IMG/VR virus record: IMGVR_UViG_3300021197_001472
Span: 1-57,858 of that record
Length of the DNA: 57,858 bases
Strand: one strand, 5' to 3'
Origin: a virus
Lineage: Duplodnaviria > Caudoviricetes
Position numbers and translations under genes: made by a program. Under the pieces are notes generated by a model. The model made no database searches, had not been told where the DNA came from, and saw only the letters and a list, made by a program, of their open reading frames with translations. Below, in pieces: positions 1 to 57,858 of this stretch. How positions within the stretch are numbered: the first letter of the stretch is position 1; the number at the start of each line of letters is the position of its first letter.

Positions 1-10
1 TCAGCTTGTT

Positions 11-607
11 TCATCGTACGCTCTCCTCTTTTCCGTAGTAGTGGACAGTGAACGTATGTTGAGAGTCTGAATACTTTGTGGGTCGTCCGAAGTTATTGAA
101 CGTGCCGAACTTCTTGGCGTCGTCGAACAGTGCGCTTATGAAAGCCTCGTCCACATCCCGTAATTCGTATCCCACATGTTCCCCACTTTCGGGATCGACC
201 TTGAAGAAGTAGTAATCTATGAGGTTGCCACGCCTACCTACCTCGAACGCAATCTTGTTGATGCCATCAGGCAACCCATGACATGGCCACTGACATTTGA
301 GGAAGTCAATCTTGTCCTTCCATACCTCAATACGATGAGCCTCTGAATGTTCTGGCAGTACATACGAGAAGATGTCTTCGAGTAAATTGGTTGCAAGCTC
401 TAGCTTGGCCAACGCATTAACGTCGGTTTCGTTATCCATGTTGACTAGCTTCTGCCTCAACTCTGGGTTACTGAGAAAATCCCCAAGCGAGACATGGTTG
501 TAGGAGAATTTAAATAGTTGGCTCAACTCCCCCTTGAAAGTAAGGCTCATACGTGGCCCGTCGCTAGTACGAAGTGGGCGTTGAACTACTTTAGTTTCGT
601 TTATCAT
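11..607 (-). CDS. Hypothetical early protein
   Basis: ORF 11..640; start moved to ATG 607 (MINETK), which overlaps the upstream stop as ATGA. Confidence 0.75.
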   Translation of the reverse strand: MINETKVVQRPLRTSDGPRMSLTFKGELSQLFKFSYNHVSLGDFLSNPELRQKLVNMDNETDVNALAKLELATNLLEDIFSYVLPEHSEAHRIEVWKDKIDFLKCQWPCHGLPDGINKIAFEVGRRGNLIDYYFFKVDPESGEHVGYELRDVDEAFISALFDDAKKFGTFNNFGRPTKYSDSQHTFTVHYYGKEESVR

Positions 608-963
608 ATGTCGTCTCCAATTCTTGGTAAGTTTCTGCATTCAGCACGGCCTCGCTGTTCAACATCCTCGATGATCTGTTCGAGGGGTGTGACAGTGATG
701 TTGTCCCAACGCTTCTTGAATTTGTATGCGTCGCAATCCTCTTCGAGATACACATACCGCTCATCGTGGAAAGAGAAGCTGCTGAAATCACTAGGCTTCA
801 TACTCATGCGTTCAAGCATGTCCTTCGGTACACGTATCCATCCATGGCCTGAGTCGCTGATGAACAACAACTTGCTATGGTGTTTCATAATCCTAGCCTT
901 CATCACGTCGACGTAGCCAAGCTCGTCCATTAACTTTTCTGCGTATGTAAATTCGTTTGTCAT
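604..963 (-). CDS. Hypothetical phage protein (DSGHGW...YLEEDCD type)
   Basis: 119-aa ORF with AGGAAACACCAC-ATG start; motifs resemble small phage early proteins. Confidence 0.8.
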   Translation of the reverse strand: MTNEFTYAEKLMDELGYVDVMKARIMKHHSKLLFISDSGHGWIRVPKDMLERMSMKPSDFSSFSFHDERYVYLEEDCDAYKFKKRWDNITVTPLEQIIEDVEQRGRAECRNLPRIGDDI

Positions 964-982
964 GTGGTGTTTCCTTTCTAAG

Positions 983-1291
983 TTAAGCGTTTAATTTCTC
1001 TACCTCTTCGTCTGTCCAGCAGTCAGGACACACAACCTCAGTGGTCGGAAGCCCTTCCTTGCATGTGGCTTCGACTTCGAAGATTTCGTACTCAAGGGTG
1101 AGTTCTCCGCACCGCCAACAATCAATCATCTGGCACTCAGCACATTGGTATCCGTGGCGAAGCTGACCTTCTGCGAAGACTTCGGTTTCTGTGTCAGTCG
1201 TGCAAGAGATACGATCGACAAACTTGTCGCTACCCCACGACGTGTCTTCGCCGCAAAAGCAACAACGATCTCCGATCTCTAATGTTTTCAT
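983..1291 (-). CDS. Cys-rich (Zn-finger-like) hypothetical protein
   Basis: Four CxxC pairs; RBS AAAGGAAACACC-ATG. Confidence 0.75.
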   Translation of the reverse strand: MKTLEIGDRCCFCGEDTSWGSDKFVDRISCTTDTETEVFAEGQLRHGYQCAECQMIDCWRCGELTLEYEIFEVEATCKEGLPTTEVVCPDCWTDEEVEKLNA

Positions 1292-1303
1292 GGTGTTTCC
1301 TTT

Positions 1304-1966
1304 CTAGTGTACGAGTTCGCCCCATTGTTCAGCCATTGCTTCTGCAAAGGCGGGGAAGAAACGGCTTCGATCTTCTGATCTTGTCGGACTAGGTGGAGCT
1401 AAGTGGATGTCTTGCCGAGCCGTTGTTCCATCGAGAGTGCCAGTCGGCACTAACGTTGGTAAGTTCTGCAACCATAGACAGGTCTTCTTACTCACATTGT
1501 CTGGCCCGTCTTCGTCGTGGCCAAACTCCCATGGGTTTACGATCTGTTCATACTTGCGGAAATTTCTGATGCGTTCCTTCGCTCTCCAGTGCATGATCGG
1601 GTTCTCGACACAGATCATTGGAACATCTGCATTGAGTAGATCACCGAACAACTCGCAACCTTCGTCGAGTTCTCGCATAACATCCTCGTGTGTCATACCA
1701 CTGGGTGGATCTTCTGGCTTGAACCACCGGACACCGGAGTTGCAAAGCCTAGTGCATGGTGGATGGCAAACGATGAGCATGTCGAAGTGTTGTGTCGCTA
1801 ACATGTCACGCACGTCACACTGGAAATGTCGATTGGTTGGTACTTCTGAGGGCAACAAGTCACAACTGAATGCGTTGTGCCCACGTCGAACAAAGGCATC
1901 GCGTACCATACCAGATTTCTCACAACCAATCAGTATATCTTTCGGGTTATCCGTTTGCTGGAACAT
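1304..1966 (-). CDS. Phage-type DNA (cytosine-5) methyltransferase
   Basis: ILIGCEKSG (motif I-like), SCDL, HPPC catalytic motif IV, VENP motif VI; start ATG 1966 after AGGAG. Confidence 0.75.
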   Translation of the reverse strand: MFQQTDNPKDILIGCEKSGMVRDAFVRRGHNAFSCDLLPSEVPTNRHFQCDVRDMLATQHFDMLIVCHPPCTRLCNSGVRWFKPEDPPSGMTHEDVMRELDEGCELFGDLLNADVPMICVENPIMHWRAKERIRNFRKYEQIVNPWEFGHDEDGPDNVSKKTCLWLQNLPTLVPTGTLDGTTARQDIHLAPPSPTRSEDRSRFFPAFAEAMAEQWGELVH

Positions 1967-1976
1967 TGTCAGTCTC

Positions 1977-2264
1977 CTAGTTATTGAGGTTGCCGAGCTT
2001 GTACTCACCGCTCTTGATTTTCTTGCGTGTCTCTGCGATACCTTCGTTGAGAAACTCATTTCGATACTTGCTTGTCGTTCTTGAGTAATCCCAGTAATGC
2101 TCATCGAGCATGACCTCGCCAGACCATGTCTTGATTGCGATCTTTTGTCCGTAGGACACAAAGCATTCGCCATTAGCGAGGTGCAAAACCATCTGGTTAG
2201 CAACTGGCTTACCACTACGAGGACTCCGCATGGGTTCGAATTTCAATGCTGTCGTCGACCTCAT
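1977..2264 (-). CDS. Hypothetical phage protein (SY...WDYSRTTSKY type)
   Basis: ATG 2264 overlaps the upstream TGA; GGAGG RBS. Confidence 0.75.
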   Translation of the reverse strand: MRSTTALKFEPMRSPRSGKPVANQMVLHLANGECFVSYGQKIAIKTWSGEVMLDEHYWDYSRTTSKYRNEFLNEGIAETRKKIKSGEYKLGNLNN

Positions 2265-2650
2265 GCCGCTACCTCCACGGTACACAGAAACTGGTCGAAG
2301 ACATTGTCCTCTTCCTTCTGTGCAGTCTGATCGACCAACCAGTAAGCATCGACCTCATCACCGTACTTGTCGAAGTAATGTGCGAACTCGTCAGTCGGAT
2401 ACGACGGTGCAATCGTGGGATAATGGTTATCACGACAAGGCTTAGAGCAGTCGTGGGTATCGACTTCAGCGACGTGGTCGATTTCTATGAGGTTTTCGGT
2501 GATGGTATGACGTATGTGTTCGTTCAATTCGCATCCCATGATTGCGTTATTCCCTACCTCTTCCATCGATGTATCTACTGGAACCATGATGTCGATTTCG
2601 TCTATGACTACGGCTCTGACGTAGAGTGAAACTTGCTTGTATTTCTGCAT
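2261..2650 (-). CDS. Acidic hypothetical protein
   Basis: 129-aa ORF, AGGAG RBS, operon-packed. Confidence 0.7.
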   Translation of the reverse strand: MQKYKQVSLYVRAVVIDEIDIMVPVDTSMEEVGNNAIMGCELNEHIRHTITENLIEIDHVAEVDTHDCSKPCRDNHYPTIAPSYPTDEFAHYFDKYGDEVDAYWLVDQTAQKEEDNVFDQFLCTVEVAA

Positions 2651-2659
2651 GACTTTCTC

Positions 2660-2896
2660 CTAGCTATGGGTGTAACCGTCAGGCTCAATGCCCAACCACA
2701 TGTTCCCTACGAAGGGAACCATTAAAGTTTCGTAATCGTAGTCCCGTGCTTCACCAACCAAACCTTGGACGGAGCCGAGGAACTCTCTATATCCTGGCTT
2801 AGTAAATCGATCGTCTGCCGACTGGATTCTCTGGAAGACTCGCTTGAGAGCGTGTCGTTGTGCTTGTGTAACTTTCAAGCCGTTTATGTTGGGCAT
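2660..2896 (-). CDS. Hypothetical phage protein (WLGIEPDGYTHS C-terminus)
   Basis: 78-aa ORF with AAGGA RBS. Confidence 0.75.
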   Translation of the reverse strand: MPNINGLKVTQAQRHALKRVFQRIQSADDRFTKPGYREFLGSVQGLVGEARDYDYETLMVPFVGNMWLGIEPDGYTHS

Positions 2897-2910
2897 AGTA
2901 AAATCCTTCT

Positions 2911-2945
2911 AAAAAAAAAGCGGCTCCCAAAAAAAGGGAACCGCT
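2911..2945 (-). terminator. Terminator-like hairpin
   Basis: AGCGG-C-TCCC/GGGA-A-CCGCT stem followed by a long T-run on the minus strand. Confidence 0.5.
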
Positions 2946-3022
2946 ATAGGTTTTTGGAGAAACAATTTGGAGAAGAAAATTCTCAGCGAACTATCTCTAA
3001 AGAGAAAAGAAAGGCGCGTATC

Positions 3023-3331
3023 CTACGTGGGATATACCCACCCACAAGGATGGCCAGTCTGATCAAACTTTGGGAGAGGTTCTCGTCGAACATCGGGGAT
3101 TTCTTCGGCAATCCAATTCACGTATTCGTCGTCAACGTGGGAGAAGTTGTCGTCAGTGTTTAACCAGTCCCGTGCCCCATCTGAGTCCGAATATCCATTG
3201 AGCATATTCTCTATCTCGTTATCAGTAGCTGATGCGTGGACTACTATCTCTGTTTCAAAGACGCAGGTTTTCACTTGCGTTACTATGATTTTCTTTAGTG
3301 GTGTTTCAAAGCTGTCTCGTTCGTTCCACAT
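3023..3331 (-). CDS. Hypothetical protein
   Basis: 102-aa ORF, AAGGGA RBS. Confidence 0.7.
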   Translation of the reverse strand: MWNERDSFETPLKKIIVTQVKTCVFETEIVVHASATDNEIENMLNGYSDSDGARDWLNTDDNFSHVDDEYVNWIAEEIPDVRREPLPKFDQTGHPCGWVYPT

Positions 3332-3413
3332 GTGTCGTTATCCCTTTCATGCGTCGTTAACCGCCCTACACAAATAGGACGAGGGGAAAAATTTGAAATA
3401 AAAGAAAAAAGAA

Positions 3414-3432
3414 AGTCTCCATTATGGAGACT
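3414..3432 (-). terminator. Rho-independent terminator candidate
   Basis: AGTCTCCA-TTA-TGGAGACT followed by a T-rich tract on the minus strand. Confidence 0.55.
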
Positions 3433-3589
3433 CCCCAAATTCAACCATCGCTAGGGATATATCCCTAGCGACTATGAAGCCGTGTTCTCGACCTGTAAGG
3501 TCGAACTCTTTGGCCACTCTTTCTTGAGCTTCTAAGCTCAAGCCATGCCATCTATCGGCAATGCTTGTTCGAGCTATTACATAGCTCAT
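3422..3589 (-). CDS. Small hypothetical protein (55 aa, MSYVIARTSIADRW...), not in ORF track
   Basis: Read by hand; GAGGGA RBS; starts 2 nt after the upstream stop. Confidence 0.6.
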   Translation of the reverse strand: MSYVIARTSIADRWHGLSLEAQERVAKEFDLTGREHGFIVARDISLAMVEFGESP

Positions 3590-3591
3590 GG

Positions 3592-3765
3592 TCAGTCCCT
3601 CCCCTCATGTGTGAATGGCCGCTCAAGCACGTCCTCGCCGTGTATGTGCTTGGCCGCAAGCGCAAGGAGCTTGTAAAGCTCCAAGAGGGTGAAACTGACT
3701 GCTGTACCTAGTACAGCAATACACCCTAGCATAGCTAGGGTACGGAAAATCTCTGCTTCAAACAT
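3592..3765 (-). CDS. Small membrane protein (57 aa)
   Basis: ATG 3765 after GGAG; one hydrophobic helix. Confidence 0.6.
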   Translation of the reverse strand: MFEAEIFRTLAMLGCIAVLGTAVSFTLLELYKLLALAAKHIHGEDVLERPFTHEGRD

Positions 3766-3778
3766 AGTTTGACTCCAT

Positions 3779-3806
3779 AAAAAAAGGGGTCTCAAAGAGA
3801 CCCCTT
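3779..3806 (-). terminator. Rho-independent terminator
   Basis: AAGGGGTCTC-AAA-GAGACCCCTT stem plus T-run on the minus strand. Confidence 0.75.
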
Positions 3807-3921
3807 GTGGTTGTTAACAAAATCTACAATCCTTTGGATTGTAACCCTGACCATTGGATGGTCAGAGCCAAAGCAAGCCCAGTGGACAAGCTCTTTACAG
3901 AGCTTATCCAGAGCTTGGTTC

Positions 3922-4389
3922 CTAGGAACCAAGAGCATCAAGCTTTGCTTGAATGGTAGCTACCGACTTGGCAGCATACTTCTTCTGCTTTGCAGAAGTA
4001 GTCGGCTTATTTAGCTTCGCTAAATTAAGAGCCAAACCTTTCTCAAGGTTTGCTTGCTTGGTAGTAGCTTTACTAGCTACTACTTGGTCGACAGTAGCTT
4101 TAGCTACTGCTTTCTTGGTCTTCCTCTTCGTTGGAGCTTTAGCTCCATCGAGAGTTGTCTTCGACAAGTTTACAAGATCTTCGATCTTGGCAGGTCGAAC
4201 ATTGTTGTCGATCTTGGCAGTAGCCAAGTCGACTAGAACAGTGTCTGGAGACACTGCAACTGCAAAGCGTTTAGCTTTGCTGTAGTTGACAAAAATCTCA
4301 TTTTTGTCGTTGATAAATACAATTCTCTTCGAGAATTTAGCGTCGTTTTTTCCGTTTACGGAAAGATTTACTTGTACTGTATTCAGCAT
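3922..4389 (-). CDS. Lys/Ala-rich basic protein
   Basis: ATG 4389 after GGAG; histone-like K/A-rich C-terminal half. Confidence 0.7.
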   Translation of the reverse strand: MLNTVQVNLSVNGKNDAKFSKRIVFINDKNEIFVNYSKAKRFAVAVSPDTVLVDLATAKIDNNVRPAKIEDLVNLSKTTLDGAKAPTKRKTKKAVAKATVDQVVASKATTKQANLEKGLALNLAKLNKPTTSAKQKKYAAKSVATIQAKLDALGS

Positions 4390-4465
4390 GATTTGATCTC
4401 CGATCAAAGTTTTTGGTTGATTTGGCGAAATGCCACTGAAATATCCCTAAAGGGAAGAAGGGGTT

Positions 4466-4735
4466 TCAAATGAAACCCCTGAGACACGCTACGACTTCGT
4501 CGTAGAGTTTGTTCCAATCTTCGATGCCTTTGGCATCGTCCATCAGAGCTATAGCTCTGGGGGCAAGATCGAAACCAATCGGCAATCTCTTCTCTAGAGA
4601 GAAGAGATTAGTGACAATAAACAATTGTTTATTGTCGATGCCAATTCCGTCGAACCGACCGTCGAAGGTCTGAAGACCTTCAATACTAGCAATTTGCATT
4701 GCTAGTTTACGATCAAGCTTTGCTTGATTAGTCAT
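4466..4735 (-). CDS. Hypothetical protein
   Basis: 89-aa ORF, AAAGGA RBS. Confidence 0.7.
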   Translation of the reverse strand: MTNQAKLDRKLAMQIASIEGLQTFDGRFDGIGIDNKQLFIVTNLFSLEKRLPIGFDLAPRAIALMDDAKGIEDWNKLYDEVVACLRGFI

Positions 4736-4819
4736 CGTTTTTCCTTTCGAAGAAAGTAAAGTCCAAACCGAGGTGATTTGGAGTCACCGAAATATCTCTA
4801 AAGAGAGTGAAGCTTCGCT

Positions 4820-5065
4820 TCACATCATGTGTGTGAGGTCTTCGACCTCTGCGAGAAGTCCAATGTCAAAATCATGTTTTAAGTGAAACTTAAAACTTGG
4901 TTTGTGAACTTGCTCTTTAACCAGACTGTAAGTCTGGTCGGAAGTCAGTATGCCTTCGGCATACTGGTTAATGAGTCCTCTTAGGACTCTTGCTTCTTTC
5001 TTTGTGAGTACAAAGTACTCACAGAACTCCGTAACCAAATCTTCGATTTGTTTTTGTATTTCCAT
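4820..5065 (-). CDS. Hypothetical protein (81 aa, MEIQKQ...)
   Basis: ATG 5065 after AAAGGA; the longer upstream extension overlaps the TerS-like gene. Confidence 0.65.
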   Translation of the reverse strand: MEIQKQIEDLVTEFCEYFVLTKKEARVLRGLINQYAEGILTSDQTYSLVKEQVHKPSFKFHLKHDFDIGLLAEVEDLTHMM

Positions 5066-5186
5066 GGTCTTCGTTCCTTTCAGAGTCGACGAAATTGTCA
5101 CCGAAATATCTCTAAAGAGAAGAAAGCGTACGCAATGCGGAAAGAACGGGACGACCAGTACTTCGTACTGGATTAATTTATTGTTT

Positions 5187-5567
5187 ATGAACAATAAAGC
5201 ACTGGAAAAAGCATCGAAGATAGCTTCGCTATCTCCGAGAGAGATTTCGAAGATTCGTTCTGACATAGTCAGAACGGTTTCTCGATTTACTGGAGACGTC
5301 GAAGACGTTTTAGAGGGAAAAAAGCGTTGGACTAACGTCCAATTTGGCCTGTATAAAACCTTGTTAAACAAGGTTTGCCCAGACATTTCCTCAACTTACG
5401 TTGAGACTTCCCCCAATGGCTCTTCGGCTCGTCTCTCTGGACTTTCCAGAGAGGAACTCGAAGAGATGGTTCGACAAAGAAAAGAGAACATCTCTAATGA
5501 TGATGGGGATTCCCTAGGGAATCTGGGGGTTTCTGCCGATGTCATTGAAAACAATGACAAAAATTAG
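5187..5567 (+). CDS. Putative terminase small subunit
   Basis: Helical 126-aa protein with LLNKVCPD and LSREELEEM segments, shortly upstream of TerL. Confidence 0.5.
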   Translation: MNNKALEKASKIASLSPREISKIRSDIVRTVSRFTGDVEDVLEGKKRWTNVQFGLYKTLLNKVCPDISSTYVETSPNGSSARLSGLSREELEEMVRQRKENISNDDGDSLGNLGVSADVIENNDKN

Positions 5568-5689
5568 ACATCTTTTCATGCTCTGTTACACAGAGCATGG
5601 GGGGGCGGTCTATGTAAAACCCCCATGGCCCCGCGCGACGGTGACCTCCCCTAGCGGGGTGGGGGTACTATCATAAAAAGGAAATCACT

Positions 5690-5959
5690 ATGGGCGAAGT
5701 TGTTAAGCTATCTGTTCACAGAAACACATTACAGAAACGTCAGCGCAAAATTACGCGCAACTCTTTAGTTGCTACTGCCAAGCAAGTGCAAAGACATAGC
5801 AAAATAGATGGCTACGCCCTTGTCACATTTACAATCACTGACCATGGAACGGTTGAACACAAAGTTCACTACGATGTCCCTACGGCATCTTTCGCTTACG
5901 TGCTTCCTCAGATGGCACAACAAGCTTTGTTCGCGTCAATCATAGGGGAGAATGATTAA
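5690..5959 (+). CDS. Hypothetical protein
   Basis: AAGGA RBS; coupled to next ORF. Confidence 0.7.
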   Translation: MGEVVKLSVHRNTLQKRQRKITRNSLVATAKQVQRHSKIDGYALVTFTITDHGTVEHKVHYDVPTASFAYVLPQMAQQALFASIIGEND

Positions 5960-6216
5960 TGAAAATAATCAACAAAGAAGCTGATCGCATACAGTCCGAA
6001 TGCACCCCAGAAGAACTAGGTCGTGCCCTTCAAGGTTTAGACCTCGAATCAATTCCTCCCCACAAGAAGTGGGAAGCCGTACGCGATCGTCTAAACGAAG
6101 TCATGTTGGCCACTACGACTGACCCCCATGAACGCGCCAAGGAACTCTTCCAGAAAGCGGCCACTACATACGGCACCCTTAGACGCAATGCCAGAAAGAC
6201 AAACCTCATCATATGA
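5959..6216 (+). CDS. Hypothetical protein
   Basis: GGGGAG RBS; TAATG and ATGA overlaps. Confidence 0.7.
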   Translation: MKIINKEADRIQSECTPEELGRALQGLDLESIPPHKKWEAVRDRLNEVMLATTTDPHERAKELFQKAATTYGTLRRNARKTNLII

Positions 6217-7853
6217 GCAAGAACCAGAATGCTCCCGAAACCGGACAGTTAATCTCAGAGATGACTGACGCAGATCTGGCTGATCTGCTTCTACAGGTAC
6301 GTGCCGCCGAAGAGGGGTTCGAAGGATTCGTTCGCTTGCTCCATCCCGAATGGGAAATCCCTTCCTACCAGCTAGAGTTCATCGATCTGCTAGACAAGCT
6401 GGAACGACGTGAGCTTCTGAACAAGAAAGGACAGCCTGTCCACAATCTTCTCGTGAACATGCCCCCTCGCCATAACAAATCCACACTGGCCACGAAGCTA
6501 TTCCCTGCTTACTGCATTGCCCGTGCCCCGTGGACAAAGATACTCGTATCATCTGCATCAAAAGACCTGGCTGAATCTTTCGGCGCGGAGACCCGTGCCT
6601 ATCTCACAAGTCCAAACACAAAGCTGGCTTATCCCGATTCTGGTATATCTAAAAAAACTACAGCAAAAGCAGACTGGCTCACCGATCTTGGTGGCCAATA
6701 CCTCGCGCTTGGCCAATCGGGTAACACAATCGGACGACCAGCCAATCTCCTCATCCTCGATGACCCATATCCAAACAGGCAAGCCGCCGAATCCCCTACT
6801 CAACGTCGTGCTATATGGTCGTTCTGGAACTCAGCCCTCTGGAGAAGACGCGAACCTGACCGCGATAACCGCCAACCAATCACAATTGTCATCCATACCC
6901 GCTGGCACCCTGCCGATATCACAGGCACTATCCTCGATGGCGAGGATTTCAAGGAGGGGTTCTGGCATCACGTATCCTATACTGCCATCAATAAAAAGAA
7001 ACTGACCGGACGCCTACCTATACGTCTAGCATTGTGGCCCGAACGGTTCCCAATTGACTGGCTTGAACGCGAAGAACGTGCAGACCCCCGTGAGTTTGCA
7101 TCCCAGTACCAACAGATGCCATACATTGAAGGGGGCAATCTCATACGCGGTTCATGGTGGGGCAACTTCGACCAAAACGCTGAACACATGCCGTCAATGA
7201 CTCAGGTAATCATAGGCGTAGACGGGGCATTCAAAAAGTCTGACCTCGCCGACTACTCGGTTGCTCTTGTTGCTGGCCTTGCCCAAGATGGTGACATCTA
7301 CATCCTAGACGTCATGCGGGAACGCCTAGACTTCCCCGAATTGAAACGCGCATTAATCCGTCTCAACAACCAGTGGAGAGGTCGCGGCCTCAGAGCAATG
7401 TACATAGAAGACAAAGCATCTGGCCAACCAGCCCTGCAAGAACTCAAACACCATTCTGGCCTATCTGTAATCCCTTACAAAGTTGTCAACGACAAAGTTT
7501 CCCGCGTTAGCGCAGTGACTCCCCTCATAGAAGGCGGCAGGGTTCTTCTTCCCACAAACGCCCCTTGGCTTGAAGCCTTCATCAAAGAGACTGAACAGTT
7601 CCCCAATGGCTCACACGATGATCAAGTAGACGCACTATCCATAGTCCTAGACATCCTCGCCCGTACACCACTTCATAATGCAGCCGATTTTTCTTTGGAC
7701 GCAATGGGCGCGGAGGACAGTCTACTCAAACAAATACAGTCTCACCGCCAGTACACGGACGATCCTTTCAACACTACTAACGGAATAGACCGCCGATCTG
7801 CTTCCACTAAACTCTTCTCCCGATCCGATTATTCAGCCGCGCTAGGTGAATAG
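6213..7853 (+). CDS. terL: Terminase large subunit (Terminase_6-type)
   Basis: NMPPRHNKS Walker A variant, LLILDDP Walker B, TRWH coupling motif, IGVD and HDDQVDA nuclease acidic residues. Confidence 0.95.
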   Translation: MSKNQNAPETGQLISEMTDADLADLLLQVRAAEEGFEGFVRLLHPEWEIPSYQLEFIDLLDKLERRELLNKKGQPVHNLLVNMPPRHNKSTLATKLFPAYCIARAPWTKILVSSASKDLAESFGAETRAYLTSPNTKLAYPDSGISKKTTAKADWLTDLGGQYLALGQSGNTIGRPANLLILDDPYPNRQAAESPTQRRAIWSFWNSALWRRREPDRDNRQPITIVIHTRWHPADITGTILDGEDFKEGFWHHVSYTAINKKKLTGRLPIRLALWPERFPIDWLEREERADPREFASQYQQMPYIEGGNLIRGSWWGNFDQNAEHMPSMTQVIIGVDGAFKKSDLADYSVALVAGLAQDGDIYILDVMRERLDFPELKRALIRLNNQWRGRGLRAMYIEDKASGQPALQELKHHSGLSVIPYKVVNDKVSRVSAVTPLIEGGRVLLPTNAPWLEAFIKETEQFPNGSHDDQVDALSIVLDILARTPLHNAADFSLDAMGAEDSLLKQIQSHRQYTDDPFNTTNGIDRRSASTKLFSRSDYSAALGE

Positions 7854-7889
7854 GGACGACACTTACCTCAAAAGAAAGACAATCGTGCC

Positions 7890-9812
7890 ATGGTAGAGCT
7901 TACATCCCCCACTGCTTCAGCGCACATTCCAGACGACGGTATCATCGTTGATCTGTCTATGTATGCGAACAAGCTTATGCAGAACGAAGACATCTCGATG
8001 GATCTAACAGACGATCAGAACAATCGTCTCGTCGAGTACATTCGCGAAATAGAGCGCATGTCCTACTCCCGTATCTCCCGAAGATACGACCATTGGAAAC
8101 TAGCTGACCGTGCCCACGACGTTTATGTCCCTGCCGACGCTACTCGTTTCCGCGAGAAAGCAGTCATCGCTGACACCCGTGCCATAGCAGACACAGTCCT
8201 AACCTACTTGATGGCCGCACTAGGCGGTCGTAACCCAATGTTCCAACTCGAAGGTCTCAATCGTAAATCCCGTAAAGCCGCCGCTATTCTAGAACAGGTA
8301 CTCCATCAGCAAATGCGTAGAACCGCTGGCGAGGCACGACTATCCCAACATCTCCTTGACTGCATCCGTTATGGATTCGCACCCACCAAAGTAACATGGG
8401 ATGCCAAAACCAATTCTAACCAGATAGCAAACTTCGACCCACGTCGCGTCTTTCCCGACCCTCGCGTCCAGTGGGGAGATTGGGAAAACATGCAGTACTG
8501 TGTCTTCACAAGCACAGGCTCCTACGACGCCCTCGTCCAAACTGGCCTTTACCCTAAGCTAAAGTCCGACAAAAAATACCGCTACAAAATGACGTCCGAT
8601 CAACAGGCATGGGAAGCGCACAGGTGGCATCAAGAAGAAGGTCGCGGCCTGTCTATAGACCCGCTCCAACCCAACGAAAGATCAACTGGCCGTTCCAACT
8701 CTAGCTTCTTCTCCCTAGGAAACAGCCGCATAATCGACGAGGCATGGATCAAACTGGCGGGATACCAAGTTAATCTGCCAAACGTAGACTCAATCTGGAT
8801 GCTCGTCACAATAATCGACGAGAGCTTGGTCATACGCTGTCATCTCAACCCATATGGCCGACAGTTCCCCGTTGTTATTGGCGGTTTATTCCACGATAGC
8901 CACAAGACATACGCTCAATCACTGTATGATCTACTTCTACCCCTACATGACATAGCAACATGGCTCCTACGTTCCCGCATCGACAACGTACAGGCCGCAA
9001 TGAACAATCTCATCTTCGTTGACCCCACGAAAGTAGCCGTGAGCGACCTCATCGACCGCAATCCATGGGGCATAGTAAGGTCAATGCCTGGACAAAATCC
9101 AGGTGATGGAGTTTTCATTGCGAATGTTCCCGATATAACGCGAGGACATTGGCAAGACATAGGCGCGTTGTCTGAAATGAAACAACGCCTTTCAGCCGCG
9201 TCAGACGCGCAACAGGGAATGCCAAGCCAAGGCTCTGATAGGACGACCGCCTATGAAGTACAAAGATTAACCCAACTAGGATCACAACGCCTTGGCGTTT
9301 TATCCCGCATAATATCTGCCACATCCATCCGACCACTCGTGCGAATGTCCGTTGAAAACATCCAAGACAGTCTCGCATACAATGGCTCCATCCGAATGAG
9401 CGCAGATAACGCCAGCGAAACCCTAGCCCCCATGATCGAGGAAGGTTACCTAGACTACGACGCGGAAGCCCTACAAGGAGACATCGAGTATCTCGTCGTA
9501 GATGGCACCCTCCCGATCGAACCCAGCCGCTCCCCACAATCATGGCTGAACGCAGTCCAAATAGCATCCCAAGCTGGGCTTGGTATGGAACTCGACCTCA
9601 AGTCCATGACACTAGAAGCTGTTCGCTCGATGGGTATATCCGACATAGACAGGTTCCGAATCCCACCCGAACAACTACAGCGTGATGGCCCCTCTCCATC
9701 TCAGCAAATGGAACTCATGGAAAAAGCGAGAGGTGCGTCTGTCCAGCCCCAAGAACAGATCGACCGCGAACTTGAAAAGGGAAACATCATACCCATGCGA
9801 GGACAGCAATGA
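7890..9812 (+). CDS. Portal protein
   Basis: 640 aa directly after TerL; RTTAYEV motif typical of podoviral portals. Confidence 0.85.
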   Translation: MVELTSPTASAHIPDDGIIVDLSMYANKLMQNEDISMDLTDDQNNRLVEYIREIERMSYSRISRRYDHWKLADRAHDVYVPADATRFREKAVIADTRAIADTVLTYLMAALGGRNPMFQLEGLNRKSRKAAAILEQVLHQQMRRTAGEARLSQHLLDCIRYGFAPTKVTWDAKTNSNQIANFDPRRVFPDPRVQWGDWENMQYCVFTSTGSYDALVQTGLYPKLKSDKKYRYKMTSDQQAWEAHRWHQEEGRGLSIDPLQPNERSTGRSNSSFFSLGNSRIIDEAWIKLAGYQVNLPNVDSIWMLVTIIDESLVIRCHLNPYGRQFPVVIGGLFHDSHKTYAQSLYDLLLPLHDIATWLLRSRIDNVQAAMNNLIFVDPTKVAVSDLIDRNPWGIVRSMPGQNPGDGVFIANVPDITRGHWQDIGALSEMKQRLSAASDAQQGMPSQGSDRTTAYEVQRLTQLGSQRLGVLSRIISATSIRPLVRMSVENIQDSLAYNGSIRMSADNASETLAPMIEEGYLDYDAEALQGDIEYLVVDGTLPIEPSRSPQSWLNAVQIASQAGLGMELDLKSMTLEAVRSMGISDIDRFRIPPEQLQRDGPSPSQQMELMEKARGASVQPQEQIDRELEKGNIIPMRGQQ

Positions 9813-10087
9813 GCAAAAAAGTCGAAGAGGCATTAGCCTCATCAATTCCCCCGAAGGTCAGGGAATACATTAAGTCAATCATCGACCCTGCTCTCAAAGA
9901 AATGGATACCCGCATACGACAGCAAGCGGAGTACATGAAAGAGACACGAAGGATAATGCAGGGGGAAGCGTCCAGTTCCAAAGCACGAATAACCAACATG
10001 GAACGTATGCTTGACCTTCAGCCAAAATCCAGAGCGATGATGCAACAGCTTATCGCACATTTTAATGAGGACGACACTAACAGCTAA
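9809..10087 (+). CDS. Hypothetical coiled-coil protein
   Basis: Coupled to portal (GAGGA RBS, ATGA overlap). Confidence 0.65.
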   Translation: MSKKVEEALASSIPPKVREYIKSIIDPALKEMDTRIRQQAEYMKETRRIMQGEASSSKARITNMERMLDLQPKSRAMMQQLIAHFNEDDTNS

Positions 10088-10104
10088 AGCGGATACCAAA
10101 ACGT

Positions 10105-11604
10105 ATGGCAATTACGCGACCCACTGGCGATCAATTACGATTCAACTCTTCGGTAAACGGGGAGATAATTCTTGACGCCTATCTAGAATCCGCAGAGATG
10201 GGTGGCCGTACGCTTGGCGACCTCATGGCAGACATCTTTGATAGCTCTGGCGAGTACCGCTCAGACCTATTTCAATTCCGAGAAGACCCCTCAAATGTAG
10301 GCCATTTTCAAGTTCGTGTGGGGAGCTTCACAGATCCAAACGCTGGCTGGGTAACAATAACATTCACGAACTTTGCTTCCTATGTAGCAGACGCCCTTTC
10401 CTACAAGAACGATGCAGAGACTGCCAAGACCGCCGCCGAAACAGCGGCTAATGCCGTAGCCCCTATAACTTCTGCACTACCAGCCATCAACACCAACGCA
10501 ACAAATATAAACGACATCAACACAGTCGCTTCCCAAGCTTCGGGCACCATAAGCATTGTACCCACAGTTGCTTCCAGTAATTTTGTTATAGACGGTACAG
10601 CCAACAAAGCCCTCACAATGAAGAGAGGCTACATATATTCGTTCGACGTTTCGGACTCTAGCCATACAGGTCAAATACTGGCCTTCTCTTCCACAACAGA
10701 TGGAACCCACACAGGCGGGGGCACAGAGTTCACAGGAAACGTCACTCGAACGGGAACTCCTGGTCAGACAAATGCCAAGGTTGAAATCTTAATCAACGAC
10801 AGCAACCCAACTGCATTTTTCTACTACAATCAAACAGCATCAGGATACGGCGGGAACATCACCGTCAAAGACCACAACCTAGAGACACTCGCTAATATCT
10901 CTGGCAAGATCACAACCACTGCCGATACGGTTGCCCCCTCAATCGATGACATTGTTGCCGTCGCAAATGCCCTGTCAACAATAGCCAATGTAGCCGCTCA
11001 ACTAACCCCTATAGGAAATGTAAACACAAGCCTCACAGATGTAACTAATGTAGCAAATGCAATTCCAAACATCACTACACTGGCTCAGTCCTCAAACATT
11101 ACAGCCGTAAACAATGTCAGTGGTGCGCTAACTCAAATTGGAAACGTCAATACAAATCTTGCCGCAATCAACAATGTATCTTCCAATACCGGAGACATAA
11201 CCACACTAGCAAACGGAACAAATCTCGCTTCAATCGGAACCGTGGCTTCCGGCATCGCAAGCGTTAATTCCGTAGCTGGCAATCTCACCGCAGTGATTAA
11301 TGCCGCCGCAGACGCAATCCTGTATGCAGTCAATCCGCAAAACCAACAATTCACAGACAGCGCGGGAACAACAGCATTCTCAGCACTCCACTACGCAAAC
11401 ATGGCCGCTGGTGCTGGCCAAGCATTCACATCAATGGTCGGAGATGAAAGAACCACCGGAGACGTTACCGACATCGTGGCAGATGCTGGAACCGACACAC
11501 TCACATTCAGAGGGCTTGGTGGAGCCAAGATCCGAACAGACGCAACCAACGATGACATTTACATCGACAGCCGTGCGGTCGCTATGGCCGTAGCATTGGG
11601 GTAA
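10105..11604 (+). CDS. Tail fibre/structural protein
   Basis: T/N/A/V-rich repeats (NINTVA, ITAVNNV) typical of marine phage fibres; C-terminal AVAMAVALG. Confidence 0.7.
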   Translation: MAITRPTGDQLRFNSSVNGEIILDAYLESAEMGGRTLGDLMADIFDSSGEYRSDLFQFREDPSNVGHFQVRVGSFTDPNAGWVTITFTNFASYVADALSYKNDAETAKTAAETAANAVAPITSALPAINTNATNINDINTVASQASGTISIVPTVASSNFVIDGTANKALTMKRGYIYSFDVSDSSHTGQILAFSSTTDGTHTGGGTEFTGNVTRTGTPGQTNAKVEILINDSNPTAFFYYNQTASGYGGNITVKDHNLETLANISGKITTTADTVAPSIDDIVAVANALSTIANVAAQLTPIGNVNTSLTDVTNVANAIPNITTLAQSSNITAVNNVSGALTQIGNVNTNLAAINNVSSNTGDITTLANGTNLASIGTVASGIASVNSVAGNLTAVINAAADAILYAVNPQNQQFTDSAGTTAFSALHYANMAAGAGQAFTSMVGDERTTGDVTDIVADAGTDTLTFRGLGGAKIRTDATNDDIYIDSRAVAMAVALG

Positions 11605-11607
11605 ACC

Positions 11608-11940
11608 ATGCCAGCATATGAGTTTAAGAACCAGACATCTAACGCCATAGGCACTACAGCCGTGGACGTTTACACCGTACCCTCAGCCAAGAAATCCATT
11701 CTGATCGGCTGCTCTGTGACAAACACAACTGGGGCATCTCTCCCCATTGAAGTGAAGCTGATCAAAGCTGACAATACAGAGATACATCTATCTGTTTCTG
11801 AACAAGTGAAAGGCGGGACGACGCGAGATTTCTTGAGTGGTAAAAAGTTGGTTATGACTGCTGGAGAAAAAATAAACGTAAAGAGCAAAGTCGCGTCATC
11901 ACTCGACGCGGTCATCTCTATTCTGGAGGACGTTGATTAA
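11608..11940 (+). CDS. Small fibre-associated structural protein
   Basis: 110-aa beta-rich ORF following the fibre gene. Confidence 0.65.
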   Translation: MPAYEFKNQTSNAIGTTAVDVYTVPSAKKSILIGCSVTNTTGASLPIEVKLIKADNTEIHLSVSEQVKGGTTRDFLSGKKLVMTAGEKINVKSKVASSLDAVISILEDVD

Positions 11941-12182
11941 TGTCTACCATAACCATGAATGCTCTACCGCCAAACAACGACTACCAAGGTCTTACCTTTT
12001 ATGGATTCAAACTAGGTACGAATGGAAATCTTGACGTTGAACTAATCAATGACGGAAGCCTGATTAAAATTCCTGATCCCGACAATCAGTCTTCCGCTGA
12101 TTACAAGCATTACATGTGGACTGAAGATACGCTGACCTTTTCGTGGGGAACCAACGGACATCTGAAAATGGAGATACTATGA
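11940..12182 (+). CDS. Hypothetical tail-associated protein
   Basis: 80 aa, coupled at both ends. Confidence 0.6.
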   Translation: MSTITMNALPPNNDYQGLTFYGFKLGTNGNLDVELINDGSLIKIPDPDNQSSADYKHYMWTEDTLTFSWGTNGHLKMEIL

Positions 12183-13489
12183 GTACGATAATGGACTTAG
12201 GGAAGCTACGCTTCTACTGGGCTGGCGATTATAACGCCGCTACAGAATACGAATCAAATGACATCGTACGATATGGTGGTAACGTCTTCGTATACATCTA
12301 TGGATTAAAGACCGCTGGTAACCCTCCCACTGACACAACCTATTGGGCCAAGATGGTTGAAGGCATGAGCTTCGATGGCGTCTGGGCATCTGGCACAACA
12401 TATCAAGCTGGAGACAGTGTCACCCACGGTGGTGTTGTCTACATAGCAAGTCAAACCACAACCGGAAACACGCCGCCAAATGCAACGTACTGGTCAGTAT
12501 TTGCAGACGGCATACAATGGGAAGACGCTTACAACAACGCGACGGGATACCAGAAGAACGACGTAGTTTCTTACGGCCCATCAATATACATTGCAAAACA
12601 AAACACAACTGGCAACCTGCCAACGGACACAACATACTGGGATAAATTCGTAGAAGGCATCAGCGCATCAGCCGTCTACAACGCGGCAACGGCTTACGTT
12701 CCAAATGACCTCGTTGCTTACGGGGGTAACATCTACCAAGCCATTGCAAACACAACTGGCAACTTACCCACCGATACATCCAAATGGTCGATCTTCGTGG
12801 CAAGCATTAATCCACGAGGAAATTGGGCAACCTCGACCGCCTACAATGTCAACGACCTCGTACAATACGGAGGTAACACCTATCGCGTTCTCATATCACA
12901 CTCATCTGGAACTTTCGCAACCGACTTAGCCGCCTCGAAGTGGCAGAAATTCACGGGAGGGATCGAATGGAAGGGCACATGGGCTACGTCAACTGCGTAC
13001 AAAGTAGGCGATATTTTTCTATACGACGTAAGTTCGTACATTGTCATTGCGGATCACACATCCGCGACATTCGCTGGGGATTCAGCAAATTACGAGCAAC
13101 TAGCAGTTGGTGCAAACATAGCCAATGTGGTGGGGCAAAGTGGTAAATTCCTTACAACCAACGGAACGATCACACAGTGGGCCGAAATCCCACCAGCAAC
13201 CGAACAGACGTGGCTAATCAAAACAGCGAACTACACTGCCGCTGTCTACGACAGAATTTTCGCCAACACGTCTGGCGGTGTATGGACACTCACACTCCCT
13301 GCATCTCCGACAATTGGACAGTGGGTGCAAGTCAACGATGTATCAGGCTCATGGGCAACAAACAATCTGACGATTGCGCGGAACAGTACCAACATGATGG
13401 GCGGGACAACCAATCTGGTGGGTAACGTCGCAAACTCGTCTTTTTACCTCGTGTTTTCGGACGCGACAAATGGCTGGAGAATAGTGTAA
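12179..13489 (+). CDS. Tail fibre protein with CBM5/12-like repeats
   Basis: About 6 repeats of (W/Y)xxxTxYxxnDxVxYGG...PT.TTYW; start ATG 12179 after GGAG. Confidence 0.8.
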   Translation: MSTIMDLGKLRFYWAGDYNAATEYESNDIVRYGGNVFVYIYGLKTAGNPPTDTTYWAKMVEGMSFDGVWASGTTYQAGDSVTHGGVVYIASQTTTGNTPPNATYWSVFADGIQWEDAYNNATGYQKNDVVSYGPSIYIAKQNTTGNLPTDTTYWDKFVEGISASAVYNAATAYVPNDLVAYGGNIYQAIANTTGNLPTDTSKWSIFVASINPRGNWATSTAYNVNDLVQYGGNTYRVLISHSSGTFATDLAASKWQKFTGGIEWKGTWATSTAYKVGDIFLYDVSSYIVIADHTSATFAGDSANYEQLAVGANIANVVGQSGKFLTTNGTITQWAEIPPATEQTWLIKTANYTAAVYDRIFANTSGGVWTLTLPASPTIGQWVQVNDVSGSWATNNLTIARNSTNMMGGTTNLVGNVANSSFYLVFSDATNGWRIV

Positions 13490-14911
13490 ATGGTTAATCT
13501 TTCAGACTTATCAACCGCTGGGGGGTCTTCTGACTCCTCGTCTTCGGGAACGACCAAAGTACAACTAGGTTACGGGGGAGCGGGTACTCCCGCTCACTAT
13601 GTACTGCAAACCCGCAACACATCTTCGGCGGGTTACGGGTTCACGTTTTACGACCAAGACTTTGGCTCTGTCGCTTGGGGCGGCACTGCATATTCCACGA
13701 CAGAGTATCAAACGGTGTCGCACTGGCAAAATTTTCAAAGCGGTACATTCACAAACGAAAGTAATTTATGGCCTTCTTACAGCGGCTCTCAAAGCCAAGT
13801 TTCCTCAAGCAGTGGAAGATTTTTGAATAGCTTACAGCATAGCCAATGGGGTGGCTCAGCTAATGTTCGTTTATATTCAAATGGCAGTGTTGGCACACGC
13901 ATAAGTAATAACCCCGACCACGTTATGCAAGAGATGAAGGCTGTTTTTAACTCCGATCACTCAAACCGTAGTATCGCGTACCAAATCAGTAACGCCAAAA
14001 TAAAGGCGGTTTCAAACGAGGGCTTTGCGTCAAACAATAACTCAGTTCACTTCCCCAACACAAAGGAGTGGTCAGTTCCTGGGATGACCACCACATTGAG
14101 GGGAACAGCTTCATATAACAAATCCCTTAAAAAACTTTTTGTTATCCGAAGCTGGTCAAGCACTAACGCAACGTACAACTGTTACAGCAATGTAGACTTT
14201 GACAAGTACCCAAGTCCATACGACGCAATGGAAGACTCAAGCGTAACCGTCGTTACTGGTCTGATGCAAGTTCCTAACATGGGAACCTCTTATTCCGAAA
14301 GCACTTACAGCTTTGTCCCTGTGTTATGCGACGATGGCACCCTGTGGGGGGCCACTATGAATCCACACAGTGGCCTACAACTCTGGGGCCGCACCTCTGT
14401 TCCAACGGCAGACGGAAATTTTTCACCAGCCTATGTAGGGCAATTGAACATAACAACTTCATACGGAGCGGAGCAAGGTTATCAATACGGGCGAACAATG
14501 ATGGAAACCCGTGACCGAACAGGTGTCTTGGTGGCATGTCCCTACTACTACTACGGCTCTGGGTGTATGGCTTTTTGTTTACCTAGGAGCGGCTCATCAA
14601 CAAACCACGCATATTCTCAGGTGTCTGAAGCTAACTCTAGTAGTGGCTGGCAACCCATGCCTTGGCGCGATTCTGGGTTCTGTTTTTACTCCGCGGGGAA
14701 TGGGTACTCGAACAACTACAACGGGTCATATGTGTCTTACTTCATGTCACAGTCAGCAAACACCACCGCTGGAGGGTTCAATACGACTGGCAACAATTCC
14801 GCAAAGCGCATCTACCTACCCTACTGGGGTTTGCCAAACACGACAAACTACCCTGGCCTAACCAAGGTCACTGATTACGATATGCTTTCCTATAACCACG
14901 GAGCGCGATAA
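13490..14911 (+). CDS. Putative receptor-binding/tail tip protein A
   Basis: S/Y/G/N-rich 473 aa; paralogue of the next gene. Confidence 0.6.
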   Translation: MVNLSDLSTAGGSSDSSSSGTTKVQLGYGGAGTPAHYVLQTRNTSSAGYGFTFYDQDFGSVAWGGTAYSTTEYQTVSHWQNFQSGTFTNESNLWPSYSGSQSQVSSSSGRFLNSLQHSQWGGSANVRLYSNGSVGTRISNNPDHVMQEMKAVFNSDHSNRSIAYQISNAKIKAVSNEGFASNNNSVHFPNTKEWSVPGMTTTLRGTASYNKSLKKLFVIRSWSSTNATYNCYSNVDFDKYPSPYDAMEDSSVTVVTGLMQVPNMGTSYSESTYSFVPVLCDDGTLWGATMNPHSGLQLWGRTSVPTADGNFSPAYVGQLNITTSYGAEQGYQYGRTMMETRDRTGVLVACPYYYYGSGCMAFCLPRSGSSTNHAYSQVSEANSSSGWQPMPWRDSGFCFYSAGNGYSNNYNGSYVSYFMSQSANTTAGGFNTTGNNSAKRIYLPYWGLPNTTNYPGLTKVTDYDMLSYNHGAR

Positions 14912-14912
14912 C

Positions 14913-16376
14913 ATGGCGTTTATTCCAAGTCCAGCTAGTACAGGCGGCGGCGGCGGCCTCATAAAAACGGGATATGGTGGATTGGGTTCACCAGCTAAAT
15001 ATGTGTGGCTAAGTACCTATGGGAACCAAATGCATGCTTGGTATCTTGACCAAGATTTCAACAGCATGGCCCCCCGATATAATCAGTTCAATCAAAATTC
15101 TACGCCATCCTCGTATATAAACCCTCATGGCGGGTATGTTTATTTACCACAAAGCAACCAAAACTACGCCAATGCTGGGGCAACGGGTTACGGACAGCAC
15201 TCCAACCAAAACAGTACCAACCAAATTGGCAGTAGCAATGCTTTCCCCCCGATGTCAGCGTCAATGATGAGCAACAAAGGGAACCCCTTTGTCGGTCACT
15301 ACGCTAGTGGCTCATGGTGCGACATGATAGAACATGGAAATGGTTATGGTATTACCTATAGCCGACACTACTTCAATAGCGACCACCCCGACAAAAGAAT
15401 TAACTATGCTATGTTTGGAGCCACAATTCGGGCAAAAGACCTCGGCTTATCATCCCAAACGAACCACGACACAGAAGCTCACGACGCAGATGGAACTGTT
15501 CGCCAGCGTCTAGACCTGTTAACTGGTTCTCTTGCACCGACATTTACGTTCCATAATAATCAAAACCACAATGCATCGTACAATCATAAATTAAAAAAAC
15601 TTCTTGTTTTCTCAAATAACGGGAATAACGCATTCAATTGCGTTATTTACACAGGCATCGACTTCGAAGCTAACCCCAGCCCGAAAGCCGCGTTTGCCGC
15701 CGCTGGGGTAGGACGAGAAACTCCTTTTTCAATAAGCTTACCAAGCTGGGGATTAACGAATAACGAAACACGGTATAACCTTCATATGATCCTATGTAAT
15801 AACGGCGGCATACGAGTGGCCTCATGGCAACAAGCAAATGGATTAAGGGCGTGGAAATTTGATCCCCCCTCTGATGGATCGGCTGTATCCCCAACATATT
15901 TGGGGGGAACGACTGGAACAACGTCGTATGGCGCGGATCAAGGCACAGAATACGGAGCGTCGATGATCACAAGCACAGATGGCAAGACAGTCTGCATAAT
16001 GGCCCCATACTATTATTATCATGCGGGGTGCATGGCTCACTTCCTCGACAAAGTAAATTCAAATTCAACTATCTCCGTAATACAAGACACGCAATCTGGC
16101 GACGTAAGATATGCGGTTCCTTACCGAGATGATGGCTTCGCTTTTTTCCAAGGCGGGAACATCTACGCAAACAGTTCTGGCGGTGGGTACATATCCCAGT
16201 GGGTTACGAGAACAAGTTCCAACGAAACTGCTACAAGTGGAATTAACAATCTCAAACACACCACAAACCCAAGTCAAATGTTCCACAAATTCCATGTGGA
16301 AAATACAACAACTTATCCAACACTGTTTCAATGCACGGACTACCACGCTCATCCATACAACTACAGCGCACGATAG
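14913..16376 (+). CDS. Putative receptor-binding/tail tip protein B
   Basis: 487 aa; shares collinear motifs with the previous gene. Confidence 0.6.
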   Translation: MAFIPSPASTGGGGGLIKTGYGGLGSPAKYVWLSTYGNQMHAWYLDQDFNSMAPRYNQFNQNSTPSSYINPHGGYVYLPQSNQNYANAGATGYGQHSNQNSTNQIGSSNAFPPMSASMMSNKGNPFVGHYASGSWCDMIEHGNGYGITYSRHYFNSDHPDKRINYAMFGATIRAKDLGLSSQTNHDTEAHDADGTVRQRLDLLTGSLAPTFTFHNNQNHNASYNHKLKKLLVFSNNGNNAFNCVIYTGIDFEANPSPKAAFAAAGVGRETPFSISLPSWGLTNNETRYNLHMILCNNGGIRVASWQQANGLRAWKFDPPSDGSAVSPTYLGGTTGTTSYGADQGTEYGASMITSTDGKTVCIMAPYYYYHAGCMAHFLDKVNSNSTISVIQDTQSGDVRYAVPYRDDGFAFFQGGNIYANSSGGGYISQWVTRTSSNETATSGINNLKHTTNPSQMFHKFHVENTTTYPTLFQCTDYHAHPYNYSAR

Positions 16377-16387
16377 GAGACATCATA

Positions 16388-16669
16388 ATGGCCTATAAAG
16401 TATATTTCATGCCCAACCCTGACGATGAGGATAACCCTATCCCGCAAGTAGCGGAATGGGCTGACGACAGCCACATCGAGTGCGTTGCCTCATTCGCTGT
16501 TCCTAAAGACGGCTCACGTCACGCTCCCCGTTACGAAATCAAGGACGGCAAGCTCAATGATAAATACGGCTCAAAATCTGATGAAGACGTATTCGCGGAA
16601 GAACAAGCGGCTGAAGCCGCTCTCGCAAAAAAGATTGAAGACGACATCAAGAAAGCGGCGGGAGAATAG
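16388..16669 (+). CDS. Hypothetical protein, possibly a fibre chaperone
   Basis: ATG 16388 after AGGAG; acidic; follows the fibre genes. Confidence 0.6.
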   Translation: MAYKVYFMPNPDDEDNPIPQVAEWADDSHIECVASFAVPKDGSRHAPRYEIKDGKLNDKYGSKSDEDVFAEEQAAEAALAKKIEDDIKKAAGE

Positions 16670-16671
16670 GC

Positions 16672-16818
16672 ATGGGAATGATGGAAGACAAAACCTACAT
16701 GGACATGTTGAAAAAATCCAACATGTCTAGGAACAAAGTCATCAAAAAAGGTTCTGAGATTGCCATGATTGGTGACGCCAAAAAGAAGAAGCCAAAGGGA
16801 AAAATTAAAACAGCGTGA
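16672..16818 (+). CDS. Small basic protein (48 aa), not in ORF track
   Basis: MGMMEDKTYMDMLKK...KKKKPKGKIKTA; GGGAG RBS; stop overlaps next GTG. Confidence 0.55.
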   Translation: MGMMEDKTYMDMLKKSNMSRNKVIKKGSEIAMIGDAKKKKPKGKIKTA

Positions 16819-17141
16819 GCATCACAAACGCCGAGAGGCAATTAAAACAGATACGCCAGCTTGCGAGGAGTCCAGGTTGGAAAGTTATCGAACAAATTAT
16901 GCGAGATGAAATCGTCACACTGGCTTTATCTACAGCCAAGAACCCGAATAAGACGCTACAGGAAGCGGCCTATTATGCTGGCTGTTTACAGGCGTCTGAA
17001 AATCTTCTCAACATTATCCCAAACCTAGAAGCAAAACTACAGGGTTCAGCCCATTTAGAATCATGGGAGAAACGGGACGACCCAAACCCAATTGATGATC
17101 CATTATCCCTGCACGAACAACTCAACCAACCGCTCCGCTAA
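16815..17141 (+). CDS. Hypothetical head-module protein
   Basis: 108 aa (SPGWKVI...) directly upstream of the scaffold. Confidence 0.65.
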   Translation: MSITNAERQLKQIRQLARSPGWKVIEQIMRDEIVTLALSTAKNPNKTLQEAAYYAGCLQASENLLNIIPNLEAKLQGSAHLESWEKRDDPNPIDDPLSLHEQLNQPLR

Positions 17142-17162
17142 GGCCGAGAAAGGAAACACCAC

Positions 17163-18191
17163 ATGTCTATGGAACAAGAAGATCCAATCGCACGTATCGC
17201 CGCTAACCAATTAGGTCAGCCACCTGCACCACCTGCTCCACCTGCACCACCACCTTCTGCCCCCGACGCAGATACAGCTATGGACAAGGCTCAAACTGAT
17301 GCGGCCCCAACAACAGCCGACGATAAAACCAACATGGAGCCTATCCAAACATTTAAGGTAATGATGGACGGTGTCGAGCAAGAACTCAGTGCCCCTCAAA
17401 TAGAAGGGACATTCGCTCGATATAGAGATCTCAACCACAAACATGCACAACGAAAAGATATGGAACCATTCGATAACATGGTTTCTAAGCTTGCAGAGTC
17501 AGGTAAGCCTCGCGCTGAGATCATAGGAAACATGTTCGAGTTAATGAAAAAGGGCATGGATAAAAATACAACAATGGGTGATGACGGCGTTCCCTCTGCA
17601 CGTCCAGCCGAAGATTCGATGCCCTCCCAAGATATTGGCTCCGAAGATCCATACGAAAGATGGACGCGAGAAAATGATCTCTCCACTATGCCACCTGGAT
17701 TCAGAGAGCAACAAGCTCAAATAGCACAGATGTCCCAACAAATGGGAGCATTACAACAAATGCTTGCACCCATTCTACAAAATGCACAAGGAACCGCACA
17801 GAAGGCTGTTCAAAGTCAAGAGAAGGCAAATCAAATGAAAGTAGATGCTGCCAAAGATCGCATAGCCGCGAACATGGATCGTTTAGCCGACTCGCTTGGC
17901 CTTACAGAAGAAGACGCACCCATGTTCAACGAATACATAAAGGAACGCGGTTTTGGCTTCCCTGATTTTGAAGATCCCAACCTTCTTAAAATGGTATTGA
18001 CCGATTATACAAATGCCAAAAACGGCCCCGAAATGGATCGTCTCCGCGCAATCAACGAGCGAAGACAAGCCTATCAAGGAACGATGGTCGCTTCCCCTGC
18101 TGATGGAGCAAGCCCTGCCCCATCTGGTGCAGATGAAATGATTAGCCGTCTTGCCGACAAGCAGTTCAACAAAAATTCTGGGATGGCATAA
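17163..18191 (+). CDS. Capsid scaffolding protein
   Basis: Acidic Pro-rich N-terminus, FKVMMDGVEQEL motif, coiled-coil, upstream of MCP. Confidence 0.7.
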   Translation: MSMEQEDPIARIAANQLGQPPAPPAPPAPPPSAPDADTAMDKAQTDAAPTTADDKTNMEPIQTFKVMMDGVEQELSAPQIEGTFARYRDLNHKHAQRKDMEPFDNMVSKLAESGKPRAEIIGNMFELMKKGMDKNTTMGDDGVPSARPAEDSMPSQDIGSEDPYERWTRENDLSTMPPGFREQQAQIAQMSQQMGALQQMLAPILQNAQGTAQKAVQSQEKANQMKVDAAKDRIAANMDRLADSLGLTEEDAPMFNEYIKERGFGFPDFEDPNLLKMVLTDYTNAKNGPEMDRLRAINERRQAYQGTMVASPADGASPAPSGADEMISRLADKQFNKNSGMA

Positions 18192-18341
18192 ATGGCAAAG
18201 CAAGGTCTCTACGCCAACATTCACAAGCGAAGGAAAGCGGGTAAGAAGCCACGACCCGCTGGCCATCCTGACCGCCCTTCAAATGCTGACTTTGCCCGAA
18301 GCAAAAAAACAGCAAAGCCGCGCCCAAAAAGGAGAGCCTAA
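18192..18341 (+). CDS. Small basic protein (49 aa, MAKQGLYANIHKRR...), not in ORF track
   Basis: Read by hand; abuts both neighbours; GLYANIH motif recalled from marine podophages. Confidence 0.7.
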   Translation: MAKQGLYANIHKRRKAGKKPRPAGHPDRPSNADFARSKKTAKPRPKRRA

Positions 18342-18571
18342 TGGCTACCCCTAAAGGCAAAGCGAAATGCAAAACAACATCAAAAGGTAAGAAGGTTTGC
18401 TATGGCGCGAAGGGAGCGAAGGTAGCTCCGAACACTGCCAAAGGGGATGCGTATTGTAGTAGGTCATATGCCCAGCTTAAAAAATTTAAAAAGGCGGCAA
18501 GCAACCCAAACAGCCCCCTTCGGCTTTCACGCAAGCGTTGGAAATGCTCTGGTAAACGAAGCGTAGCCTAA
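18341..18571 (+). CDS. Small basic protein
   Basis: K-rich, YCSRS...NSPLRLSRKRWKC; AGGAG RBS. Confidence 0.75.
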   Translation: MATPKGKAKCKTTSKGKKVCYGAKGAKVAPNTAKGDAYCSRSYAQLKKFKKAASNPNSPLRLSRKRWKCSGKRSVA

Positions 18572-18777
18572 TGCAAACACGAAAGATGTCTCTCTTCGAG
18601 GCTAATCTCAACGCTGGCATTGGCCTGATAGTATCCTACCTGTTTACTTATTTGGCCTTACCCATATTCGGATTGCACCCAGATCCATGGGAAGCTGGCT
18701 ACATAACAGCTTCTTTCTTTTTTCTATCGGCAATTCGTAGTTATATCCTTCGAAGAATTTTTATAAATTTCTTTTGA
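18571..18777 (+). CDS. Small two-helix membrane protein
   Basis: Hydrophobic 68 aa ending RSYILRRIF. Confidence 0.65.
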   Translation: MQTRKMSLFEANLNAGIGLIVSYLFTYLALPIFGLHPDPWEAGYITASFFFLSAIRSYILRRIFINFF

Positions 18778-18950
18778 ATAGGGACGACCGCTCTCAAAAA
18801 AACCCTAAAGTAAACTTGTCAGAAGCTGTATATGCCGCGATAGCCGCTATCAGTACCGCCCAAGACACGCCGCTGAAGTCATAGTACGTGACCATCCGTA
18901 CGTTTCTGATGCTTGTTTTTGCAATTTGAAACCCGTAAAGGAGACTACCC

Positions 18951-20129
18951 ATGCCTACAGGCATTCAAGGTCTACGCGGAAGTGGTGAATTTTCTACCGA
19001 TTTTCGTCCGACCAACTATCGCTCCCTGTATACGCTCTTAGAGCCAAACGGAAGCGCACCCTTTAACGCTCTGCTTGCCATGACCACTGGCGAGGCCACA
19101 GATGACCCGAAAATTAATCACTTTCGTGATGAGATTCCCGAACGCGTTGTAAAGATAAACAACGGTGCTGGGTACAACGCGACAGCTACATCAATTACGA
19201 TTGATGCAGACGTTGAAGTTGGGTTCTTAACTGCTGGCACTCTACTTGCTAACGCAAGAACTGGTGAAATCATGCGAGTGACAACCGATGCTTCTGGCAC
19301 AACATTAGCTGTTGCCCGAAACCTTGGTTCTTCTGGTTTGACGATCCTCGATAACGACGATCTATTTGTGGCTGGTTTCGCCGCCGCTGATGGTTCCGAC
19401 GTGTCAACGGCAGTCTCGTTCGATCCAAGCGTCGTATTCAACTACACCCAAATATTCCGTACACCTTTCGCAGTGACTAACACTTTGAAAGCAACGTATC
19501 GAAGAACAGGTGACGCTGAAGACGAATATGCAACGAAAGCTCTCAAGCTTCACATGCAAGAAATCGAACGCGCAATGTTTTTTGGCAAGCGACACATCGA
19601 GAACTCCTCTGCGTACAACGAAAGAAGGTACACTGGTGGATTGTTAACATCGATAACCAATGTCACAGATGGAGCAACTTTCTCCACACCTGGCCAGATG
19701 ACTGAAGATGAGTTCGATTCAATGCTCATCAACACCATCTTCGCTTTCGGCTCACAACAGAAGCTTGCTTTTGTTGGTTCCAAAGTGGCCGCTCACTTAC
19801 AGCGTTTCGGAAAATCAAGGTGGCAACCCACCGTGGTCTCTGGAACATACGGAGTGAACGTGACGAGATACTCAACGATGGCTGGGGATTTGATGGTGCA
19901 TTTACACCCTCAATTCCGACAGGTTCCAAACATGGATTCTGCAATGGTTATCGTCGATATGCCACATGTTAAATACCGATACTTAGAAGGACGCGATACG
20001 CAATTGCTTCGTGACCGACAAGGTAACGGTGTCGATGGAGTGATCCATGAGTACCTATCTGATTGTGCGCTAGAACTTACACAAGACAAAGTTCACACGT
20101 ACATTAAGGGTTGGTCAACAACCGCGTAA
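18951..20129 (+). CDS. Major capsid protein (DUF5309/SU10-like)
   Basis: 392 aa; NYTQIFR, EIERAMFFG and RRYTGGL motifs; strong AAGGAG RBS; own terminator. Confidence 0.85.
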   Translation: MPTGIQGLRGSGEFSTDFRPTNYRSLYTLLEPNGSAPFNALLAMTTGEATDDPKINHFRDEIPERVVKINNGAGYNATATSITIDADVEVGFLTAGTLLANARTGEIMRVTTDASGTTLAVARNLGSSGLTILDNDDLFVAGFAAADGSDVSTAVSFDPSVVFNYTQIFRTPFAVTNTLKATYRRTGDAEDEYATKALKLHMQEIERAMFFGKRHIENSSAYNERRYTGGLLTSITNVTDGATFSTPGQMTEDEFDSMLINTIFAFGSQQKLAFVGSKVAAHLQRFGKSRWQPTVVSGTYGVNVTRYSTMAGDLMVHLHPQFRQVPNMDSAMVIVDMPHVKYRYLEGRDTQLLRDRQGNGVDGVIHEYLSDCALELTQDKVHTYIKGWSTTA

Positions 20130-20136
20130 CATGGAT

Positions 20137-20160
20137 GGGTGGGCTAAGGCCCACCCTTCT
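20137..20160 (+). terminator. Terminator after capsid gene
   Basis: GGGTGGGC-TAAG-GCCCACCC followed by TTCT. Confidence 0.7.
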
Positions 20161-20176
20161 ATCTAGGGGAAATTGA

Positions 20177-20368
20177 ATGAACGAAATGGGGAAACTCATT
20201 ATGGGAGGGTTCCTCCCAGAAGGTGTAGAGGTTTGCGAAAAATGCGGAGTGCTTATGCGTCCCGCTGATGAAAAACCTCACTACGTTAATGGCCACCTTC
20301 AATGCAGATGCGGGAAAAACATAGACGAATGTTGTCAAATGGAAACCGCGAACGAGTTACACAGCTAA
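20177..20368 (+). CDS. Small Cys-rich protein
   Basis: CEKC...HLQCRCG...CC; AGGGGA RBS. Confidence 0.65.
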   Translation: MNEMGKLIMGGFLPEGVEVCEKCGVLMRPADEKPHYVNGHLQCRCGKNIDECCQMETANELHS

Positions 20369-20423
20369 TGCTTTGGGTAAGGATCATAGAGATGTATGGA
20401 AAGAAACGAAAGCCACGTAAGAA

Positions 20424-20594
20424 ATGATGAATTGCTGGTTTTGCGGCCCTGACCAACAGTTAATCTGGGGAGGCGATTTCAACTTCGAGGATTATGGTTT
20501 GGAAGGGGATGGCATAATCGCCAACCTGAGTTGCCCCAAGTGCGGCTCATATGTTGAAGCCAGAACAGGCATCGACGAAGAAGAAGATGAATGA
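20424..20594 (+). CDS. Small Zn-ribbon protein (56 aa, MMNCWFCG...LIWGGD...CPKCG), not in ORF track
   Basis: Read by hand; two CxxC motifs. Confidence 0.65.
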   Translation: MMNCWFCGPDQQLIWGGDFNFEDYGLEGDGIIANLSCPKCGSYVEARTGIDEEEDE

Positions 20595-20928
20595 GATAGC
20601 CAACATCAACCAGATGTCCATCGACATGGTCGCGCTGATAGCCCCACTATTAGCTCTCACCGTTTCCATTGGCATAGGACTTTGGGTCAAAGACTCTATG
20701 GACGCTTTCATAAAAGGACTGACCTTCCGCATGGCAACTGCCTTCGAGGAAGGTTCGTTCGTTTACATAGACGGTGAAGCCGCGACAATTGTCAAAATAG
20801 GATTATTCAGAACTACCTTCCAGATCAATAATGGCAGAGGCGTCACTTGGCGTTTCGTTCCAAACCGACGCATTGAGTACCTCAAAATTGAGAAGGTAGT
20901 GAACCAAGCAAAGTCAGACGATCATTAG
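20587..20928 (+). CDS. Minimal MscS-like membrane protein
   Basis: TM helix followed by FEEGSFVYIDG...IVKIGLFRTTF...VPN, like the MscS middle beta domain. Confidence 0.55.
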   Translation: MNEIANINQMSIDMVALIAPLLALTVSIGIGLWVKDSMDAFIKGLTFRMATAFEEGSFVYIDGEAATIVKIGLFRTTFQINNGRGVTWRFVPNRRIEYLKIEKVVNQAKSDDH

Positions 20929-20986
20929 GGACGACAGCCCCCTGTAAACACGCGAAAAAGATCTATGAAAATCACGGAGATCTATA

Positions 20987-21313
20987 ATGAATGTTTCACA
21001 AGGTATGCGGTCAGTCCAATCCTCAGATGCAGAAGTATCAATCCGAGACGAGGACGCCCGAACAGAACAAGTAAAAAAGAAAGTAGCAAAGAAAACAAAG
21101 GCCAGCCAATCAACCTCCTCGTCTAAAGAACTTGTCCTCATGTCAACAGAATCTGAAGGGCAACGCTTCAGCATAATCCTAGATTCAGAAACCCATATAA
21201 CAGGCGTTCGCGCCCAAGGTGGTTACATGATGTTTCATGTACCCGAAGAACTTCGCAGTCGAGTAATGAGACACACATGGATCACTGAAGGAAAACTTGT
21301 GGAGGTTGAATGA
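20987..21313 (+). CDS. Hypothetical virion-module protein
   Basis: GGAG RBS; follows a GGGACGAC motif. Confidence 0.65.
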   Translation: MNVSQGMRSVQSSDAEVSIRDEDARTEQVKKKVAKKTKASQSTSSSKELVLMSTESEGQRFSIILDSETHITGVRAQGGYMMFHVPEELRSRVMRHTWITEGKLVEVE

Positions 21314-21825
21314 GTACGACAAAAGTAAGCTCTACTGACCATCTAACTGTAGGCACGAGGGAAGCTCCGACAGACACTCGTCTTGCTCCCCACGTATTCC
21401 AAGGAAGCCCAAACGCTCCTTTGGAAAATCTTGTTGCCTTAGCTCTTCGCAGATACGGAGACTTTAGCTCACGCCGTGTCACGGGGGATGTCGTCCTTAT
21501 GATGATCGAGATGGCTAATGAAGTCGTCGAGATGATCAATTCTCACCCATATAACGACTCAGTTACAGCAATCGAGTACTACACCTCGCAAACAGATGTA
21601 CGAGCGATAGAAGATGCAATCATGGTTCGCGGTCTACTGGCCTTGTACGCAGAGCAACAGGCATCCGAAAAATACCCAAACTCTCGCATGGAGTTTGCCA
21701 AGCACTTGAACAGCATCCTCTACAATCGAAAGTATAAAGGCACTGTCCGACATGAGTTTGTGCCCACAGAGAACTCTGATCCCATGCGAACAGTCAATGG
21801 CGTAGACTCAAAGTTAGCGATCTAA
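21310..21825 (+). CDS. Putative head-tail adaptor
   Basis: Helical 171 aa preceding the nozzle-sized gene (synteny). Confidence 0.55.
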   Translation: MSTTKVSSTDHLTVGTREAPTDTRLAPHVFQGSPNAPLENLVALALRRYGDFSSRRVTGDVVLMMIEMANEVVEMINSHPYNDSVTAIEYYTSQTDVRAIEDAIMVRGLLALYAEQQASEKYPNSRMEFAKHLNSILYNRKYKGTVRHEFVPTENSDPMRTVNGVDSKLAI

Positions 21826-21826
21826 T

Positions 21827-23353
21827 ATGCGTACAAAGTCTCCATCCCTCATAGCATCCCGACTCTCTGGGTACTATGGTTTCACTGGCCTCGATCGATC
21901 GCGACCAGTAATCGGAATGGACGATGGGAAAAAACAACCCCTCTTCACATTAAACAACGCCCATTCAAAATGGACGGGCACAATCATTCGAGACACCGGA
22001 TTAAAGCTCAGAAAGAAAGTCGAACAGGGTGAAATAGTACACCAAGATTTCTTTAACCGAACTGGTCTTGTATATGCAGTACAAGACGGGAAAAGCATAT
22101 CTCTCTACTCTGAGCGAACAGGAACCTACCCTGACGCATTCACGGTTAATCAACCTGTAACCAGTGCAACATTCGCGAACCAAACTTTCTTTTGTTCCGC
22201 TGGCTTCAACATGATTATGACTGACGGGTTTTCATTCGCAAAAAACAACTCGACAGCAAGACCAGGATTCGCTGTTGCGATCGAGGGACGTTTATACACA
22301 GCGGGTTATATAAACGACCCCGCACAAATAATTGCGTCTCGTGTATTCGTCCAAAAAGGAGACGAGGAAATCTTCCTAGATGAAGAGACAAACACAACTA
22401 CAGCCATACGCGCAGACTTTCTCGACCTCAGCAACGTGATAGGTACAGCCGACGAAATCACTGGCCTCGCAAGATTTGAAACAAACCGCCTCGCAATTTT
22501 CACAAACGACCAATGCCTTGTATACAAGGTCGACCCTGACGTAGCGAACTGGCAAATAGACACAAGAGCAAACGTACAATTAGGAGCGGTAGCTCACAAC
22601 GCAATCTCTCAAGTAGGCTCTGACATAATATTCTGTTCAAGGCATGGCGTACACAGTCTGATCCGTTCCAACGAAAACGGTGTAACAATCGGAACCCGTA
22701 CAATCTCATTTGAAATAGAAGAGGTCTACAAAGAGTTTTTACGCAAATGTATTGGCCCTCGTTTCGTTTCTTCAACCTACGATCAAGACCTTGGACGTTT
22801 ACACATATTCTTCCCCATGGCTGATGGGGCACACAAAAGCCTAGTCGCAGAATTTCGAAAGGGTTACGACGCCTTAACATGGTCATCTTCAGATTTAGGG
22901 GCGGCTCGATGCGGCGCGTTCCTTGCTGGCTCAATGACGTTTGGGACAACCTACGCCATATACGATCGTCTGGATGAACTCTTCGAACTTTCCCCACAGG
23001 ACGACATCACAGACGATTTCATTCGCCCACCAATGCTCATAGAAACGCCCATCCTCTGGCATGGTCAGATAGATGAAGTCAAAGAAAGCCGTGCCCTCGT
23101 ATTGCAAGCCTCTGGAAATGGAACACTGGCTATTACAGCCCACGATGAAGAAGGAAACGAAGTCCTCACAGAGACAATCGCTATCGCAAGACGGGACGAC
23201 AATCCAGATGGATTCCCGTTAGATGCACTAGACGTTCAATTTCGTATCCCGTTTCAGTTGCGATACAGAGGTATCCAACTCAAATTTGAGTCTACGGATA
23301 TGGGCGATATAGAGATTTTAGGGTTTGCGATCGAACTGAAAACGAGTAGCTAG
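21827..23353 (+). CDS. Putative tail nozzle/DNA stabilisation protein (P22 gp10-like)
   Basis: 508-aa beta-propeller-like sequence (ITGLARFETNRLAIF, GSDIIFCSRHGVHSL). Confidence 0.65.
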   Translation: MRTKSPSLIASRLSGYYGFTGLDRSRPVIGMDDGKKQPLFTLNNAHSKWTGTIIRDTGLKLRKKVEQGEIVHQDFFNRTGLVYAVQDGKSISLYSERTGTYPDAFTVNQPVTSATFANQTFFCSAGFNMIMTDGFSFAKNNSTARPGFAVAIEGRLYTAGYINDPAQIIASRVFVQKGDEEIFLDEETNTTTAIRADFLDLSNVIGTADEITGLARFETNRLAIFTNDQCLVYKVDPDVANWQIDTRANVQLGAVAHNAISQVGSDIIFCSRHGVHSLIRSNENGVTIGTRTISFEIEEVYKEFLRKCIGPRFVSSTYDQDLGRLHIFFPMADGAHKSLVAEFRKGYDALTWSSSDLGAARCGAFLAGSMTFGTTYAIYDRLDELFELSPQDDITDDFIRPPMLIETPILWHGQIDEVKESRALVLQASGNGTLAITAHDEEGNEVLTETIAIARRDDNPDGFPLDALDVQFRIPFQLRYRGIQLKFESTDMGDIEILGFAIELKTSS

Positions 23354-23367
23354 AAACGGAAAAAAGA

Positions 23368-24924
23368 ATGGCCAGAATCCAGCAGTTACACCCAGGGAAT
23401 TACCGAAGCACAGGAAATATCGATGACGAATTTAACTCTGTAATTCGATACCTTGTCAGCGGTGAAAAGGGAGATTTCACATTAGGGGAGTTGATGTCTG
23501 TCCTGTTCGATAGCACGGGCAAACTCATAGCTCCCATTGAAATGCGATTGGATGGTTCATCAAACCTACAATACAGGGTCGGTACATACACCGACACAAC
23601 CACTGGCTGGACTACAATAGTTGCCGCTTCAGAAATCAGAGGAGCTGCGGGAGCCGATTTAGGTACAATCGAAGGCCCACTTTTTAACGGTGGGACTCTA
23701 TTTACAGCCACATCTGGTCAAACTGTGTTTTCGTACAACCACGAGACTACAGATGACCTCATGGTATTCATAGATGGTATCCTTCAAATCCCGACATCCT
23801 ACACAGGAAACACCAGCAACAATACCGTTACACTTTCGGCTGGCGCGACTACTGGCCAAAAGGTCTATATCATCAAGCTTCGGGCAAACTCCGTTTCGAA
23901 TTTTCGAAGAACCTCAGCCACTGCGACAACAAACCAAGCAGTCTTCCCGTTTGCTCACACATCTGACGAAAAAATACTCGTATTCAGAAACGGCCTGTTC
24001 CAAACAGAAGGTGGTTCAAATGATTACACGGCTTCGAGCGATCAGAACACAGTCACTTTCAATACCGCTCTAGCTCTTAACGACGAAGTCACAATCCTTA
24101 CGGTCGAGAATACAGCCAATACAAAAGTATCTGGCCTCGTAACAGCCGACGACTATCTTGATAGCAGTGGCTTCATCCCATATTCCAAACTCGCAATAAC
24201 CGCTGGACAGATTCCGCAAGACCGCGTGGCTAACCTCGCATCTCTCACGGCAAACAGAGGCAAAACATTCGTCTCAGCTTCTGCTCCCACAGGAGCAGAT
24301 GCAGTGGCTGGTAATTTCTGGATAGATACATCTACTTCTCCAGACACACCCAAGTTCCACGACGGGGTTCAATGGTTAGACTTCGCGTCTCAAACAACCA
24401 TACCAACATTTACTGTTACTGACGCATTGAAAGCCCTCCACATAAACTCATCTGGCACAGGCTTAGAGTTCAGAACCGTCGATCTATCCGCATATGTCCC
24501 TTTAAGCACAGTCGGGGCCGCAAGTGGGGTAGCCGCCCTAGACTCAACCGGACGACTGGCCGTTTCACAAATACCAACAGTTATGGCCCTAGACAGCTTA
24601 CACTTCGTTCAGTCTGGTAACACAACGAGTACAACTTCTTTTGTGATCAAGCGCATCTATGGAGAAATGGTACGCATAGACAAGATCAGCGTTAGGACAT
24701 CGAGCGGGACTTGTGACATCACATTGCAAGTCAATGGTGTGAACGTAGCTGGCTTCACCCCAATCAGTGCATCATCTACACCCGTCGAACAAAACTTGGC
24801 CAACTCTATCAGCGTAGACGCTCAAACCGTAAACGCTTCTAAGACCATTGGCTTTGAGGCATCAAACGTCTCTACCGCCGCTGACATCGAGATCGTATTG
24901 GCTGTAACAAAGGTGGCTCCTTAA
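23368..24924 (+). CDS. Tail structural/fibre protein
   Basis: Tandem TATxGQTVF...VFxDG beta repeats; GNFWIDTS; GVAALDSTG fibre motif. Confidence 0.7.
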   Translation: MARIQQLHPGNYRSTGNIDDEFNSVIRYLVSGEKGDFTLGELMSVLFDSTGKLIAPIEMRLDGSSNLQYRVGTYTDTTTGWTTIVAASEIRGAAGADLGTIEGPLFNGGTLFTATSGQTVFSYNHETTDDLMVFIDGILQIPTSYTGNTSNNTVTLSAGATTGQKVYIIKLRANSVSNFRRTSATATTNQAVFPFAHTSDEKILVFRNGLFQTEGGSNDYTASSDQNTVTFNTALALNDEVTILTVENTANTKVSGLVTADDYLDSSGFIPYSKLAITAGQIPQDRVANLASLTANRGKTFVSASAPTGADAVAGNFWIDTSTSPDTPKFHDGVQWLDFASQTTIPTFTVTDALKALHINSSGTGLEFRTVDLSAYVPLSTVGAASGVAALDSTGRLAVSQIPTVMALDSLHFVQSGNTTSTTSFVIKRIYGEMVRIDKISVRTSSGTCDITLQVNGVNVAGFTPISASSTPVEQNLANSISVDAQTVNASKTIGFEASNVSTAADIEIVLAVTKVAP

Positions 24925-26183
24925 TGCCTAATTTCGCTAAACAAATCGCTGGTCATGGGAGATTTGGAGATACGTTAGTCGCGCATCTCACTAAAGCACA
25001 AGCCAACACGCTTAAAAAAGCGGGTGGTGCTGGCACGATCAATCCAACTACAGGCTTACTAGAGTTCTATAAAGGAACATTAGGAAACCCAAGGCAGTCA
25101 GAAGGAAACGCTTTTACTTCAGCATTCACCAAGGCTGACGGTGGACAGCGAACTGTAGCCGATGTATTCAACAACATATCTAAAATCCAGAAAGATAATG
25201 CCCCTAAAAAAGCGGATCAAAATCAAAAGGACAGCGTGTCAAAGCAAGCACTGGCTGTTGCACACATTCTCAACTACACCGTTCCTCATTACAATGACAA
25301 AGAAGCTATGACAGGCTTCGTCTACATGGGACAAGACGGTAAAGGCCCACTTCATCCAGACACGATCGCCGAGCTTGACAATAAGTTACTAGACGTGGGG
25401 CACAGCGTACGAAGAGTTGTTATTGGTGGTGTCAATAATGATGATACAAACGAAGACATGGCTCCTCGTGATATGTCCATATTTCTACGAGCGATCGGCC
25501 CATCTGGACGATCAGGAAACCTCAAGAGAGGCACACCTCTCGTTAGCGAGGAAGAGCTTATGAGAGCGTATCAACAAATCGGGGTTATGCCTTACGAACT
25601 TGACGCCAAAATAGGACAAGGGTCATTTGATATGTACGGCTACAACACATACAAAACAGTTGGTAATAAACCTCTATCACTAGCACAACAGCAAGTAACT
25701 GCACTCACTGCTAACTACTTCAATGATCTGCTTGCAAGTAACGATGTACGCCAGTTCAAAAGTTCTGCCAACAGCGATGGTACAGGAGGTGCAAATCAAA
25801 TTAGTGACGGTGGATTGCACGGTCTGGGCATTAGTATAAATGGAGATCCGTCTCACCCATCAACGTTTTCCAACATGCAAGCTCGATTAACTAATGAGAT
25901 CGGTTTTGTTAACATGTTAAATTCAGTTCCAGCCGCTTTGAAATATGCCTATGACAATCCAGAAGGCCCACCCCTGCGACCTGATTTGGCTAAAGATCCA
26001 ATAACTGGCGAGATTGCGGATCGAGCAGATGAATCTCTACTTGGAGATTTGGGCGTAAGTTATCAAAGTTTTTCTCAAGCTCTAGCCAGCAACAACTACA
26101 ACCAATACGGAGATTTTGGCGGCAAGGGTTTTGGTCAAGGGTTTGGCACCGGATTCAATCGTGGTTATTCGATAGGCACATAG
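24924..26183 (+). CDS. Putative internal virion protein 1
   Basis: N-terminal GRFGDTLVAH...GAGTINPTTGLLEF segment. Confidence 0.6.
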   Translation: MPNFAKQIAGHGRFGDTLVAHLTKAQANTLKKAGGAGTINPTTGLLEFYKGTLGNPRQSEGNAFTSAFTKADGGQRTVADVFNNISKIQKDNAPKKADQNQKDSVSKQALAVAHILNYTVPHYNDKEAMTGFVYMGQDGKGPLHPDTIAELDNKLLDVGHSVRRVVIGGVNNDDTNEDMAPRDMSIFLRAIGPSGRSGNLKRGTPLVSEEELMRAYQQIGVMPYELDAKIGQGSFDMYGYNTYKTVGNKPLSLAQQQVTALTANYFNDLLASNDVRQFKSSANSDGTGGANQISDGGLHGLGISINGDPSHPSTFSNMQARLTNEIGFVNMLNSVPAALKYAYDNPEGPPLRPDLAKDPITGEIADRADESLLGDLGVSYQSFSQALASNNYNQYGDFGGKGFGQGFGTGFNRGYSIGT

Positions 26184-26198
26184 GTAGGAGTGTAAGTA

Positions 26199-27689
26199 AT
26201 GACGTTCAGTACAAAAATGTTTGGCCCTGCAAGGAAAATGGCTAGACACGGTAGGTTTGGAGACACGATCCTTGCCCACATCAATCCCAAAGAAGCCGCA
26301 CTCCTTAAAGCTAGAGGTGGCAGTGGCACGATCAACCCAAAGACAGGGGCTATGGAGTTCGCAAATCGAGAAGACTTCGACGCCGACTTTTATCTAGATC
26401 AATATCAAGACGTAACTAAGGCTGGCTATGGAAGTGGAAATCCTGATGACGAAAATTTCCTAGATCCGTTTGAACACTATCAAACGTATGGTCGTTTTGA
26501 AGGGCGTTCTGGTAACGTCAACGAACAACAAGTGCAAGATCTTGGTGCATACACTGGAGCTTTTGACGAAGATTTCTACTTATCCAACAACCAAGATGTT
26601 TCAGATGCTATAGACAACGATCTACTTGGCGGTCTCTCCGCACGAGACCACTTCAACATCTTCGGACAATCTGAAAAGCGCACAACCAACCAACTTCAAC
26701 AAGATCTAAAAGAAGGTGGCTTCGGTGGACGCTTCGGTCGAAATCAGGGAATGTCATCATATGAAGACAACGTCATTGGCGGCGGCAAAAGTGACCGTGC
26801 GACAGCACGAACAAATTTTCTGGGTGGGAATACCACAGGCCGAACACCCGAAGAATTAGCCGAAATGGGGCCATTTGGAACAAACTATTTAAACCAAAAT
26901 CAAACCAATATCGCAGACAACCTAGTAGGATCTGGGGATTTCGCATACGACTTACTTGGGGGAACCGCAGGTCTTACGGCTCAACAAATTATCGATCAGC
27001 TTTCCCCTCGTAAGGACGCAGTCGACAGCGGGTTCATTGGGAACTTTGATCCGAACCTGATGACCGCATACACAAACGACTATACCGATTTCGATAACGA
27101 CGCTTCAACAAATTTCTCCGCGCCTAATACAAGTAACATCAGTCGTGGAGGTGAGGACATAACACAAATAAGGAACGCCATTCGAGGTATTGGATACGAA
27201 GGTAGATTTGGAACAGGAGAAGCTGAGACATATATAAACGACCAGCTATCAGAACTTGGCTTGACCTCTACGGGGGATTTAGCCAGAGACATCAACGCGG
27301 TTAAATCACAACAGGGTTATCAAACTAGGATTTCAGAACTTGAAGACGAGTTAGATGAGCTTCTAGCCGCTAGAAATGCTCCTCCTGTAACCACTCAGCC
27401 TTTGACAACGGGCGACACCTCAACGGGCGACATCCCAACAGATGTAAGCGTAGGGGTTCCACAGATTGCCCTTGGCTCTAATGCAGATGGAACAATCCCT
27501 TCAGCCCCAACCGCTGGACGCTTCAATGATACGACTGGCTTTCCATCGTTCAGAAGAACACGCATCAATCCATTTACGGGGGCACTTGAATACTTGCCCC
27601 CATCTACGAACTTCAGAAACGCCTTTTCTCAATCCACAGAAACACGCCCTCGTTTCTCCAGTGGTTTCGGGAACACGATCCGACTATAG
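26199..27689 (+). CDS. Putative internal virion protein 2
   Basis: Same N-terminal segment; two FDxDFYLxxxxDV...HxxxxGxxExR repeats. Confidence 0.6.
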   Translation: MTFSTKMFGPARKMARHGRFGDTILAHINPKEAALLKARGGSGTINPKTGAMEFANREDFDADFYLDQYQDVTKAGYGSGNPDDENFLDPFEHYQTYGRFEGRSGNVNEQQVQDLGAYTGAFDEDFYLSNNQDVSDAIDNDLLGGLSARDHFNIFGQSEKRTTNQLQQDLKEGGFGGRFGRNQGMSSYEDNVIGGGKSDRATARTNFLGGNTTGRTPEELAEMGPFGTNYLNQNQTNIADNLVGSGDFAYDLLGGTAGLTAQQIIDQLSPRKDAVDSGFIGNFDPNLMTAYTNDYTDFDNDASTNFSAPNTSNISRGGEDITQIRNAIRGIGYEGRFGTGEAETYINDQLSELGLTSTGDLARDINAVKSQQGYQTRISELEDELDELLAARNAPPVTTQPLTTGDTSTGDIPTDVSVGVPQIALGSNADGTIPSAPTAGRFNDTTGFPSFRRTRINPFTGALEYLPPSTNFRNAFSQSTETRPRFSSGFGNTIRL

Positions 27690-27698
27690 GAGTACAAA

Positions 27699-28976
27699 AT
27701 GGTATCATTCAGTAACCTGATTGACGGGGCTACAGCAGTAGCAAATCTTGTGGGCGGCTTTTCCGCAAGCAACCGCGCCGACAAAGCGGCTGGCCAATCT
27801 GAAGCTTTAACAAACGCACAACTAGAAGCTCTCTCACGACAAGAGGGAATTTTTGACTCAGGGGCAGACGCTCTTGAGATTGCATTATCCCAAATACTTG
27901 AAGCCTTTGGTGGGCGTGGCCAATATGATCCCCAATTCGTCGACGATATGGCGTCTCTTCTCTCACAGGAACGAGCCGAGGGAGAAGACCAGACCAAGTC
28001 TGAAATCCTAGGGGAACGCGTACTACAAGCTGGCAGACAACAAGATGAAATGCTTAGGGAGCTTGGCATTGCCGACGCCCTGTTCGCGCCTACAGCCGAC
28101 AATGTAGCTCCACGTAAAGAGTTCGACGTTCGCTTCAATACAAACACCTATGACAATGCCCTAAACAAACTCACTGAGATGTTCAAGGCAAACCTTGATG
28201 TATCCTCAGACAGAAATCTCAACGAAACAATGTCCAAGATGATAGCAGACAATCAGCGAAAACTTGGAGGTGCGTCCTCTGGCCAAGCAGTAGTAAATGC
28301 ACGAATGATGGCTGATGCAAAAGACGAAGCTGAGGCAAGAAACATGCTTACTGCGCTCAACATGGCCACAAACCAGTTAACAGGACTGCAAGGTCTCGAC
28401 ACGAATTTACAGAGCGGGAACATCAACGCGCAAAACGCTAATGTCGCTGGCTTAAACTACGATAAGGCTCTCCAAGATATGCTGTTCAAACAAGCCATTA
28501 CCTCAGCAGATGCTGGACAGAAATTTTCGCAAGGAGCAGCAGGTGGCGAAAGGTTAAACCAAGCCAGTGTCTTGGGTGCCCTTGCAGGTGTGAACAACTT
28601 AAACCAGAACACAGATCTAATAGACTACACAACCGCTCTTAGCACGATTGGTGCAGAGCAAGGTCTGGCAAACAATACGCTCAACACGTTACAGAATTTG
28701 GTAACCGCGCCATACAACTATCGTGTTCAAGGCCCACAAGGAATACTGAAAGGTGCCCCAGCCGCCTCAGAAAGTGCAAACAACCTTCTAACAACGTTCT
28801 CAACAGCCGCTGGTAATTCATTCAACGCCGCTGGACAGGGCATCGAGAACTTCTTCAAGGAGTCAAACTTAGGAAATACAGATGTCTCGTCCTTCTTCAA
28901 CTCCGACACTGGCAGTACAATGGCTCCTACGTTAAGAGAAAATGCGACTTATACCGATCCTTGGGGAGTAATCTAG
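27699..28976 (+). CDS. Putative ejection protein
   Basis: A/Q/N/G-rich helical 425 aa; AGGAG RBS. Confidence 0.6.
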   Translation: MVSFSNLIDGATAVANLVGGFSASNRADKAAGQSEALTNAQLEALSRQEGIFDSGADALEIALSQILEAFGGRGQYDPQFVDDMASLLSQERAEGEDQTKSEILGERVLQAGRQQDEMLRELGIADALFAPTADNVAPRKEFDVRFNTNTYDNALNKLTEMFKANLDVSSDRNLNETMSKMIADNQRKLGGASSGQAVVNARMMADAKDEAEARNMLTALNMATNQLTGLQGLDTNLQSGNINAQNANVAGLNYDKALQDMLFKQAITSADAGQKFSQGAAGGERLNQASVLGALAGVNNLNQNTDLIDYTTALSTIGAEQGLANNTLNTLQNLVTAPYNYRVQGPQGILKGAPAASESANNLLTTFSTAAGNSFNAAGQGIENFFKESNLGNTDVSSFFNSDTGSTMAPTLRENATYTDPWGVI

Positions 28977-31427
28977 ATGCTTTTCGGTTTCTCTCAATTC
29001 AACGAAGGTAGACGTAAAGCCCAACAGGATTACGCTACCAAACGTACACAGAACCTTGAACACTACAAACGGTGGCGAGAGCTATTTCCTGATGCCCCTA
29101 TCTCTGACCATGAGAACCTTCTTGAAGAACTCTCCGGCGGCAGTAACTACTTACGCAACCAGTTACCTTCCATGGATGCCCTCGAACAATACGGGGCACG
29201 TCGAGATAAAGAACGTTCAATAAAGGATGCTCAGGTACAAGCCCAACAAGCAACTAGCCAGATAAATTTAAACAACAGCATTGCTAGTCTGGTCGAAAAA
29301 GACATTAATTTTAACGACACATATGAAGGGTTAAGCGAAAGAACACTATCTAAATTTACGCCAAATAGTGCTGGCTACAACATTGCAAAACGAACGCTAG
29401 AAGAATACCAGCCAACGTTCGAGAACATACGTCGCAAGAAGATGATGACAGTGTCTCAGGAGATAGCCAACAAGCTGAAAGAAGGAGCAAATCCTGACGC
29501 ACTCGCAATGTCTCTTGGCATTGAAAAATCTGACAACGTTTTCAAGCAAGGCATCTCGCTGTACGACCAAGCACAAAAGGATGACAACGAAGACAAATTC
29601 CAAAAGGCTATGACCGCTGTAAACACTAACGAAAACATACAGACGTTATTGCAATCCGGTGACGACGAAAAAATAAAACAAGCGCGAGCTTTGATATCGA
29701 ACATCGTGGGAAGTTACGGCGTTACAATGACGGCACAGATGCAAGCTCGACTTCAGCAAGGTGCAACCGTCGCAAAATCCGCTGGCTCAATTAATGCGTC
29801 AGAGAGTTTTGTAAACACTGCCGTTGGCAACGGTAATTACATGGGCAACATTGCCACTCTCATGCTGAAGAACAAACGCGTGGATGGAACCACAAACATG
29901 GACGCAGTCAAGGCTCAAGTCCTTGCTACCATGCCTTCAACCATGTCAAACGACGCCAAGGAGATTGCCTTTAAACAACTCACTGCTCTATCTCGAATAA
30001 ATATGCCACAAGCAGTGGCTAACGAAGTTAAAAAACTATCAGAGTTTTTCGACATTGCGGATGCAGACACACCAGCGAAACAGAAAGAAGCCGCAAAAAA
30101 GATGGGTGTATTCGACCCCCAACTTATTAAACTGGCTGGCGCGAAACTCGCTGAAACAAAGACAGCTAATGATTTGAAAAAAGAAGCTGAAGTTAGAAAG
30201 ACTACTTTGAATGCCAATACGATTGCCGATCTAGAATCGTTCGACATAGATAAGCGTGACCGAGCAATAACGAAAATAAAGAACGCTTACACACGAAATG
30301 GCATAAGCCATTTGTTTGACGAATCCCGTTGGGAAGAAGAAGCAGACTCTATGAACGCGAACGCAACCATTAAAATAACAGAATCTAAATTCAATGAAAT
30401 CCAGGGGGGAAATAATTTTAAAGGTGCTATCCAGCTTATGAAAGATGGAGAAGCCGAGAGAGCCATAATGCAACTAAATACATCAATTGGGCCTATGATC
30501 TCTGGGGATGCAAGACAGGATCTTTTAAACAGGTTAATCGAATCAGCAGAGGGACTGGCTGGAGTGGCGATTAACAAAGACTACGAGTCAAAAATTGATC
30601 TCGTAAGAAAATCAGCAGACAAGACGTTCGCCAAAAGACTAGAACTCGCAATCGAATCAGCAAAGGACACAGGACAGACATATGCACAATCGCTCTTTCC
30701 AAGTATACGCACCAAAGACGGGGATGATATTAAGGCTATTGAATATGGCCAATTGTTTCAGGCTGAAGTTGTCTCGCGTGGAATCATAGACCTAACAGGA
30801 ATAGCGCAACAAGCGTTCATAAATGCTGGGAAAGCCGCAAAAAATGAGAAAGATTTCAAAACTAGATTCAAGGAATTGTACAACGCCGCTTACATACAAC
30901 TAAAGGGAAAGAGTGCTGGGGAAACTCGTACTGATTTCATTACCCAATCGATTGCGGCTTTAACACTGAAACCAGAAGTAAAAGAACGCTTCAACAATAG
31001 GGTAACAGAAGTGGGTGAACAAATGAGACGTTTGCCAACCGACTTAAAACTTTTCGGACTACCTAAAACAGATCAAAACCCTAACGGAATTAACGACCCA
31101 GCCGAATGGGAAACGGTCAGAAGAGAAGAAATCCAAGATATAGAGGCCAAAATAAAATCCATCAAACGACATTTCATTCAGCCTAACCGCATGAAGTATG
31201 GTGCGTTAGATGAGGGAACAGAAGACCTCATTGAAGAACTTGAAAAAGATCTCAAGATGATAAAGAAGATGGAGAACCCTGTTCAACGAAGACTTAATGC
31301 CGAAGCGCAATATAGGCAAAGCGTAGTGAACGATCAGTTTAGGCGACAAGGTGGACAAATTGGTGGGAAGACACAAGAGAGTTTTTCAGTTCTAGGAAAC
31401 ACTCAACCTCGATTATACGGACAATAG
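28977..31427 (+). CDS. Putative ejection protein
   Basis: 816-aa helical protein preceding the giant protein. Confidence 0.6.
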   Translation: MLFGFSQFNEGRRKAQQDYATKRTQNLEHYKRWRELFPDAPISDHENLLEELSGGSNYLRNQLPSMDALEQYGARRDKERSIKDAQVQAQQATSQINLNNSIASLVEKDINFNDTYEGLSERTLSKFTPNSAGYNIAKRTLEEYQPTFENIRRKKMMTVSQEIANKLKEGANPDALAMSLGIEKSDNVFKQGISLYDQAQKDDNEDKFQKAMTAVNTNENIQTLLQSGDDEKIKQARALISNIVGSYGVTMTAQMQARLQQGATVAKSAGSINASESFVNTAVGNGNYMGNIATLMLKNKRVDGTTNMDAVKAQVLATMPSTMSNDAKEIAFKQLTALSRINMPQAVANEVKKLSEFFDIADADTPAKQKEAAKKMGVFDPQLIKLAGAKLAETKTANDLKKEAEVRKTTLNANTIADLESFDIDKRDRAITKIKNAYTRNGISHLFDESRWEEEADSMNANATIKITESKFNEIQGGNNFKGAIQLMKDGEAERAIMQLNTSIGPMISGDARQDLLNRLIESAEGLAGVAINKDYESKIDLVRKSADKTFAKRLELAIESAKDTGQTYAQSLFPSIRTKDGDDIKAIEYGQLFQAEVVSRGIIDLTGIAQQAFINAGKAAKNEKDFKTRFKELYNAAYIQLKGKSAGETRTDFITQSIAALTLKPEVKERFNNRVTEVGEQMRRLPTDLKLFGLPKTDQNPNGINDPAEWETVRREEIQDIEAKIKSIKRHFIQPNRMKYGALDEGTEDLIEELEKDLKMIKKMENPVQRRLNAEAQYRQSVVNDQFRRQGGQIGGKTQESFSVLGNTQPRLYGQ

Positions 31428-31484
31428 GGACGACCGTACCTCAGTTTCCAACGATAAATAGGTATCGGAAACTGGAGTACCGTA

Positions 31485-34400
31485 ATGAAATTATCTGAAT
31501 CAGCTATACAGCGTTTGGCCGACATCAGGTCAAGAGCCGCCCCTCAACAATCTGGCTCTGACTATCTCTCAAACTTCGACCCCAAAACAGTCTTATCCAA
31601 TCCTCAATTCTTACAGGACGTTCGAGATGTTATGTCATCTCAAGGACAAGAGTTCGCGTCCGACGACGAGATGCTCCAAGAGTTTTTCTGGGAGAGAAAC
31701 TGGCGCGACCTAAACTTCGGTGCCGCAGTCGGAGGTGATGCTGGATACAACGCAGTAAACCGTGCAACAGATGACATCAAATCCAAGATGGGACGTATCC
31801 AACGCGTCTTCGATCAGTACCCTGCATTCTGGCAAGAAGGTGGCCGAGGCATTATCGAAGGTCTAGAAGACTCTGTACCTGCTCTGCTTCTTGCTCCAGA
31901 AAATCTGCTTCCAGGTGGTGCCGCAGTCAAAGCTGGCAGGGGTGCGTACGTTGCGGGGAAATCTGCGCTTGGTGCTGGTATAAAGGAAGGTGGTAAGTAC
32001 GGTTTGATTGCCAGTGCCCCCGTTGAATTTGGACAGAACATTGCCAATCAGCTTACCGATCTTGAATCCGAAGCACAGACTGAGTTCAGTGGGACTGAAC
32101 TAGCGACAGCAACTGCTCTTGGGGGTGTGTTTGGTGCTGGCGTTGGCGGTGTTATAGGTGGTGTAGCTGGAGCAGTTGGCGGTAAACTAGCTAAAGGTGC
32201 CCTACAAAAAATTGGCCAGTTACAAGACAGCAAGGCACAGATGCTCGATGCCGATCCCAACGCAGACACAAGTGCAATAGATGCAGAAATACAAGCCCTT
32301 CAACAAAAGAACGAGATACCTGCCGCACAGGAAGCAATTGAAGAAGAAGACTTTGTAGACACCACACCCGATCCCATAGAGCCAGATGAAGATCCTACTA
32401 TCGACCTCATGGCAGAGGCAGATGCAGAAAAATCTATTGCCCAGAATCTTTACAACGAGAACAACCTTGGCGGTATAGACAAACGCCTCGACAAGAGTGC
32501 CCTGAAAGATCCTGAAGTTAAGGAGTCTTTTAAGCAAGCCAAGGTCGCAATGAACAAGGCTGGAATATACAGGCAGGTAGCCCGAACACAAAAGGCAATC
32601 GAAGAGATAGATCGTAAACTTGAAACTGAAACAAACCAGAAAAAGCAATACGCGCTTGAACAAGAAAAGATCGATCTCGAAGTAAACTACGGGGCCGTAC
32701 TTGAATATGTGAAACGTGGACAGGCAGAAGAACTTGAAGACGCAGTCAATACAATGGCTGAGAACCAATACCGGAGAGACGAGAATCAACTCATGCTCGA
32801 TCTCGACGATCCTGATGCACCGAAAAAAGAGACTGCTGCTGAAACTGATCCAGAGCCTACCGCTCCTGAGCCTGAGCCTGAGCCAGTAGACGCATTGGAA
32901 GCACGTTACGCAGAGATGGCTAACGTGAACAATGCAGTCGATACAATCGAGAGCCTAAACCTTGAACCAGAACAACTTGCCTCACTGGAAGACAACCCAG
33001 AGATAATGCGTGAAATGCTTACTGGCCTTAATCAAGGTGTGGAAGGATACACCGTACCAGATCTCTCTAAAGTTTTTGCCAAGCTCAGAGGCACAGACGA
33101 GCCAGAAGTTCTTGAAGCTCCAACAGGCGTCACTGCTCAGTCTTTCAAAACCCGATTGGCTAAATCGGTCACATCGAAGATGGACTTGGATGCACTCAGC
33201 CAAGGCACCCGTCAATCATTTATGACTGACTTAGAAAAGTTCGTAGACCGACTCTCTATCCAGAAAGAAAAGACACCATCTTTCAAGATGATGGACTCTC
33301 TGCGTGAGCTTGCCGAACTTGAATACCAACGTCTCATCGAAATGGATGAAGGCCGACGTGAGGGCGGTCAATCATTCCTTGGAAGAGACGACACCTTTTT
33401 CAACAACGAAGAAGGCCGTAGGCAAGCTGGCCTTGGCAAAGCGGAAAGAAAAGCTACACGCAAAGACATCACAGAAGCCGCTGGTTTGAAGGCCCGTGCA
33501 GAACAGAATAAAGCTGAGAACGAAGCCCTCAAGGGTAAGGATGCTGACGACACTTCCAAATATAAAGACACGACCATTAGTGCCATCATGTCTACAGGTC
33601 GCAAACTACCCAATGGTAATCAGCGTTACCGAAAAGGTGACCGTGTCACCTACAACGCAGACACTAAAAAATTCACCATCGAGAAGATGTCAAAGCGACG
33701 AGGCTCCAAGGTGGCTACGCCTACTGAAGCTCTTGCAAGTATTGACGACAGTAAGGAATTTGCTGAAGCACTCGTACAACTCGTCTCTGATGGAAAGCTA
33801 GATCCATCTGCCATAGGTGAAATACAGGCACAACGCCGCGCACGATTGGCTGGTGCAAAGGAAGAAGTTGCTCCAACCGCCGCAACCGAAGAGGTTGCCC
33901 CCGCTGTTTCAACAGATACACCCGTTGAAACGACTACAGCTTCCTCGACCATGCCCCAAATACCTGATGGCCGTGTACATGCCATAAGACGCAAGAATCC
34001 AAAAAGTAAAGTTCACAAATACGAACACAGAATGCTTGGCAAGAACCAAACATCCTACGATCAGCTATACGGAAAGAGCGACCCCTCTGGCTGGGAACGT
34101 GGGCACGTAAGCATCGACGACAATCCATTCAGAGGCAAGGTGAATTTCGTGCCACTTGGCGAAGAAGCCGTGGAAGATACTGTTACTGCCGCCATAGAGA
34201 ATCCCCCGCTACCAGCCAAAGACATTCCAACAATCGAGAAGCTCCGACAAGACCCCTTGAACGACGTTAACTACATAGAAGTTGCTGGATTAGAGGGTTC
34301 CCCGTTCGAAGAGAACTTGGTTGATTTTGACAAAAGAATTAAAAAGATAGAGGATTTATACAGCGTTCTTCCAGAGTATAAAGCTTCCGAGCAAACGCGA

Positions 34401-37400
34401 TTAGAAGCATGGGGTGCATTGGATAAAATTTTCAGTGCAGGGAAACTAGAAGGCACTAGTGTTTCAGATCTTCAATTAGATAAACAGATGGCTAAAGATG
34501 TCCTCCGACGTTTGAGCAATGCCAATAAAGGAATGGCCCCTCAAATTAGCAGAGGTGACCAAGGCGCATACGTGGGAAAAACTGGTGGCATCCAACTAAG
34601 TCCTAGCATAAATGGAAGGGATCAGTATCACACCGTAATACATGAAATGTTCCATTGGGCATACATGAATGTCTTAACGCCGCAAGACCGTGGCAACATG
34701 CTCAAAGAAATGCGTTCTTATTACGCTCCTGATGGATCGCTGGACTATCAAAAAATCCAAGAGATGTCTCCCTATCTTATTCAGTTTCCAACTGAAGCGA
34801 ATAACGCTCAAAAAGCGGCGATGGTTGCGACAGGCAAACTAGATCCTATGGAAGCAAAGTACCCAACTCGAAGGACAGAAAGAGACCAAGTGGTTATGAG
34901 TCGGTTTAGCCCACAAGAGTTCTTGGCTGGACAATTTCAAATGTACGTGGAAGGTCGGCTACCGTACAAAGGGACACTGCTTTCAAAGATGGGATACTTG
35001 CTTGAACGCATAGTAGAACACATGTTTGGAATGAAGAAGAAATCCCCTGTCGATAAAAATTTAATTCCTTATTTCGATAAACTTTACAGTGACAACGCAC
35101 AAGATTTTATTTCGAGGACAAGCGACCCTACAACCCCAGAGGGTAAATCTATTGAAACCATTATGGATGGGTTCAATAACCAGAGAATAGACTTAGAAGA
35201 CGCATTTGATAATGTATCCGATGTAGACGGCAGAACTGTTTATGGCCCCTCCTCCAGACAGATCAGACAATCATACAATTCTCTTGATGCTTTAATAGAG
35301 CCTGATGAAACAGGTGTGTCAGTTGCATCAGACTTGGTGAGGGAAACAGAACTTGGTCGCGCACTGAATGACAGCCCGACAGTCAGGCAAGAATTAGCAA
35401 AGGTTCTTGATGATATAAACATACTGCTTCGCAAGGACGCTAATCCCTCTGGTTCTCCCATATCAAGTCCATTGGATCGTTTAGATGCAGGTAATCGCGT
35501 GATTGATGCTTTTGATATGATCGATGAAGCCTTATTCCAAAGATATAAAAGCGTCGAGGGTTCCAACCCACGGCCTGTGGCCATTCCTGTCAGACCAATA
35601 AAGCAAGCAACTTCTGGAGAGGGTAAAAGGAATCAAAAACTTCTTGAAGATGTAAGAGAAGCACAGGTCAAATTTCAACAGGAATTTTCAGAGTCAGGTT
35701 CAAGTCGAGAAGAGTTAAAATCGATACTGCAAATGGTAACCGAATTTACATCTGGCCTCTCATATCACGGGGGCAATCCATTAGCTGGCTCTGTCCGACG
35801 TATTGGTAATCGCACAAGCAATCCCAAGAATAGAAATTTAGTTGTAGGAGAAAAGGCAGAGCGTCTCTCGTTACCAACCAGAGCAACAGCCGCTCAAATT
35901 GCAGAGAACCCAGACAACGCTTACTTTGGATACGACAAACGTTTTCTACTCCCTGGCACCATCCAGAAAATCTCCAGAGATATGAGGGCGATGATGGGCT
36001 TAGAGGGTAAAGGTACTACCAAAGAAGATGTAGCTATGTATGCCGACATGGACGAACAAACGTGGGTTACCACGGCAGTCAATTCATTTGATGACATGAT
36101 GGATCAGATGTATCTGGCAGATACAAGACTGCAATTTAAAATTATTCACGAAGACCGACTGCAAGTCAAAAGGGACAAAGCTACTGCCAAGGCCAACAGG
36201 CAAAAAGTTGTTGAGAAAAAACGTGTAGAGGTAGCGAAGGAATCTAAAAAGGTCGCAGACAAGAAACCAGTGGATACAAAGCCAACGCCAACCAAGAAGA
36301 CACGCAAGAAAACCCGCACAAATAAACGCACGAAGACTGCCCCTGCTAGATCTCTCGATGAGGAAATCAGGACAAAGCCTGAGACACAACGTTCGCGTGA
36401 CATAGGCGCGGAATGGATACGACGTGTTCGAGCCGCATCTGACATCGAACCTGTAGCCATTGATATGGACACAGTGCGTATGCCCGACGCCGAACTTGAG
36501 AGTAGTCTTATCAAGGCTCTTAACGACGGCAACAAAAAAGATGTACAGAAGTATAGCTACGAGATGTTCCTTCGAAACAATCCAGACGCAAAGCCAATCT
36601 TAAAATTCGAAAGCCCAAAACTTGTTGGCCTTCTCGAACTTGAAGACCTGCACACACGCGGAGTGTCCAGAGTAGAAGGTGTGCCTAATGATGCACCCGA
36701 ATACATCCGGTCAGTCTTAACCAAGGTCACACACAGAGATCCCGACACACAACGTGTGGCACGAAACTTGGCTCATCGTCTGTTGCTCCTAAGCGATAGC
36801 CCAGCTAAAGCTGATGAAAAATTTGACATCAACGGGGATGGGTTCAACGATTTCAGAAACGAACTTCGCTCCCTGTCGAAAGCACTAGTTGGCTCTGGCA
36901 AAACACAAACAATGTCTGGCGCGGAAACAGTTGATATGGCCATGCGCTTGGCAATACAAGCAAACCCCCTCACCGACCTCGACGCAAAGATTATCAAAAA
37001 GCAGTTTGATTTAGATCAATTCCAAGCTGTTCGCGTTGAAGTCGAAAGAGATATGCTTGGAGACAACACACAGGACATGGCAAACGAATGGTTCATGCGT
37101 ATGCTTTCCAAGGCTATATCTGGCGAACGGGGAGAAGCTCCGTTCACAGGTAGTGGATTTGAACACCTCAACAATCTTGTAAAAGAACGCATCAAAGACA
37201 CGAGCTACCTAGTGAATGGATTGATGAGCAGAGGTGATGTTCGCAAAGCAGGTAGACGCCTAACCCTATACGGTGATCTGTTTAAAAATGTCACGCCCAA
37301 AGACAATGAGTTACGCATGGTAAACCAAAAGCAATTCATTGGCAGTGGCCTTGGTGCTGATGCTGAGGGGAATCCGATCACTTACTACCACTCTTCCCCG

Positions 37401-40400
37401 AACACGAAAGTATTCGACGAAAAAGATTTTATCTTTGATGGCTCTTCTGGATTTACTAAATACGGCAAGGGAATATACCTATCTAGGCGTCCAGAAGTTT
37501 CTTCGGAAATGTTTGCCGACATGCCCACCCCAATGGCAATGGACAGGATGATGCGAAACGCTACATCAAGTCCCGAAGAATTGGGTTTAGGTATGCATGT
37601 AGTTGAAGATTATCTGGAGGTTCGTTCAAATCTTCGTGAGATAGATAACGATTTAAGAAACAACGTTGATTTACCATTCGATGTTGATGGTGTTGTCTAT
37701 AACCTAATCGAAAAGTCTGAAGACTTGACCAGACAGTTAAAAGATTTTGGCGTTGAGATGTCACCTGGAACCGTTCCTGTGATTGTACGGGCAGAGAATC
37801 CTTTAGACATTACAGAAGCTACTAAAATAACCAAAGCCAGCTACGACTCTGGCATAGGTCAAGTAGTCGAGCAACTCGATAGTGCTGGCCTCATCGACAT
37901 GGAATATTTAGATTCAAAGTTAGCTGGTATGGGGCGTCCCATGTTTGCGAAAACTTTCATGGCACAGGACGTTTACATCAATGTTTTAGACGCCATGGTA
38001 CAGCAACGTATGAAGACGCCTGATACAACCGATCGCCCTATAGATGTCATAGGTCTCGAAGACCAAATAACGACAAGAGACTTATTCAATGAAGTAGCTG
38101 AGTTCATAGGTTTCGATAGCTTGAGAACCACTGAGTACAATTCAAACCTTGAGCAAGGAGGCCGGACTGACTCCTATGAAGGGGCAGTGATTTTCAACTC
38201 ATCATCTGTCAAGCATCCAGACGCAGAATACTTTGATAGCGATAGCCCATTCTTCTGGGAAAGCCCACAGACTTCTGCACAATCCCCGCAAGGAAAGTTA
38301 TTCCAGACTCTTGTGACAGACGAGGATGCCACTGCCGCAAACACTGGCCAGTTTTACACTGACGCAGAAGGATTGGGAGCGCATCCATCAGTCGTTGATG
38401 CAATGAAAAAGATCGGGGCCAAGAAAGAATTAGCTACCGAAGACTATCAAGCTCTATCCAAATACAACCCGATACGTTTCCTATCCGACAACGCAAAGAA
38501 GCTCCGGTACAACAACATGCATTGGTTAGGTAACTGGGCGAAGCCAGAGGATGGCGTCTCCATTCACGACACAGAGAATGCTGACATGGCTAAGAAGGTA
38601 ATGCCTCTCTTCACCGAAATGAAAAAGTTATCTGGTGAAGGTAAGGTCATGCGCTGGGGCAGAGGTTTAAAATTCTATGGGCAAGCAAGCCAACCAAAAG
38701 AGTACAAGAATATCGTTCGTGCATTACGAAGACAGAGTCAAAACAACTTACAAAACTTGACTGCTGCCGAAAAGAAAGTTGCCGTCGCGATACGCTCTCG
38801 CTTTGATCTTGAACTACAGGACATGAAAGACGCTGGCATACGCGTTGGCACAATACCTGATAACTACTTCCCACAAGTCTGGAACGTCGAGGCTATCAGG
38901 GAAAACTACAGTAAATTCACAAAAGCTTTGACAGCTTACCTACACAAAGAACAGACGACACGGCTAAAGCCCAGTGAATACAGAGAAGTACGCGATCTCC
39001 AAGACATCGCAGATCACATGGCCAACACACTCATAGCTGAAGACGGTGTTTACTTGCCGCATCAATCCTCAAAGTATGCAAGGGCGGGTGGTAAGACAGA
39101 CGCTGAGTATATGAGATTGATCCGTTTGAACGAAGCAGATGGTAAAGGCAAACTCGTATATGAAGACGTCCTAAATTTTATGGAGAAGGAAGGATTCCTA
39201 GCAGACGACTTACAATCTGTAATCAGTAAATACTTTGAGGGAACTACCAGACGCATAGCGTACCAGAAGAAATTTGGTACAAACAACCATGGCTTCTACG
39301 ATTACATACAGGTACGAGCTAACGGCGCGAAGGAAGCAGTCAAGCTTCTATCCACTGATAAAGTCGTAACCTCTACCCGTAAACGATACCCAGAATTTGG
39401 CCAAGGTATAGAGAACCACACTGTTCGTATCCCAGAACTACGAGGTATGCGCGAAGACCAAGCTGACATGGCCGTTCAGATTGCTATGCAGAACATAGAG
39501 AATGGTGCAGGGGTTCAACAAACGATGAACTATCTGAACGCACTCAAGCCCAACTCTGGCCGTGGCTACCGCCGACGTGTGGAAGCTATCGCCAATGGCC
39601 TAGTCGAACATCAAAAATTCGGGAACCTAGAAAAGAAATCCGCGACCGATACCGATCCAGTTGTATTTGCCGAAAACTATTTCAGTATCCTACAGGGCAG
39701 ACCCGTGAACAACGACGCATATTTCCAGACACGAAGGCGCGTATCGAAAGGTGCCCGTGCATTTAACTCTGTCACCTTACTTGGCTTCACCACCTTGACA
39801 TCATTCACTGATGTGAGCTTGCCATTTATTCGCGGGGCACGTTTCAGAGATGCAACGAAAGCACTGTACAATTCTACCGTTGGCCCTGACGCAAAACATT
39901 ATCGTGCGGCCCTCGCTTCTGTAGGTGCATCAATGGACAACATCACCCATAGCAGAATGACTATGTTGTACGGTGGAACAGGCGGGAAAATATCAAACGC
40001 TTTCTTCAATGCGAACTTGCTCACGCCATGGACTAACGGCATGAAGGAAGCCGCTGTTGCGATTGGCTACGAGATGCTTAAAGCGAACGCCCGTATTGCA
40101 CAGGAAGCACGACAGTCTGGGGTCATAGGGCAAAGCAGAAAGTTCCGACAAGCTAAACGAAAGCTATCGCAGTTTGGACTCGGTGATTACGCCGACAACG
40201 ATCGATCACTAGAAGATGTTGCTCTCTTATACGACGACCCTCGTTTGAGAGCGGCCCTTCACAAGTTTAGCGGAGAGTCCATATTCTCGCCGTCCAAAAC
40301 AGATGTGCCATTGATCTTTCAAGACCCCATGTCACCAGAGGGTGCGATGCTGTTCCAGCTTAAATCATACCCGCTTATGTATCAGCGTTTGGCATACCGC

Positions 40401-40979
40401 ACATTCAACGAAGCCAAGCGTTGGGTAGTCAATGGCGATGGAGACATTGGCCCCCTCATAAATATGGCAACAATTGGAACCGGATCAGGTGCCCTCGCAC
40501 TATTGGCCAAGGACATTGTCCAAATGCGTGGTGGTGATGACGAACGATCTTCGGCTCCACGGGAACGATCATACAACAAGATCATGGAAGAGCTTGGCTA
40601 TGACGCTCGTATCCATGGTGACGACAAGGACGCATTTGCTGGATGGGCCATTGAGAGCATCATGCACATGGGAGGACTTGGTCTGGTTGCAGACGTTTTC
40701 TATCAAGCCGCAATGCAAGGGGAGAAAGGTTCATACGGAACCAATCGTATCATGGGTCTTATCGCTGGCCCGACTTACGGATCAGTCTATGACGCAGTCG
40801 GCGTGGTTCAAGGCGTAGACTCTGATGGAATATCACGGGCGGCTACTCGAAGTCTTGCTCAACGCATTCCGTTCATCACACGAGACTGGAGAGAGAGCAT
40901 CATCGACACTGTGGCTCGTGATCCCAAAAACAAAAAGAAGAAGGGTATGAAATCAGGCTTATCGAGTGGACTCAAATAG
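31485..40979 (+). CDS. Giant ejected polyvalent protein (zincin-like peptidase, ART-like and DNA-transfer regions)
   Basis: 3164 aa; Gly-rich hydrophobic segment, HEMFH (34641-34655), YYHSS...YGKGIYLS...NPLD...VIFNSSSVK ART-PolyVal-like signature. Confidence 0.75.
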   Translation: MKLSESAIQRLADIRSRAAPQQSGSDYLSNFDPKTVLSNPQFLQDVRDVMSSQGQEFASDDEMLQEFFWERNWRDLNFGAAVGGDAGYNAVNRATDDIKSKMGRIQRVFDQYPAFWQEGGRGIIEGLEDSVPALLLAPENLLPGGAAVKAGRGAYVAGKSALGAGIKEGGKYGLIASAPVEFGQNIANQLTDLESEAQTEFSGTELATATALGGVFGAGVGGVIGGVAGAVGGKLAKGALQKIGQLQDSKAQMLDADPNADTSAIDAEIQALQQKNEIPAAQEAIEEEDFVDTTPDPIEPDEDPTIDLMAEADAEKSIAQNLYNENNLGGIDKRLDKSALKDPEVKESFKQAKVAMNKAGIYRQVARTQKAIEEIDRKLETETNQKKQYALEQEKIDLEVNYGAVLEYVKRGQAEELEDAVNTMAENQYRRDENQLMLDLDDPDAPKKETAAETDPEPTAPEPEPEPVDALEARYAEMANVNNAVDTIESLNLEPEQLASLEDNPEIMREMLTGLNQGVEGYTVPDLSKVFAKLRGTDEPEVLEAPTGVTAQSFKTRLAKSVTSKMDLDALSQGTRQSFMTDLEKFVDRLSIQKEKTPSFKMMDSLRELAELEYQRLIEMDEGRREGGQSFLGRDDTFFNNEEGRRQAGLGKAERKATRKDITEAAGLKARAEQNKAENEALKGKDADDTSKYKDTTISAIMSTGRKLPNGNQRYRKGDRVTYNADTKKFTIEKMSKRRGSKVATPTEALASIDDSKEFAEALVQLVSDGKLDPSAIGEIQAQRRARLAGAKEEVAPTAATEEVAPAVSTDTPVETTTASSTMPQIPDGRVHAIRRKNPKSKVHKYEHRMLGKNQTSYDQLYGKSDPSGWERGHVSIDDNPFRGKVNFVPLGEEAVEDTVTAAIENPPLPAKDIPTIEKLRQDPLNDVNYIEVAGLEGSPFEENLVDFDKRIKKIEDLYSVLPEYKASEQTRLEAWGALDKIFSAGKLEGTSVSDLQLDKQMAKDVLRRLSNANKGMAPQISRGDQGAYVGKTGGIQLSPSINGRDQYHTVIHEMFHWAYMNVLTPQDRGNMLKEMRSYYAPDGSLDYQKIQEMSPYLIQFPTEANNAQKAAMVATGKLDPMEAKYPTRRTERDQVVMSRFSPQEFLAGQFQMYVEGRLPYKGTLLSKMGYLLERIVEHMFGMKKKSPVDKNLIPYFDKLYSDNAQDFISRTSDPTTPEGKSIETIMDGFNNQRIDLEDAFDNVSDVDGRTVYGPSSRQIRQSYNSLDALIEPDETGVSVASDLVRETELGRALNDSPTVRQELAKVLDDINILLRKDANPSGSPISSPLDRLDAGNRVIDAFDMIDEALFQRYKSVEGSNPRPVAIPVRPIKQATSGEGKRNQKLLEDVREAQVKFQQEFSESGSSREELKSILQMVTEFTSGLSYHGGNPLAGSVRRIGNRTSNPKNRNLVVGEKAERLSLPTRATAAQIAENPDNAYFGYDKRFLLPGTIQKISRDMRAMMGLEGKGTTKEDVAMYADMDEQTWVTTAVNSFDDMMDQMYLADTRLQFKIIHEDRLQVKRDKATAKANRQKVVEKKRVEVAKESKKVADKKPVDTKPTPTKKTRKKTRTNKRTKTAPARSLDEEIRTKPETQRSRDIGAEWIRRVRAASDIEPVAIDMDTVRMPDAELESSLIKALNDGNKKDVQKYSYEMFLRNNPDAKPILKFESPKLVGLLELEDLHTRGVSRVEGVPNDAPEYIRSVLTKVTHRDPDTQRVARNLAHRLLLLSDSPAKADEKFDINGDGFNDFRNELRSLSKALVGSGKTQTMSGAETVDMAMRLAIQANPLTDLDAKIIKKQFDLDQFQAVRVEVERDMLGDNTQDMANEWFMRMLSKAISGERGEAPFTGSGFEHLNNLVKERIKDTSYLVNGLMSRGDVRKAGRRLTLYGDLFKNVTPKDNELRMVNQKQFIGSGLGADAEGNPITYYHSSPNTKVFDEKDFIFDGSSGFTKYGKGIYLSRRPEVSSEMFADMPTPMAMDRMMRNATSSPEELGLGMHVVEDYLEVRSNLREIDNDLRNNVDLPFDVDGVVYNLIEKSEDLTRQLKDFGVEMSPGTVPVIVRAENPLDITEATKITKASYDSGIGQVVEQLDSAGLIDMEYLDSKLAGMGRPMFAKTFMAQDVYINVLDAMVQQRMKTPDTTDRPIDVIGLEDQITTRDLFNEVAEFIGFDSLRTTEYNSNLEQGGRTDSYEGAVIFNSSSVKHPDAEYFDSDSPFFWESPQTSAQSPQGKLFQTLVTDEDATAANTGQFYTDAEGLGAHPSVVDAMKKIGAKKELATEDYQALSKYNPIRFLSDNAKKLRYNNMHWLGNWAKPEDGVSIHDTENADMAKKVMPLFTEMKKLSGEGKVMRWGRGLKFYGQASQPKEYKNIVRALRRQSQNNLQNLTAAEKKVAVAIRSRFDLELQDMKDAGIRVGTIPDNYFPQVWNVEAIRENYSKFTKALTAYLHKEQTTRLKPSEYREVRDLQDIADHMANTLIAEDGVYLPHQSSKYARAGGKTDAEYMRLIRLNEADGKGKLVYEDVLNFMEKEGFLADDLQSVISKYFEGTTRRIAYQKKFGTNNHGFYDYIQVRANGAKEAVKLLSTDKVVTSTRKRYPEFGQGIENHTVRIPELRGMREDQADMAVQIAMQNIENGAGVQQTMNYLNALKPNSGRGYRRRVEAIANGLVEHQKFGNLEKKSATDTDPVVFAENYFSILQGRPVNNDAYFQTRRRVSKGARAFNSVTLLGFTTLTSFTDVSLPFIRGARFRDATKALYNSTVGPDAKHYRAALASVGASMDNITHSRMTMLYGGTGGKISNAFFNANLLTPWTNGMKEAAVAIGYEMLKANARIAQEARQSGVIGQSRKFRQAKRKLSQFGLGDYADNDRSLEDVALLYDDPRLRAALHKFSGESIFSPSKTDVPLIFQDPMSPEGAMLFQLKSYPLMYQRLAYRTFNEAKRWVVNGDGDIGPLINMATIGTGSGALALLAKDIVQMRGGDDERSSAPRERSYNKIMEELGYDARIHGDDKDAFAGWAIESIMHMGGLGLVADVFYQAAMQGEKGSYGTNRIMGLIAGPTYGSVYDAVGVVQGVDSDGISRAATRSLAQRIPFITRDWRESIIDTVARDPKNKKKKGMKSGLSSGLK

Positions 40980-40991
40980 AAGGGACGACGC

Positions 40992-41147
40992 ATGGGGGAA
41001 ACATGGGACATTATGGTAAGCGCATGGCCGATCGTATTTGGGTTCGTAACGCTTGTTATTGTTTTGGCAAAAATGCACGGACAGATCGAGGTAATGCAAG
41101 AGAAGATTAAAACATTGTTCGAGCTTTGGAACTCAAAAGATAAATGA
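40992..41147 (+). CDS. Small membrane protein (51 aa), lysis-associated, not in ORF track
   Basis: MGETWDIMVSAWPIVFGFVTLVIVLAKMH...; ATGA overlap with endolysin. Confidence 0.7.
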   Translation: MGETWDIMVSAWPIVFGFVTLVIVLAKMHGQIEVMQEKIKTLFELWNSKDK

Positions 41148-41542
41148 AACTGCTTCGAAATGAATACGCGACCAAGAACTTCAAGTGGAAGGAACTCGAA
41201 TGCAAGTGCGGAAAAGGTTGTGGGTTAAACGGAATTGGACAAGCGAGGTACATACAAGATGAGCATCTTCAGAAACTTCAAATACTACGTGACCTGCTTG
41301 GCCCGATCAGCCTGTCGAGTGTTTCGCGATGCCCAAAACACAATCAAGTCGTGGGTGGAGTTCCATTATCGATGCATCGGTCGACGATTACGCGACCTGC
41401 GAGAGCGGCTGATGTAATCATTGGGCGATACAACAAACATGACATCATACACGCGGCTGAAGAAGCTGGCTTCATGGGCATAGGTGTCAACTATAGAACA
41501 TTTGTACATGTGGATAACAGGCCCAGAAGGGCGCGGTGGTGA
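41144..41542 (+). CDS. Endolysin, peptidase M15 family
   Basis: ELECKCG, RCPKHN..VGG, SMH, AAD and FVHVD Zn-binding motifs. Confidence 0.85.
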   Translation: MKLLRNEYATKNFKWKELECKCGKGCGLNGIGQARYIQDEHLQKLQILRDLLGPISLSSVSRCPKHNQVVGGVPLSMHRSTITRPARAADVIIGRYNKHDIIHAAEEAGFMGIGVNYRTFVHVDNRPRRARW

Positions 41543-41545
41543 AGT

Positions 41546-42028
41546 ATGGAAATTCTAGGTACGGTAGTAAGCTCCCTATTCGGGAGCGCGATAGGGGGAT
41601 CGGGGCTTGGACTGATAGGCGCGATAGCTGGCAAAGTTTTTGGATGGCTAGAACTAAAGGAAAAAGCAAAGGTACAACAAGCAGAGAACGCGCACGAACT
41701 CGCTTTGATCCAAGCCCAATCGCAGATGAAACAAGCGGAGATGGAGAGTGAGCTTTTAATCTCTCAAGTAGATGCAGACACAAAGCTCAGGACAGCGGCT
41801 TATGCCCACGACAGTGCCATGGGTACGCCCCATAAATGGTGTTCGTCCGTACTAAGATTGGTACGCCCATCCATCACAGTGTTCTTGCTTGGCCTAACAA
41901 CGTGGATCTACTGGAAGGCATACGCCATGGGCGAGATAGATACGCTTCAGATGCTGGCTGATGAAGTAGTATTTATGACTTCTCTTGCCATCACATTTTG
42001 GTTTGGTTCAAGAGGCGTTAGTCGATGA
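41546..42028 (+). CDS. Holin-like protein (GTA 3TM-like)
   Basis: TM segments, VRPSIT and FWFGSR C-terminus; follows endolysin. Confidence 0.65.
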   Translation: MEILGTVVSSLFGSAIGGSGLGLIGAIAGKVFGWLELKEKAKVQQAENAHELALIQAQSQMKQAEMESELLISQVDADTKLRTAAYAHDSAMGTPHKWCSSVLRLVRPSITVFLLGLTTWIYWKAYAMGEIDTLQMLADEVVFMTSLAITFWFGSRGVSR

Positions 42029-42349
42029 AGGTTTAAAGCCTTTCACTAGCCCCTTCTCCGCACGTTCAACGAGCCTGATCGCTTTCTTCTCCGCGTGGGG
42101 GAAAAAGTATTTCTGCTTTTTAGTTACTTTATCGTACAAGTCGCAGTTCTCTTGGAATTTTTGCCAAGCTGCACGAGCCACTTGATACCAACCAGGGATC
42201 TTTCCATTTTCCTTGTACATCTCTTTCGCTATAGCCAGCACCTGCTTCTCTAAATATGAGTTGCGTCCATCTACGATTAGTCCAGACTTACGAACAATTT
42301 TCGTTGCATCCGCGATGGTGCTTATCCGCACGTAGTTCATGTTACTCAT
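42008..42349 (-). CDS. Hypothetical basic protein
   Basis: 113 aa; AGGAGG RBS. Confidence 0.65.
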   Translation of the reverse strand: MSNMNYVRISTIADATKIVRKSGLIVDGRNSYLEKQVLAIAKEMYKENGKIPGWYQVARAAWQKFQENCDLYDKVTKKQKYFFPHAEKKAIRLVERAEKGLVKGFKPSSTNAS

Positions 42350-42537
42350 TTTGGCCCTCCTACACTGGTCAATCCGTTTTTAATTTTTTCAAGAAACCCT
42401 TCTTTGATCGGCTTCGGTTGTGGCATCCCACTCACCCAAAGAACATTGAACCCTTCTTCACACTGGCTGAGGATGTACCCTTCCCTGCCATCGATGTGTC
42501 GAACAGAATCACCTTGTTTTATGCGTCCAGATTTCAC
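42346..42537 (-). CDS. Hypothetical protein
   Basis: 63 aa; GAGG RBS, GTG start. Confidence 0.55.
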   Translation of the reverse strand: MKSGRIKQGDSVRHIDGREGYILSQCEEGFNVLWVSGMPQPKPIKEGFLEKIKNGLTSVGGPK

Positions 42538-42549
42538 GTTCCTCTCTCC

Positions 42550-42909
42550 CTATCCATCGTCCGTAAGTGACTTTTTTTTTGGGGGTCGATCGTCGTTAAT
42601 ATCCCCCGTCCACAAAGCGTGGATCAAAATCCCGACACATGCTCTCACATGGCCTAGGTGTGTAGCCCCGCTCTCAGGATCTACGTCTTCCCTATTCTGA
42701 AATTTGAGGAGATGTCTCAGAGCCGCATCAACATAGATGCTCACGCTTATTCTTTCTTCAGCCCAGTTCCATGGCTCATACTTATCTGCACCATGTGCAA
42801 ATGCTTTCGCTTCCTGTATCTGTGCTTCCGGTGGTATCAATCCTAGACGTGGCTTCTTAATTCCTTGTGCGGTCTTCGGATTTTTATCTGGCAGTTTAGT
42901 CTTCTTCAT
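42550..42909 (-). CDS. dATP/dGTP diphosphohydrolase-domain protein (DUF5664-like)
   Basis: KPRLGLIPP, GADKY..WNW, AALRH, DPESG..HLGH motifs. Confidence 0.75.
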   Translation of the reverse strand: MKKTKLPDKNPKTAQGIKKPRLGLIPPEAQIQEAKAFAHGADKYEPWNWAEERISVSIYVDAALRHLLKFQNREDVDPESGATHLGHVRACVGILIHALWTGDINDDRPPKKKSLTDDG

Positions 42910-43142
42910 AGATCGATTAACTCCTGTTCTGCTTTCAAGCGTTTGCTCACGCCATACAGAGGAGCTAATGCAAGATATGAATGCGCTACTTTTTGAAGTG
43001 CCCCGCTCAATTCTGTATCTGAGAGATTTGGGAAATGCTCCAGACGCATTTTAATTGAGAGGATCTCTCCCTCATGCTTACTTATCTGTGTCTGGTTACG
43101 CTCGATCTGTTCCAATAACTTGTCGTACCTATCAAATTCCAT
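42906..43142 (-). CDS. Hypothetical coiled-coil protein
   Basis: GGAGGAG RBS; operon-packed. Confidence 0.6.
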   Translation of the reverse strand: MEFDRYDKLLEQIERNQTQISKHEGEILSIKMRLEHFPNLSDTELSGALQKVAHSYLALAPLYGVSKRLKAEQELIDL

Positions 43143-43371
43143 CTAACTCCTCCGCTTTCTTGATTATAAATTCCCGTTGCTTTTCTATTTCTTCTCTTCG
43201 TTTATTTTTTTCTCTACCGTTTGGCATACGCGCTACTTCTTTTGCTTGTTTCGAAAGCCGTATCCACAACGACCAGATGTCACCCTTCCGTTTGATGACT
43301 GCATCAGGCGGCTTGCCCAACCATCCCCATATCGCCCTCTCCTTTGCCCGTTCCCTTATGTCTTTGGCCAT
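43132..43371 (-). CDS. Hypothetical protein
   Basis: 79 aa, operon-packed. Confidence 0.55.
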   Translation of the reverse strand: MAKDIRERAKERAIWGWLGKPPDAVIKRKGDIWSLWIRLSKQAKEVARMPNGREKNKRREEIEKQREFIIKKAEELDGI

Positions 43372-44180
43372 GGCTCATACACTTCGTAATCTGCACATGG
43401 TTCGTTGGCTTGGATGTGATGCTTGCCGCAATGCCAATGCTCGTCGGGATGCGCTGATGCATGTTTGCAAGAAGCGCATTCAACCTTGGGAGCTAGTCCG
43501 TTCCAGCATGTGTCTAACTTGAAACATCCCTTACACCGCCAATCAGTTTTGTAGCGGCGATCATCGACGAGCTTCTCTGCTTTGTTCTGAAGTACTCTCT
43601 CAATCTTCACTTTCAGAAAAGCGAAGTCGGTGTCATTAAAATTAATTATCTCGCTGGCATAATCGCTATTGTTTTTGTTGTAGCTAACCAGCATTGTCTT
43701 CTTCATCTTGCCACCGCTCAGACCCATCATCAGCATGACCTGCCAGTAGTACATTGGGTGGGATGACTTCACGCCCTTATTCACAAAGCTTGTGAACTTC
43801 GCGTGGTTCATGCTCTTAATTTCTAGTAAGGCTACCTCTCCATCATCGAGTTCAATCTGTCCATCAGCGTGGCCAACCACATGACGACCAAACTCTCTGT
43901 ACTCGTATTGCTTCCTTGTCTTCGGGTCTACCTCTTGCACCCAGTAGCCAGCCTTCTTCAAGTCAGACACGACCTGATCCTCCAGCCTATGCCCCTCTCG
44001 AAAGATCCGTAGAAGCTGAGGGCTTGGCTCTGTATTTGGAAACCCGCGCAGACTAAACGCGAGATTGGCCTCGCATTGATGGCCTACTCCACTTGCCCCT
44101 AGATATTGTCTCGCTGGTTGGGGTGTACTAGGGATCGCATTGATACGTTCCCTTACGGGATCAACAACCTCATCGTTCAT
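43356..44180 (-). CDS. Cas4-like PD-(D/E)xK exonuclease
   Basis: YLGAS..GHQC, GHADG, LEIKS, Q..LMM, CKGC.....C Fe-S-type cysteines. Confidence 0.8.
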   Translation of the reverse strand: MNDEVVDPVRERINAIPSTPQPARQYLGASGVGHQCEANLAFSLRGFPNTEPSPQLLRIFREGHRLEDQVVSDLKKAGYWVQEVDPKTRKQYEYREFGRHVVGHADGQIELDDGEVALLEIKSMNHAKFTSFVNKGVKSSHPMYYWQVMLMMGLSGGKMKKTMLVSYNKNNSDYASEIINFNDTDFAFLKVKIERVLQNKAEKLVDDRRYKTDWRCKGCFKLDTCWNGLAPKVECASCKHASAHPDEHWHCGKHHIQANEPCADYEVYEPWPKT

Positions 44181-44478
44181 ACTGAACTTCTTTACTTGGC
44201 AACCTCAGCTTTGCATCGGAACCCTCGTCGGCTACACACATTAGATCTTTGTCGGTGAGATACGTTGCAGTCCAAGCACCTGTCTTTCTGTTTACCCAGA
44301 TCTGCGTGATATGTCGTCTCACGCTTATGGCCATGAAAACGTTGACCATCTCAGCCGATTTAAAAAGAGCTAAAGCTTTATAGCTTTCTACACACAAAGC
44401 AGAGTTAGCGTCTGCCCTCATAGGGACAAACGCCAACAGCATTGCAAAACTAAAAAGGAAGAGTCTCATCTTCATCAT
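44170..44478 (-). CDS. Small exported protein
   Basis: Signal-peptide-like N-terminus, two Cys. Confidence 0.55.
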   Translation of the reverse strand: MMKMRLFLFSFAMLLAFVPMRADANSALCVESYKALALFKSAEMVNVFMAISVRRHITQIWVNRKTGAWTATYLTDKDLMCVADEGSDAKLRLPSKEVQYER

Positions 44479-45058
44479 CCATCTCTACATGTCCGTTTGC
44501 TTGGCCAGACTCAGTGGAGTCGATGACATATGAGTCTGTATCGTATCCGTTCTCTAGTGGTGGTGGTGTGTAGAAGGGGCCGAACTTGGCTGGCTTCACA
44601 CCAGCCGTTAACCCTTTCTCCCCTGTCTTTGGGTTGTCCCATTTCTCAGGAACCCACATACCCAATGAGTCCTTGACCTTGGGCACTGCAAAGTTTACGC
44701 CTACCCTGAGACCTACTAACGATTTTATATCACCAGGATTGTCGGGATTTGAATGGCCACCGTGGACAAGCAAGCTCTTGAAGTCCTTGAGATTTTGCTC
44801 GACCGCTTTCTTTATACCTTCATCTTTTTGCGTCGGCCCTCCAGCCAAAAAGAAATAGTGCCATCGCTCAATTTTTTGCTCTTCGGTCGTGAATACCACC
44901 GCGACTTGACGACCATTCTTTAGGGTCTTTGTCATCTCCGCTTTTGTCACACGACAGACATGCGGCCCTTCCTTCAATGATTCTTTCCGGTTACCGCTGT
45001 AATCTACCGCTACATTTTTCAATCCACTGGTGATCGAGCTAAAATCTAAATCATTCAT
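44450..45058 (-). CDS. ssDNA-binding protein-like (DUF669-like)
   Basis: Follows Sak4-like gene; acidic tail DDEDETLPF. Confidence 0.7.
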   Translation of the reverse strand: MNDLDFSSITSGLKNVAVDYSGNRKESLKEGPHVCRVTKAEMTKTLKNGRQVAVVFTTEEQKIERWHYFFLAGGPTQKDEGIKKAVEQNLKDFKSLLVHGGHSNPDNPGDIKSLVGLRVGVNFAVPKVKDSLGMWVPEKWDNPKTGEKGLTAGVKPAKFGPFYTPPPLENGYDTDSYVIDSTESGQANGHVEMDDEDETLPF

Positions 45059-45875
45059 TTACTTTACTCTCCTTTGGTTGTTGTTTGTTTGGTTTGAGCG
45101 CATCAAAATCCGCAGTCGTCATCTCCATTCTCTTGAACAGATCGACGATGTTCCCCGTGCGTTCGACAGGTTTGACTCGACGACGTGGATCGCGGATCTT
45201 ACCCTGCCACCCGTTGTATTTTTCAGTGACAAGGTAACGCTCTACTCGCACACCTTGGCTCTGGCCTTTGTCGTCTTTGGTTTCATTGCTTGCGCGAACG
45301 CCACAGAATACGTTGTCAAAAATACCAGCCAATTGTTTCTGGGTATTCTTCCCTGTAATCATTGGCCAGTATTCTGTGCGGCCATTGTCATCTTCTTGCT
45401 CGGTCACTAGTGCAGTCACAAGAACATGCATACGAAAGTCTCGTAACTGCTTAACAACCCCTAACATTTCGCCAGCGATATCACTCCATTTCTCGAAACC
45501 ATTAGAGTTGTTTTTGTGTTCGAGAAACTTTTCCTTCGTCAACATCTGCGAAGCTTCTGTCAAACTGTCGAGGACAACGCATTTGTATCCGCGCTCTTGA
45601 AAATCTTTATTAGTCATAAACATCATCAGATCCTTCAGTGAATAAACACCGTTGGATGGATCGCTTTTCCCTGCCCATGACGTGAACGGAAGGTAGTCGA
45701 TGTCTACATTGCTGACACTGAGAAGACCTGCCTCACCCGAAAGGATGAGGGTCTTCCCATAGTGTTCCTGTAGGTGGGCGGCTTGGGTGGTTTTTCCCCA
45801 CCCGTGATGCCCATAGAGAAGCGTCTTCTGTGCATCCCTGACGGTTCCGTCTGAAGTTTTTAAAGGTTCAAACAT
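45051..45875 (-). CDS. Sak4-like AAA_24 ssDNA annealing ATPase
   Basis: LLYGHHGWGKT Walker A, EAGLLS, VVLDSLTE Walker B. Confidence 0.8.
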   Translation of the reverse strand: MFEPLKTSDGTVRDAQKTLLYGHHGWGKTTQAAHLQEHYGKTLILSGEAGLLSVSNVDIDYLPFTSWAGKSDPSNGVYSLKDLMMFMTNKDFQERGYKCVVLDSLTEASQMLTKEKFLEHKNNSNGFEKWSDIAGEMLGVVKQLRDFRMHVLVTALVTEQEDDNGRTEYWPMITGKNTQKQLAGIFDNVFCGVRASNETKDDKGQSQGVRVERYLVTEKYNGWQGKIRDPRRRVKPVERTGNIVDLFKRMEMTTADFDALKPNKQQPKESKVNE

Positions 45876-45877
45876 CC

Positions 45878-46297
45878 TTATAGCTCCACCGTAACTTTGG
45901 CAGGGCCAGGGACTCTCGTAAGCGCAGGGTTAAGTATGTCCTGATCCTCTGGAGCTAACGTGTTGTACACAGATTTCTGTACCACCAACTTCTTCTCGAT
46001 GTAGTTGGGCAAGATGTCTGTATCATTGAGTTGTTGAGCTAAAAGTTTCTGATCCCATTTGAAATTCTCGCTCCGCTCAACGACAACTTTAGTTGAGCCT
46101 ACTTCTTTTTCAACCACACCAAAGTCGACAGGCATACCTGCTGTCACTATCGTCTTTAGCTTCTTTACTTTTTCTTTCAGTGTGGAAAGTTGTTCTTCAA
46201 AGACTGCTAGGCTTTCTGCATTCCTTAGCCATTCTAAATCTTCGTCACTTAGTCTTGTAGTTGTAGTCCATTTATTTGACATAACTCCGTCATTCAT
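45878..46297 (-). CDS. Hypothetical replication-module protein
   Basis: First gene of the leftward operon; AGGAAACACCAC-ATG start. Confidence 0.75.
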   Translation of the reverse strand: MNDGVMSNKWTTTTRLSDEDLEWLRNAESLAVFEEQLSTLKEKVKKLKTIVTAGMPVDFGVVEKEVGSTKVVVERSENFKWDQKLLAQQLNDTDILPNYIEKKLVVQKSVYNTLAPEDQDILNPALTRVPGPAKVTVEL

Positions 46298-46435
46298 GTG
46301 GTGTTTCCTTTTCTTTAAAAATAATGGTCGCTATGACCGACCCAACTAGTTTAGCATCTTTACATAACTTTTGTCTAGCATTATTTCTAAAGCAATGTTA
46401 CTAATGCTGTTCGAAAAAATAACGAAGAGAGAAGG
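46298..46435. promoter_or_regulatory. Divergent promoter/operator region
   Basis: AT-rich gap between divergent operons; three AGCAwnnTTwC repeats. Confidence 0.6.
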
Positions 46436-46681
46436 ATGAAGTTCGAAGTGGTAATAAATTACAAAGGTTTAATAGGTGATTGTGGCACCCCTCAAGAGGT
46501 AGCCGCCCAGCTTGGCTGTCACTACACGACAGTCTATCGATGGCTTAGAGGGCACCCGCCCAATGTCGATGTACTTTCCAAAATCATAACAAAATTCAAT
46601 TTAAATTTAGCTAACTATATAATAGATGGAGATTACATTAATGACTCAACCAATGAAGGATCAGCGAGAGAGACTGTATAA
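46436..46681 (+). CDS. Cro-like HTH regulator
   Basis: PQEVAAQLGCHYTTVYRWLRG helix-turn-helix. Confidence 0.75.
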   Translation: MKFEVVINYKGLIGDCGTPQEVAAQLGCHYTTVYRWLRGHPPNVDVLSKIITKFNLNLANYIIDGDYINDSTNEGSARETV

Positions 46682-48626
46682 CGCGGCCATTGAATATCTT
46701 GATAGAGGCTGGTCGATCATACCAATCTCTCCCGCACAGAAAACTCCATGGGCACCATGGGCAGAATACCAACATCGTCAGCCGACTGAAGATGAGGTTG
46801 AGGATTGGTTTACTAATGGGGTGGTGTCGAAGAACGGTCATGTTCTCCACGATTTCGACCTCGCTGTAATCACTGGCAGTACATCTGGCGTAGTAATCGT
46901 TGACGCTGACAACGACGAAGCAATAGCTGAAGCGCAGAGACTTGGCTTAACATCAGAGTGTCAAGTCAAGACACGTCGGGGAAAACATTACTACTGGATA
47001 CACGATGGCACCGATCAACATAGGCTGAAGGTAGGTGGGCACGTAAAGGCTACCGACTTCAGTTGGCCAAAATTTGATGGTCTGGATTTCAAAGGGGATG
47101 GTGGATACGCATTACTTCCTCCTTCACGAACAAGTGATGGGGGCACGTATGAATGGCTGACAGACTTCGATGACCTGCCAAATGATAGGGTCTGGAGAAA
47201 AAGAAACTTCCCTAGGGATGTCGCAACCATGACGCCTGTAGATATAGATCAGCTAAGTGCTGGCATACTGCCTGATCTGTCCGGTGTGAAGGCCAGTACT
47301 GGCAGAAGTCTTTCACCGGAGGAGGAGATACTGGAGTCTGGTGGTAAAGTTCTGGAGGGTGCCAGGAATTTCACACTCACACGTCAGGTGGGATGGCTAC
47401 TTAAATACGGCACACTGCCTACAGAACTCATGGACTCTGCCTACGATTTTGTATCTAAGTATATGGGTGACGACCCTCTGCCAGATGAAGAGGTTGAGAC
47501 AGTCGTCAATTCAATAATCGAAACAGATAGACGCGATAAGCCTTGGCGGTACGACAACCAAGGGAATTTCTTGGAGCCAGAAAGAGAGAAAGTTCCCGAC
47601 AAAAAACCAACTTTGCAGCCTCTGATTTTTCGTAGCCAAGCGCAAGACATACTCGAATCAATCGGTCGAGAAAACTTTCTGATGTTTCCGATCATCCCTC
47701 ACCCGACGATCATGCAGATATACGGATTCAGTGGACATGGTAAGTCACTGTTCCTTGGCCATCTTCTATACGCCCTGTCCACGGGACAGGACTTTGTTTC
47801 TTTCGAGTGCATGAAACGTGGACGCGTTCTTTATTTAGACTTCGAGAATGGATTGGGAACCATAGCTGAACGGCTTCAGAATTTTCACGACACCTTTGGC
47901 CAGCCAGCGGATGACTCTGGTTTCGCGGTTTACTCCCCATCCCAACGCAATACGACGATGATCGATATGCGAACAGACAAAGGTGTGACTGAAGTCATAC
48001 GAAATGCAGAGGCACATGAAGCTGACGTTATCGTCATTGATACAGTGCGTACCGCATTCACTGGCTTCGACGAGAACAAGCAACAGGATTGGTCGAGAGT
48101 AAACGAGATCTCACTTCAGCTTCGCAACCTTGGATATACAATCATAGTTGTTCATCACGCGAACAAGCCCCAGCTATTGGCTGGTCAGGGAACCCAACAA
48201 GGAATGGAAGCTGGCTCGACAAACCAATTGACTCCGGTCGAGATTCAAATCCGCATCACGCAGATATTCCCATCGACAGATAAGGGTGTTCAGAGAGCCG
48301 AGGAAGTGAGAGGGGTAGTCGATGACAATGGCTACGACATCATCTTAAAAATGAAAGACAAAAAAGAGATGGATAACTTCGAGCGATACAGGCTCAAGAC
48401 AGCCATACGTGTATCGTACGGGAAGAACAGAAAAGAAAACGAGGCACATCGTACGACATATCTAGGGTTTGGTGAGGACAAAGATGGTCGAGCGGTGACG
48501 ATTGGCACCACACCTATACGAACAAGGGTGCGTCTCGAAGCGTTGGGAGGTAAGTATACCACAGATGAGATCGCTGACAGGTACAATTTACCCCAGCGTC
48601 TGGTCAAGGAATGGTCGGGATTATGA
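46641..48626 (+). CDS. Bifunctional primase-polymerase fused to AAA_25 (RepA-like) helicase
   Basis: GWSIIPI, VIVDAD, TRRGKHYY, GGYALLPPS; EGARN PriCT-like; GFSGHGKS, VLYLDFEN, IVIDT, VVHHANK. Confidence 0.9.
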   Translation: MTQPMKDQRERLYNAAIEYLDRGWSIIPISPAQKTPWAPWAEYQHRQPTEDEVEDWFTNGVVSKNGHVLHDFDLAVITGSTSGVVIVDADNDEAIAEAQRLGLTSECQVKTRRGKHYYWIHDGTDQHRLKVGGHVKATDFSWPKFDGLDFKGDGGYALLPPSRTSDGGTYEWLTDFDDLPNDRVWRKRNFPRDVATMTPVDIDQLSAGILPDLSGVKASTGRSLSPEEEILESGGKVLEGARNFTLTRQVGWLLKYGTLPTELMDSAYDFVSKYMGDDPLPDEEVETVVNSIIETDRRDKPWRYDNQGNFLEPEREKVPDKKPTLQPLIFRSQAQDILESIGRENFLMFPIIPHPTIMQIYGFSGHGKSLFLGHLLYALSTGQDFVSFECMKRGRVLYLDFENGLGTIAERLQNFHDTFGQPADDSGFAVYSPSQRNTTMIDMRTDKGVTEVIRNAEAHEADVIVIDTVRTAFTGFDENKQQDWSRVNEISLQLRNLGYTIIVVHHANKPQLLAGQGTQQGMEAGSTNQLTPVEIQIRITQIFPSTDKGVQRAEEVRGVVDDNGYDIILKMKDKKEMDNFERYRLKTAIRVSYGKNRKENEAHRTTYLGFGEDKDGRAVTIGTTPIRTRVRLEALGGKYTTDEIADRYNLPQRLVKEWSGL

Positions 48627-48759
48627 TACTATAGAGTATATACAGTGTATCTATCGAGGAAACCTAGCGTCACTTCAGTGTAAGCGTTCTAGCGTCTTGC
48701 GAGTATATCCTCTATATACAGCCTAGGAAAATCCTGTCAAGCAAGAGTTTAGTTTTTCG

Positions 48760-48787
48760 TTGTTAAAGTTGCTATGTATGGTATAAA
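48760..48787 (+). promoter_or_regulatory. Sigma70-like promoter
   Basis: TTGTTA-N16-TATAAA with TG upstream of -10, before the 48820 ORF. Confidence 0.5.
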
Positions 48788-48819
48788 TAACACAACTTTG
48801 ATAACAACGGGAGACAACC

Positions 48820-49128
48820 TTGCCAGCACACCCGACCGTCCAAGCGGATGTCGAGTGGCTAAAATTTCATTTTAAAAAACAAGATATGACACTCAAGCAG
48901 ATGGCTGACCATGTTGGGTGTTGTGTGGATACGCTCAAGCGCATCCTCAATAGAGAAAATATCGCAATTTATACAGCCGCGAAGTACCAGACATCAAAGA
49001 CCAAGAACGCAGGTTCATGGACACGACCGTGCATGAAATGCGGAAGCAAAAAATCCAGACCACGTTGGCAGTACATCTGTACTCCATGTAAAGAAGCACA
49101 ACCAAGCGAAAGTCCATACGATTTCTAG
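48820..49128 (+). CDS. HTH plus Zn-ribbon protein, candidate transcription activator
   Basis: LKQMADHVGCCVDTLKRIL HTH; CMKC...CTPC; GGGAG RBS, TTG start. Confidence 0.7.
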   Translation: MPAHPTVQADVEWLKFHFKKQDMTLKQMADHVGCCVDTLKRILNRENIAIYTAAKYQTSKTKNAGSWTRPCMKCGSKKSRPRWQYICTPCKEAQPSESPYDF

Positions 49129-49567
49129 ACTCACTGGCCGTTCACTCAAGCGTAAAGGTGATGAGTTCGAACGTGAACTAGCACGTTGGTTTAACGACAA
49201 GCTGTTCGATGGTGAGGAAAGAGTATCGAGGGCACCCTTATCAGGTGGGGGATTCACCAGCCTAAACGCTGGCGGGGCAGACCTGCTTGGCCTACCCCTC
49301 TGTTTTGTGGAGGCGAAGCGTACCGAAAAATTAAATATTAGAGCTGCACTCAGACAAGCAATTGGCAATGTTTTCAAGAGGAAATCAACCGACGTTCCAA
49401 TTGTCATTACAAGAAAGAACAACGAGAACTTACCTGATTCAATCGTGGCCTTACGCCTATCCGATTTCACGGATCTTCTCACGATCGCCCTGCATGAGCA
49501 GGGCTATATTAATAATCGGGACGACCCTCTCCCTATTATAGAGGATGTTCTCCAGCATGATCGATGA
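49121..49567 (+). CDS. Hjc-type Holliday junction resolvase, probable ATT start
   Basis: KRKGDEFERELA...GADL...VEAKR motifs; the first two lie upstream of the first GTG (49307). Confidence 0.7.
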   Translation: MSRLTGRSLKRKGDEFERELARWFNDKLFDGEERVSRAPLSGGGFTSLNAGGADLLGLPLCFVEAKRTEKLNIRAALRQAIGNVFKRKSTDVPIVITRKNNENLPDSIVALRLSDFTDLLTIALHEQGYINNRDDPLPIIEDVLQHDR

Positions 49568-49802
49568 TGAACAACGCTTGCAAGAACTCCTCAACCGTGC
49601 CGCACATGATGGTGCGAAGGAAGCTCTCTCACGTATTGGCCTATCCGACGAGGAAGCGGGTCAAGACATTCACGACCTTCGAAAGCTGATCGATGATTGG
49701 CGTTCATGCAAGCGAACGGTATTCACAACAATCATCAAAGCCTCGACGATAGCAGTGCTTGGATTCATCAGTGCGGCAATCTGGTTCAAGCTCGGAGACT
49801 GA
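49557..49802 (+). CDS. Small protein with C-terminal TM helix (DUF6127-like)
   Basis: GAKEAL.RIGL.DE.A..DI.DLR.L motif. Confidence 0.65.
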   Translation: MIDDEQRLQELLNRAAHDGAKEALSRIGLSDEEAGQDIHDLRKLIDDWRSCKRTVFTTIIKASTIAVLGFISAAIWFKLGD

Positions 49803-50280
49803 GCGCAAGTGCAAGCATTGCGGTAAGACGTATCCCTCGCATCATTTCAGATGGGAGAAAAAGGCCAAGGCCATATATCAAACTCGTGAGTGTCACAAGT
49901 GTTATCGTAAACGCTTCAAGGGATACAACGATCGAGACCTGCACAATGGCGAGTACAGATTAAAGCGCGTCCTCCGTGATGCAAGGTGGAAGGCAAAGAA
50001 ACGTGGCTACGATTTCGCAATCACCTTACAGGATTTACTTGAGATGTTTGAAACTCAGGGGGGAAAGTGTGCGCTCACTGGCCATCACATGACACTGGGT
50101 TCATCCGATGATCTGGAGCTACGCCGCTACGCGGCTTCTCCCGATCGCATTGACAACGAACGGGGATACACCAATGACAATGTATGGCTCGTCTGCCAAC
50201 ATGCAAACGCAATGAAATCCTCAACCGATCTGGAAGACTTCATTGACTGGTGCAGGGCTGTCACTCGCACACAGAAGTGA
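49759..50280 (+). CDS. HNH-like endonuclease
   Basis: CALTG, SPDRIDN.RGY..DNVWLVC..AN.MK; start position uncertain. Confidence 0.75.
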   Translation: MDSSVRQSGSSSETERKCKHCGKTYPSHHFRWEKKAKAIYQTRECHKCYRKRFKGYNDRDLHNGEYRLKRVLRDARWKAKKRGYDFAITLQDLLEMFETQGGKCALTGHHMTLGSSDDLELRRYAASPDRIDNERGYTNDNVWLVCQHANAMKSSTDLEDFIDWCRAVTRTQK

Positions 50281-50340
50281 CATAAACTTTCGGGCACAAC
50301 TTGGTAAACTTCACTGTTAAAAAAAAATTACCACACAAAA

Positions 50341-50376
50341 AAACACCCTTGCTATTATCGCAAGAGTGTTTAGTTA
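50341..50376 (+). promoter_or_regulatory. Candidate sRNA promoter overlapping a 12-bp inverted repeat
   Basis: TTGCTA(50349)-N16-TAGTTA with upstream A-tracts; AAACACCCTTGC-N7-GCAAGAGTGTTT (could also be a minus-strand terminator). Confidence 0.45.
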
Positions 50377-50380
50377 TTGT

Positions 50381-50455
50381 GCCGTCAACTTGAAATGTGG
50401 TGTTTCCGTTGGCTTAGGACTAGTGAGTTGCGTTATGCGCTCCTAGTCCTTTCTC
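50381..50455 (+). ncRNA. Candidate trans-acting antisense small RNA
   Basis: Hairpin 1 displays UGUGGUG loop within AUGUGGUGUUUCC; hairpin 2 AGGACUAG/CUAGUCCU followed by UUCUC; seed complementary to the RBS-AUG motif of about 9 genes. Confidence 0.55.
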
Positions 50456-50659
50456 ACATTCGCTATCAATTAATTCATCAATCATTCGTGTCATAATGCG
50501 GTGCGCTTCATTCGATCCGATCAACCCGTGCTTTGTTCTTATCTTTGGGATCTGGGCTTTGACAGCTTTGATCATAACAACCTGGCTTTCTTTCCAGCCC
50601 TCGTATCTTTTCGCGGCAACATCATCTTCACTGATATTGTTTAACAAATCTTCATACAT
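50420..50659 (-). CDS. Hypothetical protein
   Basis: 79 aa; AAAGGA RBS. Confidence 0.65.
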   Translation of the reverse strand: MYEDLLNNISEDDVAAKRYEGWKESQVVMIKAVKAQIPKIRTKHGLIGSNEAHRIMTRMIDELIDSECEKGLGAHNATH

Positions 50660-50762
50660 CCAATTGGATTCCTTTCGGTTGGTTGAACTACCAACAAATA
50701 ATCCATATTTTTTTCAAGGTGAATAGTGTTAGAGTTTCATCAATGGTGAAAAAAATTCACCA

Positions 50763-51518
50763 CTAGATTGCAAACCTCACGTTGGTAGATCTGTCTGGCG
50801 TAATCATAGATCCTTCGCCCAGATCCATGAAGTATTCTATGAGTTCAGACGTATGATCAAACACCTCGTACCATTGTCGTAGCAAAGTTTGAGCGATCAT
50901 CGTGTCCTTGCGTTGGTTCCTAGCTACATATATGGCTTGCTTGACTAACTCATCTCTCGTAAACATCATACGACCAGCTACCCTGACATAGTACAGGAAT
51001 GGAGAATGATACGATCCGGTTTTCTTTTCTCTGTTATACAATCTAGACTTGATGCGGCTATCTGTTTTGTTTGCCAACTGTTTTTCTATATTACGAGAGG
51101 TACAATCGGGCAGACCCAAACCGCTGATGCCCAAGCGTTCACCAGACAGATCCGTGCCTGTCCACAAGTAGTCCCTGTCCCTAGTAAAAATACAAGCATA
51201 CGTTCCTTCTAAGATAGCACACTCAACTACTCCCCACATACTGGCTGGGGTATTATCCCGCAGGGAAACCAATTTATTTTTCCGCGCAAAGAGAAGTCCT
51301 TGGGCCACACCCGCCAGCCAACTCATACGGTACATCCTTGTCATTTCTGGAACCATATGATTTGTGTAATAGGTCGCTTGATCTGGCAGACTACTCGCCC
51401 AGTACGCTCCCTCCCATGGACATTCCGTTGGCGAGAACGAATACCTCTCAGCCATAAGTTTTTCAGCCAACCGATTCGGCTCTGTTATATTTATCTCACT
51501 ACTACCTATAATAGTCAT
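50763..51518 (-). CDS. Hypothetical protein
   Basis: 251 aa; GAAGGG RBS. Confidence 0.7.
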   Translation of the reverse strand: MTIIGSSEINITEPNRLAEKLMAERYSFSPTECPWEGAYWASSLPDQATYYTNHMVPEMTRMYRMSWLAGVAQGLLFARKNKLVSLRDNTPASMWGVVECAILEGTYACIFTRDRDYLWTGTDLSGERLGISGLGLPDCTSRNIEKQLANKTDSRIKSRLYNREKKTGSYHSPFLYYVRVAGRMMFTRDELVKQAIYVARNQRKDTMIAQTLLRQWYEVFDHTSELIEYFMDLGEGSMITPDRSTNVRFAI

Positions 51519-51723
51519 AGCTTACCCTTCTGAATAATTTATAATATTTTTTTTTGAAAAAATGTAGAGGAACTAAAGTTGCTTAAACTGTCACAACGTT
51601 TGCCAACTACCCATCTATGATTGGGATGGAAGCTAGATAAGTTATTGTTTTCCTTTCTATTTTCGGGGTGATGAAGGGGCATAACTGTCACATGACAGCA
51701 TGACAATGACAGACGTGACATAA
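51519..51723. other. Probable attP/regulatory region
   Basis: Non-coding gap just downstream of int with clustered TGACA/TGTCA repeats. Confidence 0.4.
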
Positions 51724-52869
51724 CTATAAACTCTGCACTGCACTAGCCAAATCATCAGGATGTAACGAGGCATACCTCATCGTTGTCTGGATGTTCTGAT
51801 GTCCCATCAACCGTCTGATTGTATCTAGTTGATGTCCTTTAAATCGTAACCAACTGGCAAACGTATGACGCAAGTGATACAACGTCGTGCCCTCTGGCAA
51901 GTCAGCCAGTTCTCTGGCCTTCTGCCATGGGTGCTTACAGAAATGTGGCTTCTGACTTTGACCGTCCTTGCCTACGATTGTATACCCACCACCAAATTGA
52001 TTCTTAAAAACGAAGCCGTATCGATCATGCCCTGGTATCTCGTTCAACGTCTCGTAAACAAGCGGATGTATTGGCACACTTCGCTTACGAAGTTGCTTGG
52101 TTTTCCCCTTGTAATTTTTCAGAACTAAGCTGCTAGAAGTAAGGTCATTGCGAAGGAACACATCATCCCACTTGAGCCTAGCCAACTCCACTGGCCGTGC
52201 CCCTGTATAAACAAGACACACATAGATCGCCAGCTTGTTTGGCCATCTCTCTTTGATGATATCAAGCAGTCTAGTTACTTCATCTTGCGTAAGGAAAATA
52301 TCCTCAAGATCTGGCTCAGGTAAAGCAACCATAGTCGGTGCGCGATAATCACTGTTGCCACCATGCTCTCTCTCCCACCGCTCCACGTAATTACACATGG
52401 CCCGAAATATTCCCAAGTATCTATTCACGCTTGAGTCACTCAACGGTGTCCTTGCAATGCTACGCCAGTGGTCGAATACACGATCTACCTCTACCTTTGT
52501 CCTTGGCAAATCCCAGTTTAACAATCCCCGTGTAACCGTCTTCGCCATACTCGTGGTATTCCCACTGCAAGAAGGATCGTTGGTATACACATGGAGCATG
52601 TCTTTTACCTTCCAGTGATTCACCCTCGACCAATCACCAATCAAAACTGGCTTAGACTCACGAACACTCTTGCGTTCAACCCGTGTCAATTCCCTCAACT
52701 GATATGCCTTAGCCAACACGGGGTTGTCTAATTCAATCTCTCTCAACTTTCTAAGTAGTACTTCGCTGGCCGCATCCTCACACGTAAGACCAGTAGACTC
52801 CTGTATCTTTACGCCAAGGTACTCACCCCACAAGCTGTACCGCTTGCCTCTTTTCCGTAACTTTATCAT
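51724..52869 (-). CDS. int: Tyrosine recombinase/integrase
   Basis: TGAR, HLRH, MGH and TTMRY catalytic residues. Confidence 0.92.
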   Translation of the reverse strand: MIKLRKRGKRYSLWGEYLGVKIQESTGLTCEDAASEVLLRKLREIELDNPVLAKAYQLRELTRVERKSVRESKPVLIGDWSRVNHWKVKDMLHVYTNDPSCSGNTTSMAKTVTRGLLNWDLPRTKVEVDRVFDHWRSIARTPLSDSSVNRYLGIFRAMCNYVERWEREHGGNSDYRAPTMVALPEPDLEDIFLTQDEVTRLLDIIKERWPNKLAIYVCLVYTGARPVELARLKWDDVFLRNDLTSSSLVLKNYKGKTKQLRKRSVPIHPLVYETLNEIPGHDRYGFVFKNQFGGGYTIVGKDGQSQKPHFCKHPWQKARELADLPEGTTLYHLRHTFASWLRFKGHQLDTIRRLMGHQNIQTTMRYASLHPDDLASAVQSL

Positions 52870-52890
52870 GTGGTGTTTCCTTATTTTAAT

Positions 52891-53325
52891 CTACGTTGAA
52901 TATAAATCCTTATTGATTGCTCGATCCTCCGCACTCCAGCTTGTACTCCACGTTGGCTTCAGCCCACAGAACCGTTCGAACTCTACGTCTGTGTAACTAC
53001 CCATAGCTTCTGTATACATTCTGGAAGTCATCAATCGATTCCTAACCGTTATCCCTGTGCCTCTAATGATATGGTCTTGTGCCCCTCTTATGTGGCCCTT
53101 CACTGTACTTTCTGTACAGCCCAACCGACTGGCTATCTCACCATTGGAAGCCCCGCCCGTAAGCATCAGCATCACTGCATGTTGCTTGCGACTGAGACGT
53201 TCTATCCACTGGTTTGATTCTTGGCTGACGCTTGAGCCAGCGTTACCTCCACTGGCCATTCGTATCAACATATCGACTTGGGCTTCGAGCCTCCCAACTC
53301 TTTGCTCTAAGTCTTCGCTTATCAT
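52891..53325 (-). CDS. LuxR-type HTH regulator without receiver domain
   Basis: LSRKQHAVM..LTGG.SNGEIA.RLG.TESTVKGH. Confidence 0.8.
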   Translation of the reverse strand: MISEDLEQRVGRLEAQVDMLIRMASGGNAGSSVSQESNQWIERLSRKQHAVMLMLTGGASNGEIASRLGCTESTVKGHIRGAQDHIIRGTGITVRNRLMTSRMYTEAMGSYTDVEFERFCGLKPTWSTSWSAEDRAINKDLYST

Positions 53326-53360
53326 GTGGTGCCTCTTTTCTGTTAGTAATAATGCTAAAC

Positions 53361-53579
53361 TTATTTAGTGTCTATGCCAACTTCTGTCAACTTTCGACGT
53401 GCCCCGTTCGCAAACTGCTTACGCCACTTGGGGTTATCAAGTGCCTGTGCTATGGCGTATCCAAGCATAGCCCCGTCAGTGTCACTGTCTGTATCGAACA
53501 CGGCACCTCCAAGGGTGCCGTTAGGACTCACTACAATGATTGCTCCCCCTTCCTCTAGTACAAGGGTGGCCTTACTCAT
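53361..53579 (-). CDS. Hypothetical protein
   Basis: GAGGAG RBS; coupled to the vWA gene. Confidence 0.65.
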   Translation of the reverse strand: MSKATLVLEEGGAIIVVSPNGTLGGAVFDTDSDTDGAMLGYAIAQALDNPKWRKQFANGARRKLTEVGIDTK

Positions 53580-55453
53580 GCTACTCTCCTCTCATTACTT
53601 GCCTTAAAGTTCTCACCCAACAACATCTTCGCAAAGTCATCCATCACCTTGCTGGCAAGAGCATCAACATCCTCCACGACGACGCTTCGATCACACCATC
53701 TCCCTATGTAGTCCTTACCAATGCCGACACCGACGACCTCGATGCCTTTATTCTGCATCGTTCTTATCGCTTGCCGTGCAGTGTCCTGACTGTTTGGCTC
53801 TCCATCGGTCACAAGGATAATGATCTTCCGATCCGCGTGTCGTTTCTCTAGCCTTGGGTATGTAAGATACAGGGCATCAGTCAGCGGAGTATCTGCATGG
53901 GATAGTGTCGTACCAGTGCCAAAGAAGGGAAGGCATTTGGCTACCCGCATACCGAATGGCTTGACTGCCAACACCTGTAATGGGTAGTAACGACTGAAGC
54001 CTTTCTCTTTAGCTTGAAGTTCCCTGCATTCATAACTGTTCCAGTTACCTCCCAAGAAAAGCAAAGCCTCATTGCCGACACCGATATTCTCCATCGTCTT
54101 AGACAATGCATAACCCATAGCCATGGCACTCTGCATTCTTGGGCCACTCATACTAGACGAACCATCAATGAGTATCTGCACATCAGTATCTATCTCTGGC
54201 GTACGTTGGCGTTTCCTAAACACGTCGGGATGCAGGTTGAATGCACGAACGAGACGACTTGGATCTAATCTCCCATCCATGTGTCCACTGTCCCAGCGTC
54301 GTGTCATCTGGGCAACAAACCCCCGCTGTATCTTGCGACGCATAACGCTTATCTTCCCACCGACCATCTTCGATAGCTCGACGTAGGGTTTCAGCCCATT
54401 CTTCAATCCATCCTTGCCAAACATTTGCTCGGCTGGCGTCTCTCCACTGTACAATGACCACTTCGATTCACCCCCTCCAAGACTCTGCCAGTTACCAGGT
54501 TCAAACACTCTGTCCCTGGTTGTAGTGTATGGCCTGTAAATCGCATCCCCTCTATTGCCGTGGCCATGTGGTGCATGGTCAGAGTCATGCCGTGTGATCT
54601 GCTCCATGTATGCCTTAGCCTCTATGTTGAAGGGCTTGGTTATATCAATCACTGGCTCGGCATCCCGATCAGCGAGAAGACGGTCGTTGTGCATGTCCTC
54701 CCACTCCTTGGCCTGTGTCCTCACCTTGATCTGGCATGGTGCCATGCCATCCTTGTCGTACTCACGCATGGCATCCGCAATCTTCTTAGCCACACTAATC
54801 GCCTCTTCCGGTGTCTCAACCGCTTCGATCCAGCTATAGTACTCCCGCAAATGATCCAGTTGATCTGGCTTGAATGACCGCCAACAATGCTTACTCCACT
54901 TACCTGCATACCCCTTGGCCTGACCACTGAACCACGTCATCGACTGCGGCCCCATGTAAGATATGGGCATCCGTACATATGAATCGTCCCTGAGTACTGC
55001 ATCATCATCGTCACTCGCAGTCACCTGTGTCGCAACGATAGCACTGAACGTATCCATATCTATCCGGTCATGGACATCGGATAGGAACTGCAATGATCCC
55101 TCGTACTCGGCAAGCCAGAGCTTCTCGATACGACAATCCTCTACAACATTCAGAAGGTATGCATACAACTCGTCTTTGTCTCTCCGTATCTCAGCAACCT
55201 TCTCGTGCAAACTCCTTGGCGTAAACATGATGTGGGCACACTCGTGGTGGTAGTACCCACGGCTGAAGCTGATCTCATCATCCGTAAGGTACAACTCGTG
55301 CCCGTATATGGCAGGTAGGAATATGACATTGCCATCTGTACAGGCTTCGTTACCCTCGAACTGTACGACAACATCCATCTTGCCGCCTAACATCTTGGCA
55401 CCCGTAACGATTGCTCGTTCGAATACCTCGGTAGTCATTGGTCTTCTATGCAT
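53576..55453 (-). CDS. CobT-like vWA-domain protein with N-terminal HExxH region
   Basis: HECAH, NVVEDCRIE, GRLD, ILIDGSSSM MIDAS, TP, VTDGEP. Confidence 0.85.
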   Translation of the reverse strand: MHRRPMTTEVFERAIVTGAKMLGGKMDVVVQFEGNEACTDGNVIFLPAIYGHELYLTDDEISFSRGYYHHECAHIMFTPRSLHEKVAEIRRDKDELYAYLLNVVEDCRIEKLWLAEYEGSLQFLSDVHDRIDMDTFSAIVATQVTASDDDDAVLRDDSYVRMPISYMGPQSMTWFSGQAKGYAGKWSKHCWRSFKPDQLDHLREYYSWIEAVETPEEAISVAKKIADAMREYDKDGMAPCQIKVRTQAKEWEDMHNDRLLADRDAEPVIDITKPFNIEAKAYMEQITRHDSDHAPHGHGNRGDAIYRPYTTTRDRVFEPGNWQSLGGGESKWSLYSGETPAEQMFGKDGLKNGLKPYVELSKMVGGKISVMRRKIQRGFVAQMTRRWDSGHMDGRLDPSRLVRAFNLHPDVFRKRQRTPEIDTDVQILIDGSSSMSGPRMQSAMAMGYALSKTMENIGVGNEALLFLGGNWNSYECRELQAKEKGFSRYYPLQVLAVKPFGMRVAKCLPFFGTGTTLSHADTPLTDALYLTYPRLEKRHADRKIIILVTDGEPNSQDTARQAIRTMQNKGIEVVGVGIGKDYIGRWCDRSVVVEDVDALASKVMDDFAKMLLGENFKASNERRVA

Positions 55454-55715
55454 GTGTGGTGTCTCCTTTTATTTCGACGAATTTTTTACGTTTCAATTTA
55501 ACAGGGTTAGTATGTGCGTCTTGCCAATAGAACTCTGGCCCACCATGAAATTTTTCTAAGGTATAATTGACCGTCGATCCATCACGATACGTCGCTTCAG
55601 AGGCTTCTATCTCTTTTGCTTTTTCAAGTGCATCTGCCCTGCTCGTAGCCATTACTTCACAATATGCAATGTGGTATACTGAACCGCTTACAAAATACTT
55701 CTTTTCCTTACTCAT
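55446..55715 (-). CDS. Hypothetical protein
   Basis: AGGAGACACCAC-ATG start. Confidence 0.7.
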   Translation of the reverse strand: MSKEKKYFVSGSVYHIAYCEVMATSRADALEKAKEIEASEATYRDGSTVNYTLEKFHGGPEFYWQDAHTNPVKLKRKKFVEIKGDTTHA

Positions 55716-55726
55716 GTGGTGTCTCC

Positions 55727-55927
55727 TTATCCTATCAATGATTGTACAATGGAGCGGTCGTCGTCTTCGGCATACTTCTTGACGAAGTTATTCCGTACCC
55801 GCCTTGCCGCCTCTTTCTGCGACCTTGCCTGTACAGATTTGACTTCGTCTATTTGATGCTCAACGCCAAGCTTATCGACTAACCTGTCAACAATCCTTGC
55901 TTGTATCCTGATGTCATACTTAGGCAT
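55727..55927 (-). CDS. Hypothetical protein
   Basis: GAGGAGG RBS. Confidence 0.65.
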   Translation of the reverse strand: MPKYDIRIQARIVDRLVDKLGVEHQIDEVKSVQARSQKEAARRVRNNFVKKYAEDDDRSIVQSLIG

Positions 55928-56111
55928 CGTTGTCCTCCTCTGGTAAATACCGAACGTCTAGATGCCATGAGTAATTTGAGAACTTTCCCCGTGTCTCATC
56001 ATCTCCTTCTAGTATGTCTCCGATTAAACATGCGAACATGTCTCGCAAATGTGGATGTCTATCCAGTCTTGCTTCCATGTCGAATGGTGTATAGTCTTCT
56101 ACGTCTATCAT
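55920..56111 (-). CDS. Hypothetical acidic protein
   Basis: AGGTG RBS, coupled. Confidence 0.6.
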   Translation of the reverse strand: MIDVEDYTPFDMEARLDRHPHLRDMFACLIGDILEGDDETRGKFSNYSWHLDVRYLPEEDNDA

Positions 56112-56347
56112 GTGTCGTTCACCTTTTTGATTGTTGAATAGATTTTCTTAGACAGCCTCAGCTTCACATCCCTGTAGGGATCGTGGATGTACACCCACTT
56201 CAATCCCGTCTTGGCCCATACCCAACGATGACCACTCCCAACCTTGGGGATCTCATCTTGCAGAACCATGTGTACAAACTGACAGCCCTTCCACTTGTTG
56301 CCCTTTGGTTTGGGCAACCTCTTCTCTCTCGACCACGCCATGATCAA
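56108..56347 (-). CDS. Hypothetical basic protein
   Basis: GGAGG RBS; coupled to the AAA gene. Confidence 0.65.
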   Translation of the reverse strand: MIMAWSREKRLPKPKGNKWKGCQFVHMVLQDEIPKVGSGHRWVWAKTGLKWVYIHDPYRDVKLRLSKKIYSTIKKVNDT

Positions 56348-57564
56348 CCTCCGAAGTGGGCGTCGATAGCCTCGTTCATCTTGGCTATGTCCTCATCAGA
56401 GGCACGACCGGATAGCGTGTACCCGATAGCCGATTTGATTGCTGCCTTATCCTGACCCCACACATCGATCATCTTGGCCACAGTCGTGAGACCACGAGGC
56501 GTGATGGTTGTGAGTACCTCGCCCTTGGTAAACGCATCCCGAATGTGGTTGGCTATACGAACGAGCTTGGTTGCAACACTATGCTTGCAGGTAGGAACCT
56601 TCGCAGTAATGAGCGCGACCTCTTCGTCATGGTCAAGATAACTGGCCTCAACCCAGACTTGAAACCTGTCGATGAAAGCTTGGCTCTGTATACGCGCACC
56701 CTGATAGCACCCATACTCATCACCCTGCCCCTTGGTATTGGCAGTCGCAACGATACGGAACATCGGATCAGCCTTGATTACTCGACCGCCATCCTCAGTG
56801 ATACGCAACGTGCGACCATCCTCAAGCACTGGCTGAAACGCATACAGGACATCCGATCGAGCGAAGTCGATCTCGTCTGCCTCTAATATGTATGGCCCCT
56901 GCATTGCTTGCGGAAGCACACCGTCCACAAACTTTGATGCAGTCACACCGTCTATACTTACGAGGGTGTCACGCCCAAGGAAATCGAGACGTGTCATCTC
57001 GCTGTCCATGTTGACTCGCAACGATGGTTGTTGTGTACGTGCAGAGATCTGTTGGATGAGCGTCGTTTTACCAGTGCCCGTATGACCGAAGTGATACACG
57101 GGAAGGTCATGCTCCAGTGCATACAGGATCGGACACAAGACATCTGGGTTGAACAGGTAGTCTGGATCAATGTCTGGTACATCTGGATGCACACCGTTTG
57201 GCCAAAAGAACTTGGTCACCATCTGCATCATAGGTGCTGGCAACGTAAGGTCACCCCTCCGCATGGCTTCCTTGGTTTCTTCTGGAGCAAACAACTCATA
57301 CGCTGGCACTCGCTCGGTCTGGTAATCGAAGTCGATACGGGAGTTCATCTTGGCAAGATCCTTGTCACTTGTCCTGATGATCTTGCCACCGTTGGCAAGC
57401 TGTTGTTGCAAGTCCTTGATCGTGCGCTGGTACTTCTCCTCGTCCATAATGTGGAGCCTCTCCTGACTTTGAAGAGCCGCCTGTACTTCCTGATCGGCAA
57501 CGCCCTGGCTAACCATTGGCTGGCCAGTTACTTCGGCTTGCAAGTTATCTAAGTCTGTACTCAT
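56344..57564 (-). CDS. CobS/MoxR-like AAA+ ATPase
   Basis: GHTGTGKT, ADEID, TANT.G.GD, AFIDRF; start MSTDLD after AGGAAACACCAC. Confidence 0.88.
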   Translation of the reverse strand: MSTDLDNLQAEVTGQPMVSQGVADQEVQAALQSQERLHIMDEEKYQRTIKDLQQQLANGGKIIRTSDKDLAKMNSRIDFDYQTERVPAYELFAPEETKEAMRRGDLTLPAPMMQMVTKFFWPNGVHPDVPDIDPDYLFNPDVLCPILYALEHDLPVYHFGHTGTGKTTLIQQISARTQQPSLRVNMDSEMTRLDFLGRDTLVSIDGVTASKFVDGVLPQAMQGPYILEADEIDFARSDVLYAFQPVLEDGRTLRITEDGGRVIKADPMFRIVATANTKGQGDEYGCYQGARIQSQAFIDRFQVWVEASYLDHDEEVALITAKVPTCKHSVATKLVRIANHIRDAFTKGEVLTTITPRGLTTVAKMIDVWGQDKAAIKSAIGYTLSGRASDEDIAKMNEAIDAHFGG

Positions 57565-57590
57565 GTGGTGTTTCCTTCTTTGGTTGAAAT

Positions 57591-57618
57591 GAAAACGGGG
57601 AAGCAAGATGCTTCCCCG
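57591..57618 (-). terminator. Rho-independent terminator/attenuator upstream of the AAA gene
   Basis: CGGGGAAGCA-AGA-TGCTTCCCCG followed by TTTTC on the minus strand. Confidence 0.7.
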
Positions 57619-57632
57619 ATAGTGGTCGAACT

Positions 57633-57858
57633 CTATGATGCACTTGGATAAGTGTACTCTGCTAACCATTTGTCGTCGGCAGTCACGAGCTTCACTGAGC
57701 CATGATTAATCAGGTCTCGAATGTAGGTGTCGGCTGGCCCTTCCCAAGTCCCGTGAGTAAACGGAGATTTAACAGCGACGTTCCATCGAGCGTAGTTGTC
57801 ATTCTTCTCAGCCGCTGAATGCTTATAGGTCTTGAGAACCCTCCACTCCCATCCACCT
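57633..57858 (-). CDS. Hypothetical phage protein (GWEWRVLKTY...YARW), apparently starting at ATG 14 across the junction
   Basis: Open frame to the window end; joins in frame with ATG AAA CAA GCT GA at 14..1, which has a GAGGAG RBS. Confidence 0.7.
   Translation of the reverse strand, partial: GGWEWRVLKTYKHSAAEKNDNYARWNVAVKSPFTHGTWEGPADTYIRDLINHGSVKLVTADDKWLAEYTYPSAS

Follow-up and report, generated by a model that had tools for sequence, protein, structure and literature searches.

Start-associated sequences (SAS) have been described in Cluster K mycobacteriophages as asymmetric elements of 11-13 nt, present in about 10-19 copies per genome, in a single orientation and a few nucleotides from the start codon, with a preference for ATG (Pope et al. 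2011, PMC3203893). As that report presents them, they join a Shine-Dalgarno (SD) core to conserved positions unable to pair with 16S rRNA, lie mostly at nonstructural genes, are rare in the host genome, and persist from one subcluster to another, including at genes that belong to different families, with single copies unlinked to a start (PMC3203893). Their role was still given as unexplained in 2024 (PMC11373665). An SAS-like motif of 13 bp, with ten copies at the RBS position, is described in Cluster EF Microbacterium phages, where it is conserved far above usual RBSs and its function is likewise left unexplained (Jacobs-Sera et al. 2020, PMC7302621).

The DNA analyzed here (the window, 57,858 nt) is a complete CRP-810-type marine podophage. 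It holds five exact copies of AGGAAACACCACATG, all five at ORF starts, and none of 100 dinucleotide shuffles of the window contained this sequence. Together with four variants, the motif is found at 9 of the 79 predicted genes, in gene orientation and directly 5' of the ATG, heading ORFs of 89-625 aa; the start codon is ATG in 9/9 motif genes versus 64/79 genes overall. The copies, including a partial one and one without a gene, are as follows.

961..975, minus strand: exact start motif, AGGAAACACCAC plus ATG, of ORF 604..963 (119 aa, no family)
1289..1301, minus strand: variant AGGAAACACC plus ATG, of ORF 983..1291 (102 aa; ATG at 1291)
3298..3307, minus strand: partial copy GAAACACCAC, in codons 9-12 of ORF 3023..3331
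17151..17165, plus strand: exact start motif AGGAAACACCACATG, of ORF 17163..18191 (342 aa)
46295..46309, minus strand: exact start motif AGGAAACACCACATG, of ORF 45878..46297 (DUF7173, 139 aa)
50330..50455, minus strand: whole orphan element, made of a lineage-specific hairpin, the motif hairpin and an intrinsic terminator
50392..50408, minus strand: orphan copy CGGAAACACCACATTTC (CGGAAACACCACATT at 50394-50408), with no ORF behind it
52867..52881, minus strand: exact start motif AGGAAACACCACATG, of the tyrosine integrase gene 51724..52869
53323..53336, minus strand: variant AGAGGCACCACATG (AGAGGCACCAC plus ATG), of the LuxR/GerE-type HTH gene 52891..53325 (ATG at 53325)
55451..55467, minus strand: variant AGGAGACACCACACATG (AGGAGACACCACAC plus ATG), of the CobT-like vWA gene 53576..55453 (ATG at 55453)
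55713..55727, minus strand: variant AGGAGACACCACATG (AGGAGACACCAC plus ATG), of ORF 55446..55715 (89 aa)
57562..57576, minus strand: exact start motif AGGAAACACCACATG, of the CobS-like AAA+ gene (start 57564, 406 aa)

The initial annotation had listed the nine start copies, and all are present at the positions and on the strands it gave; it missed the orphan copy. It had also counted the element at 3298..3307 as a variant: the sequence is there, inside the ORF named, but without the GG and with no start codon following, and may be a relic or a chance match. In the copy at 1289..1301 (-), ACACC contacts the ATG directly, and the TAG of the upstream gene adjoins the motif. The structural block has a single copy, 17151..17165 (+), whose gene is a putative scaffold judged only by its position (several genes precede the major capsid gene). 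The DUF7173 ORF opens the leftward recombination/replication operon. At the AAA+ gene the motif is preceded by a terminator-like hairpin and points to the ATG at 57564, not to the longest-ORF ATG at 57669.

We observed strong enrichment of the motif over background. The core GGARACACC occurs 10 times versus 1.03 expected, a count reached in 0/100 shuffles; eight of the ten cores are at starts, one is at 50399-50407 and one lies within a tail gene (23806-23814). CACCAC falls within -12..-1 of 8/79 predicted starts versus 4/2135 other ATGs (Fisher p = 8e-10), bearing out the earlier view that dispersed genes share a conserved start. Indeed, in an unbiased k-mer test CACCAC was the top 6-mer upstream of starts, above every Shine-Dalgarno 6-mer. 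The same annotation took CACCAC for an invariant spacer, which is inexact: ACACC and the ATG are separated by 0, 2 or 4 nt in the window, by 0-4 nt in relatives, and the motif is thus a movable element rather than an invariant spacer. Motif genes make up only 8/45 of the nonstructural arms versus 1/34 structural genes (p = 0.07).

The window motif shares the anatomy of the Cluster K SAS, and the features listed above for the latter are the same in both, rarity in the host genome presumably so (PMC3203893). The sequences are unrelated (GGARACACC(AC) versus GGGATAGGAGCCC as printed for Cluster K; PMC3203893), and so are the phages, a CRP-810-type podophage of marine Proteobacteria versus siphophages of Actinobacteria. 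Unlike in the Cluster K SAS as described, the conserved part outside the SD lies solely 3' of it and is C/A-only, the distance to the ATG changes by AC steps, a conserved orphan copy is folded as a hairpin, and there are no established ESAS partners. The Cluster EF motif is similar in being multicopy, at the RBS position and unusually conserved, but it has another sequence and another host phylum, an upstream ESAS accompanies each of its copies, and an orphan hairpin is not part of its description (PMC7302621).

The motif is found in three lineages, a small sample: the window and two sister lineages (genomes G002, G006:C23 and a 13.6-kb portion of L218), with about 65-73% DNA identity to the window in conserved genes and 35-46% identity between orthologous proteins (integrase, LuxR, CobS, CobT). 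The GGARACACC core is present at 8-13 starts per sister lineage (12-13 in G006:C23, 9-10 in G002), and the 13.6 kb of L218 carry 3 motif starts. A search for GGARACACCAC with at most one mismatch gave 13 matches in G002 versus 3 for a backwards control; in G006:C23 it gave 9 exact and 8 one-mismatch matches. The integrase orthologues of G002/G006:C23 and L218 also start with the motif; LuxR/GerE orthologues start with GGGGACACCACA plus ATG in G006:C23 and GAGGGACACCACAA plus ATG in L218, and the CobS-like gene with AAGGAGACACCGC plus ATG in G006:C23. At four orthologous starts (int, LuxR, CobS and a small ORF) the 11-nt core is identical at 39/44 positions (89%) versus 35/120 (29%) in the 30 nt just upstream. 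Non-orthologous genes carry the motif in each lineage, and some genes are motif-headed in one lineage only. The CobT/vWA motif, which overlaps the final codons of the upstream ORF, is missing from the G002 orthologue; that at 55713..55727 is identical, with the five first codons, at a weakly homologous gene in G006:C23. Four more distant relatives (G008, G009, G010 and CRP-810) lack the motif, their upstream k-mers being plain GGAG-type only. In MAG G006, the roughly 3.5 Mb beyond the phage contig contain 5 exact matches versus ~3.4 by chance (our own estimate, with uniform composition); as the circular phage genome G006:C23 was merely binned with this MAG, the comparison is a poor test of absence from the host.

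Base-pairing with the ribosome does not seem to account for this pattern. The ACACC part brings no gain in pairing: the duplex energy of the motif with 16S rRNA is not better than that of shuffles, of which fractions of 0.79, 0.30 and 0.82 (three motif lengths) pair at least as well, using the gammaproteobacterial 16S rRNA from the host of a distant relative, which may not be this phage's host. At the level of sequence, the alignments demonstrate purifying selection well beyond the needs of anti-SD pairing, which would imply that something reads ACACC sequence-specifically. The earlier proposal that the motif goes beyond an ordinary SD is thereby upheld, as is its expectation of conservation at orthologous starts; of its proposal of selection for recognition by an RNA or protein, the selection is supported and a dedicated reader stays hypothetical, a family search of the phage proteins having found no RNA-binding family at E up to 0.5. 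Motif starts are also unusually open: mean folding of 70-nt windows is -5.5 kcal/mol for the 9 motif starts versus -12.2 for 69 others (p = 4e-4), and positions -16..+3 are unpaired with a mean probability of 0.70 versus 0.51 (p = 7e-4). Part of the constraint could thus be explained more simply. Openness alone would allow many sequences, so exact conservation is left unexplained. Low folding is partly automatic in a U-free, G-poor tract and may be a by-product rather than a selected trait.

We therefore favor, with a probability of roughly 0.55, the reading that the motif is a start-associated sequence, a putative lineage-specific, cis-acting cassette for translation initiation on mRNA. By analogy it is best read as an SAS in the Cluster K sense, one whose sequence, phage family and host group all appear to be new. 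The cassette has an SD core, (A)AGGA(A/G), that runs directly into a C/A-only ACACC(AC)n tract ending 0-4 nt before the ATG. About 1/9 of the genes are headed by it, mostly early, lysogeny and accessory genes on the leftward arms, plus one gene of the structural block; the set comprises the integrase, the LuxR-type regulator, the CobS/CobT-like pair, the first gene of the recombination operon and small ORFs. Motif cistrons, mostly at junctions in polycistronic transcripts, would be given one open, unpaired ribosome landing site, and such a shared site would provide a common translational input. Candidate readers of ACACC are the initiating 30S with its proteins, or a phage or host factor. Strong initiation is not what one expects of an integrase and a regulator, and a landing site leaves the orphan hairpin, with its SD half paired, unaccounted for.

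The orphan is the best conserved of all motif copies, 17/17 identical in the three lineages between flanks that cannot be aligned. In all three it is predicted to form a hairpin with inner stem GGAAA/UUUC, loop CACCACA and the SD half paired, extended by an outer stem that persists in each lineage with a different sequence; folding z-scores of the whole element are -6.8, -5.5 and -3.6. The lineage-specific hairpin comes where the last int-operon ORF ends, the element closes with a strong intrinsic terminator on the minus strand (stem 50371-50341 plus T run), and the copy itself is flanked by convergent terminators. Such a predicted structure would favor specific recognition, and ribosome loading by itself hardly explains it.

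These observations speak for a dedicated posttranscriptional regulon, a possible but doubtful alternative in which an RNA-binding protein or small RNA acting at GGARACACC(AC) would switch the gene set jointly. The orphan would be a decoy or high-affinity site in the int-operon 3' UTR, or mark a plus-strand anti-start RNA gene, whose loop UGUGGUG and stem could pair 13 nt (GGAAACACCACAU) of every exact copy. A plus-strand U-rich tail follows the neighboring hairpin in G006:C23 and L218, and an RNA-library contig, strandless and possibly DNA carry-over, spans 50348-50568. Moreover, of 17 departures from GGAAACACCAC, 16 are transitions (14 A>G, 2 C>T), which would retain pairing with a complementary RNA as G-U; this was tallied by eye over 26 distinct start copies keeping CACC/CGCC, with three looser transversion copies excluded, and depends on the copies admitted, and A>G at position 4 improves the SD too. 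Against such a regulon, we found no sigma-70-like promoter on either strand within 50100-50800, the strong T-run terminator belongs to the minus strand, so that the sense copy is the one certainly in a transcription unit, and the search at E up to 0.5 gave no RNA-binding family among the phage proteins. As motif and orphan are invariant between lineages, they offer no co-variation to test. Phage T4 RegA is a phage-encoded RNA-binding repressor with AU-rich, loosely conserved sites; in its operators, one recognizable sequence overlaps the translation starts of many early genes, which are thereby controlled together at the level of translation. The window motif resembles them in overlapping the starts of many genes, but no RNA-binding domain is found in its phage. 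The antisense RNA c4 of phages P1/P7 blocks translation of one operon through loops complementary to the ribosome-binding region. The plus strand of the orphan hairpin would have a c4-like capacity toward all motif genes, but these are about ten dispersed genes, and the plus-strand RNA is putative.

It is improbable that the motif is an ordinary RBS copied from gene to gene by cassette exchange between co-infecting relatives, its uniformity reflecting shared descent and gene conversion and its role being no more than that of a normal SD. G002 carries a 512-nt gene cassette that G006:C23 lacks, with a junction that falls within the shared TGAAAGGA(G/A)AAC, and a second replacement begins 7 nt past a motif ATG and stops at the ATG of the next gene; different lineages attach the motif to different genes, and copies cluster in the mosaic early arms. 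However, mosaic boundaries at gene borders are expected in any phage, only 1 junction among 12 alignment blocks compared showed motif-to-motif homology, unselected copies at the orthologous int, LuxR, CobS and small-ORF starts should have decayed like their flanks (29% identity) yet are 89% identical, and the orphan is conserved with no cassette behind it. PeSL cassettes of T4-type phages are mobile regulatory units of promoter plus stem-loop. Like them, the window motif is short, repeated and putatively regulatory, lies between small early genes and offers a substrate for cassette shuffling, but it is the translation start itself. Within the favored initiation cassette, its repetition would let it double as microhomology for the gain and loss of gene cassettes, a side effect shown once, which may help it reach unrelated genes.

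It is very unlikely that the repeats bind a DNA-binding protein (as operator or roadblock), with the orphan as integrase attP core (inverted arms GGAAA/TTTCC around the 7-bp center CACCACA) and the start copies as half-site look-alikes: the orphan does lie between convergent terminators at the int-operon end, and CRP-810 is described as integrating via a 13-bp core that also occurs in a tRNA-Thr gene (PMC11288001), but the start copies hold one orientation and 0-4 nt to the ATG, neither of which a DNA site needs, no second 17-mer copy was found in the rest of MAG G006 or in G007, the 16-mer occurs in 0/400 other genomes of G006's class, and an outer stem kept with lineage-specific letters fits a folded strand better than a host-matching site. 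Nor do the 90 metagenome or viral 16-mer loci favor it, with flanks shared only among phage relatives and among unrelated clusters, the largest of which consists of metagenome contigs with conserved, non-phage-like flanks.

Nine of the 79 genes called in the window begin with the same short sequence, a Shine-Dalgarno (SD) core AAGGA(A/G) followed by a C/A tract, ACACC(AC)n, and all nine use ATG, against 64 of the 79 genes overall. The five exact copies and four variants listed in the initial annotation all lie where it had placed them, and five of the nine start copies are identical over 15 nt; a tenth copy, additional to these, has no gene behind it. The initial annotation had also taken the spacer to be invariant. 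The shared start sequence stands, but the fixed spacer does not: ACACC lies 0, 2, or 4 nt from ATG in the window, as expected of a movable element, and ends 0-4 nt ahead of ATG in all start copies of the window and its relatives. Likeness among the copies ends beyond ∼17-19 nt, and the genes downstream are unrelated. The motif heads eight of 45 genes in the leftward, non-structural arms versus one of 34 structural and lysis genes (P = 0.07). The exact 15-mer, expected 0.00 times in the window, was seen five times, and the core GGARACACC 10 times versus 1.03 expected. With gene calls made independently of the spacer (longest non-overlapping ORFs, each starting at the first candidate with a generic SD 4-mer), CACCAC was found in positions -12 to -1 of 8/79 starts versus 4/2135 other ATGs (P = 8e-10), ranking above all SD 6-mers. 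Both the k-mer test and the expected counts thus place the motif above background; with shuffles, they rule out chance or composition as its source. In IMG/VR, the exact 15-mer occurs at 78 loci, in a single copy each; blastn relates none of them to the window, and they are chance matches. Two DNA runs listed no variant inside a motif copy (40 listed, ∼47 reported in 7.7 kb), which says little given so few variants.

The window is the whole of its IMG/VR virus record, which is rated 100% complete, and a scan of it for tRNAs and Rfam families gave zero matches. Its matches to Pfam and PHROG include structural proteins (terminase, SU10-type portal, major capsid protein), tail fibres with CBM_5_12 repeats, an M15 endolysin, replication proteins (Sak4-like ATPase, Cas4-type nuclease, primase-polymerase/helicase), a tyrosine integrase, a LuxR/GerE-type regulator, and a CobS/CobT-like AAA+/vWA pair. 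The closest isolate is Roseobacter phage CRP-810, with identical gene order and 61% and 47% identity in the capsid protein and the terminase. According to PMC11288001, CRP-810 is the type phage of a family that has a global distribution and comprises 251 uncultivated genomes, the majority with cobS, cobT, luxR, and an integrase; the paper reports this family on Roseobacter and predicts it on SAR11 and Sphingomonadaceae. Searched by words, it has no mention of ribosome binding, Shine-Dalgarno, or promoter. GenBank phages show no DNA similarity to the window, near or distant, and searches with single proteins (CobS and the product of ORF 17163..18191(+), a "scaffold" gene by position alone) returned no relatives. 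These were obtained only by alignment to the major capsid protein of the window and CRP-810, which gave 391 in IMG/VR (the best 80 of the 391 were kept) and 16 in species genomes. Among these 80 and the species genomes are a few close relatives, with 91-92% identity in the capsid protein:

G002, 49.8 kb and 84% complete, a close relative with a shorter twin, G001
G003, a 5.8-kb record, a close relative
G006:C23 (PBNR01000023.1), a 60.6-kb contig binned in a metagenome-assembled genome (MAG) labelled Gammaproteobacteria

The contig G006:C23 has a 19-nt terminal overlap, and its collinearity with G002 continues through the contig ends; we therefore read it as a circular phage genome and not an integrated prophage; its binning label is then weak and MAG G006 an insecure host. 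Searching for the gene-less copy brought up a third lineage, L218, and a G002-like contig, L260. DNA identity of the window to G002, G006:C23, L218, and L260 is ∼65%-73% in conserved genes; protein identity to the close relatives is 91% for the capsid, 46% for integrase, 44% for CobS, 35% for CobT, and 46% for LuxR. Apart from G002 and the L218 record, an integrase alignment brought up no additional lineage, the remaining matches being ≤32% identical. The phage is found in seawater metagenomes from several studies.

Comparison with these relatives, which the initial annotation had proposed as a check, shows that the motif is kept in the sister lineages. We observed 13 matches to GGARACACCAC with at most one mismatch in G002, versus three for the backwards control, and nine exact plus eight one-mismatch matches in G006:C23, all on one strand from 3.6 to 27 kb. 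Start copies head 12-13 genes in G006:C23, 9-10 in G002, and three in 13.6 kb of L218; those of G006:C23 are all in the early arm, from 13.6 to 27 kb. At four orthologous starts (integrase, LuxR, CobS, and a weakly homologous small ORF), the 11-nt core is identical between the window and G006:C23 at 39 of 44 positions (89%), whereas the 30 nt just upstream of the same starts are identical at 35 of 120 (29%), the random level. Descent alone, therefore, does not maintain the motif, and the earlier proposal that it is under selection is well supported. Other carriers turn over: in the window alone, the motif precedes the scaffold-position gene, DUF7173, and CobT, and in G002 and G006:C23 alone, it precedes the orthologue of 2660..2896 and, roughly, that of the HTH gene 46436..46681. 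The annotated starts of CRP-810 lack the motif. The k-mer test on CRP-810 and three complete genomes with ∼60% capsid identity (G008, G009, G010) returned GGAG-type or plain SD words only, and counts of GGARACACCAC in the more distant relatives equal those of controls. Outside the phage contig, MAG G006, which may not be the host, has five exact GGARACACCAC in ∼3.5 Mb versus ∼3.4 estimated for uniform composition. The motif is thus confined, by these counts, to one phage sublineage, and is neither family-wide nor a property of this MAG.

The SD half of the motif, AAGGA(A/G), is ordinary. For the other half we used the 16S rRNA of Kistimonas (G007), which bears a prophage of a distant relative. 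Its 3' tail reads ...GGATCACCTCCTTA, and with the tail as read in L338 ACACC(AC) shows no complementarity. Extended 16S pairing was dropped as a candidate: the best exact complement of the motif in this rRNA is 8 nt long and takes in the ATG, and duplex energies at three motif lengths, against this 16S from a distant relative's host, were no better than those of shuffles (fractions 0.79, 0.30, and 0.82). Motif starts are predicted to be unusually open. When 70 nt around each start were folded, the nine motif starts gave -5.5 versus -12.2 kcal/mol for 69 other starts (P = 4e-4), and the unpaired probability of positions -16 to +3 was 0.70 versus 0.51 (P = 7e-4). This openness is perhaps a selected trait and perhaps a by-product, since a U-free, G-poor tract unfolds by itself; it cannot account for the conservation of identical letters. 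The reading we favour, with a probability of about 0.55, is that the motif would act in cis as an open landing cassette for ribosomes, that the initiation machinery or another factor would recognize its specific sequence, and that cassette shuffling would be a side effect of having a repeated start cassette.

To our knowledge, start-associated sequences (SAS) have so far been described only in actinobacteriophages. They are recognized as asymmetric conserved motifs of ∼11-13 nt, of which a genome has some ten copies or more (Clusters K and EF). According to PMC3203893, the SAS of Cluster K mycobacteriophages has 13 bp and 11-19 copies per genome, lies 3-7 bp from a start codon (mostly ATG) in a single orientation, occupies the non-structural half of the genome, and is virtually absent from the host; it combines an SD core with conserved positions that do not pair, and the subclusters have it in common, also at genes from different families, with occasional start-free copies. 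A similar SAS-like motif is reported for Cluster EF Microbacterium phages in PMC7302621, and the SAS role was still "ill-defined" in 2024 according to PMC11373665. Literature searches with the motif strings, and on conserved start motifs of phages, gave, among the matches listed, no description of the motif and only SAS; the strings, again among the matches listed, matched primers and similar sequences in papers on other subjects. Our motif resembles SAS in copy number and asymmetry (nine start copies in the window, 12-13 in G006:C23, 9-10 in G002), in lying in gene orientation a few nucleotides ahead of a start (ATG in 9/9 window copies), in joining an SD core to a part non-complementary to 16S rRNA (here that of a distant relative's host), in its concentration in non-structural genes (P = 0.07 in the window; the early arm in G006:C23), in being kept among related phages, also at different gene families, and in having a copy that no gene follows. 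As to rarity in the host, it is at chance level in MAG G006, which may not be the host. The consensus is, however, unlike the sequences given in PMC3203893 and PMC7302621 throughout, and the phages have no detectable relation. With neither sequence nor phage ancestry in common, the motif is an analogue of SAS and not a member by descent. An independent case, with a different sequence and in a globally distributed marine phage family of Proteobacteria, would make the phenomenon a recurrent solution and not one cluster's quirk. It also offers handles beyond those in the consulted portions of the SAS papers: a simple C/A tract, a variable distance to ATG, motif starts that are measurably unfolded in predictions, and a conserved gene-less copy in a hairpin loop, which is a concrete object for tests. 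The last of these is

50392-50408, minus strand: gene-less copy, CGGAAACACCACATTTC, its 17 nt identical in the window, in G006:C23/G002/L260, and in L218

The intergenic DNA around this copy is not alignable between the lineages. It follows the final ORF in the integrase operon and lies ∼20 nt ahead of a strong minus-strand terminator, and in single-sequence predictions, one per lineage, all three fold in the same order: a lineage-specific hairpin, the motif hairpin, and the terminator. The motif hairpin is predicted to have an inner stem GGAAA/UUUC and a loop CACCACA, and its outer stem differs by lineage (CAAC/GUUG, CAUCC/GGAUG, AUCCU/AGGAU); the stability of the whole element (50330-50455 in the window) far exceeds that of shuffled sequences (z = -6.8, -5.5, and -3.6). 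In this predicted fold the SD half would be paired and the C/A half displayed, an arrangement that a ribosome site would not need. Candidate readings of the copy remain an RNA site or decoy in a 3' UTR, an anti-start RNA from the plus strand, and the DNA core of an attP. A dedicated regulon, with the hairpin included and an RNA or a protein recognizing the motif, is a possible but unlikely explanation of the whole. That the motif variants are transitions only is a weak point in its favour, and one that depends on the rule by which variants are admitted. Against it, no RNA-binding family is found among the phage ORFs: Pfam gave neither such a family nor RegA, the phage-encoded RNA-binding repressor of T4, in the 79 ORFs (E ≤ 0.001) or in the 28 unassigned early ORFs at E ≤ 0.5, although a novel fold may escape Pfam. 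Several small ORFs are common to the window and G006:C23 and missing in motif-less relatives; as candidates for a trans-acting factor, none has a recognisable domain.

We also considered, as a distinctly doubtful proposal, that the start motif and the hairpin form one circuit, with a phage RNA element at the junction of the integrase and the convergent replication operon. In one variant the hairpin would mimic a start site, its CACCACA loop titrating the reader of the motif. In the other, an anti-start RNA from the plus strand, where the complement of the start motif lies in a predicted loop, could base-pair with all exact copies over 13 nt; the genes then silenced together would be those for integrase, the LuxR-type regulator, and CobS/CobT, as well as the recombination operon and the scaffold-position gene. 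Such a one-RNA switch for a dispersed regulon would be the first mechanism for SAS. The c4 RNA of P1 is a transcribed RNA with an exposed complement of its target ribosome binding site; near the orphan copy we found no promoter for a plus-strand RNA. Contigs from RNA libraries span 50348-50568, 57533-57692, and other segments; they carry no strand and do not prove transcription.

The genomes of G002 and G006:C23 are 93%-99% identical, and they differ by cassettes. G006:C23 lacks a 512-nt cassette of G002, and the junction falls within TGAAAGGA(G/A)AAC, common to both flanking starts; a replacement between the two begins 7 nt past a motif ATG, its other end coinciding with the ATG that comes next; and another deletion starts 5 nt past a motif ATG. 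By these junctions, the repeat participates in cassette gain and loss, and such exchange helps explain how unrelated genes come to share the motif. That the motif is merely a hitch-hiker of recombination is nevertheless improbable, given the contrast between core and upstream identity at the orthologous starts. A site acting at the DNA level is very improbable: the orphan copy has attP-like geometry (GGAAA / CACCACA / TTTCC, inverted core arms round an overlap in the 6-8 bp range), but an attB for the 17-mer was found neither in MAG G006, G007, and 400 more genomes of the class of G006 nor among 90 metagenome and viral loci examined.

The motif also helps annotation. In the mosaic early region it shows where cassettes meet. 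For the AAA+ gene, the longest ORF begins at 57669(-), but relatives align to it only from residue 33 onward; motif and alignment together point to 57564 as the actual start of this CobS-like gene. Within ∼20 nt ahead of its start motif lies a GC-rich, terminator-like hairpin with a T run (57577-57625, minus strand), and the same is seen in G006:C23 (upstream of 19865), with no room for a promoter between.

Some Cluster K SAS are linked to an extended upstream element (ESAS), an inverted repeat and putative promoter. Here a second repeat lies upstream of some starts:

2982-5127, minus strand: repeat TCyCTTTAGrGATATTTCGG, with copies near 5116, 4802, 4451, and 3001

It is placed 20-70 nt upstream of early-gene starts and has six copies in G006:C23 and three in G002; it precedes some motif starts in these two genomes and non-motif starts in the window. 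Its arms co-vary (TCTC with GAGA, TCCC with GGGA), and no conserved -35/-10 was seen in its contexts. It could be a phage-specific promoter, operator, or hairpin, and by analogy may be the counterpart of ESAS. There is, in addition, a second shared start sequence:

3329-3347 and 56109-56127, minus strand: AA(A)GG(G/T)(A/G)(T/A)AACGACAC+ATG, heading ORFs 3023..3331 and 55920..56111

One cassette gene of G002 is headed by a similar AAAGGAGAACGACA+ATG, and this second sequence may be related, through divergence, to the main motif. In CRP-810 (L084, 479-1827), four of the first five genes with upstream sequence have spacers that end in AGCC+ATG after a GGAG-type SD, a hint of common spacer ends among neighbouring early genes in that phage too; no k-mer was prominent in the k-mer test.

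Three further features of the window are

31485-40979, plus strand: ORF of 3164 aa
42550-42909, minus strand: small protein with PF18909, the N-terminal domain of dATP/dGTP diphosphohydrolases (E = 8e-27)
12307-12807, plus strand: four tandem 147-nt repeats

The 3164-aa ORF has no Pfam or PHROG match and homologues of 27%-37% identity in all compared relatives; lying downstream of the tail genes, it is probably an internal or ejection protein. The PF18909 protein is present in G006:C23 and absent from four more distant relatives. The tandem repeats, 67%-73% identical to the reference copy, sit within the tail-fibre gene 12143..13489, which bears the CBM_5_12 carbohydrate-binding modules.

Follow-up and report, generated by a model that had tools for sequence, protein, structure and literature searches.

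A selectively retained island of short hairpins over fast-evolving accessory genes of a marine temperate phage, and a possible role as a self-folding shield

Why should 2.2 kb of coding phage DNA be tiled almost back to back with short hairpins whose stems are all different? The question is raised by the window, the whole 57,858-bp stretch of DNA that we analysed, which comes from a temperate marine phage of the CRP-810 type. The original prediction, made by eye, described about 50 inverted repeats tiling positions 3414-5600 and no comparable density elsewhere. Counting bears this out: with a minimum stem of 6 bp we list 59 hairpins, 58 of them in 3414-5599 and a lone one to the right of the island at 5757-5772. 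When perfect inverted repeats with a stem of at least 7 bp and a loop of at most 6 nt are counted across the whole window, 50 of 82 fall inside 3 kb, about 30 times the background. The three 1-kb bins across 3000-5999 hold 14, 26 and 10 repeats and the remaining 55 bins 32 in total, with a maximum of 2 per bin; for stems of at least 8 bp, 31 of the 40 repeats in the genome lie in the same three bins. The features of the region are as follows, with L001, L003 and L004 denoting a sister lineage and L002, L089 and L093 a second lineage that also bears an island.

3414-5599, no strand: hairpin island, 58 perfect stem-loops (57 non-overlapping), 49% of bases within hairpins
3410-3436, minus strand: left boundary and first hairpin of the island, intrinsic-terminator-like, with 12 pairs and a T-run (tail TTTTTCTTTT), ending the leftward gA-gB unit
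3422-3589, minus strand: gA, ORF of 55 aa, 4 hairpins (stem at least 7 bp) including the palindrome 3448-3471; no family match
3592-3765, minus strand: gB, small hydrophobic protein of 57 aa, ATG at 3765, orthologues in L001 and L002; 3 hairpins
3784-3806, minus strand: intrinsic terminator after the gD unit, 10-bp stem and T7 tail
3922-4389, minus strand: gD, Lys/Ala-rich protein of 155 aa, 12 hairpins; the L001 orthologue has none
4439-4454, plus strand: palindromic promoter/operator-like motif AAATATCYCTAAAGRG, upstream of the leftward gD
4466-4735, minus strand: gE, protein of 89 aa, 8 hairpins including 4584-4609 (12-bp stem) and the palindrome 4613-4636
4820-5065, minus strand: gF, protein of 81 aa, 5 hairpins
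5187-5567, plus strand: gT, helical protein of 126 aa, the ORF first called TerS-like, 6 hairpins
5577-5599, plus strand: last hairpin and right boundary, 10-bp stem directly after the gT stop, with a homologous last hairpin in L002, L089 and L093
5640-5690, plus strand: conserved GC-rich cis element (ACCTCCCCTAGC...GGGGT.CTATCA) preceding g5690, g5959 and TerL; from here on hairpin-free but for the lone hairpin given above

Most of the 59 listed hairpins have stems of 7 bp (19), 8 bp (12) or 9 bp (11), the others having 6 bp (9), 10 bp (5) or 12 bp (3), and their loops are short and A/T-rich, with 3 nt in 32 cases, 4 nt in 10, 2 nt in 8, 0 nt in 5, and 1 and 5 nt in 2 each. The two perfect 24-bp palindromes reported at the outset are both there, the 12-bp stem of 4584-4609 closes a 2-nt loop, and the five loops first cited as C-GAA-G on the minus strand are all present among 10 such triloops (cTTCg on the other strand). 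The six island ORFs carry 38 hairpins with stems of at least 7 bp, compared with a mean of 2.33 (sd 1.49, max 7) in 500 synonymous-codon shuffles, a 16-fold excess, so that the island stands above codon-preserving controls as it does above the rest of the genome. Shuffling the codon order lowers the count further, to 0.67, and the synonymous shuffles lie 3.5-fold above this value, which illustrates how far the protein sequence itself bends to fit the palindromes. Folded as DNA, the gE strand gives z = -8.88, with none of 200 dinucleotide shuffles folding equally well, whereas the neighbouring hairpin-free gene g5690 gives z = -0.45; as RNA, the island gives z = -4.1 to -7.9 against synonymous shuffles and the flanking genes about 0.

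The stems share no sequence, and a family of repeated elements (REP, MITE or a CRISPR-like array) is rejected on that ground, as first supposed. Direct repeats in the island form just 8 small families, the largest being the promoter/operator-like motif, and comparison of the island with itself gave matches at palindromes only. An Rfam search of the island returned a single chance-level match (30.8 bits against a gathering score of 100, E = 0.15). Nor are the hairpins intrinsic terminators in general: a GC-rich hairpin followed by a T-run fits, by reading the tails, 3 of the 58 (3410-3436, 3784-3806 and 4459-4480), and the 24 terminator-like matches of a scan, against 3.8 in shuffles, follow from the high hairpin density. 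Spacing is fairly even, with 50 of 56 inter-hairpin spacers in the window at most 29 nt long, none shorter than 3 nt (7.8 expected) and 6 longer than 30 nt (11.8 expected, P = 0.002); the regularity is significant in the window but in neither L093 nor L089.

The island spans divergent transcription units, and its boundaries match the ends of transcription units in both lineages, with the terminator on the left and the end of gT before the conserved element on the right. This cis element is likely a late-promoter or packaging site. Further copies of the motif AAATATCYCTAAAGRG lie at 4790-4805, 5104-5119 and 2989-3004; on the minus strand at 4439-4454 a promoter scan reads TTGAAA-18-GATATT, and the predicted promoters upstream of island genes are sigma-70-like and operator-bearing. 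The stretch 3807-3921, upstream of the gD-unit terminator, holds 4 further hairpins. For gD, gB and gT the Shine-Dalgarno sequence or start codon falls in a hairpin loop, the start codon of gT lying inside the loop of the hairpin at 5177-5198. In two RNA libraries (X18 and X19) contigs span 4001-4435 and 5516-5674, and flanking genes too; these may be DNA carry-over and so say nothing about transcription.

Searches of the island proteins against PHROG, Pfam, PADLOC and NCBIfam assigned no family. Sub-threshold matches were seen to DUF945 for gF and, to the right of the island, to HTH_30 for g5690. The TerS-like label of gT found no confirmation: the protein has 17 unnamed homologues, no match in PHROG, Pfam or NCBIfam, and a helical predicted structure of low confidence (pLDDT 62.8) whose best fold match in the PDB has E = 3.2. 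The island genes evolve very fast, with 27-40% identity where TerL has 83-88%. They are nevertheless real genes, with almost hairpin-free orthologues in the sister lineage: the L001 orthologues of gB, gD, gE and gT carry 0, 0, 0 and 2 hairpins, compared with 3, 12, 8 and 6 in the window.

Nothing speaks for an artefact of assembly or amplification, and we give it virtually no chance. The stretch was found through shared words in rows of 10 studies, and contigs from two studies other than that of the window agree with it almost letter for letter, at 99% or more: a 2114-bp contig (run X6) matches 2657-4770 with 4 differing letters, and a 910-bp contig from a viral fraction (run X12) matches 3821-4730 with 3. 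These contigs rule out an assembly artefact, and three further assemblies of a related lineage bear a similar island.

In that lineage (L002, L089 and L093, the latter two recovered by metagenome and genome scans) an island of equal density occupies the same position, and most of its stems are different, so that, as the original prediction had proposed to check, relatives do keep the density while changing the stems. Outside gT the stems differ between the window and L002/L093; within gT, 5-6 hairpins hold their position in L002/L093 with compensatory changes. Density is similar across islands, at 22-27 hairpins per kb, compared with about 0.5 per kb in the remainder of two 58-60-kb genomes. 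L002 shows 15/20/12 hairpins per kb, L089 has 37 hairpins in 3.3 kb, and a 60.6-kb genome (G1) has 41 of its 71 hairpins within 3 kb. The island measures 2129 bp in L093 and 2465 bp in L002, where an extra gene within it is hairpin-tiled too. The lineage of L001, L003 and L004 has the conserved cis element and lacks the island; absence from the syntenic region of relatives, named at the outset as grounds for doubt, thus holds for the sister lineage and fails for the second one. Leftward genes just past the island of G1 share the promoter/operator motif and have no hairpins, which argues against a simple rule by transcript class. No additional island-bearing relatives came up when gT, gE and the conserved cis element were used as queries.

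To assess whether the hairpins are maintained, we compared L093 with L089, which are 10% diverged outside hairpins. Among 692 sites that are stem in either genome, 591 (85%) are stem in both, whereas a neutral-decay simulation that lets every hairpin predate the split of L093 and L089 gives 46% (range 34-57%). The stems common to both genomes are almost invariant, with changes at 4 of the 591 sites. The substitution rate is lower in stems than outside (6.1% vs 10.0%), but we do not use this as proof of selection because ascertainment alone predicts 6.0-9.2% and explains most of the difference; it is the retention that carries weight. Between L002 and L089 there are 7 compensatory double changes where about 1.6 are expected (an expectation from hand arithmetic), and gT in the window and in L002 shows compensated hairpins at the same codons. 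Judged by these alignments, purifying selection maintains the hairpins in two phage lineages while letting them turn over slowly.

A mutational origin of the same pattern has to be weighed here, namely that intrastrand template switching (quasi-palindrome conversion) makes and homogenises inverted repeats in weakly constrained genes and that the island is its non-adaptive by-product. The island genes do evolve fast, and the stems are perfect with sharp ends: in the window and L093 together, about 108 perfect stems compare with just 15 that extend across one mismatch. Spacer inversion is a described signature of switching between inverted-repeat arms, according to the accessible part of PMC8604942, and three close relatives show two exact loop inversions (TTT/AAA at L093 8907-8923 and TT/AA at L002 2205-2224). 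As the whole explanation, template switching is nonetheless quite improbable: it does not predict the retention above the neutral range, unbiased conversion would often alter both sides of the stems that L093 and L089 hold almost invariant, the boundaries of the island are sharp and coincide with genes, the rest of both genomes stays at the low background density, and the L001 orthologues evolve equally fast without acquiring hairpins. New hairpins probably do arise by intrastrand template switching and are then kept by selection.

Which molecule the selection concerns is less plain. RNA stems would be expected to show in their G·U wobble pairs, and we find no such signal in any of three places: stems terminate in G·U in 36 cases, in A·C in 23 and in other combinations in 103 (n = 162), the one-mismatch stems (n = 15) hold G·U 2, A·C 2 and other 11, and single changes in the sense strand give G·U 18 times and A·C 23 times. 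Sense and antisense RNA of the island fold equally well, which argues against a purely mRNA-level function. Strict Watson-Crick stems and strand symmetry fit a property at the DNA level and do not prove it, and together the symmetry and the lack of G·U use leave both DNA and RNA as candidates for the acting molecule. The C-GAA-G loops had been taken to point to stable DNA mini-hairpins, but 5 of the 7 intragenic ones are in-frame Glu codons, which explains most of them and makes them weak evidence; we set them aside, as we do the 5'-Y/R-3' closing pairs, whose bias may follow codon structure. Of the original claim that selection acts on DNA structure, the part about selection stands, in that self-complementarity rather than the proteins is selected (by the excess over shuffles and the retention), while its placement at the DNA level goes beyond proof.

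The original prediction further placed the island at the last-packaged, first-injected end of the genome, with single-stranded or cruciform structures serving end protection, staged ejection or as a decoy for host defence, a reading that we consider unlikely. The gene map is what speaks for the position: the island lies 0.6 kb upstream of TerL and adjoins the conserved GC-rich element, which immediately precedes two small genes and TerL, a usual location for cos or pac sites. Transcription from its leftward promoters would run on into the remaining genome, like that from leading-end promoters in T7-like entry, its genes diverge as early host-interaction genes do, and its stems are strictly Watson-Crick with strand-symmetric folding. 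However, the two full genomes both assemble as circles: an ORF with its ribosome-binding site spans the junction between the end and the start of the window, and G1 has a 19-bp end overlap. The record of the window, whose cut falls within a gene, is circularly permuted and therefore gives no physical end. (The CRP-810 record starts at gene 1 and is thus arbitrarily linearised.) Island length varies with gene content (2129 vs 2465 bp) instead of marking a constant distance, the cis element occurs in the sister lineage without an island, and a stem of 6-12 bp is short for extrusion as a cruciform.

This last point bears equally on a role in double-stranded DNA, in which many small cruciforms would absorb transcription supercoils or offer sites to a structure-specific protein such as the Holliday-junction resolvase of the family. 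Both strands are equally self-complementary, as cruciforms need, the loops are short and A/T-rich, and the island spans divergent units, but most arms measure 7-9 bp and classic extruding repeats have arms of 11-13 bp. The phage family does encode a junction resolvase (PMC11288001, section 6), though without any tie to the island region, and the sister lineage, with replication and recombination genes in common, has no island. We regard this role as very improbable.

Still less credible is a use of the hairpins by an injected polymerase or the PrimPol, as single-strand promoters of the N4 type or as priming (ssi) signals. The N4 analogy was drawn in the original prediction, and 3-nt loops on 6-9-bp stems do resemble the N4 early promoters; the genome also has an ORF of 3164 aa (31485-40979) and a PrimPol-helicase. 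Yet N4 early promoters are few in number, precede early genes, have stems whose sequence is conserved along with that of their surroundings, and are used by a giant RNA polymerase packaged in the virion, whereas the 58 hairpins here lie mostly within ORFs and share no flanking sequence, and the genes already have promoters of the sigma-70 kind. Sequence searches of the 3164-aa ORF gave no match in Pfam, PHROG or PDB and so none to an RNA polymerase; in the ESM Atlas its neighbours, a lead only, belong not with polymerases but with polyvalent phage proteins that bear LPD and ART-PolyVal domains. The hairpin-poor lineage shares both this giant ORF and the PrimPol.

The explanation we prefer, to which we give slightly less than even weight, is that the island is a selected self-folding overlay that shields a fast-evolving accessory module whenever it is single-stranded. 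About 57 different Watson-Crick stem-loops over six small accessory genes and short untranslated parts would form a second code at the level of the nucleic acid, introduced by the choice of codons and by amino-acid changes that the proteins tolerate. The genes themselves form divergent transcription units, with an intrinsic terminator on one side and, on the other, the conserved element that precedes the packaging operon. When single-stranded, as mRNA or as either DNA strand after unwinding, resection or displacement, the module would collapse into a string of short hairpins, and this may limit the access of host factors that depend on hybridisation or on extended single strands, which would be RNases and Rho for RNA and single-strand nucleases, SSB/RecA and guide-based immunity for DNA. 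The data show that the island exists, exceeds controls, does not stem from assembly, has a defined lineage distribution and boundaries, and is maintained by selection; folding in vivo, the molecule that matters and the host factor evaded are parts of this reading that we infer.

A related possibility, to which we assign a rather small probability, is that the island evolved as a counter-defence, a recoded module that by folding on itself denies immunity dependent on hybridisation or single strands access to the first-expressed, fast-evolving host-interaction genes. Candidate targets would be CRISPR spacer capture and guide pairing, Argonaute guides, ssDNA/ssRNA nucleases and Rho, and the presence or absence of the island among sister lineages would then reflect the hosts met.

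Should the overlay be functional, coding phage DNA can bear a dense, selected structural code that is invisible to gene annotation and that switches on or off between close relatives with the same proteins, and a way of evading defences without any protein may be added to those known. The window and L093 with hairpins and L001 and L003 without them form a natural matched pair for asking what part short hairpins play, in single-stranded DNA or RNA, during infection, and hairpin density against synonymous shuffles offers a search rule for viral metagenomes. A literature search of titles and abstracts, with most subscription journals outside its coverage, found no such phage hairpin island described.

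Among known systems, the injection-stop (iss) regions in the first-step-transfer DNA of T5 share kilobase-scale inverted repeats and palindromes, there near the first-entering end and of unclear function; as far as the accessible part of the source describes them, they are untranslated, include direct repeats and DnaA boxes, and have repeats whose sequence and order relatives share (bioRxiv 10.1101/866236). Here the hairpins lie in coding DNA and differ between lineages (between the window and L002/L093, outside gT), for which reason we reject a T5-like region, and the position of the island is one on the gene map, not at a mapped physical end. The d(GCGNAGC) mini-hairpins (PMC13037366, accessible part) and the N4 early promoters are like the island in their short stems and 3-nt loops, of which 10 on its minus strand read C-GAA-G; the N4 promoter layout of few hairpins with conserved stems and flanks is rejected, since the 58 hairpins have stems that are all different. 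Quasi-palindrome template switching (PMC8604942, PMC5941160, accessible parts) likewise yields short inverted repeats that are perfect, arms made alike and inverted spacers, and two such inversions occur here. It is known as a mutational process of scattered action and is not known to produce a bounded island of about 25 hairpins per kb that selection retains.

The attC sites of integrons and the ssi/Frpo elements of plasmid leading regions resemble the island in that structure is conserved while sequence is free. These folded single-strand signals are recognised by shape and act single-stranded early after entry, but they are single, imperfect, non-coding elements with dedicated partner enzymes, and no enzyme of that kind was identified for the island. 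GORS, reportedly described by Simmonds et al. in 2004 as pervasive folding in coding sequence, offers a further comparison: folding pervades coding sequence with an energy excess over shuffles, it is lineage-specific, individual pairings are not conserved, and the folding is thought to shield the genome from host recognition. The energy excess over shuffled controls across coding sequence that marks GORS is found here as well, within the island only. The differences are that ours is a dsDNA phage with a 2.2-kb module of discrete perfect palindromes, strand-symmetric and without G·U, and that the energy excess is far larger (-63.4 vs -29.2 kcal/mol); natural phage genomes have a median folding-energy excess of 3.2%, according to the accessible part of PMC11409064. 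Because it is confined to one module, strand-symmetric and free of G·U use, the island works at most in the manner of GORS and is not a member of that class.

Scanning for perfect inverted repeats with a stem of at least 7 bp and a loop of 0-6 nt returned 82 in the 57,858-bp window, 50 of which lie in the three 1-kb bins covering 3000-5999 (14, 26 and 10 hairpins); every remaining 1-kb bin holds at most two, which bears out the original observation of an inverted-repeat island at 3414-5600 with no comparable density elsewhere in the window. At a stem of at least 6 bp, 58 perfect hairpins occupy 3414-5599 and cover 49% of the island bases; together with one at 5757-5772 they make a set of 59 with stems of 6 to 12 bp, of which 32 have 3-nt loops. 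The stems all differ and none copies another, so, as originally stated, they are not a repeat family; the sequence does contain both noted 24-bp palindromes and the five C-GAA-G loops that had been cited. The island genes and palindromes are:

3422-3589, leftward, gA
3448-3471, 24-bp palindrome inside gA
3592-3765, leftward, gB
3922-4389, leftward, gD
4466-4735, leftward, gE
4613-4636, 24-bp palindrome inside the island
4820-5065, leftward, gF
5187-5567, rightward, gT

These six ORFs carry 38 hairpins (stem at least 7 bp), compared with a mean of 2.33 and a maximum of 7 in 500 synonymous-codon shuffles and a mean of 0.67 in codon-order shuffles, so the density stands above the codon-preserving control suggested as a check. 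Folded as single-stranded DNA, gE has a z of -8.88 and the next hairpin-free gene one of -0.45. No hairpin pair in the window is closer than 3 nt (7.8 expected), and spacers longer than 30 nt number 6 of 56 against 11.8 expected (P = 0.002); spacing in the related loci L093 and L089 does not depart significantly from random placement. The island genes have no family match in PHROG, Pfam, PADLOC or NCBIfam, and the "TerS-like" label of gT is unconfirmed because its helical model is of low confidence (pLDDT 62.8) and has no fold match in the PDB.

Shared words place the island stretch in the data of 10 studies. A 2114-bp contig from run X6 spans window positions 2657-4770 with 4 differences, and a 910-bp contig from a viral-fraction run spans 3821-4730 with 3 differences; since these near-identical contigs come from runs of two other studies, the island as an assembly product can be ruled out. 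A three-letter cluster (C>G, A>T, G>C at 4485-4488) is common to the independent runs X6 and X12; this multi-nucleotide variant adjoins the hairpin at 4489-4505 on its left and is of the kind made by template switching.

Among 81 loci fetched with TerL, L002 alone has 1-kb bins with more than 5 hairpins; the 3 kb leading up to its TerL hold 15, 20 and 12. In the same lineage, L089 has 37 hairpins in 3.3 kb, and L093 is part of G1, a 60.6-kb contig representing a full phage genome, in which 41 of 71 hairpins fall in kb 25-27. The hairpin island is real, very strong and common to a second lineage. The lineage nearest the window by TerL (88%), represented by L001, L003 and L004, encodes recognisable orthologues of gB, gD, gE and gT, in which hairpins number 0, 0, 0 and 2, compared with 3, 12, 8 and 6 in the window and 2, 10, 7 and 6 in L002. 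The same genes therefore exist with and nearly without hairpins, which are an overlay on real genes, found in two lineages and nearly missing from the third. Folding z against synonymous shuffles of the island genes is -4.1 to -7.9 in the window and -4.4 to -10.7 in L002, and -1.4 to -2.0 in L001. In the 66 distant family loci (15 of the 81 omitted: five close relatives, nine edge-cut TerL matches and CRP-810), hairpin density rises only mildly, from about 0.5 per kb elsewhere to 1.3-2.6 per kb at 0.5-2 kb upstream of TerL. One hairpin, aaacc(c)ttgt..acaagggttt, reappears across these loci within the gT orthologue, at a distance of about 770-860 bp from TerL on its upstream side, in members whose TerL is only about 47-50% identical; it may be an old cis site within the gene:

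window 5356-5376
L036 5199-5220
L032 3489-3510
L051 5916-5937
L043 6776-6798

For gB, gD and gE the three lineages are roughly equidistant (27-40% identity). In gT the window is closer to L002 than to L001 (70% vs 58%), whereas in TerL and g5690, the small gene to the right of the island, it groups with L001. This conflict indicates that the module has a separate history, with a breakpoint at a conserved element. The cis elements are:

2989-3004, 4439-4454, 4790-4805 and 5104-5119, plus strand, copies of palindromic motif AAATATCYCTAAAGRG
3410-3436, 3784-3806 and 4459-4480, terminator-like hairpins with T-runs, closing units
5600-5690 (cited also as 5640-5690), GC-rich non-coding element, 30 nt before g5690

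The AAATATCYCTAAAGRG motif lies upstream of each of gD, gE and gF, always on the plus strand and 40-55 nt from the leftward start codons, and probably serves as an operator or promoter. Both hairpin-bearing genomes have the motif, even beyond the islands (8 copies within 19998-27441 of G1, L094-L095), and it is absent from the hairpin-poor contig G2 and from L001; the gA palindrome uses its half-sites (AGGGATAT / ATATCCCT) in reverse order. The right island limit falls directly after the gT stop codon. In the GC-rich element, the blocks GGGGGG, AAAACCCCCA, ACCTCCCCTAGC and GGGGT.CTATCA are kept across all three lineages, and the element, which may be a late promoter or a cos/pac site, coincides with the recombination breakpoint separating gT from g5690. 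Past it lie two small genes and then TerL, hairpin-free throughout.

The expectation that relatives keep the density with other stems held for the L002 lineage (22-27 hairpins per kb) and failed for the nearly hairpin-free L001 lineage. In codon alignments of the window with L002, five to six gT hairpins hold position with compensating changes, the remaining gT hairpins are lineage-specific, and positions in gD and gE mostly differ; at so steady a density, this indicates that hairpins turn over while density is maintained. L002 and L089 differ by 7 compensatory double changes, where about 1.6 are expected under independent substitution (hand arithmetic from 11% divergence). L093 and L089, with 10.0% divergence outside hairpins, share stem status at 591 of 692 stem sites (85%), compared with 46% (range 34-57%) retained in a neutral-decay simulation at equal rate. 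Their stem substitution rate of 6.1% was set aside as evidence of selection, because ascertainment alone predicts 6.0-9.2%. Only 4 of the 591 common stem sites changed, and this near-invariance is evidence against the stems being maintained by unbiased arm-to-arm conversion. Intrastrand switching does happen at the island repeats, as two exact loop inversions (TTT/AAA and TT/AA) in three closely related sequences show, and new perfect stems probably arise from it. The best explanation for the island is a selected overlay of self-folding sequence on a module of accessory genes.

Several observations point toward transcripts as the folding molecule: in both lineages the island boundaries coincide with the ends of units; an extra gene within the L002 island is also hairpin-tiled, so that island length tracks content (2465 bp vs 2129 bp); 3 of the 6 long spacers are found where promoters and genes begin or at promoters themselves; and the gD Shine-Dalgarno and the gB and gT start codons are located in loops. 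Toward DNA, or both strands, points the strictly Watson-Crick pairing of the stems. Mismatches at stem ends are G·U in 36, A·C in 23 and other in 103 cases (n=162), single internal mismatches in longer stems 2, 2 and 11 (n=15), and single changes on the sense strand yield 18 G·U vs 23 A·C; sense and antisense RNA of 10 units fold equally. Sense-strand loops of leftward genes are purine-rich (69% vs 52% background), with GAA in 8 of 27 triloops, and in-frame Glu codons account for 5 of 7 intragenic GAA loops. The closing pair is strongly biased to 5'-pyrimidine/3'-purine (42 of 46), which may come from codon structure. In G1, leftward genes directly beyond the island have the AAATATCYCTAAAGRG motif and no hairpins. 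Loop composition, closing-pair bias and these hairpin-free genes do not decide between DNA and RNA.

The window spans an entire IMG/VR record. An ORF of 79 codons that has a GAGGAG ribosome-binding site crosses the junction between record end and start (57620-57858 joined to 1-46), so the record is a circular permutation cut within a gene. The genome encodes an integrase, a PrimPol-helicase and CobS/CobT-like genes, and the phage, whose TerL is 47% identical to that of CRP-810, is a member of the temperate CRP-810-type family of marine phages. Further features are:

1304-2215, minus strand, DNA methyltransferase (phrog_757, E = 1e-54)
31485-40979, 3164-aa ORF
42550-42909, minus strand, dGTP_diPhyd_N, dATP/dGTP diphosphohydrolase N-terminal domain (Pfam, E = 7.6e-27)

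The methyltransferase has a G1 counterpart at 60% identity and none in hairpin-poor G2, a comparison of two genomes with one. In some phages, such diphosphohydrolases occur alongside modified-base pathways. For the 3164-aa ORF, Pfam, PHROG and PDB gave no sequence match; its language-model neighbours in the ESM Atlas belong to phage "polyvalent protein" clusters with LPD and ART-PolyVal domains, suggestive of a multi-domain protein that is injected. The CRP-810-type family is the subject of PMC11288001, whose main text contains none of the terms "hairpin", "palindrome" and "inverted repeat".

The analogy to N4-type promoters is not supported: no polymerase signal was found in the 3164-aa ORF, and the hairpins are intragenic, with no common motif. 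The original suggestion that the hairpins may serve at the first-injected genome end is a live alternative. Among phages, the closest precedent for a kilobase rich in palindromes is the T5 injection-stop region, which is untranslated with sequence-conserved repeats (bioRxiv 10.1101/866236), unlike the island. The nearest functional analogue is GORS, the pervasive coding-region structure of RNA viruses. The folding excess of the island is about twofold, compared with a median of only 3.2% in phage genomes generally (PMC11409064).

Follow-up and report, generated by a model that had tools for sequence, protein, structure and literature searches.

A conserved hairpin between converging operons of a marine temperate phage presents an extra copy of its translation-start tag and may act as an anti-tag RNA

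This marine temperate phage marks about nine gene starts with one private translation-start tag. A further copy of the tag lies in the gap between two converging operons, where it starts no gene, which raises the question of what a start signal does at such a place.

In the window, i.e., the whole stretch of 57,858 bases that was analysed, the 13-mer ATGTGGTGTTTCC is present in six exact copies, and in eight when up to two mismatches are allowed. Shuffled windows contained a mean of 2.12 copies at ≤2 mismatches, and eight or more were reached in 0 of 100. Five of the six exact copies read GGAAACACCAC-ATG at the start of an ORF (963-, 17163+, 46297-, 52869- and 57564-), in agreement with the preliminary description, which had noted a seed complementary to the tag at five gene starts. 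The variant starts that it gave at 55715, 55453, 53325 and 1291 were likewise confirmed. The nine tagged starts are the following:

961-974, minus strand: start tag of a 119-aa ORF (604-963).
1289-1300, minus strand: short variant GGAAACACC-ATG of a 102-aa ORF (983-1291), a variant also present in the relative L034.
17152-17165, plus strand: start tag of a 342-aa ORF that precedes the capsid gene and is the sole tagged rightward gene.
46295-46308, minus strand: start tag of a DUF7173 gene (45878-46297).
52867-52880, minus strand: tag GGAAACACCACATG at the start of the integrase gene (51724-52869).
53323-53336, minus strand: variant tag AGAGGCACCACATG of the gene of a GerE/LuxR-family regulator (52891-53325).
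55451-55466, minus strand: variant tag GGAGACACCACACATG of a CobT/vWA gene (53576-55453).
55713-55726, minus strand: variant tag GGAGACACCACATG of an 89-aa ORF (55446-55715).
57562-57575, minus strand: start tag of a CobS-like AAA+ gene (56344-57564).

A family search with the 342-aa ORF at 17163+, the putative scaffold of the preliminary description, gave no match. In eight of the nine starts, the ATG follows CACCAC after 0-2 bases. The strictness of this register with the ATG and the SD content of the tag point to translation. The tagged starts are weakly structured, with opening costs of 1.3-4.1 kcal/mol. The tag might instead act at the DNA level, as an asymmetric site recognised by one of the phage's DNA-binding proteins, similar to the stoperators of L5. 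It is indeed a 13-base asymmetric motif oriented with transcription, and the phage codes for HTH regulators (46436-46681 and 52891-53325). However, the CACC...ATG spacing is kept within 0-2 bases at eight of the nine starts, together with the SD content; stoperators are independent of the start-codon register, whereas the ATG register is fixed here. Moreover, a duplex DNA site needs no compensatory changes of the kind found in the hairpin described below. A DNA-level site is considered improbable.

A similar motif has been described in Cluster K mycobacteriophages. This SAS, with the consensus GGGATAGGAGCCC, is located near start codons, and its authors were undecided whether it is bound by RNA or by a protein (Pope et al. 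2011, PMC3203893); its function was still untested in 2025 (PMC12699233). As far as the available text of these sources goes, both motifs are 13-base asymmetric sequences with an SD core, a few bases from a start codon that is mostly ATG, found mostly at non-structural genes of unrelated families and conserved among related phages. The tag has the properties of a SAS-like start-associated motif, being short, asymmetric and located at the starts of many unrelated genes. In contrast to SAS, it reads GGAAACACCACAT instead of GGGATAGGAGCCC, belongs to another host phylum and another phage family, and no ESAS inverted repeats were seen for it here. Judged by its sequence, which does not correspond to the Cluster K consensus, the tag is an analogue of SAS and not a member.

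The sixth exact copy is the only one away from a gene start, as had been stated before. It is surrounded by the following features:

49545-49802, plus strand: DUF6127 gene, upstream of the HNH gene, with GGGACGAC, a candidate late-gene motif, at 49518-49525.
49759-50280, plus strand: HNH endonuclease gene, the last of the rightward operon (phrog_3322, 1.2e-25; phrog_3118 HNH).
50341-50371, minus strand: T1, intrinsic terminator of the leftward operon, with a 12-bp stem and a 7-nt loop, then UUUUUUUGUGUGG.
50384-50413: hairpin H1, with the outer stem GUCAAC/GUUGGC, the inner stem GAAAU/GUUUC and the tip (U)GUGGU(G) on the plus strand, CACCACA on the minus strand.
50395-50407: orphan tag copy, found by motif search, reading GGAAACACCACAT on the minus and AUGUGGUGUUUCC on the plus strand.
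50416-50450: hairpin H2, AGGACUAG...CUAGUCCU, overlapping the end of the leftward 79-aa ORF (last codons and stop).
50420-50659, minus strand: 79-aa ORF, the last of the leftward operon, with the SD GAAAGGAA.

On the minus strand the orphan is followed by ATT, not ATG. Its likeness to the other copies ends exactly at the 13-base boundary, and one further exact 13-mer has a chance expectation of 0.0017. It is oriented like the neighbouring leftward genes, 12 nt past their last stop codon and 13 nt before T1.

Four diverged lineages were compared, namely the window, L171 (=L170), L172 and L173, whose proteins are 27-79% identical (tblastn). The orphan is kept in the same convergent gap in all of them, arranged as HNH stop, 30-61 nt, T1 and 0-13 nt. 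Homologues of the HNH protein (47-65% identity) occupy the same place in L171-L173, and those of the 79-aa ORF, for which no family was found in Pfam or PHROG, show 99, 80 and 65% identity. The gap alignment contains a single long invariant block, A.ATGTGGTGT.T.C, with 11-13 tag bases kept and all other gap bases diverged. None of the four orphans has an ATG, the base after CAT being T in three of them and C in the fourth. Since the orphan is kept in all four lineages, within gaps whose sequences are otherwise unalignable, the comparison supports the view that it is a selected element, neither a chance match nor a relic. The tag itself is also conserved among related phages, partly on different genes (four copies at gene starts in L034, four in L171, two in L172 and three in L173).

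The first hairpin of the preliminary description, H1, is the minimum-energy structure of the plus strand, with 6 + 5 pairs, the loop GUGGU and -8.5 kcal/mol. Its stability is marginal compared with shuffled sequences (z -1.89; 10 of 200 shuffles fold as well), and H1 alone remains thermodynamically marginal across the lineages (z -1.2 to -1.9). On the minus strand it reaches -3.9 kcal/mol in the window (z -0.06) and -3.9 to -5.5 kcal/mol across the lineages. The orphan is located at the tip of H1 in all four lineages, and the 7-base loop is invariant. The inner stem is GAAA/UUUC in three lineages and GUAGA/UCUAC in L171, where two of five pairs are changed on both sides; the outer stems are GUCAAC/GUUGGC, AUCCU/AGGAU, CAUCCUUU/GAGGGAUG and UCA/UGA. 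The stems have changed between lineages yet still pair, which supports compensatory changes, with a count that comes from three distinct sequences and is equalled by 58 of 500 shuffles.

The second hairpin, H2, is present and strong on either strand (-18.8 and -16.9 kcal/mol, z about -5.9 for both). In all four lineages the stop of the small leftward ORF is covered by a hairpin, although the sequences are unrelated. The two-hairpin fold of 50365-50460 on the plus strand reaches -27.9 kcal/mol (z -3.06). The plus strand folds better than the minus strand for H1 and H2 in all eight lineage-by-hairpin comparisons; in a composition control this advantage went beyond shuffles only for H2 of L171 (0/300) and nearly so for H1 of the window (0.057). 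The assignment of a strand from G-U pairs was dropped as mostly a composition effect (G+T 59-67%). Only the orphan is presented in a hairpin, which has no counterpart at the real starts. Compared with the unstructured starts, such a presentation would correspond to the usual layout of a regulator RNA and its targets.

These observations bear on two further explanations. The orphan could be a functionless relic, the decayed start of a cistron lost after a rearrangement near the mobile HNH gene. It sits where the next cistron of the leftward operon would be, and the HNH content varies among relatives, one of which has an HNH protein of 88% but a 79-aa ORF of only 65% identity. Against this idea stand the bases kept in a diverged gap, always without an ATG, and flanks that co-evolved to keep the hairpin. 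Because the orphan is kept at the tip of H1 while the stems differ yet pair, the decayed gene start was rejected as very unlikely, close to refuted. The orphan could also drive weak translation from the AUU or AUC of a mini-ORF, with the ribosome modulating T1. The tag is followed by AUU, AUU, AUU and AUC in the four lineages, and the mini-ORFs of L171 and L172 terminate within T1 or at it. The mini-ORFs, however, have 3, 6, 8 and 2 codons, with stops 11 nt before, inside, next to and 21 nt before T1. As their lengths and stop positions vary, such an attenuator is not conserved, and it appears extremely improbable.

The strand on which the element is read depends on T1. This structure fits an intrinsic terminator, its minus strand showing 12 pairs followed by TTTTTGTGTGG, and has equivalents in L171-L173 (RNAfold and direct reading). 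It folds to -16.7 kcal/mol on the minus strand (z -7.19) and -12.4 kcal/mol on the plus strand, a G-U pair being formed only on the minus. A simple terminator scan of L171 and L172 missed their T1; the T1 stems of L171-L173 carry large or internal loops. The U-tract lies on the minus strand in all four lineages, and no plus-strand U-run follows T1 in L171, L172 and L173. Because the U-tract of T1 lies on the minus strand, nothing obvious halts rightward transcripts before H1, and because the leftward terminator adjoins the rightward gene, the 3' UTRs of both operons would overlap across H1 in all four lineages. T1 is in itself a textbook intrinsic terminator; it is the crossed arrangement that differs from convergent operon ends. 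The element can be described as a conserved RNA-level hairpin, with the invariant 7-base core of the tag at its tip, located at the overlapping 3' ends of converging operons.

A minus-strand RNA carrying the sense orphan must certainly exist, because the orphan is located downstream of the last leftward ORF and precedes T1. The RNA data consist of unstranded contigs of two metatranscriptome runs, in which parts without contig cover carry no weight. One contig covers the site (run X22, 50348-50568, from the 79-aa ORF to the T1 loop, depth 2.4, unstranded). A leftward mRNA that stops at T1 would explain it no less well, and it could also result from DNA carry-over. Population variants of runs X8 and X11 are absent from 50381-50455, which is uninformative at about 0.6% divergence; the variant of run X11 has three base changes within the stretch of the promoter proposed earlier, all in the T1 loop.

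For the plus strand, the preliminary description had proposed a separate 75-nt sRNA gene with its own promoter and the second hairpin as terminator. TTGCTA-N16-TAGTTA and the A-tracts do occur as it had described, and 50365-50460 folds as two plus-strand hairpins. However, T1, a strong terminator of the opposite strand, contains the -35 and the larger part of the spacer, and the -10 TAGTTA has two of six matches to TATAAT, with the final T missing. A scan of the gap for sigma-70-like sites found none in the window, L171 and L172, a relaxed scan yielded at best 8 of 12 matches, and the promoter stretch is not conserved between lineages. The "late" motif GGGACGAC as promoter of a plus-strand RNA in the gap was dropped, its nearest exact copy being at 49518. 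The tail after H2 is UUUCUC in the window, a weak U-tract; on the plus strand it is U-rich in L172 and L173 and absent in L171. With a good tail in only two of four lineages, a discrete 75-nt RNA is unsupported. This separate gene is regarded as highly improbable. What stands of the proposed trans-acting sRNA is the selected orphan, its position at the hairpin tip, the pairing energy and the apparent wobble rule, whereas the promoter and the discrete RNA do not.

A separate gene with a sigma-70 promoter of its own is thus an improbable source of an anti-tag RNA. Our best reading, held tentatively, is that the rightward 3' UTR itself serves as the anti-tag RNA for the starts of int, the LuxR gene, CobS/CobT and others. 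Transcripts of the DUF6127-HNH operon would pass T1 and continue through H1 and H2 and, as T1 would not stop them, their 3' UTR would expose the tag's mirror, UGUGGUG, in the loop of a hairpin. The loop would pair with the unstructured CACCACA between SD and AUG of the tagged mRNAs, and the pairing would extend to 11-13 bases, masking the SD as well as the first two bases (AU) of the start codon. With the rightward operon switched on, the integrase, the LuxR-family regulator, the CobS/CobT-like proteins, DUF7173 and several small ORFs would be translated less. The RNA might act while still part of the long 3' UTR, or after being cleaved out of it. The predicted duplexes between the plus-strand RNA and the tagged starts have energies of -18.6 to -22.8 kcal/mol, and the opening of the RNA costs 3.8 kcal/mol. 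The seed is complementary to the target ribosome binding sites over 11-13 bases. A simple early shut-off does not agree with the tagged gene at 17163, which is located beside the capsid gene and resembles a late structural gene. No homologues of ProQ, Hfq or CsrA were found in the phage; an Hfq match of 13.6 bits inside a 3164-aa protein was rejected as noise.

The anti-tag RNA may be part of a larger RNA-based regulon, possible though somewhat doubtful, in which the rightward replication/HNH operon silences the tagged set in trans and the sense copy serves as a sponge. In such a sense/antisense toggle, the copy in the leftward 3' UTR would be a built-in sponge, and a lysis-lysogeny or timing decision might be taken by it.

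The variation of the tag may provide a further indication of pairing. Where the mirror has U opposite tag position 4, the starts have A nine times and G five times; where it has C, as in L171, they have G four times and A never (Fisher one-sided p = 0.041, for one position and one changed lineage). Position 4 thus appears to follow the wobble rule. The mirror of L171, in turn, mismatches all four of its targets at tag position 2. In L173, two of three starts have G and the orphan retains A.

The orphan could, however, also function in the sense strand, and since it shares the orientation of the leftward genes and is located upstream of their terminator, this is as natural a reading as the antisense one. 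The copy in the leftward 3' UTR would then be a decoy, sponge or operator for a tag-recognising factor, which could be a RegA-like RNA-binding translational regulator of the phage or host, a nuclease or a host GU-rich sRNA. The factor would be titrated, or coupled to the stability or termination of the leftward operon. The model for this is phage T4, in which RegA, a translational repressor, or the nuclease RegB, each a single factor, controls many early genes via their ribosome binding sites; that factor is a protein, with no homologue identified here. The short distances from the leftward stop codon to the orphan and from there to T1, with its minus-strand U-tract in all lineages, are consistent with a sense element, as is the fact that the copies of the 8-mer core, with one exception (12429-12436), are oriented like the genes around them. 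The weak minus-strand H1 leaves the tag accessible between two strong hairpins, the X22 contig spans the ORF to the T1 loop, and this reading is also compatible with the conservation of the orphan and with its A/G agreement with the start tags. On the other side, no tag-binding protein is known as a candidate, and ProQ, Hfq and CsrA are not encoded. The orphan of L171 reads GUAGAC and, having lost the GG of the SD core, is a poor mimic of a ribosome site. The conserved hairpin without a counterpart at real starts is not expected of a mimic, and the predominance of G at the starts of L173, with A in its orphan, suits wobble pairing better than mimicry. A sense-strand element is the main alternative, held at somewhat lower probability than the anti-tag RNA.

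The proposed anti-tag RNA has parallels in known systems. GcvB-type sRNAs use a G/U-rich seed against C/A-rich elements at many ribosome binding sites, and 3'-UTR-derived sRNAs are themselves mRNA tails and not products of separate genes. In general terms, the earlier statement that such a multi-target architecture is not described was too strong, as bacterial multi-target sRNAs such as GcvB exist. GcvB-type sRNAs are host-encoded and Hfq-dependent with degenerate targets, whereas here the tag is near-identical and private, and no chaperone gene was found. Among phage antisense RNAs, P4 CI and P22 sar have loop-exposed sequences that pair at or near a ribosome binding site and thereby block expression. 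For c4 of P1/P7, the available text likewise describes a loop-exposed phage RNA that pairs at or near the ribosome binding site and blocks expression (PMC12197685). The targets of c4, CI and sar belong to one operon and adjoin or overlap the gene of the RNA, whereas about nine dispersed genes share the target here. A literature search found no description of such a start tag plus mirror hairpin or phage regulon, and a conserved hairpin-presented orphan with compensatory changes was not found described for SAS in the available text of the SAS sources.

In this marine phage group, unrelated to the mycobacteriophages, a tag analogous to SAS has a single conserved, hairpin-presented extra copy, which offers it a concrete partner that can be tested. 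If the anti-tag reading is true, one short phage RNA would co-ordinate the integrase, a LuxR-type regulator and auxiliary genes post-transcriptionally, and one loop mutation could reprogramme the early genes of a temperate phage. If the sense reading is true, the element points to a tag-binding factor. The RNA-based regulon, if true, would be a so far undescribed principle of phage control, a start tag plus mirror hairpin, and a possible explanation for the mycobacteriophage SAS, which, according to the text available, has been known since 2011 without a tested function.

The distribution of the element was followed in several collections. Relatives were not found by blastn of 49000-53000 or tblastn of P0002 against phages, in viral_contigs via the 251-aa ORF, P0003, P0002 or the primase alone, or by alignment of ORF79 in metagenome_contigs and genome_contigs. 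Tag scans of viral_contigs gave two stretches for an 18-mer and 23 for a 16-mer, all unrelated; the 16-mer scan of metagenome_contigs gave at least 116 stretches, and L034 was the only relative among the matches listed. The 28 distant loci (primase alignment, 23-45% identity) contained no exact or repeated tag, with one two-mismatch match in L025. In CRP-810, covered by a repeated k-mer screen only, the top repeated k-mers are tail-fibre coding repeats and not start motifs. A search for hairpins with a TGTGGTG loop in the 1.27 Mb of compared loci retrieved the element only in L170-L173, besides five unrelated chance hairpins. The gap as a tRNA-like element or attP was dropped: ARAGORN predicted 0 tRNA genes in the window, Rfam, whose families include phage C4, gave no match at gathering score in the whole window, and its eight sub-threshold matches in 50200-50800 (E ≤ 10) are all far below the cut-offs and regarded as noise. 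In CRP-810, a tRNA-Thr adjoins int.

The start tag is the commonest repeated word of the window genome. Six exact copies of this 13-mer are present, and eight at up to two mismatches (shuffle mean 2.12; eight reached in 0 of 100 shuffles). Five of the six exact copies lie at ORF starts, as (A)GGAAACACCAC-ATG, which confirms the five tagged gene starts of the preliminary description, and variant tags at four more starts bring the tagged genes to nine. These include the integrase, a GerE/LuxR-family regulator, a CobS-like AAA+ protein, a CobT/vWA protein and DUF7173. The sixth exact copy, the orphan (50395-50407), is followed by ATT and no ORF begins there, so its reported position away from gene starts also stands. 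Its likeness to the other copies stops exactly at the 13-base limits, and the chance expectation for one more exact copy is 0.0017.

The closest named phage to the window record (57,858 bases, G+C 47%, estimated completeness 100%) is Roseobacter phage CRP-810, with 47% protein identity for TerL, 43% for CobS and a shared gene order. CRP-810 is the founder of a temperate marine phage family (PMC11288001), and seawater metagenomes from several studies contain DNA near-identical to the window. Four tagged starts occur on L034, a metagenome contig whose proteins are 41-60% identical to those of the window. Across 28 distant family loci (primase 23-45% identical), no exact or repeated tag was found, one of them (L025) having a single 2-mismatch match. 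In CRP-810, the most frequently repeated k-mers come from repeats in tail-fibre coding sequence, with no start motifs among them.

The orphan is located in a gap of 139 bases. On one side, the rightward HNH gene ends at 50280; on the other, a leftward ORF of 79 aa ends at 50420, and homologues of 99, 80 and 65% identity show this ORF to be real. The gap is occupied by three hairpins.

50341-50371, minus strand: T1, a strong intrinsic terminator of 12 pairs followed by a U-run
50384-50413: H1, a hairpin with the orphan at its tip
50416-50450, strong on both strands: H2, a hairpin that overlaps the 79-aa ORF at its stop codon

The energy of T1 is -16.7 kcal/mol on the minus strand vs. -12.4 on the + strand, and its single G-U pair is possible only on the minus strand. 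A separate, promoter-driven sRNA gene of about 75 nt had been proposed here on the + strand. Its tag-tipped hairpin does fold on that strand at -8.5 kcal/mol, which is only marginal against shuffles (z -1.89, matched by 10 of 200); the minus strand gives -3.9 (z -0.06). Such a gene is nevertheless very improbable, as the proposed promoter, TTGCTA-N16-TAGTTA, overlaps T1, which contains the -35 box and most of the spacer, and the -10 box is only a 2/6 match. A sigma-70-like promoter scan found no site in the window gap (8-of-12 matches at best when relaxed) and none in the gaps of two relatives, L171 and L172. Rfam gave zero matches across the window, and only noise around the orphan at E up to 10. 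In sequencing run X11 (DNA), the three changes in the gap (50353, 50357 and 50359) all fall inside the 7-base T1 loop and leave the stem unchanged, which fits a selected hairpin rather than a promoter. This variant also has one additional A in the T1 A-run.

An HNH homologue (P0011) led to the syntenic contigs L170 and L171, identical in the gap, and L172, and a DUF6127 alignment led to L173. The comparison covers four lineages, L172 and L173 being rather close to each other; tblastn of the relatives' loci against the window ORFs gave 27-79% identity, and their terminators were assigned from folds and direct reading. All four share one layout: HNH stop, 30-61 bases, T1, 0-13 bases, H1, 1-3 bases and H2. 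In each, an A-run precedes T1, which places the T1 U-tract on the minus strand, and H2 spans the stop of a small leftward ORF.

Window, 50420-50659, leftward: 79 aa
L171, 10479-10724, leftward: 81 aa
L172, 10472-10693, leftward: 73 aa
L173, 6840-7061, leftward: 73 aa

These ORFs have little in common besides an N-terminal MYED(L/I)Y or IY(E/D)DIY, and all end within H2. Among three close homologues of the 79-aa ORF, conservation is highest in the last 14 residues, where the ORF and H2 overlap.

The window, L172 and L173 have the orphan as GGAAACACCACAT+T, and L171 has it as GTAGACACCACAT+C; in none of the four lineages is it followed by ATG. Aligning the four gaps with MAFFT gives A.ATGTGGTGT.T.C as the sole long invariant block. 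The H1 loop is invariant (UGUGGUG on the + strand, CACCACA on the minus strand), and the stems vary yet pair. Three lineages form the inner stem from GAAA/UUUC, and L171 forms it from GUAGA/UCUAC, with two of five pairs changed on both sides; 13 of 15 cells are paired, a level reached in 58 of 500 shuffles with only three distinct sequences. The outer stems are three unrelated sequence solutions, and the structure of H2 is kept by unrelated sequences. The conserved orphan, the invariant loop, the re-paired stems and the lack of an ATG lead us to reject a relic of a decaying gene start, which is left with very little probability; the element, as judged from these alignments, is under selection as a single-stranded nucleic acid. 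That tag and orphan form a DNA-level site is improbable. A mini-ORF attenuator at the orphan is scarcely credible, since the ORFs have 3, 6, 8 and 2 codons and the position of their stop relative to T1 varies.

The identity of orphan and tag needs a reason: either mutual pairing, through the complement on the + strand (the mirror), or one shared factor, through the sense copy. We tentatively favour pairing of the mirror with the start tags, at somewhat less than even confidence. A rightward DUF6127-HNH transcript, running past T1, would present the mirror in H1 of its 3' UTR, and this RNA would pair with the start tags of the tagged genes. Regulator RNAs usually present their pairing sequence in a hairpin. 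Among the orphan and the tagged starts, only the orphan is so presented; the targets cost little to open (1.3-4.1 kcal/mol) and the mirror-tag duplex is strong (-18.6 to -22.8 kcal/mol), which argues for pairing. So do the bases opposite one mirror position: facing U, nine targets have A and five G, and facing C, in one lineage, all four have G (p = 0.041, one-sided).

The sense copy, on a leftward RNA, could instead be a decoy or operator for a common tag-binding factor, a strong rival that is only somewhat less probable than pairing. The orientation of the orphan supports it, as does the position of T1, which terminates the leftward operon just beyond the orphan, so that the sense copy is certain to be part of the minus-strand RNA. 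Pairing of the mirror is favoured by two relatives: the L173 orphan retains A despite G at two of three starts, and the L171 orphan would be a poor ribosome-site mimic because the GG of the Shine-Dalgarno core is gone.

RNA of the + strand across H1 and H2 is predicted too. Nothing U-rich follows T1 on that strand in L171, L172 and L173, so rightward DUF6127-HNH transcripts should reach both hairpins. The U-tract reported after the second hairpin is weak in the window and missing from L171, but L172 and L173 have a good one. H1 and H2 fold more stably on the + strand (G+T 59-67%) in every comparison; in shuffle controls of this preference, H2 of L171 alone stands out (0 of 300), with the window's H1 coming close (0.057). 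Metatranscriptome contigs from two runs give scattered cover of both operons. One from run X22 (50348-50568; 221 bases, zero differences, depth 2.4) reaches from the T1 loop across H1 and H2 into the 79-aa ORF. It shows only the presence of such a molecule in an RNA library, as the contig is strandless and DNA carry-over is possible.

The phage antisense RNAs c4, CI and sar target one nearby operon. Bacterial precedents are GcvB, with a multi-target seed against C/A-rich ribosome sites, and sRNAs derived from 3' UTRs. The phage encodes no ProQ, Hfq or CsrA. Our literature search found no description of a phage RNA that targets a start tag common to several genes, nor was one found in the available text of a 2025 review of phage sRNAs (PMC12197685). 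Cluster K mycobacteriophages have start-associated sequences, described as asymmetric, 13 bases long, with a Shine-Dalgarno core, at the ATG of non-structural genes (PMC3203893); by a later account, they had yet to be tested in 2025 (PMC12699233). Since its sequence differs, the tag is not a member of this class but an analogue.

Two more GGAAACACCAC copies (5907-5917 and 2866-2876, minus strand) lie inside coding regions of L172, gene-sense and without ATG; they may be internal starts or chance matches. L173 is phage-sized (60,643 bases) and syntenic with the window, and its genome bin carries the label Gammaproteobacteria, which may be a binning artefact and is not to be taken as the host. 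In CRP-810, a tRNA-Thr gene (9328-9402 of its locus, L003) adjoins the integrase, and the paper on this phage places attP there (PMC11288001). Unlike CRP-810, the window has no tRNA genes at all.

The HNH (49759-50280) and the neighbouring 79-aa ORF differ in identity between relatives, which suggests that the HNH is mobile inside the group. In one relative (proteins P0007 and P0003, taken as the same genome), the HNH is 88% identical and the adjoining ORF only 65%; for the relative with the 80% ORF homologue (P0002), there is no HNH among the matches listed. GGGACGAC has 11 exact copies in the window, all on the + strand, including 49518-49525, and 53 matches at up to one mismatch vs. 34 expected (level reached in 0 of 100 shuffles). 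One copy lies directly upstream of the DUF6127-HNH pair, so this operon and the structural genes may belong to one expression class. In the distant relative L031, at least five direct copies and one inverted copy of AAAAGTCACAT (9738-9967) lie directly upstream of the primase match and look like origin iterons.
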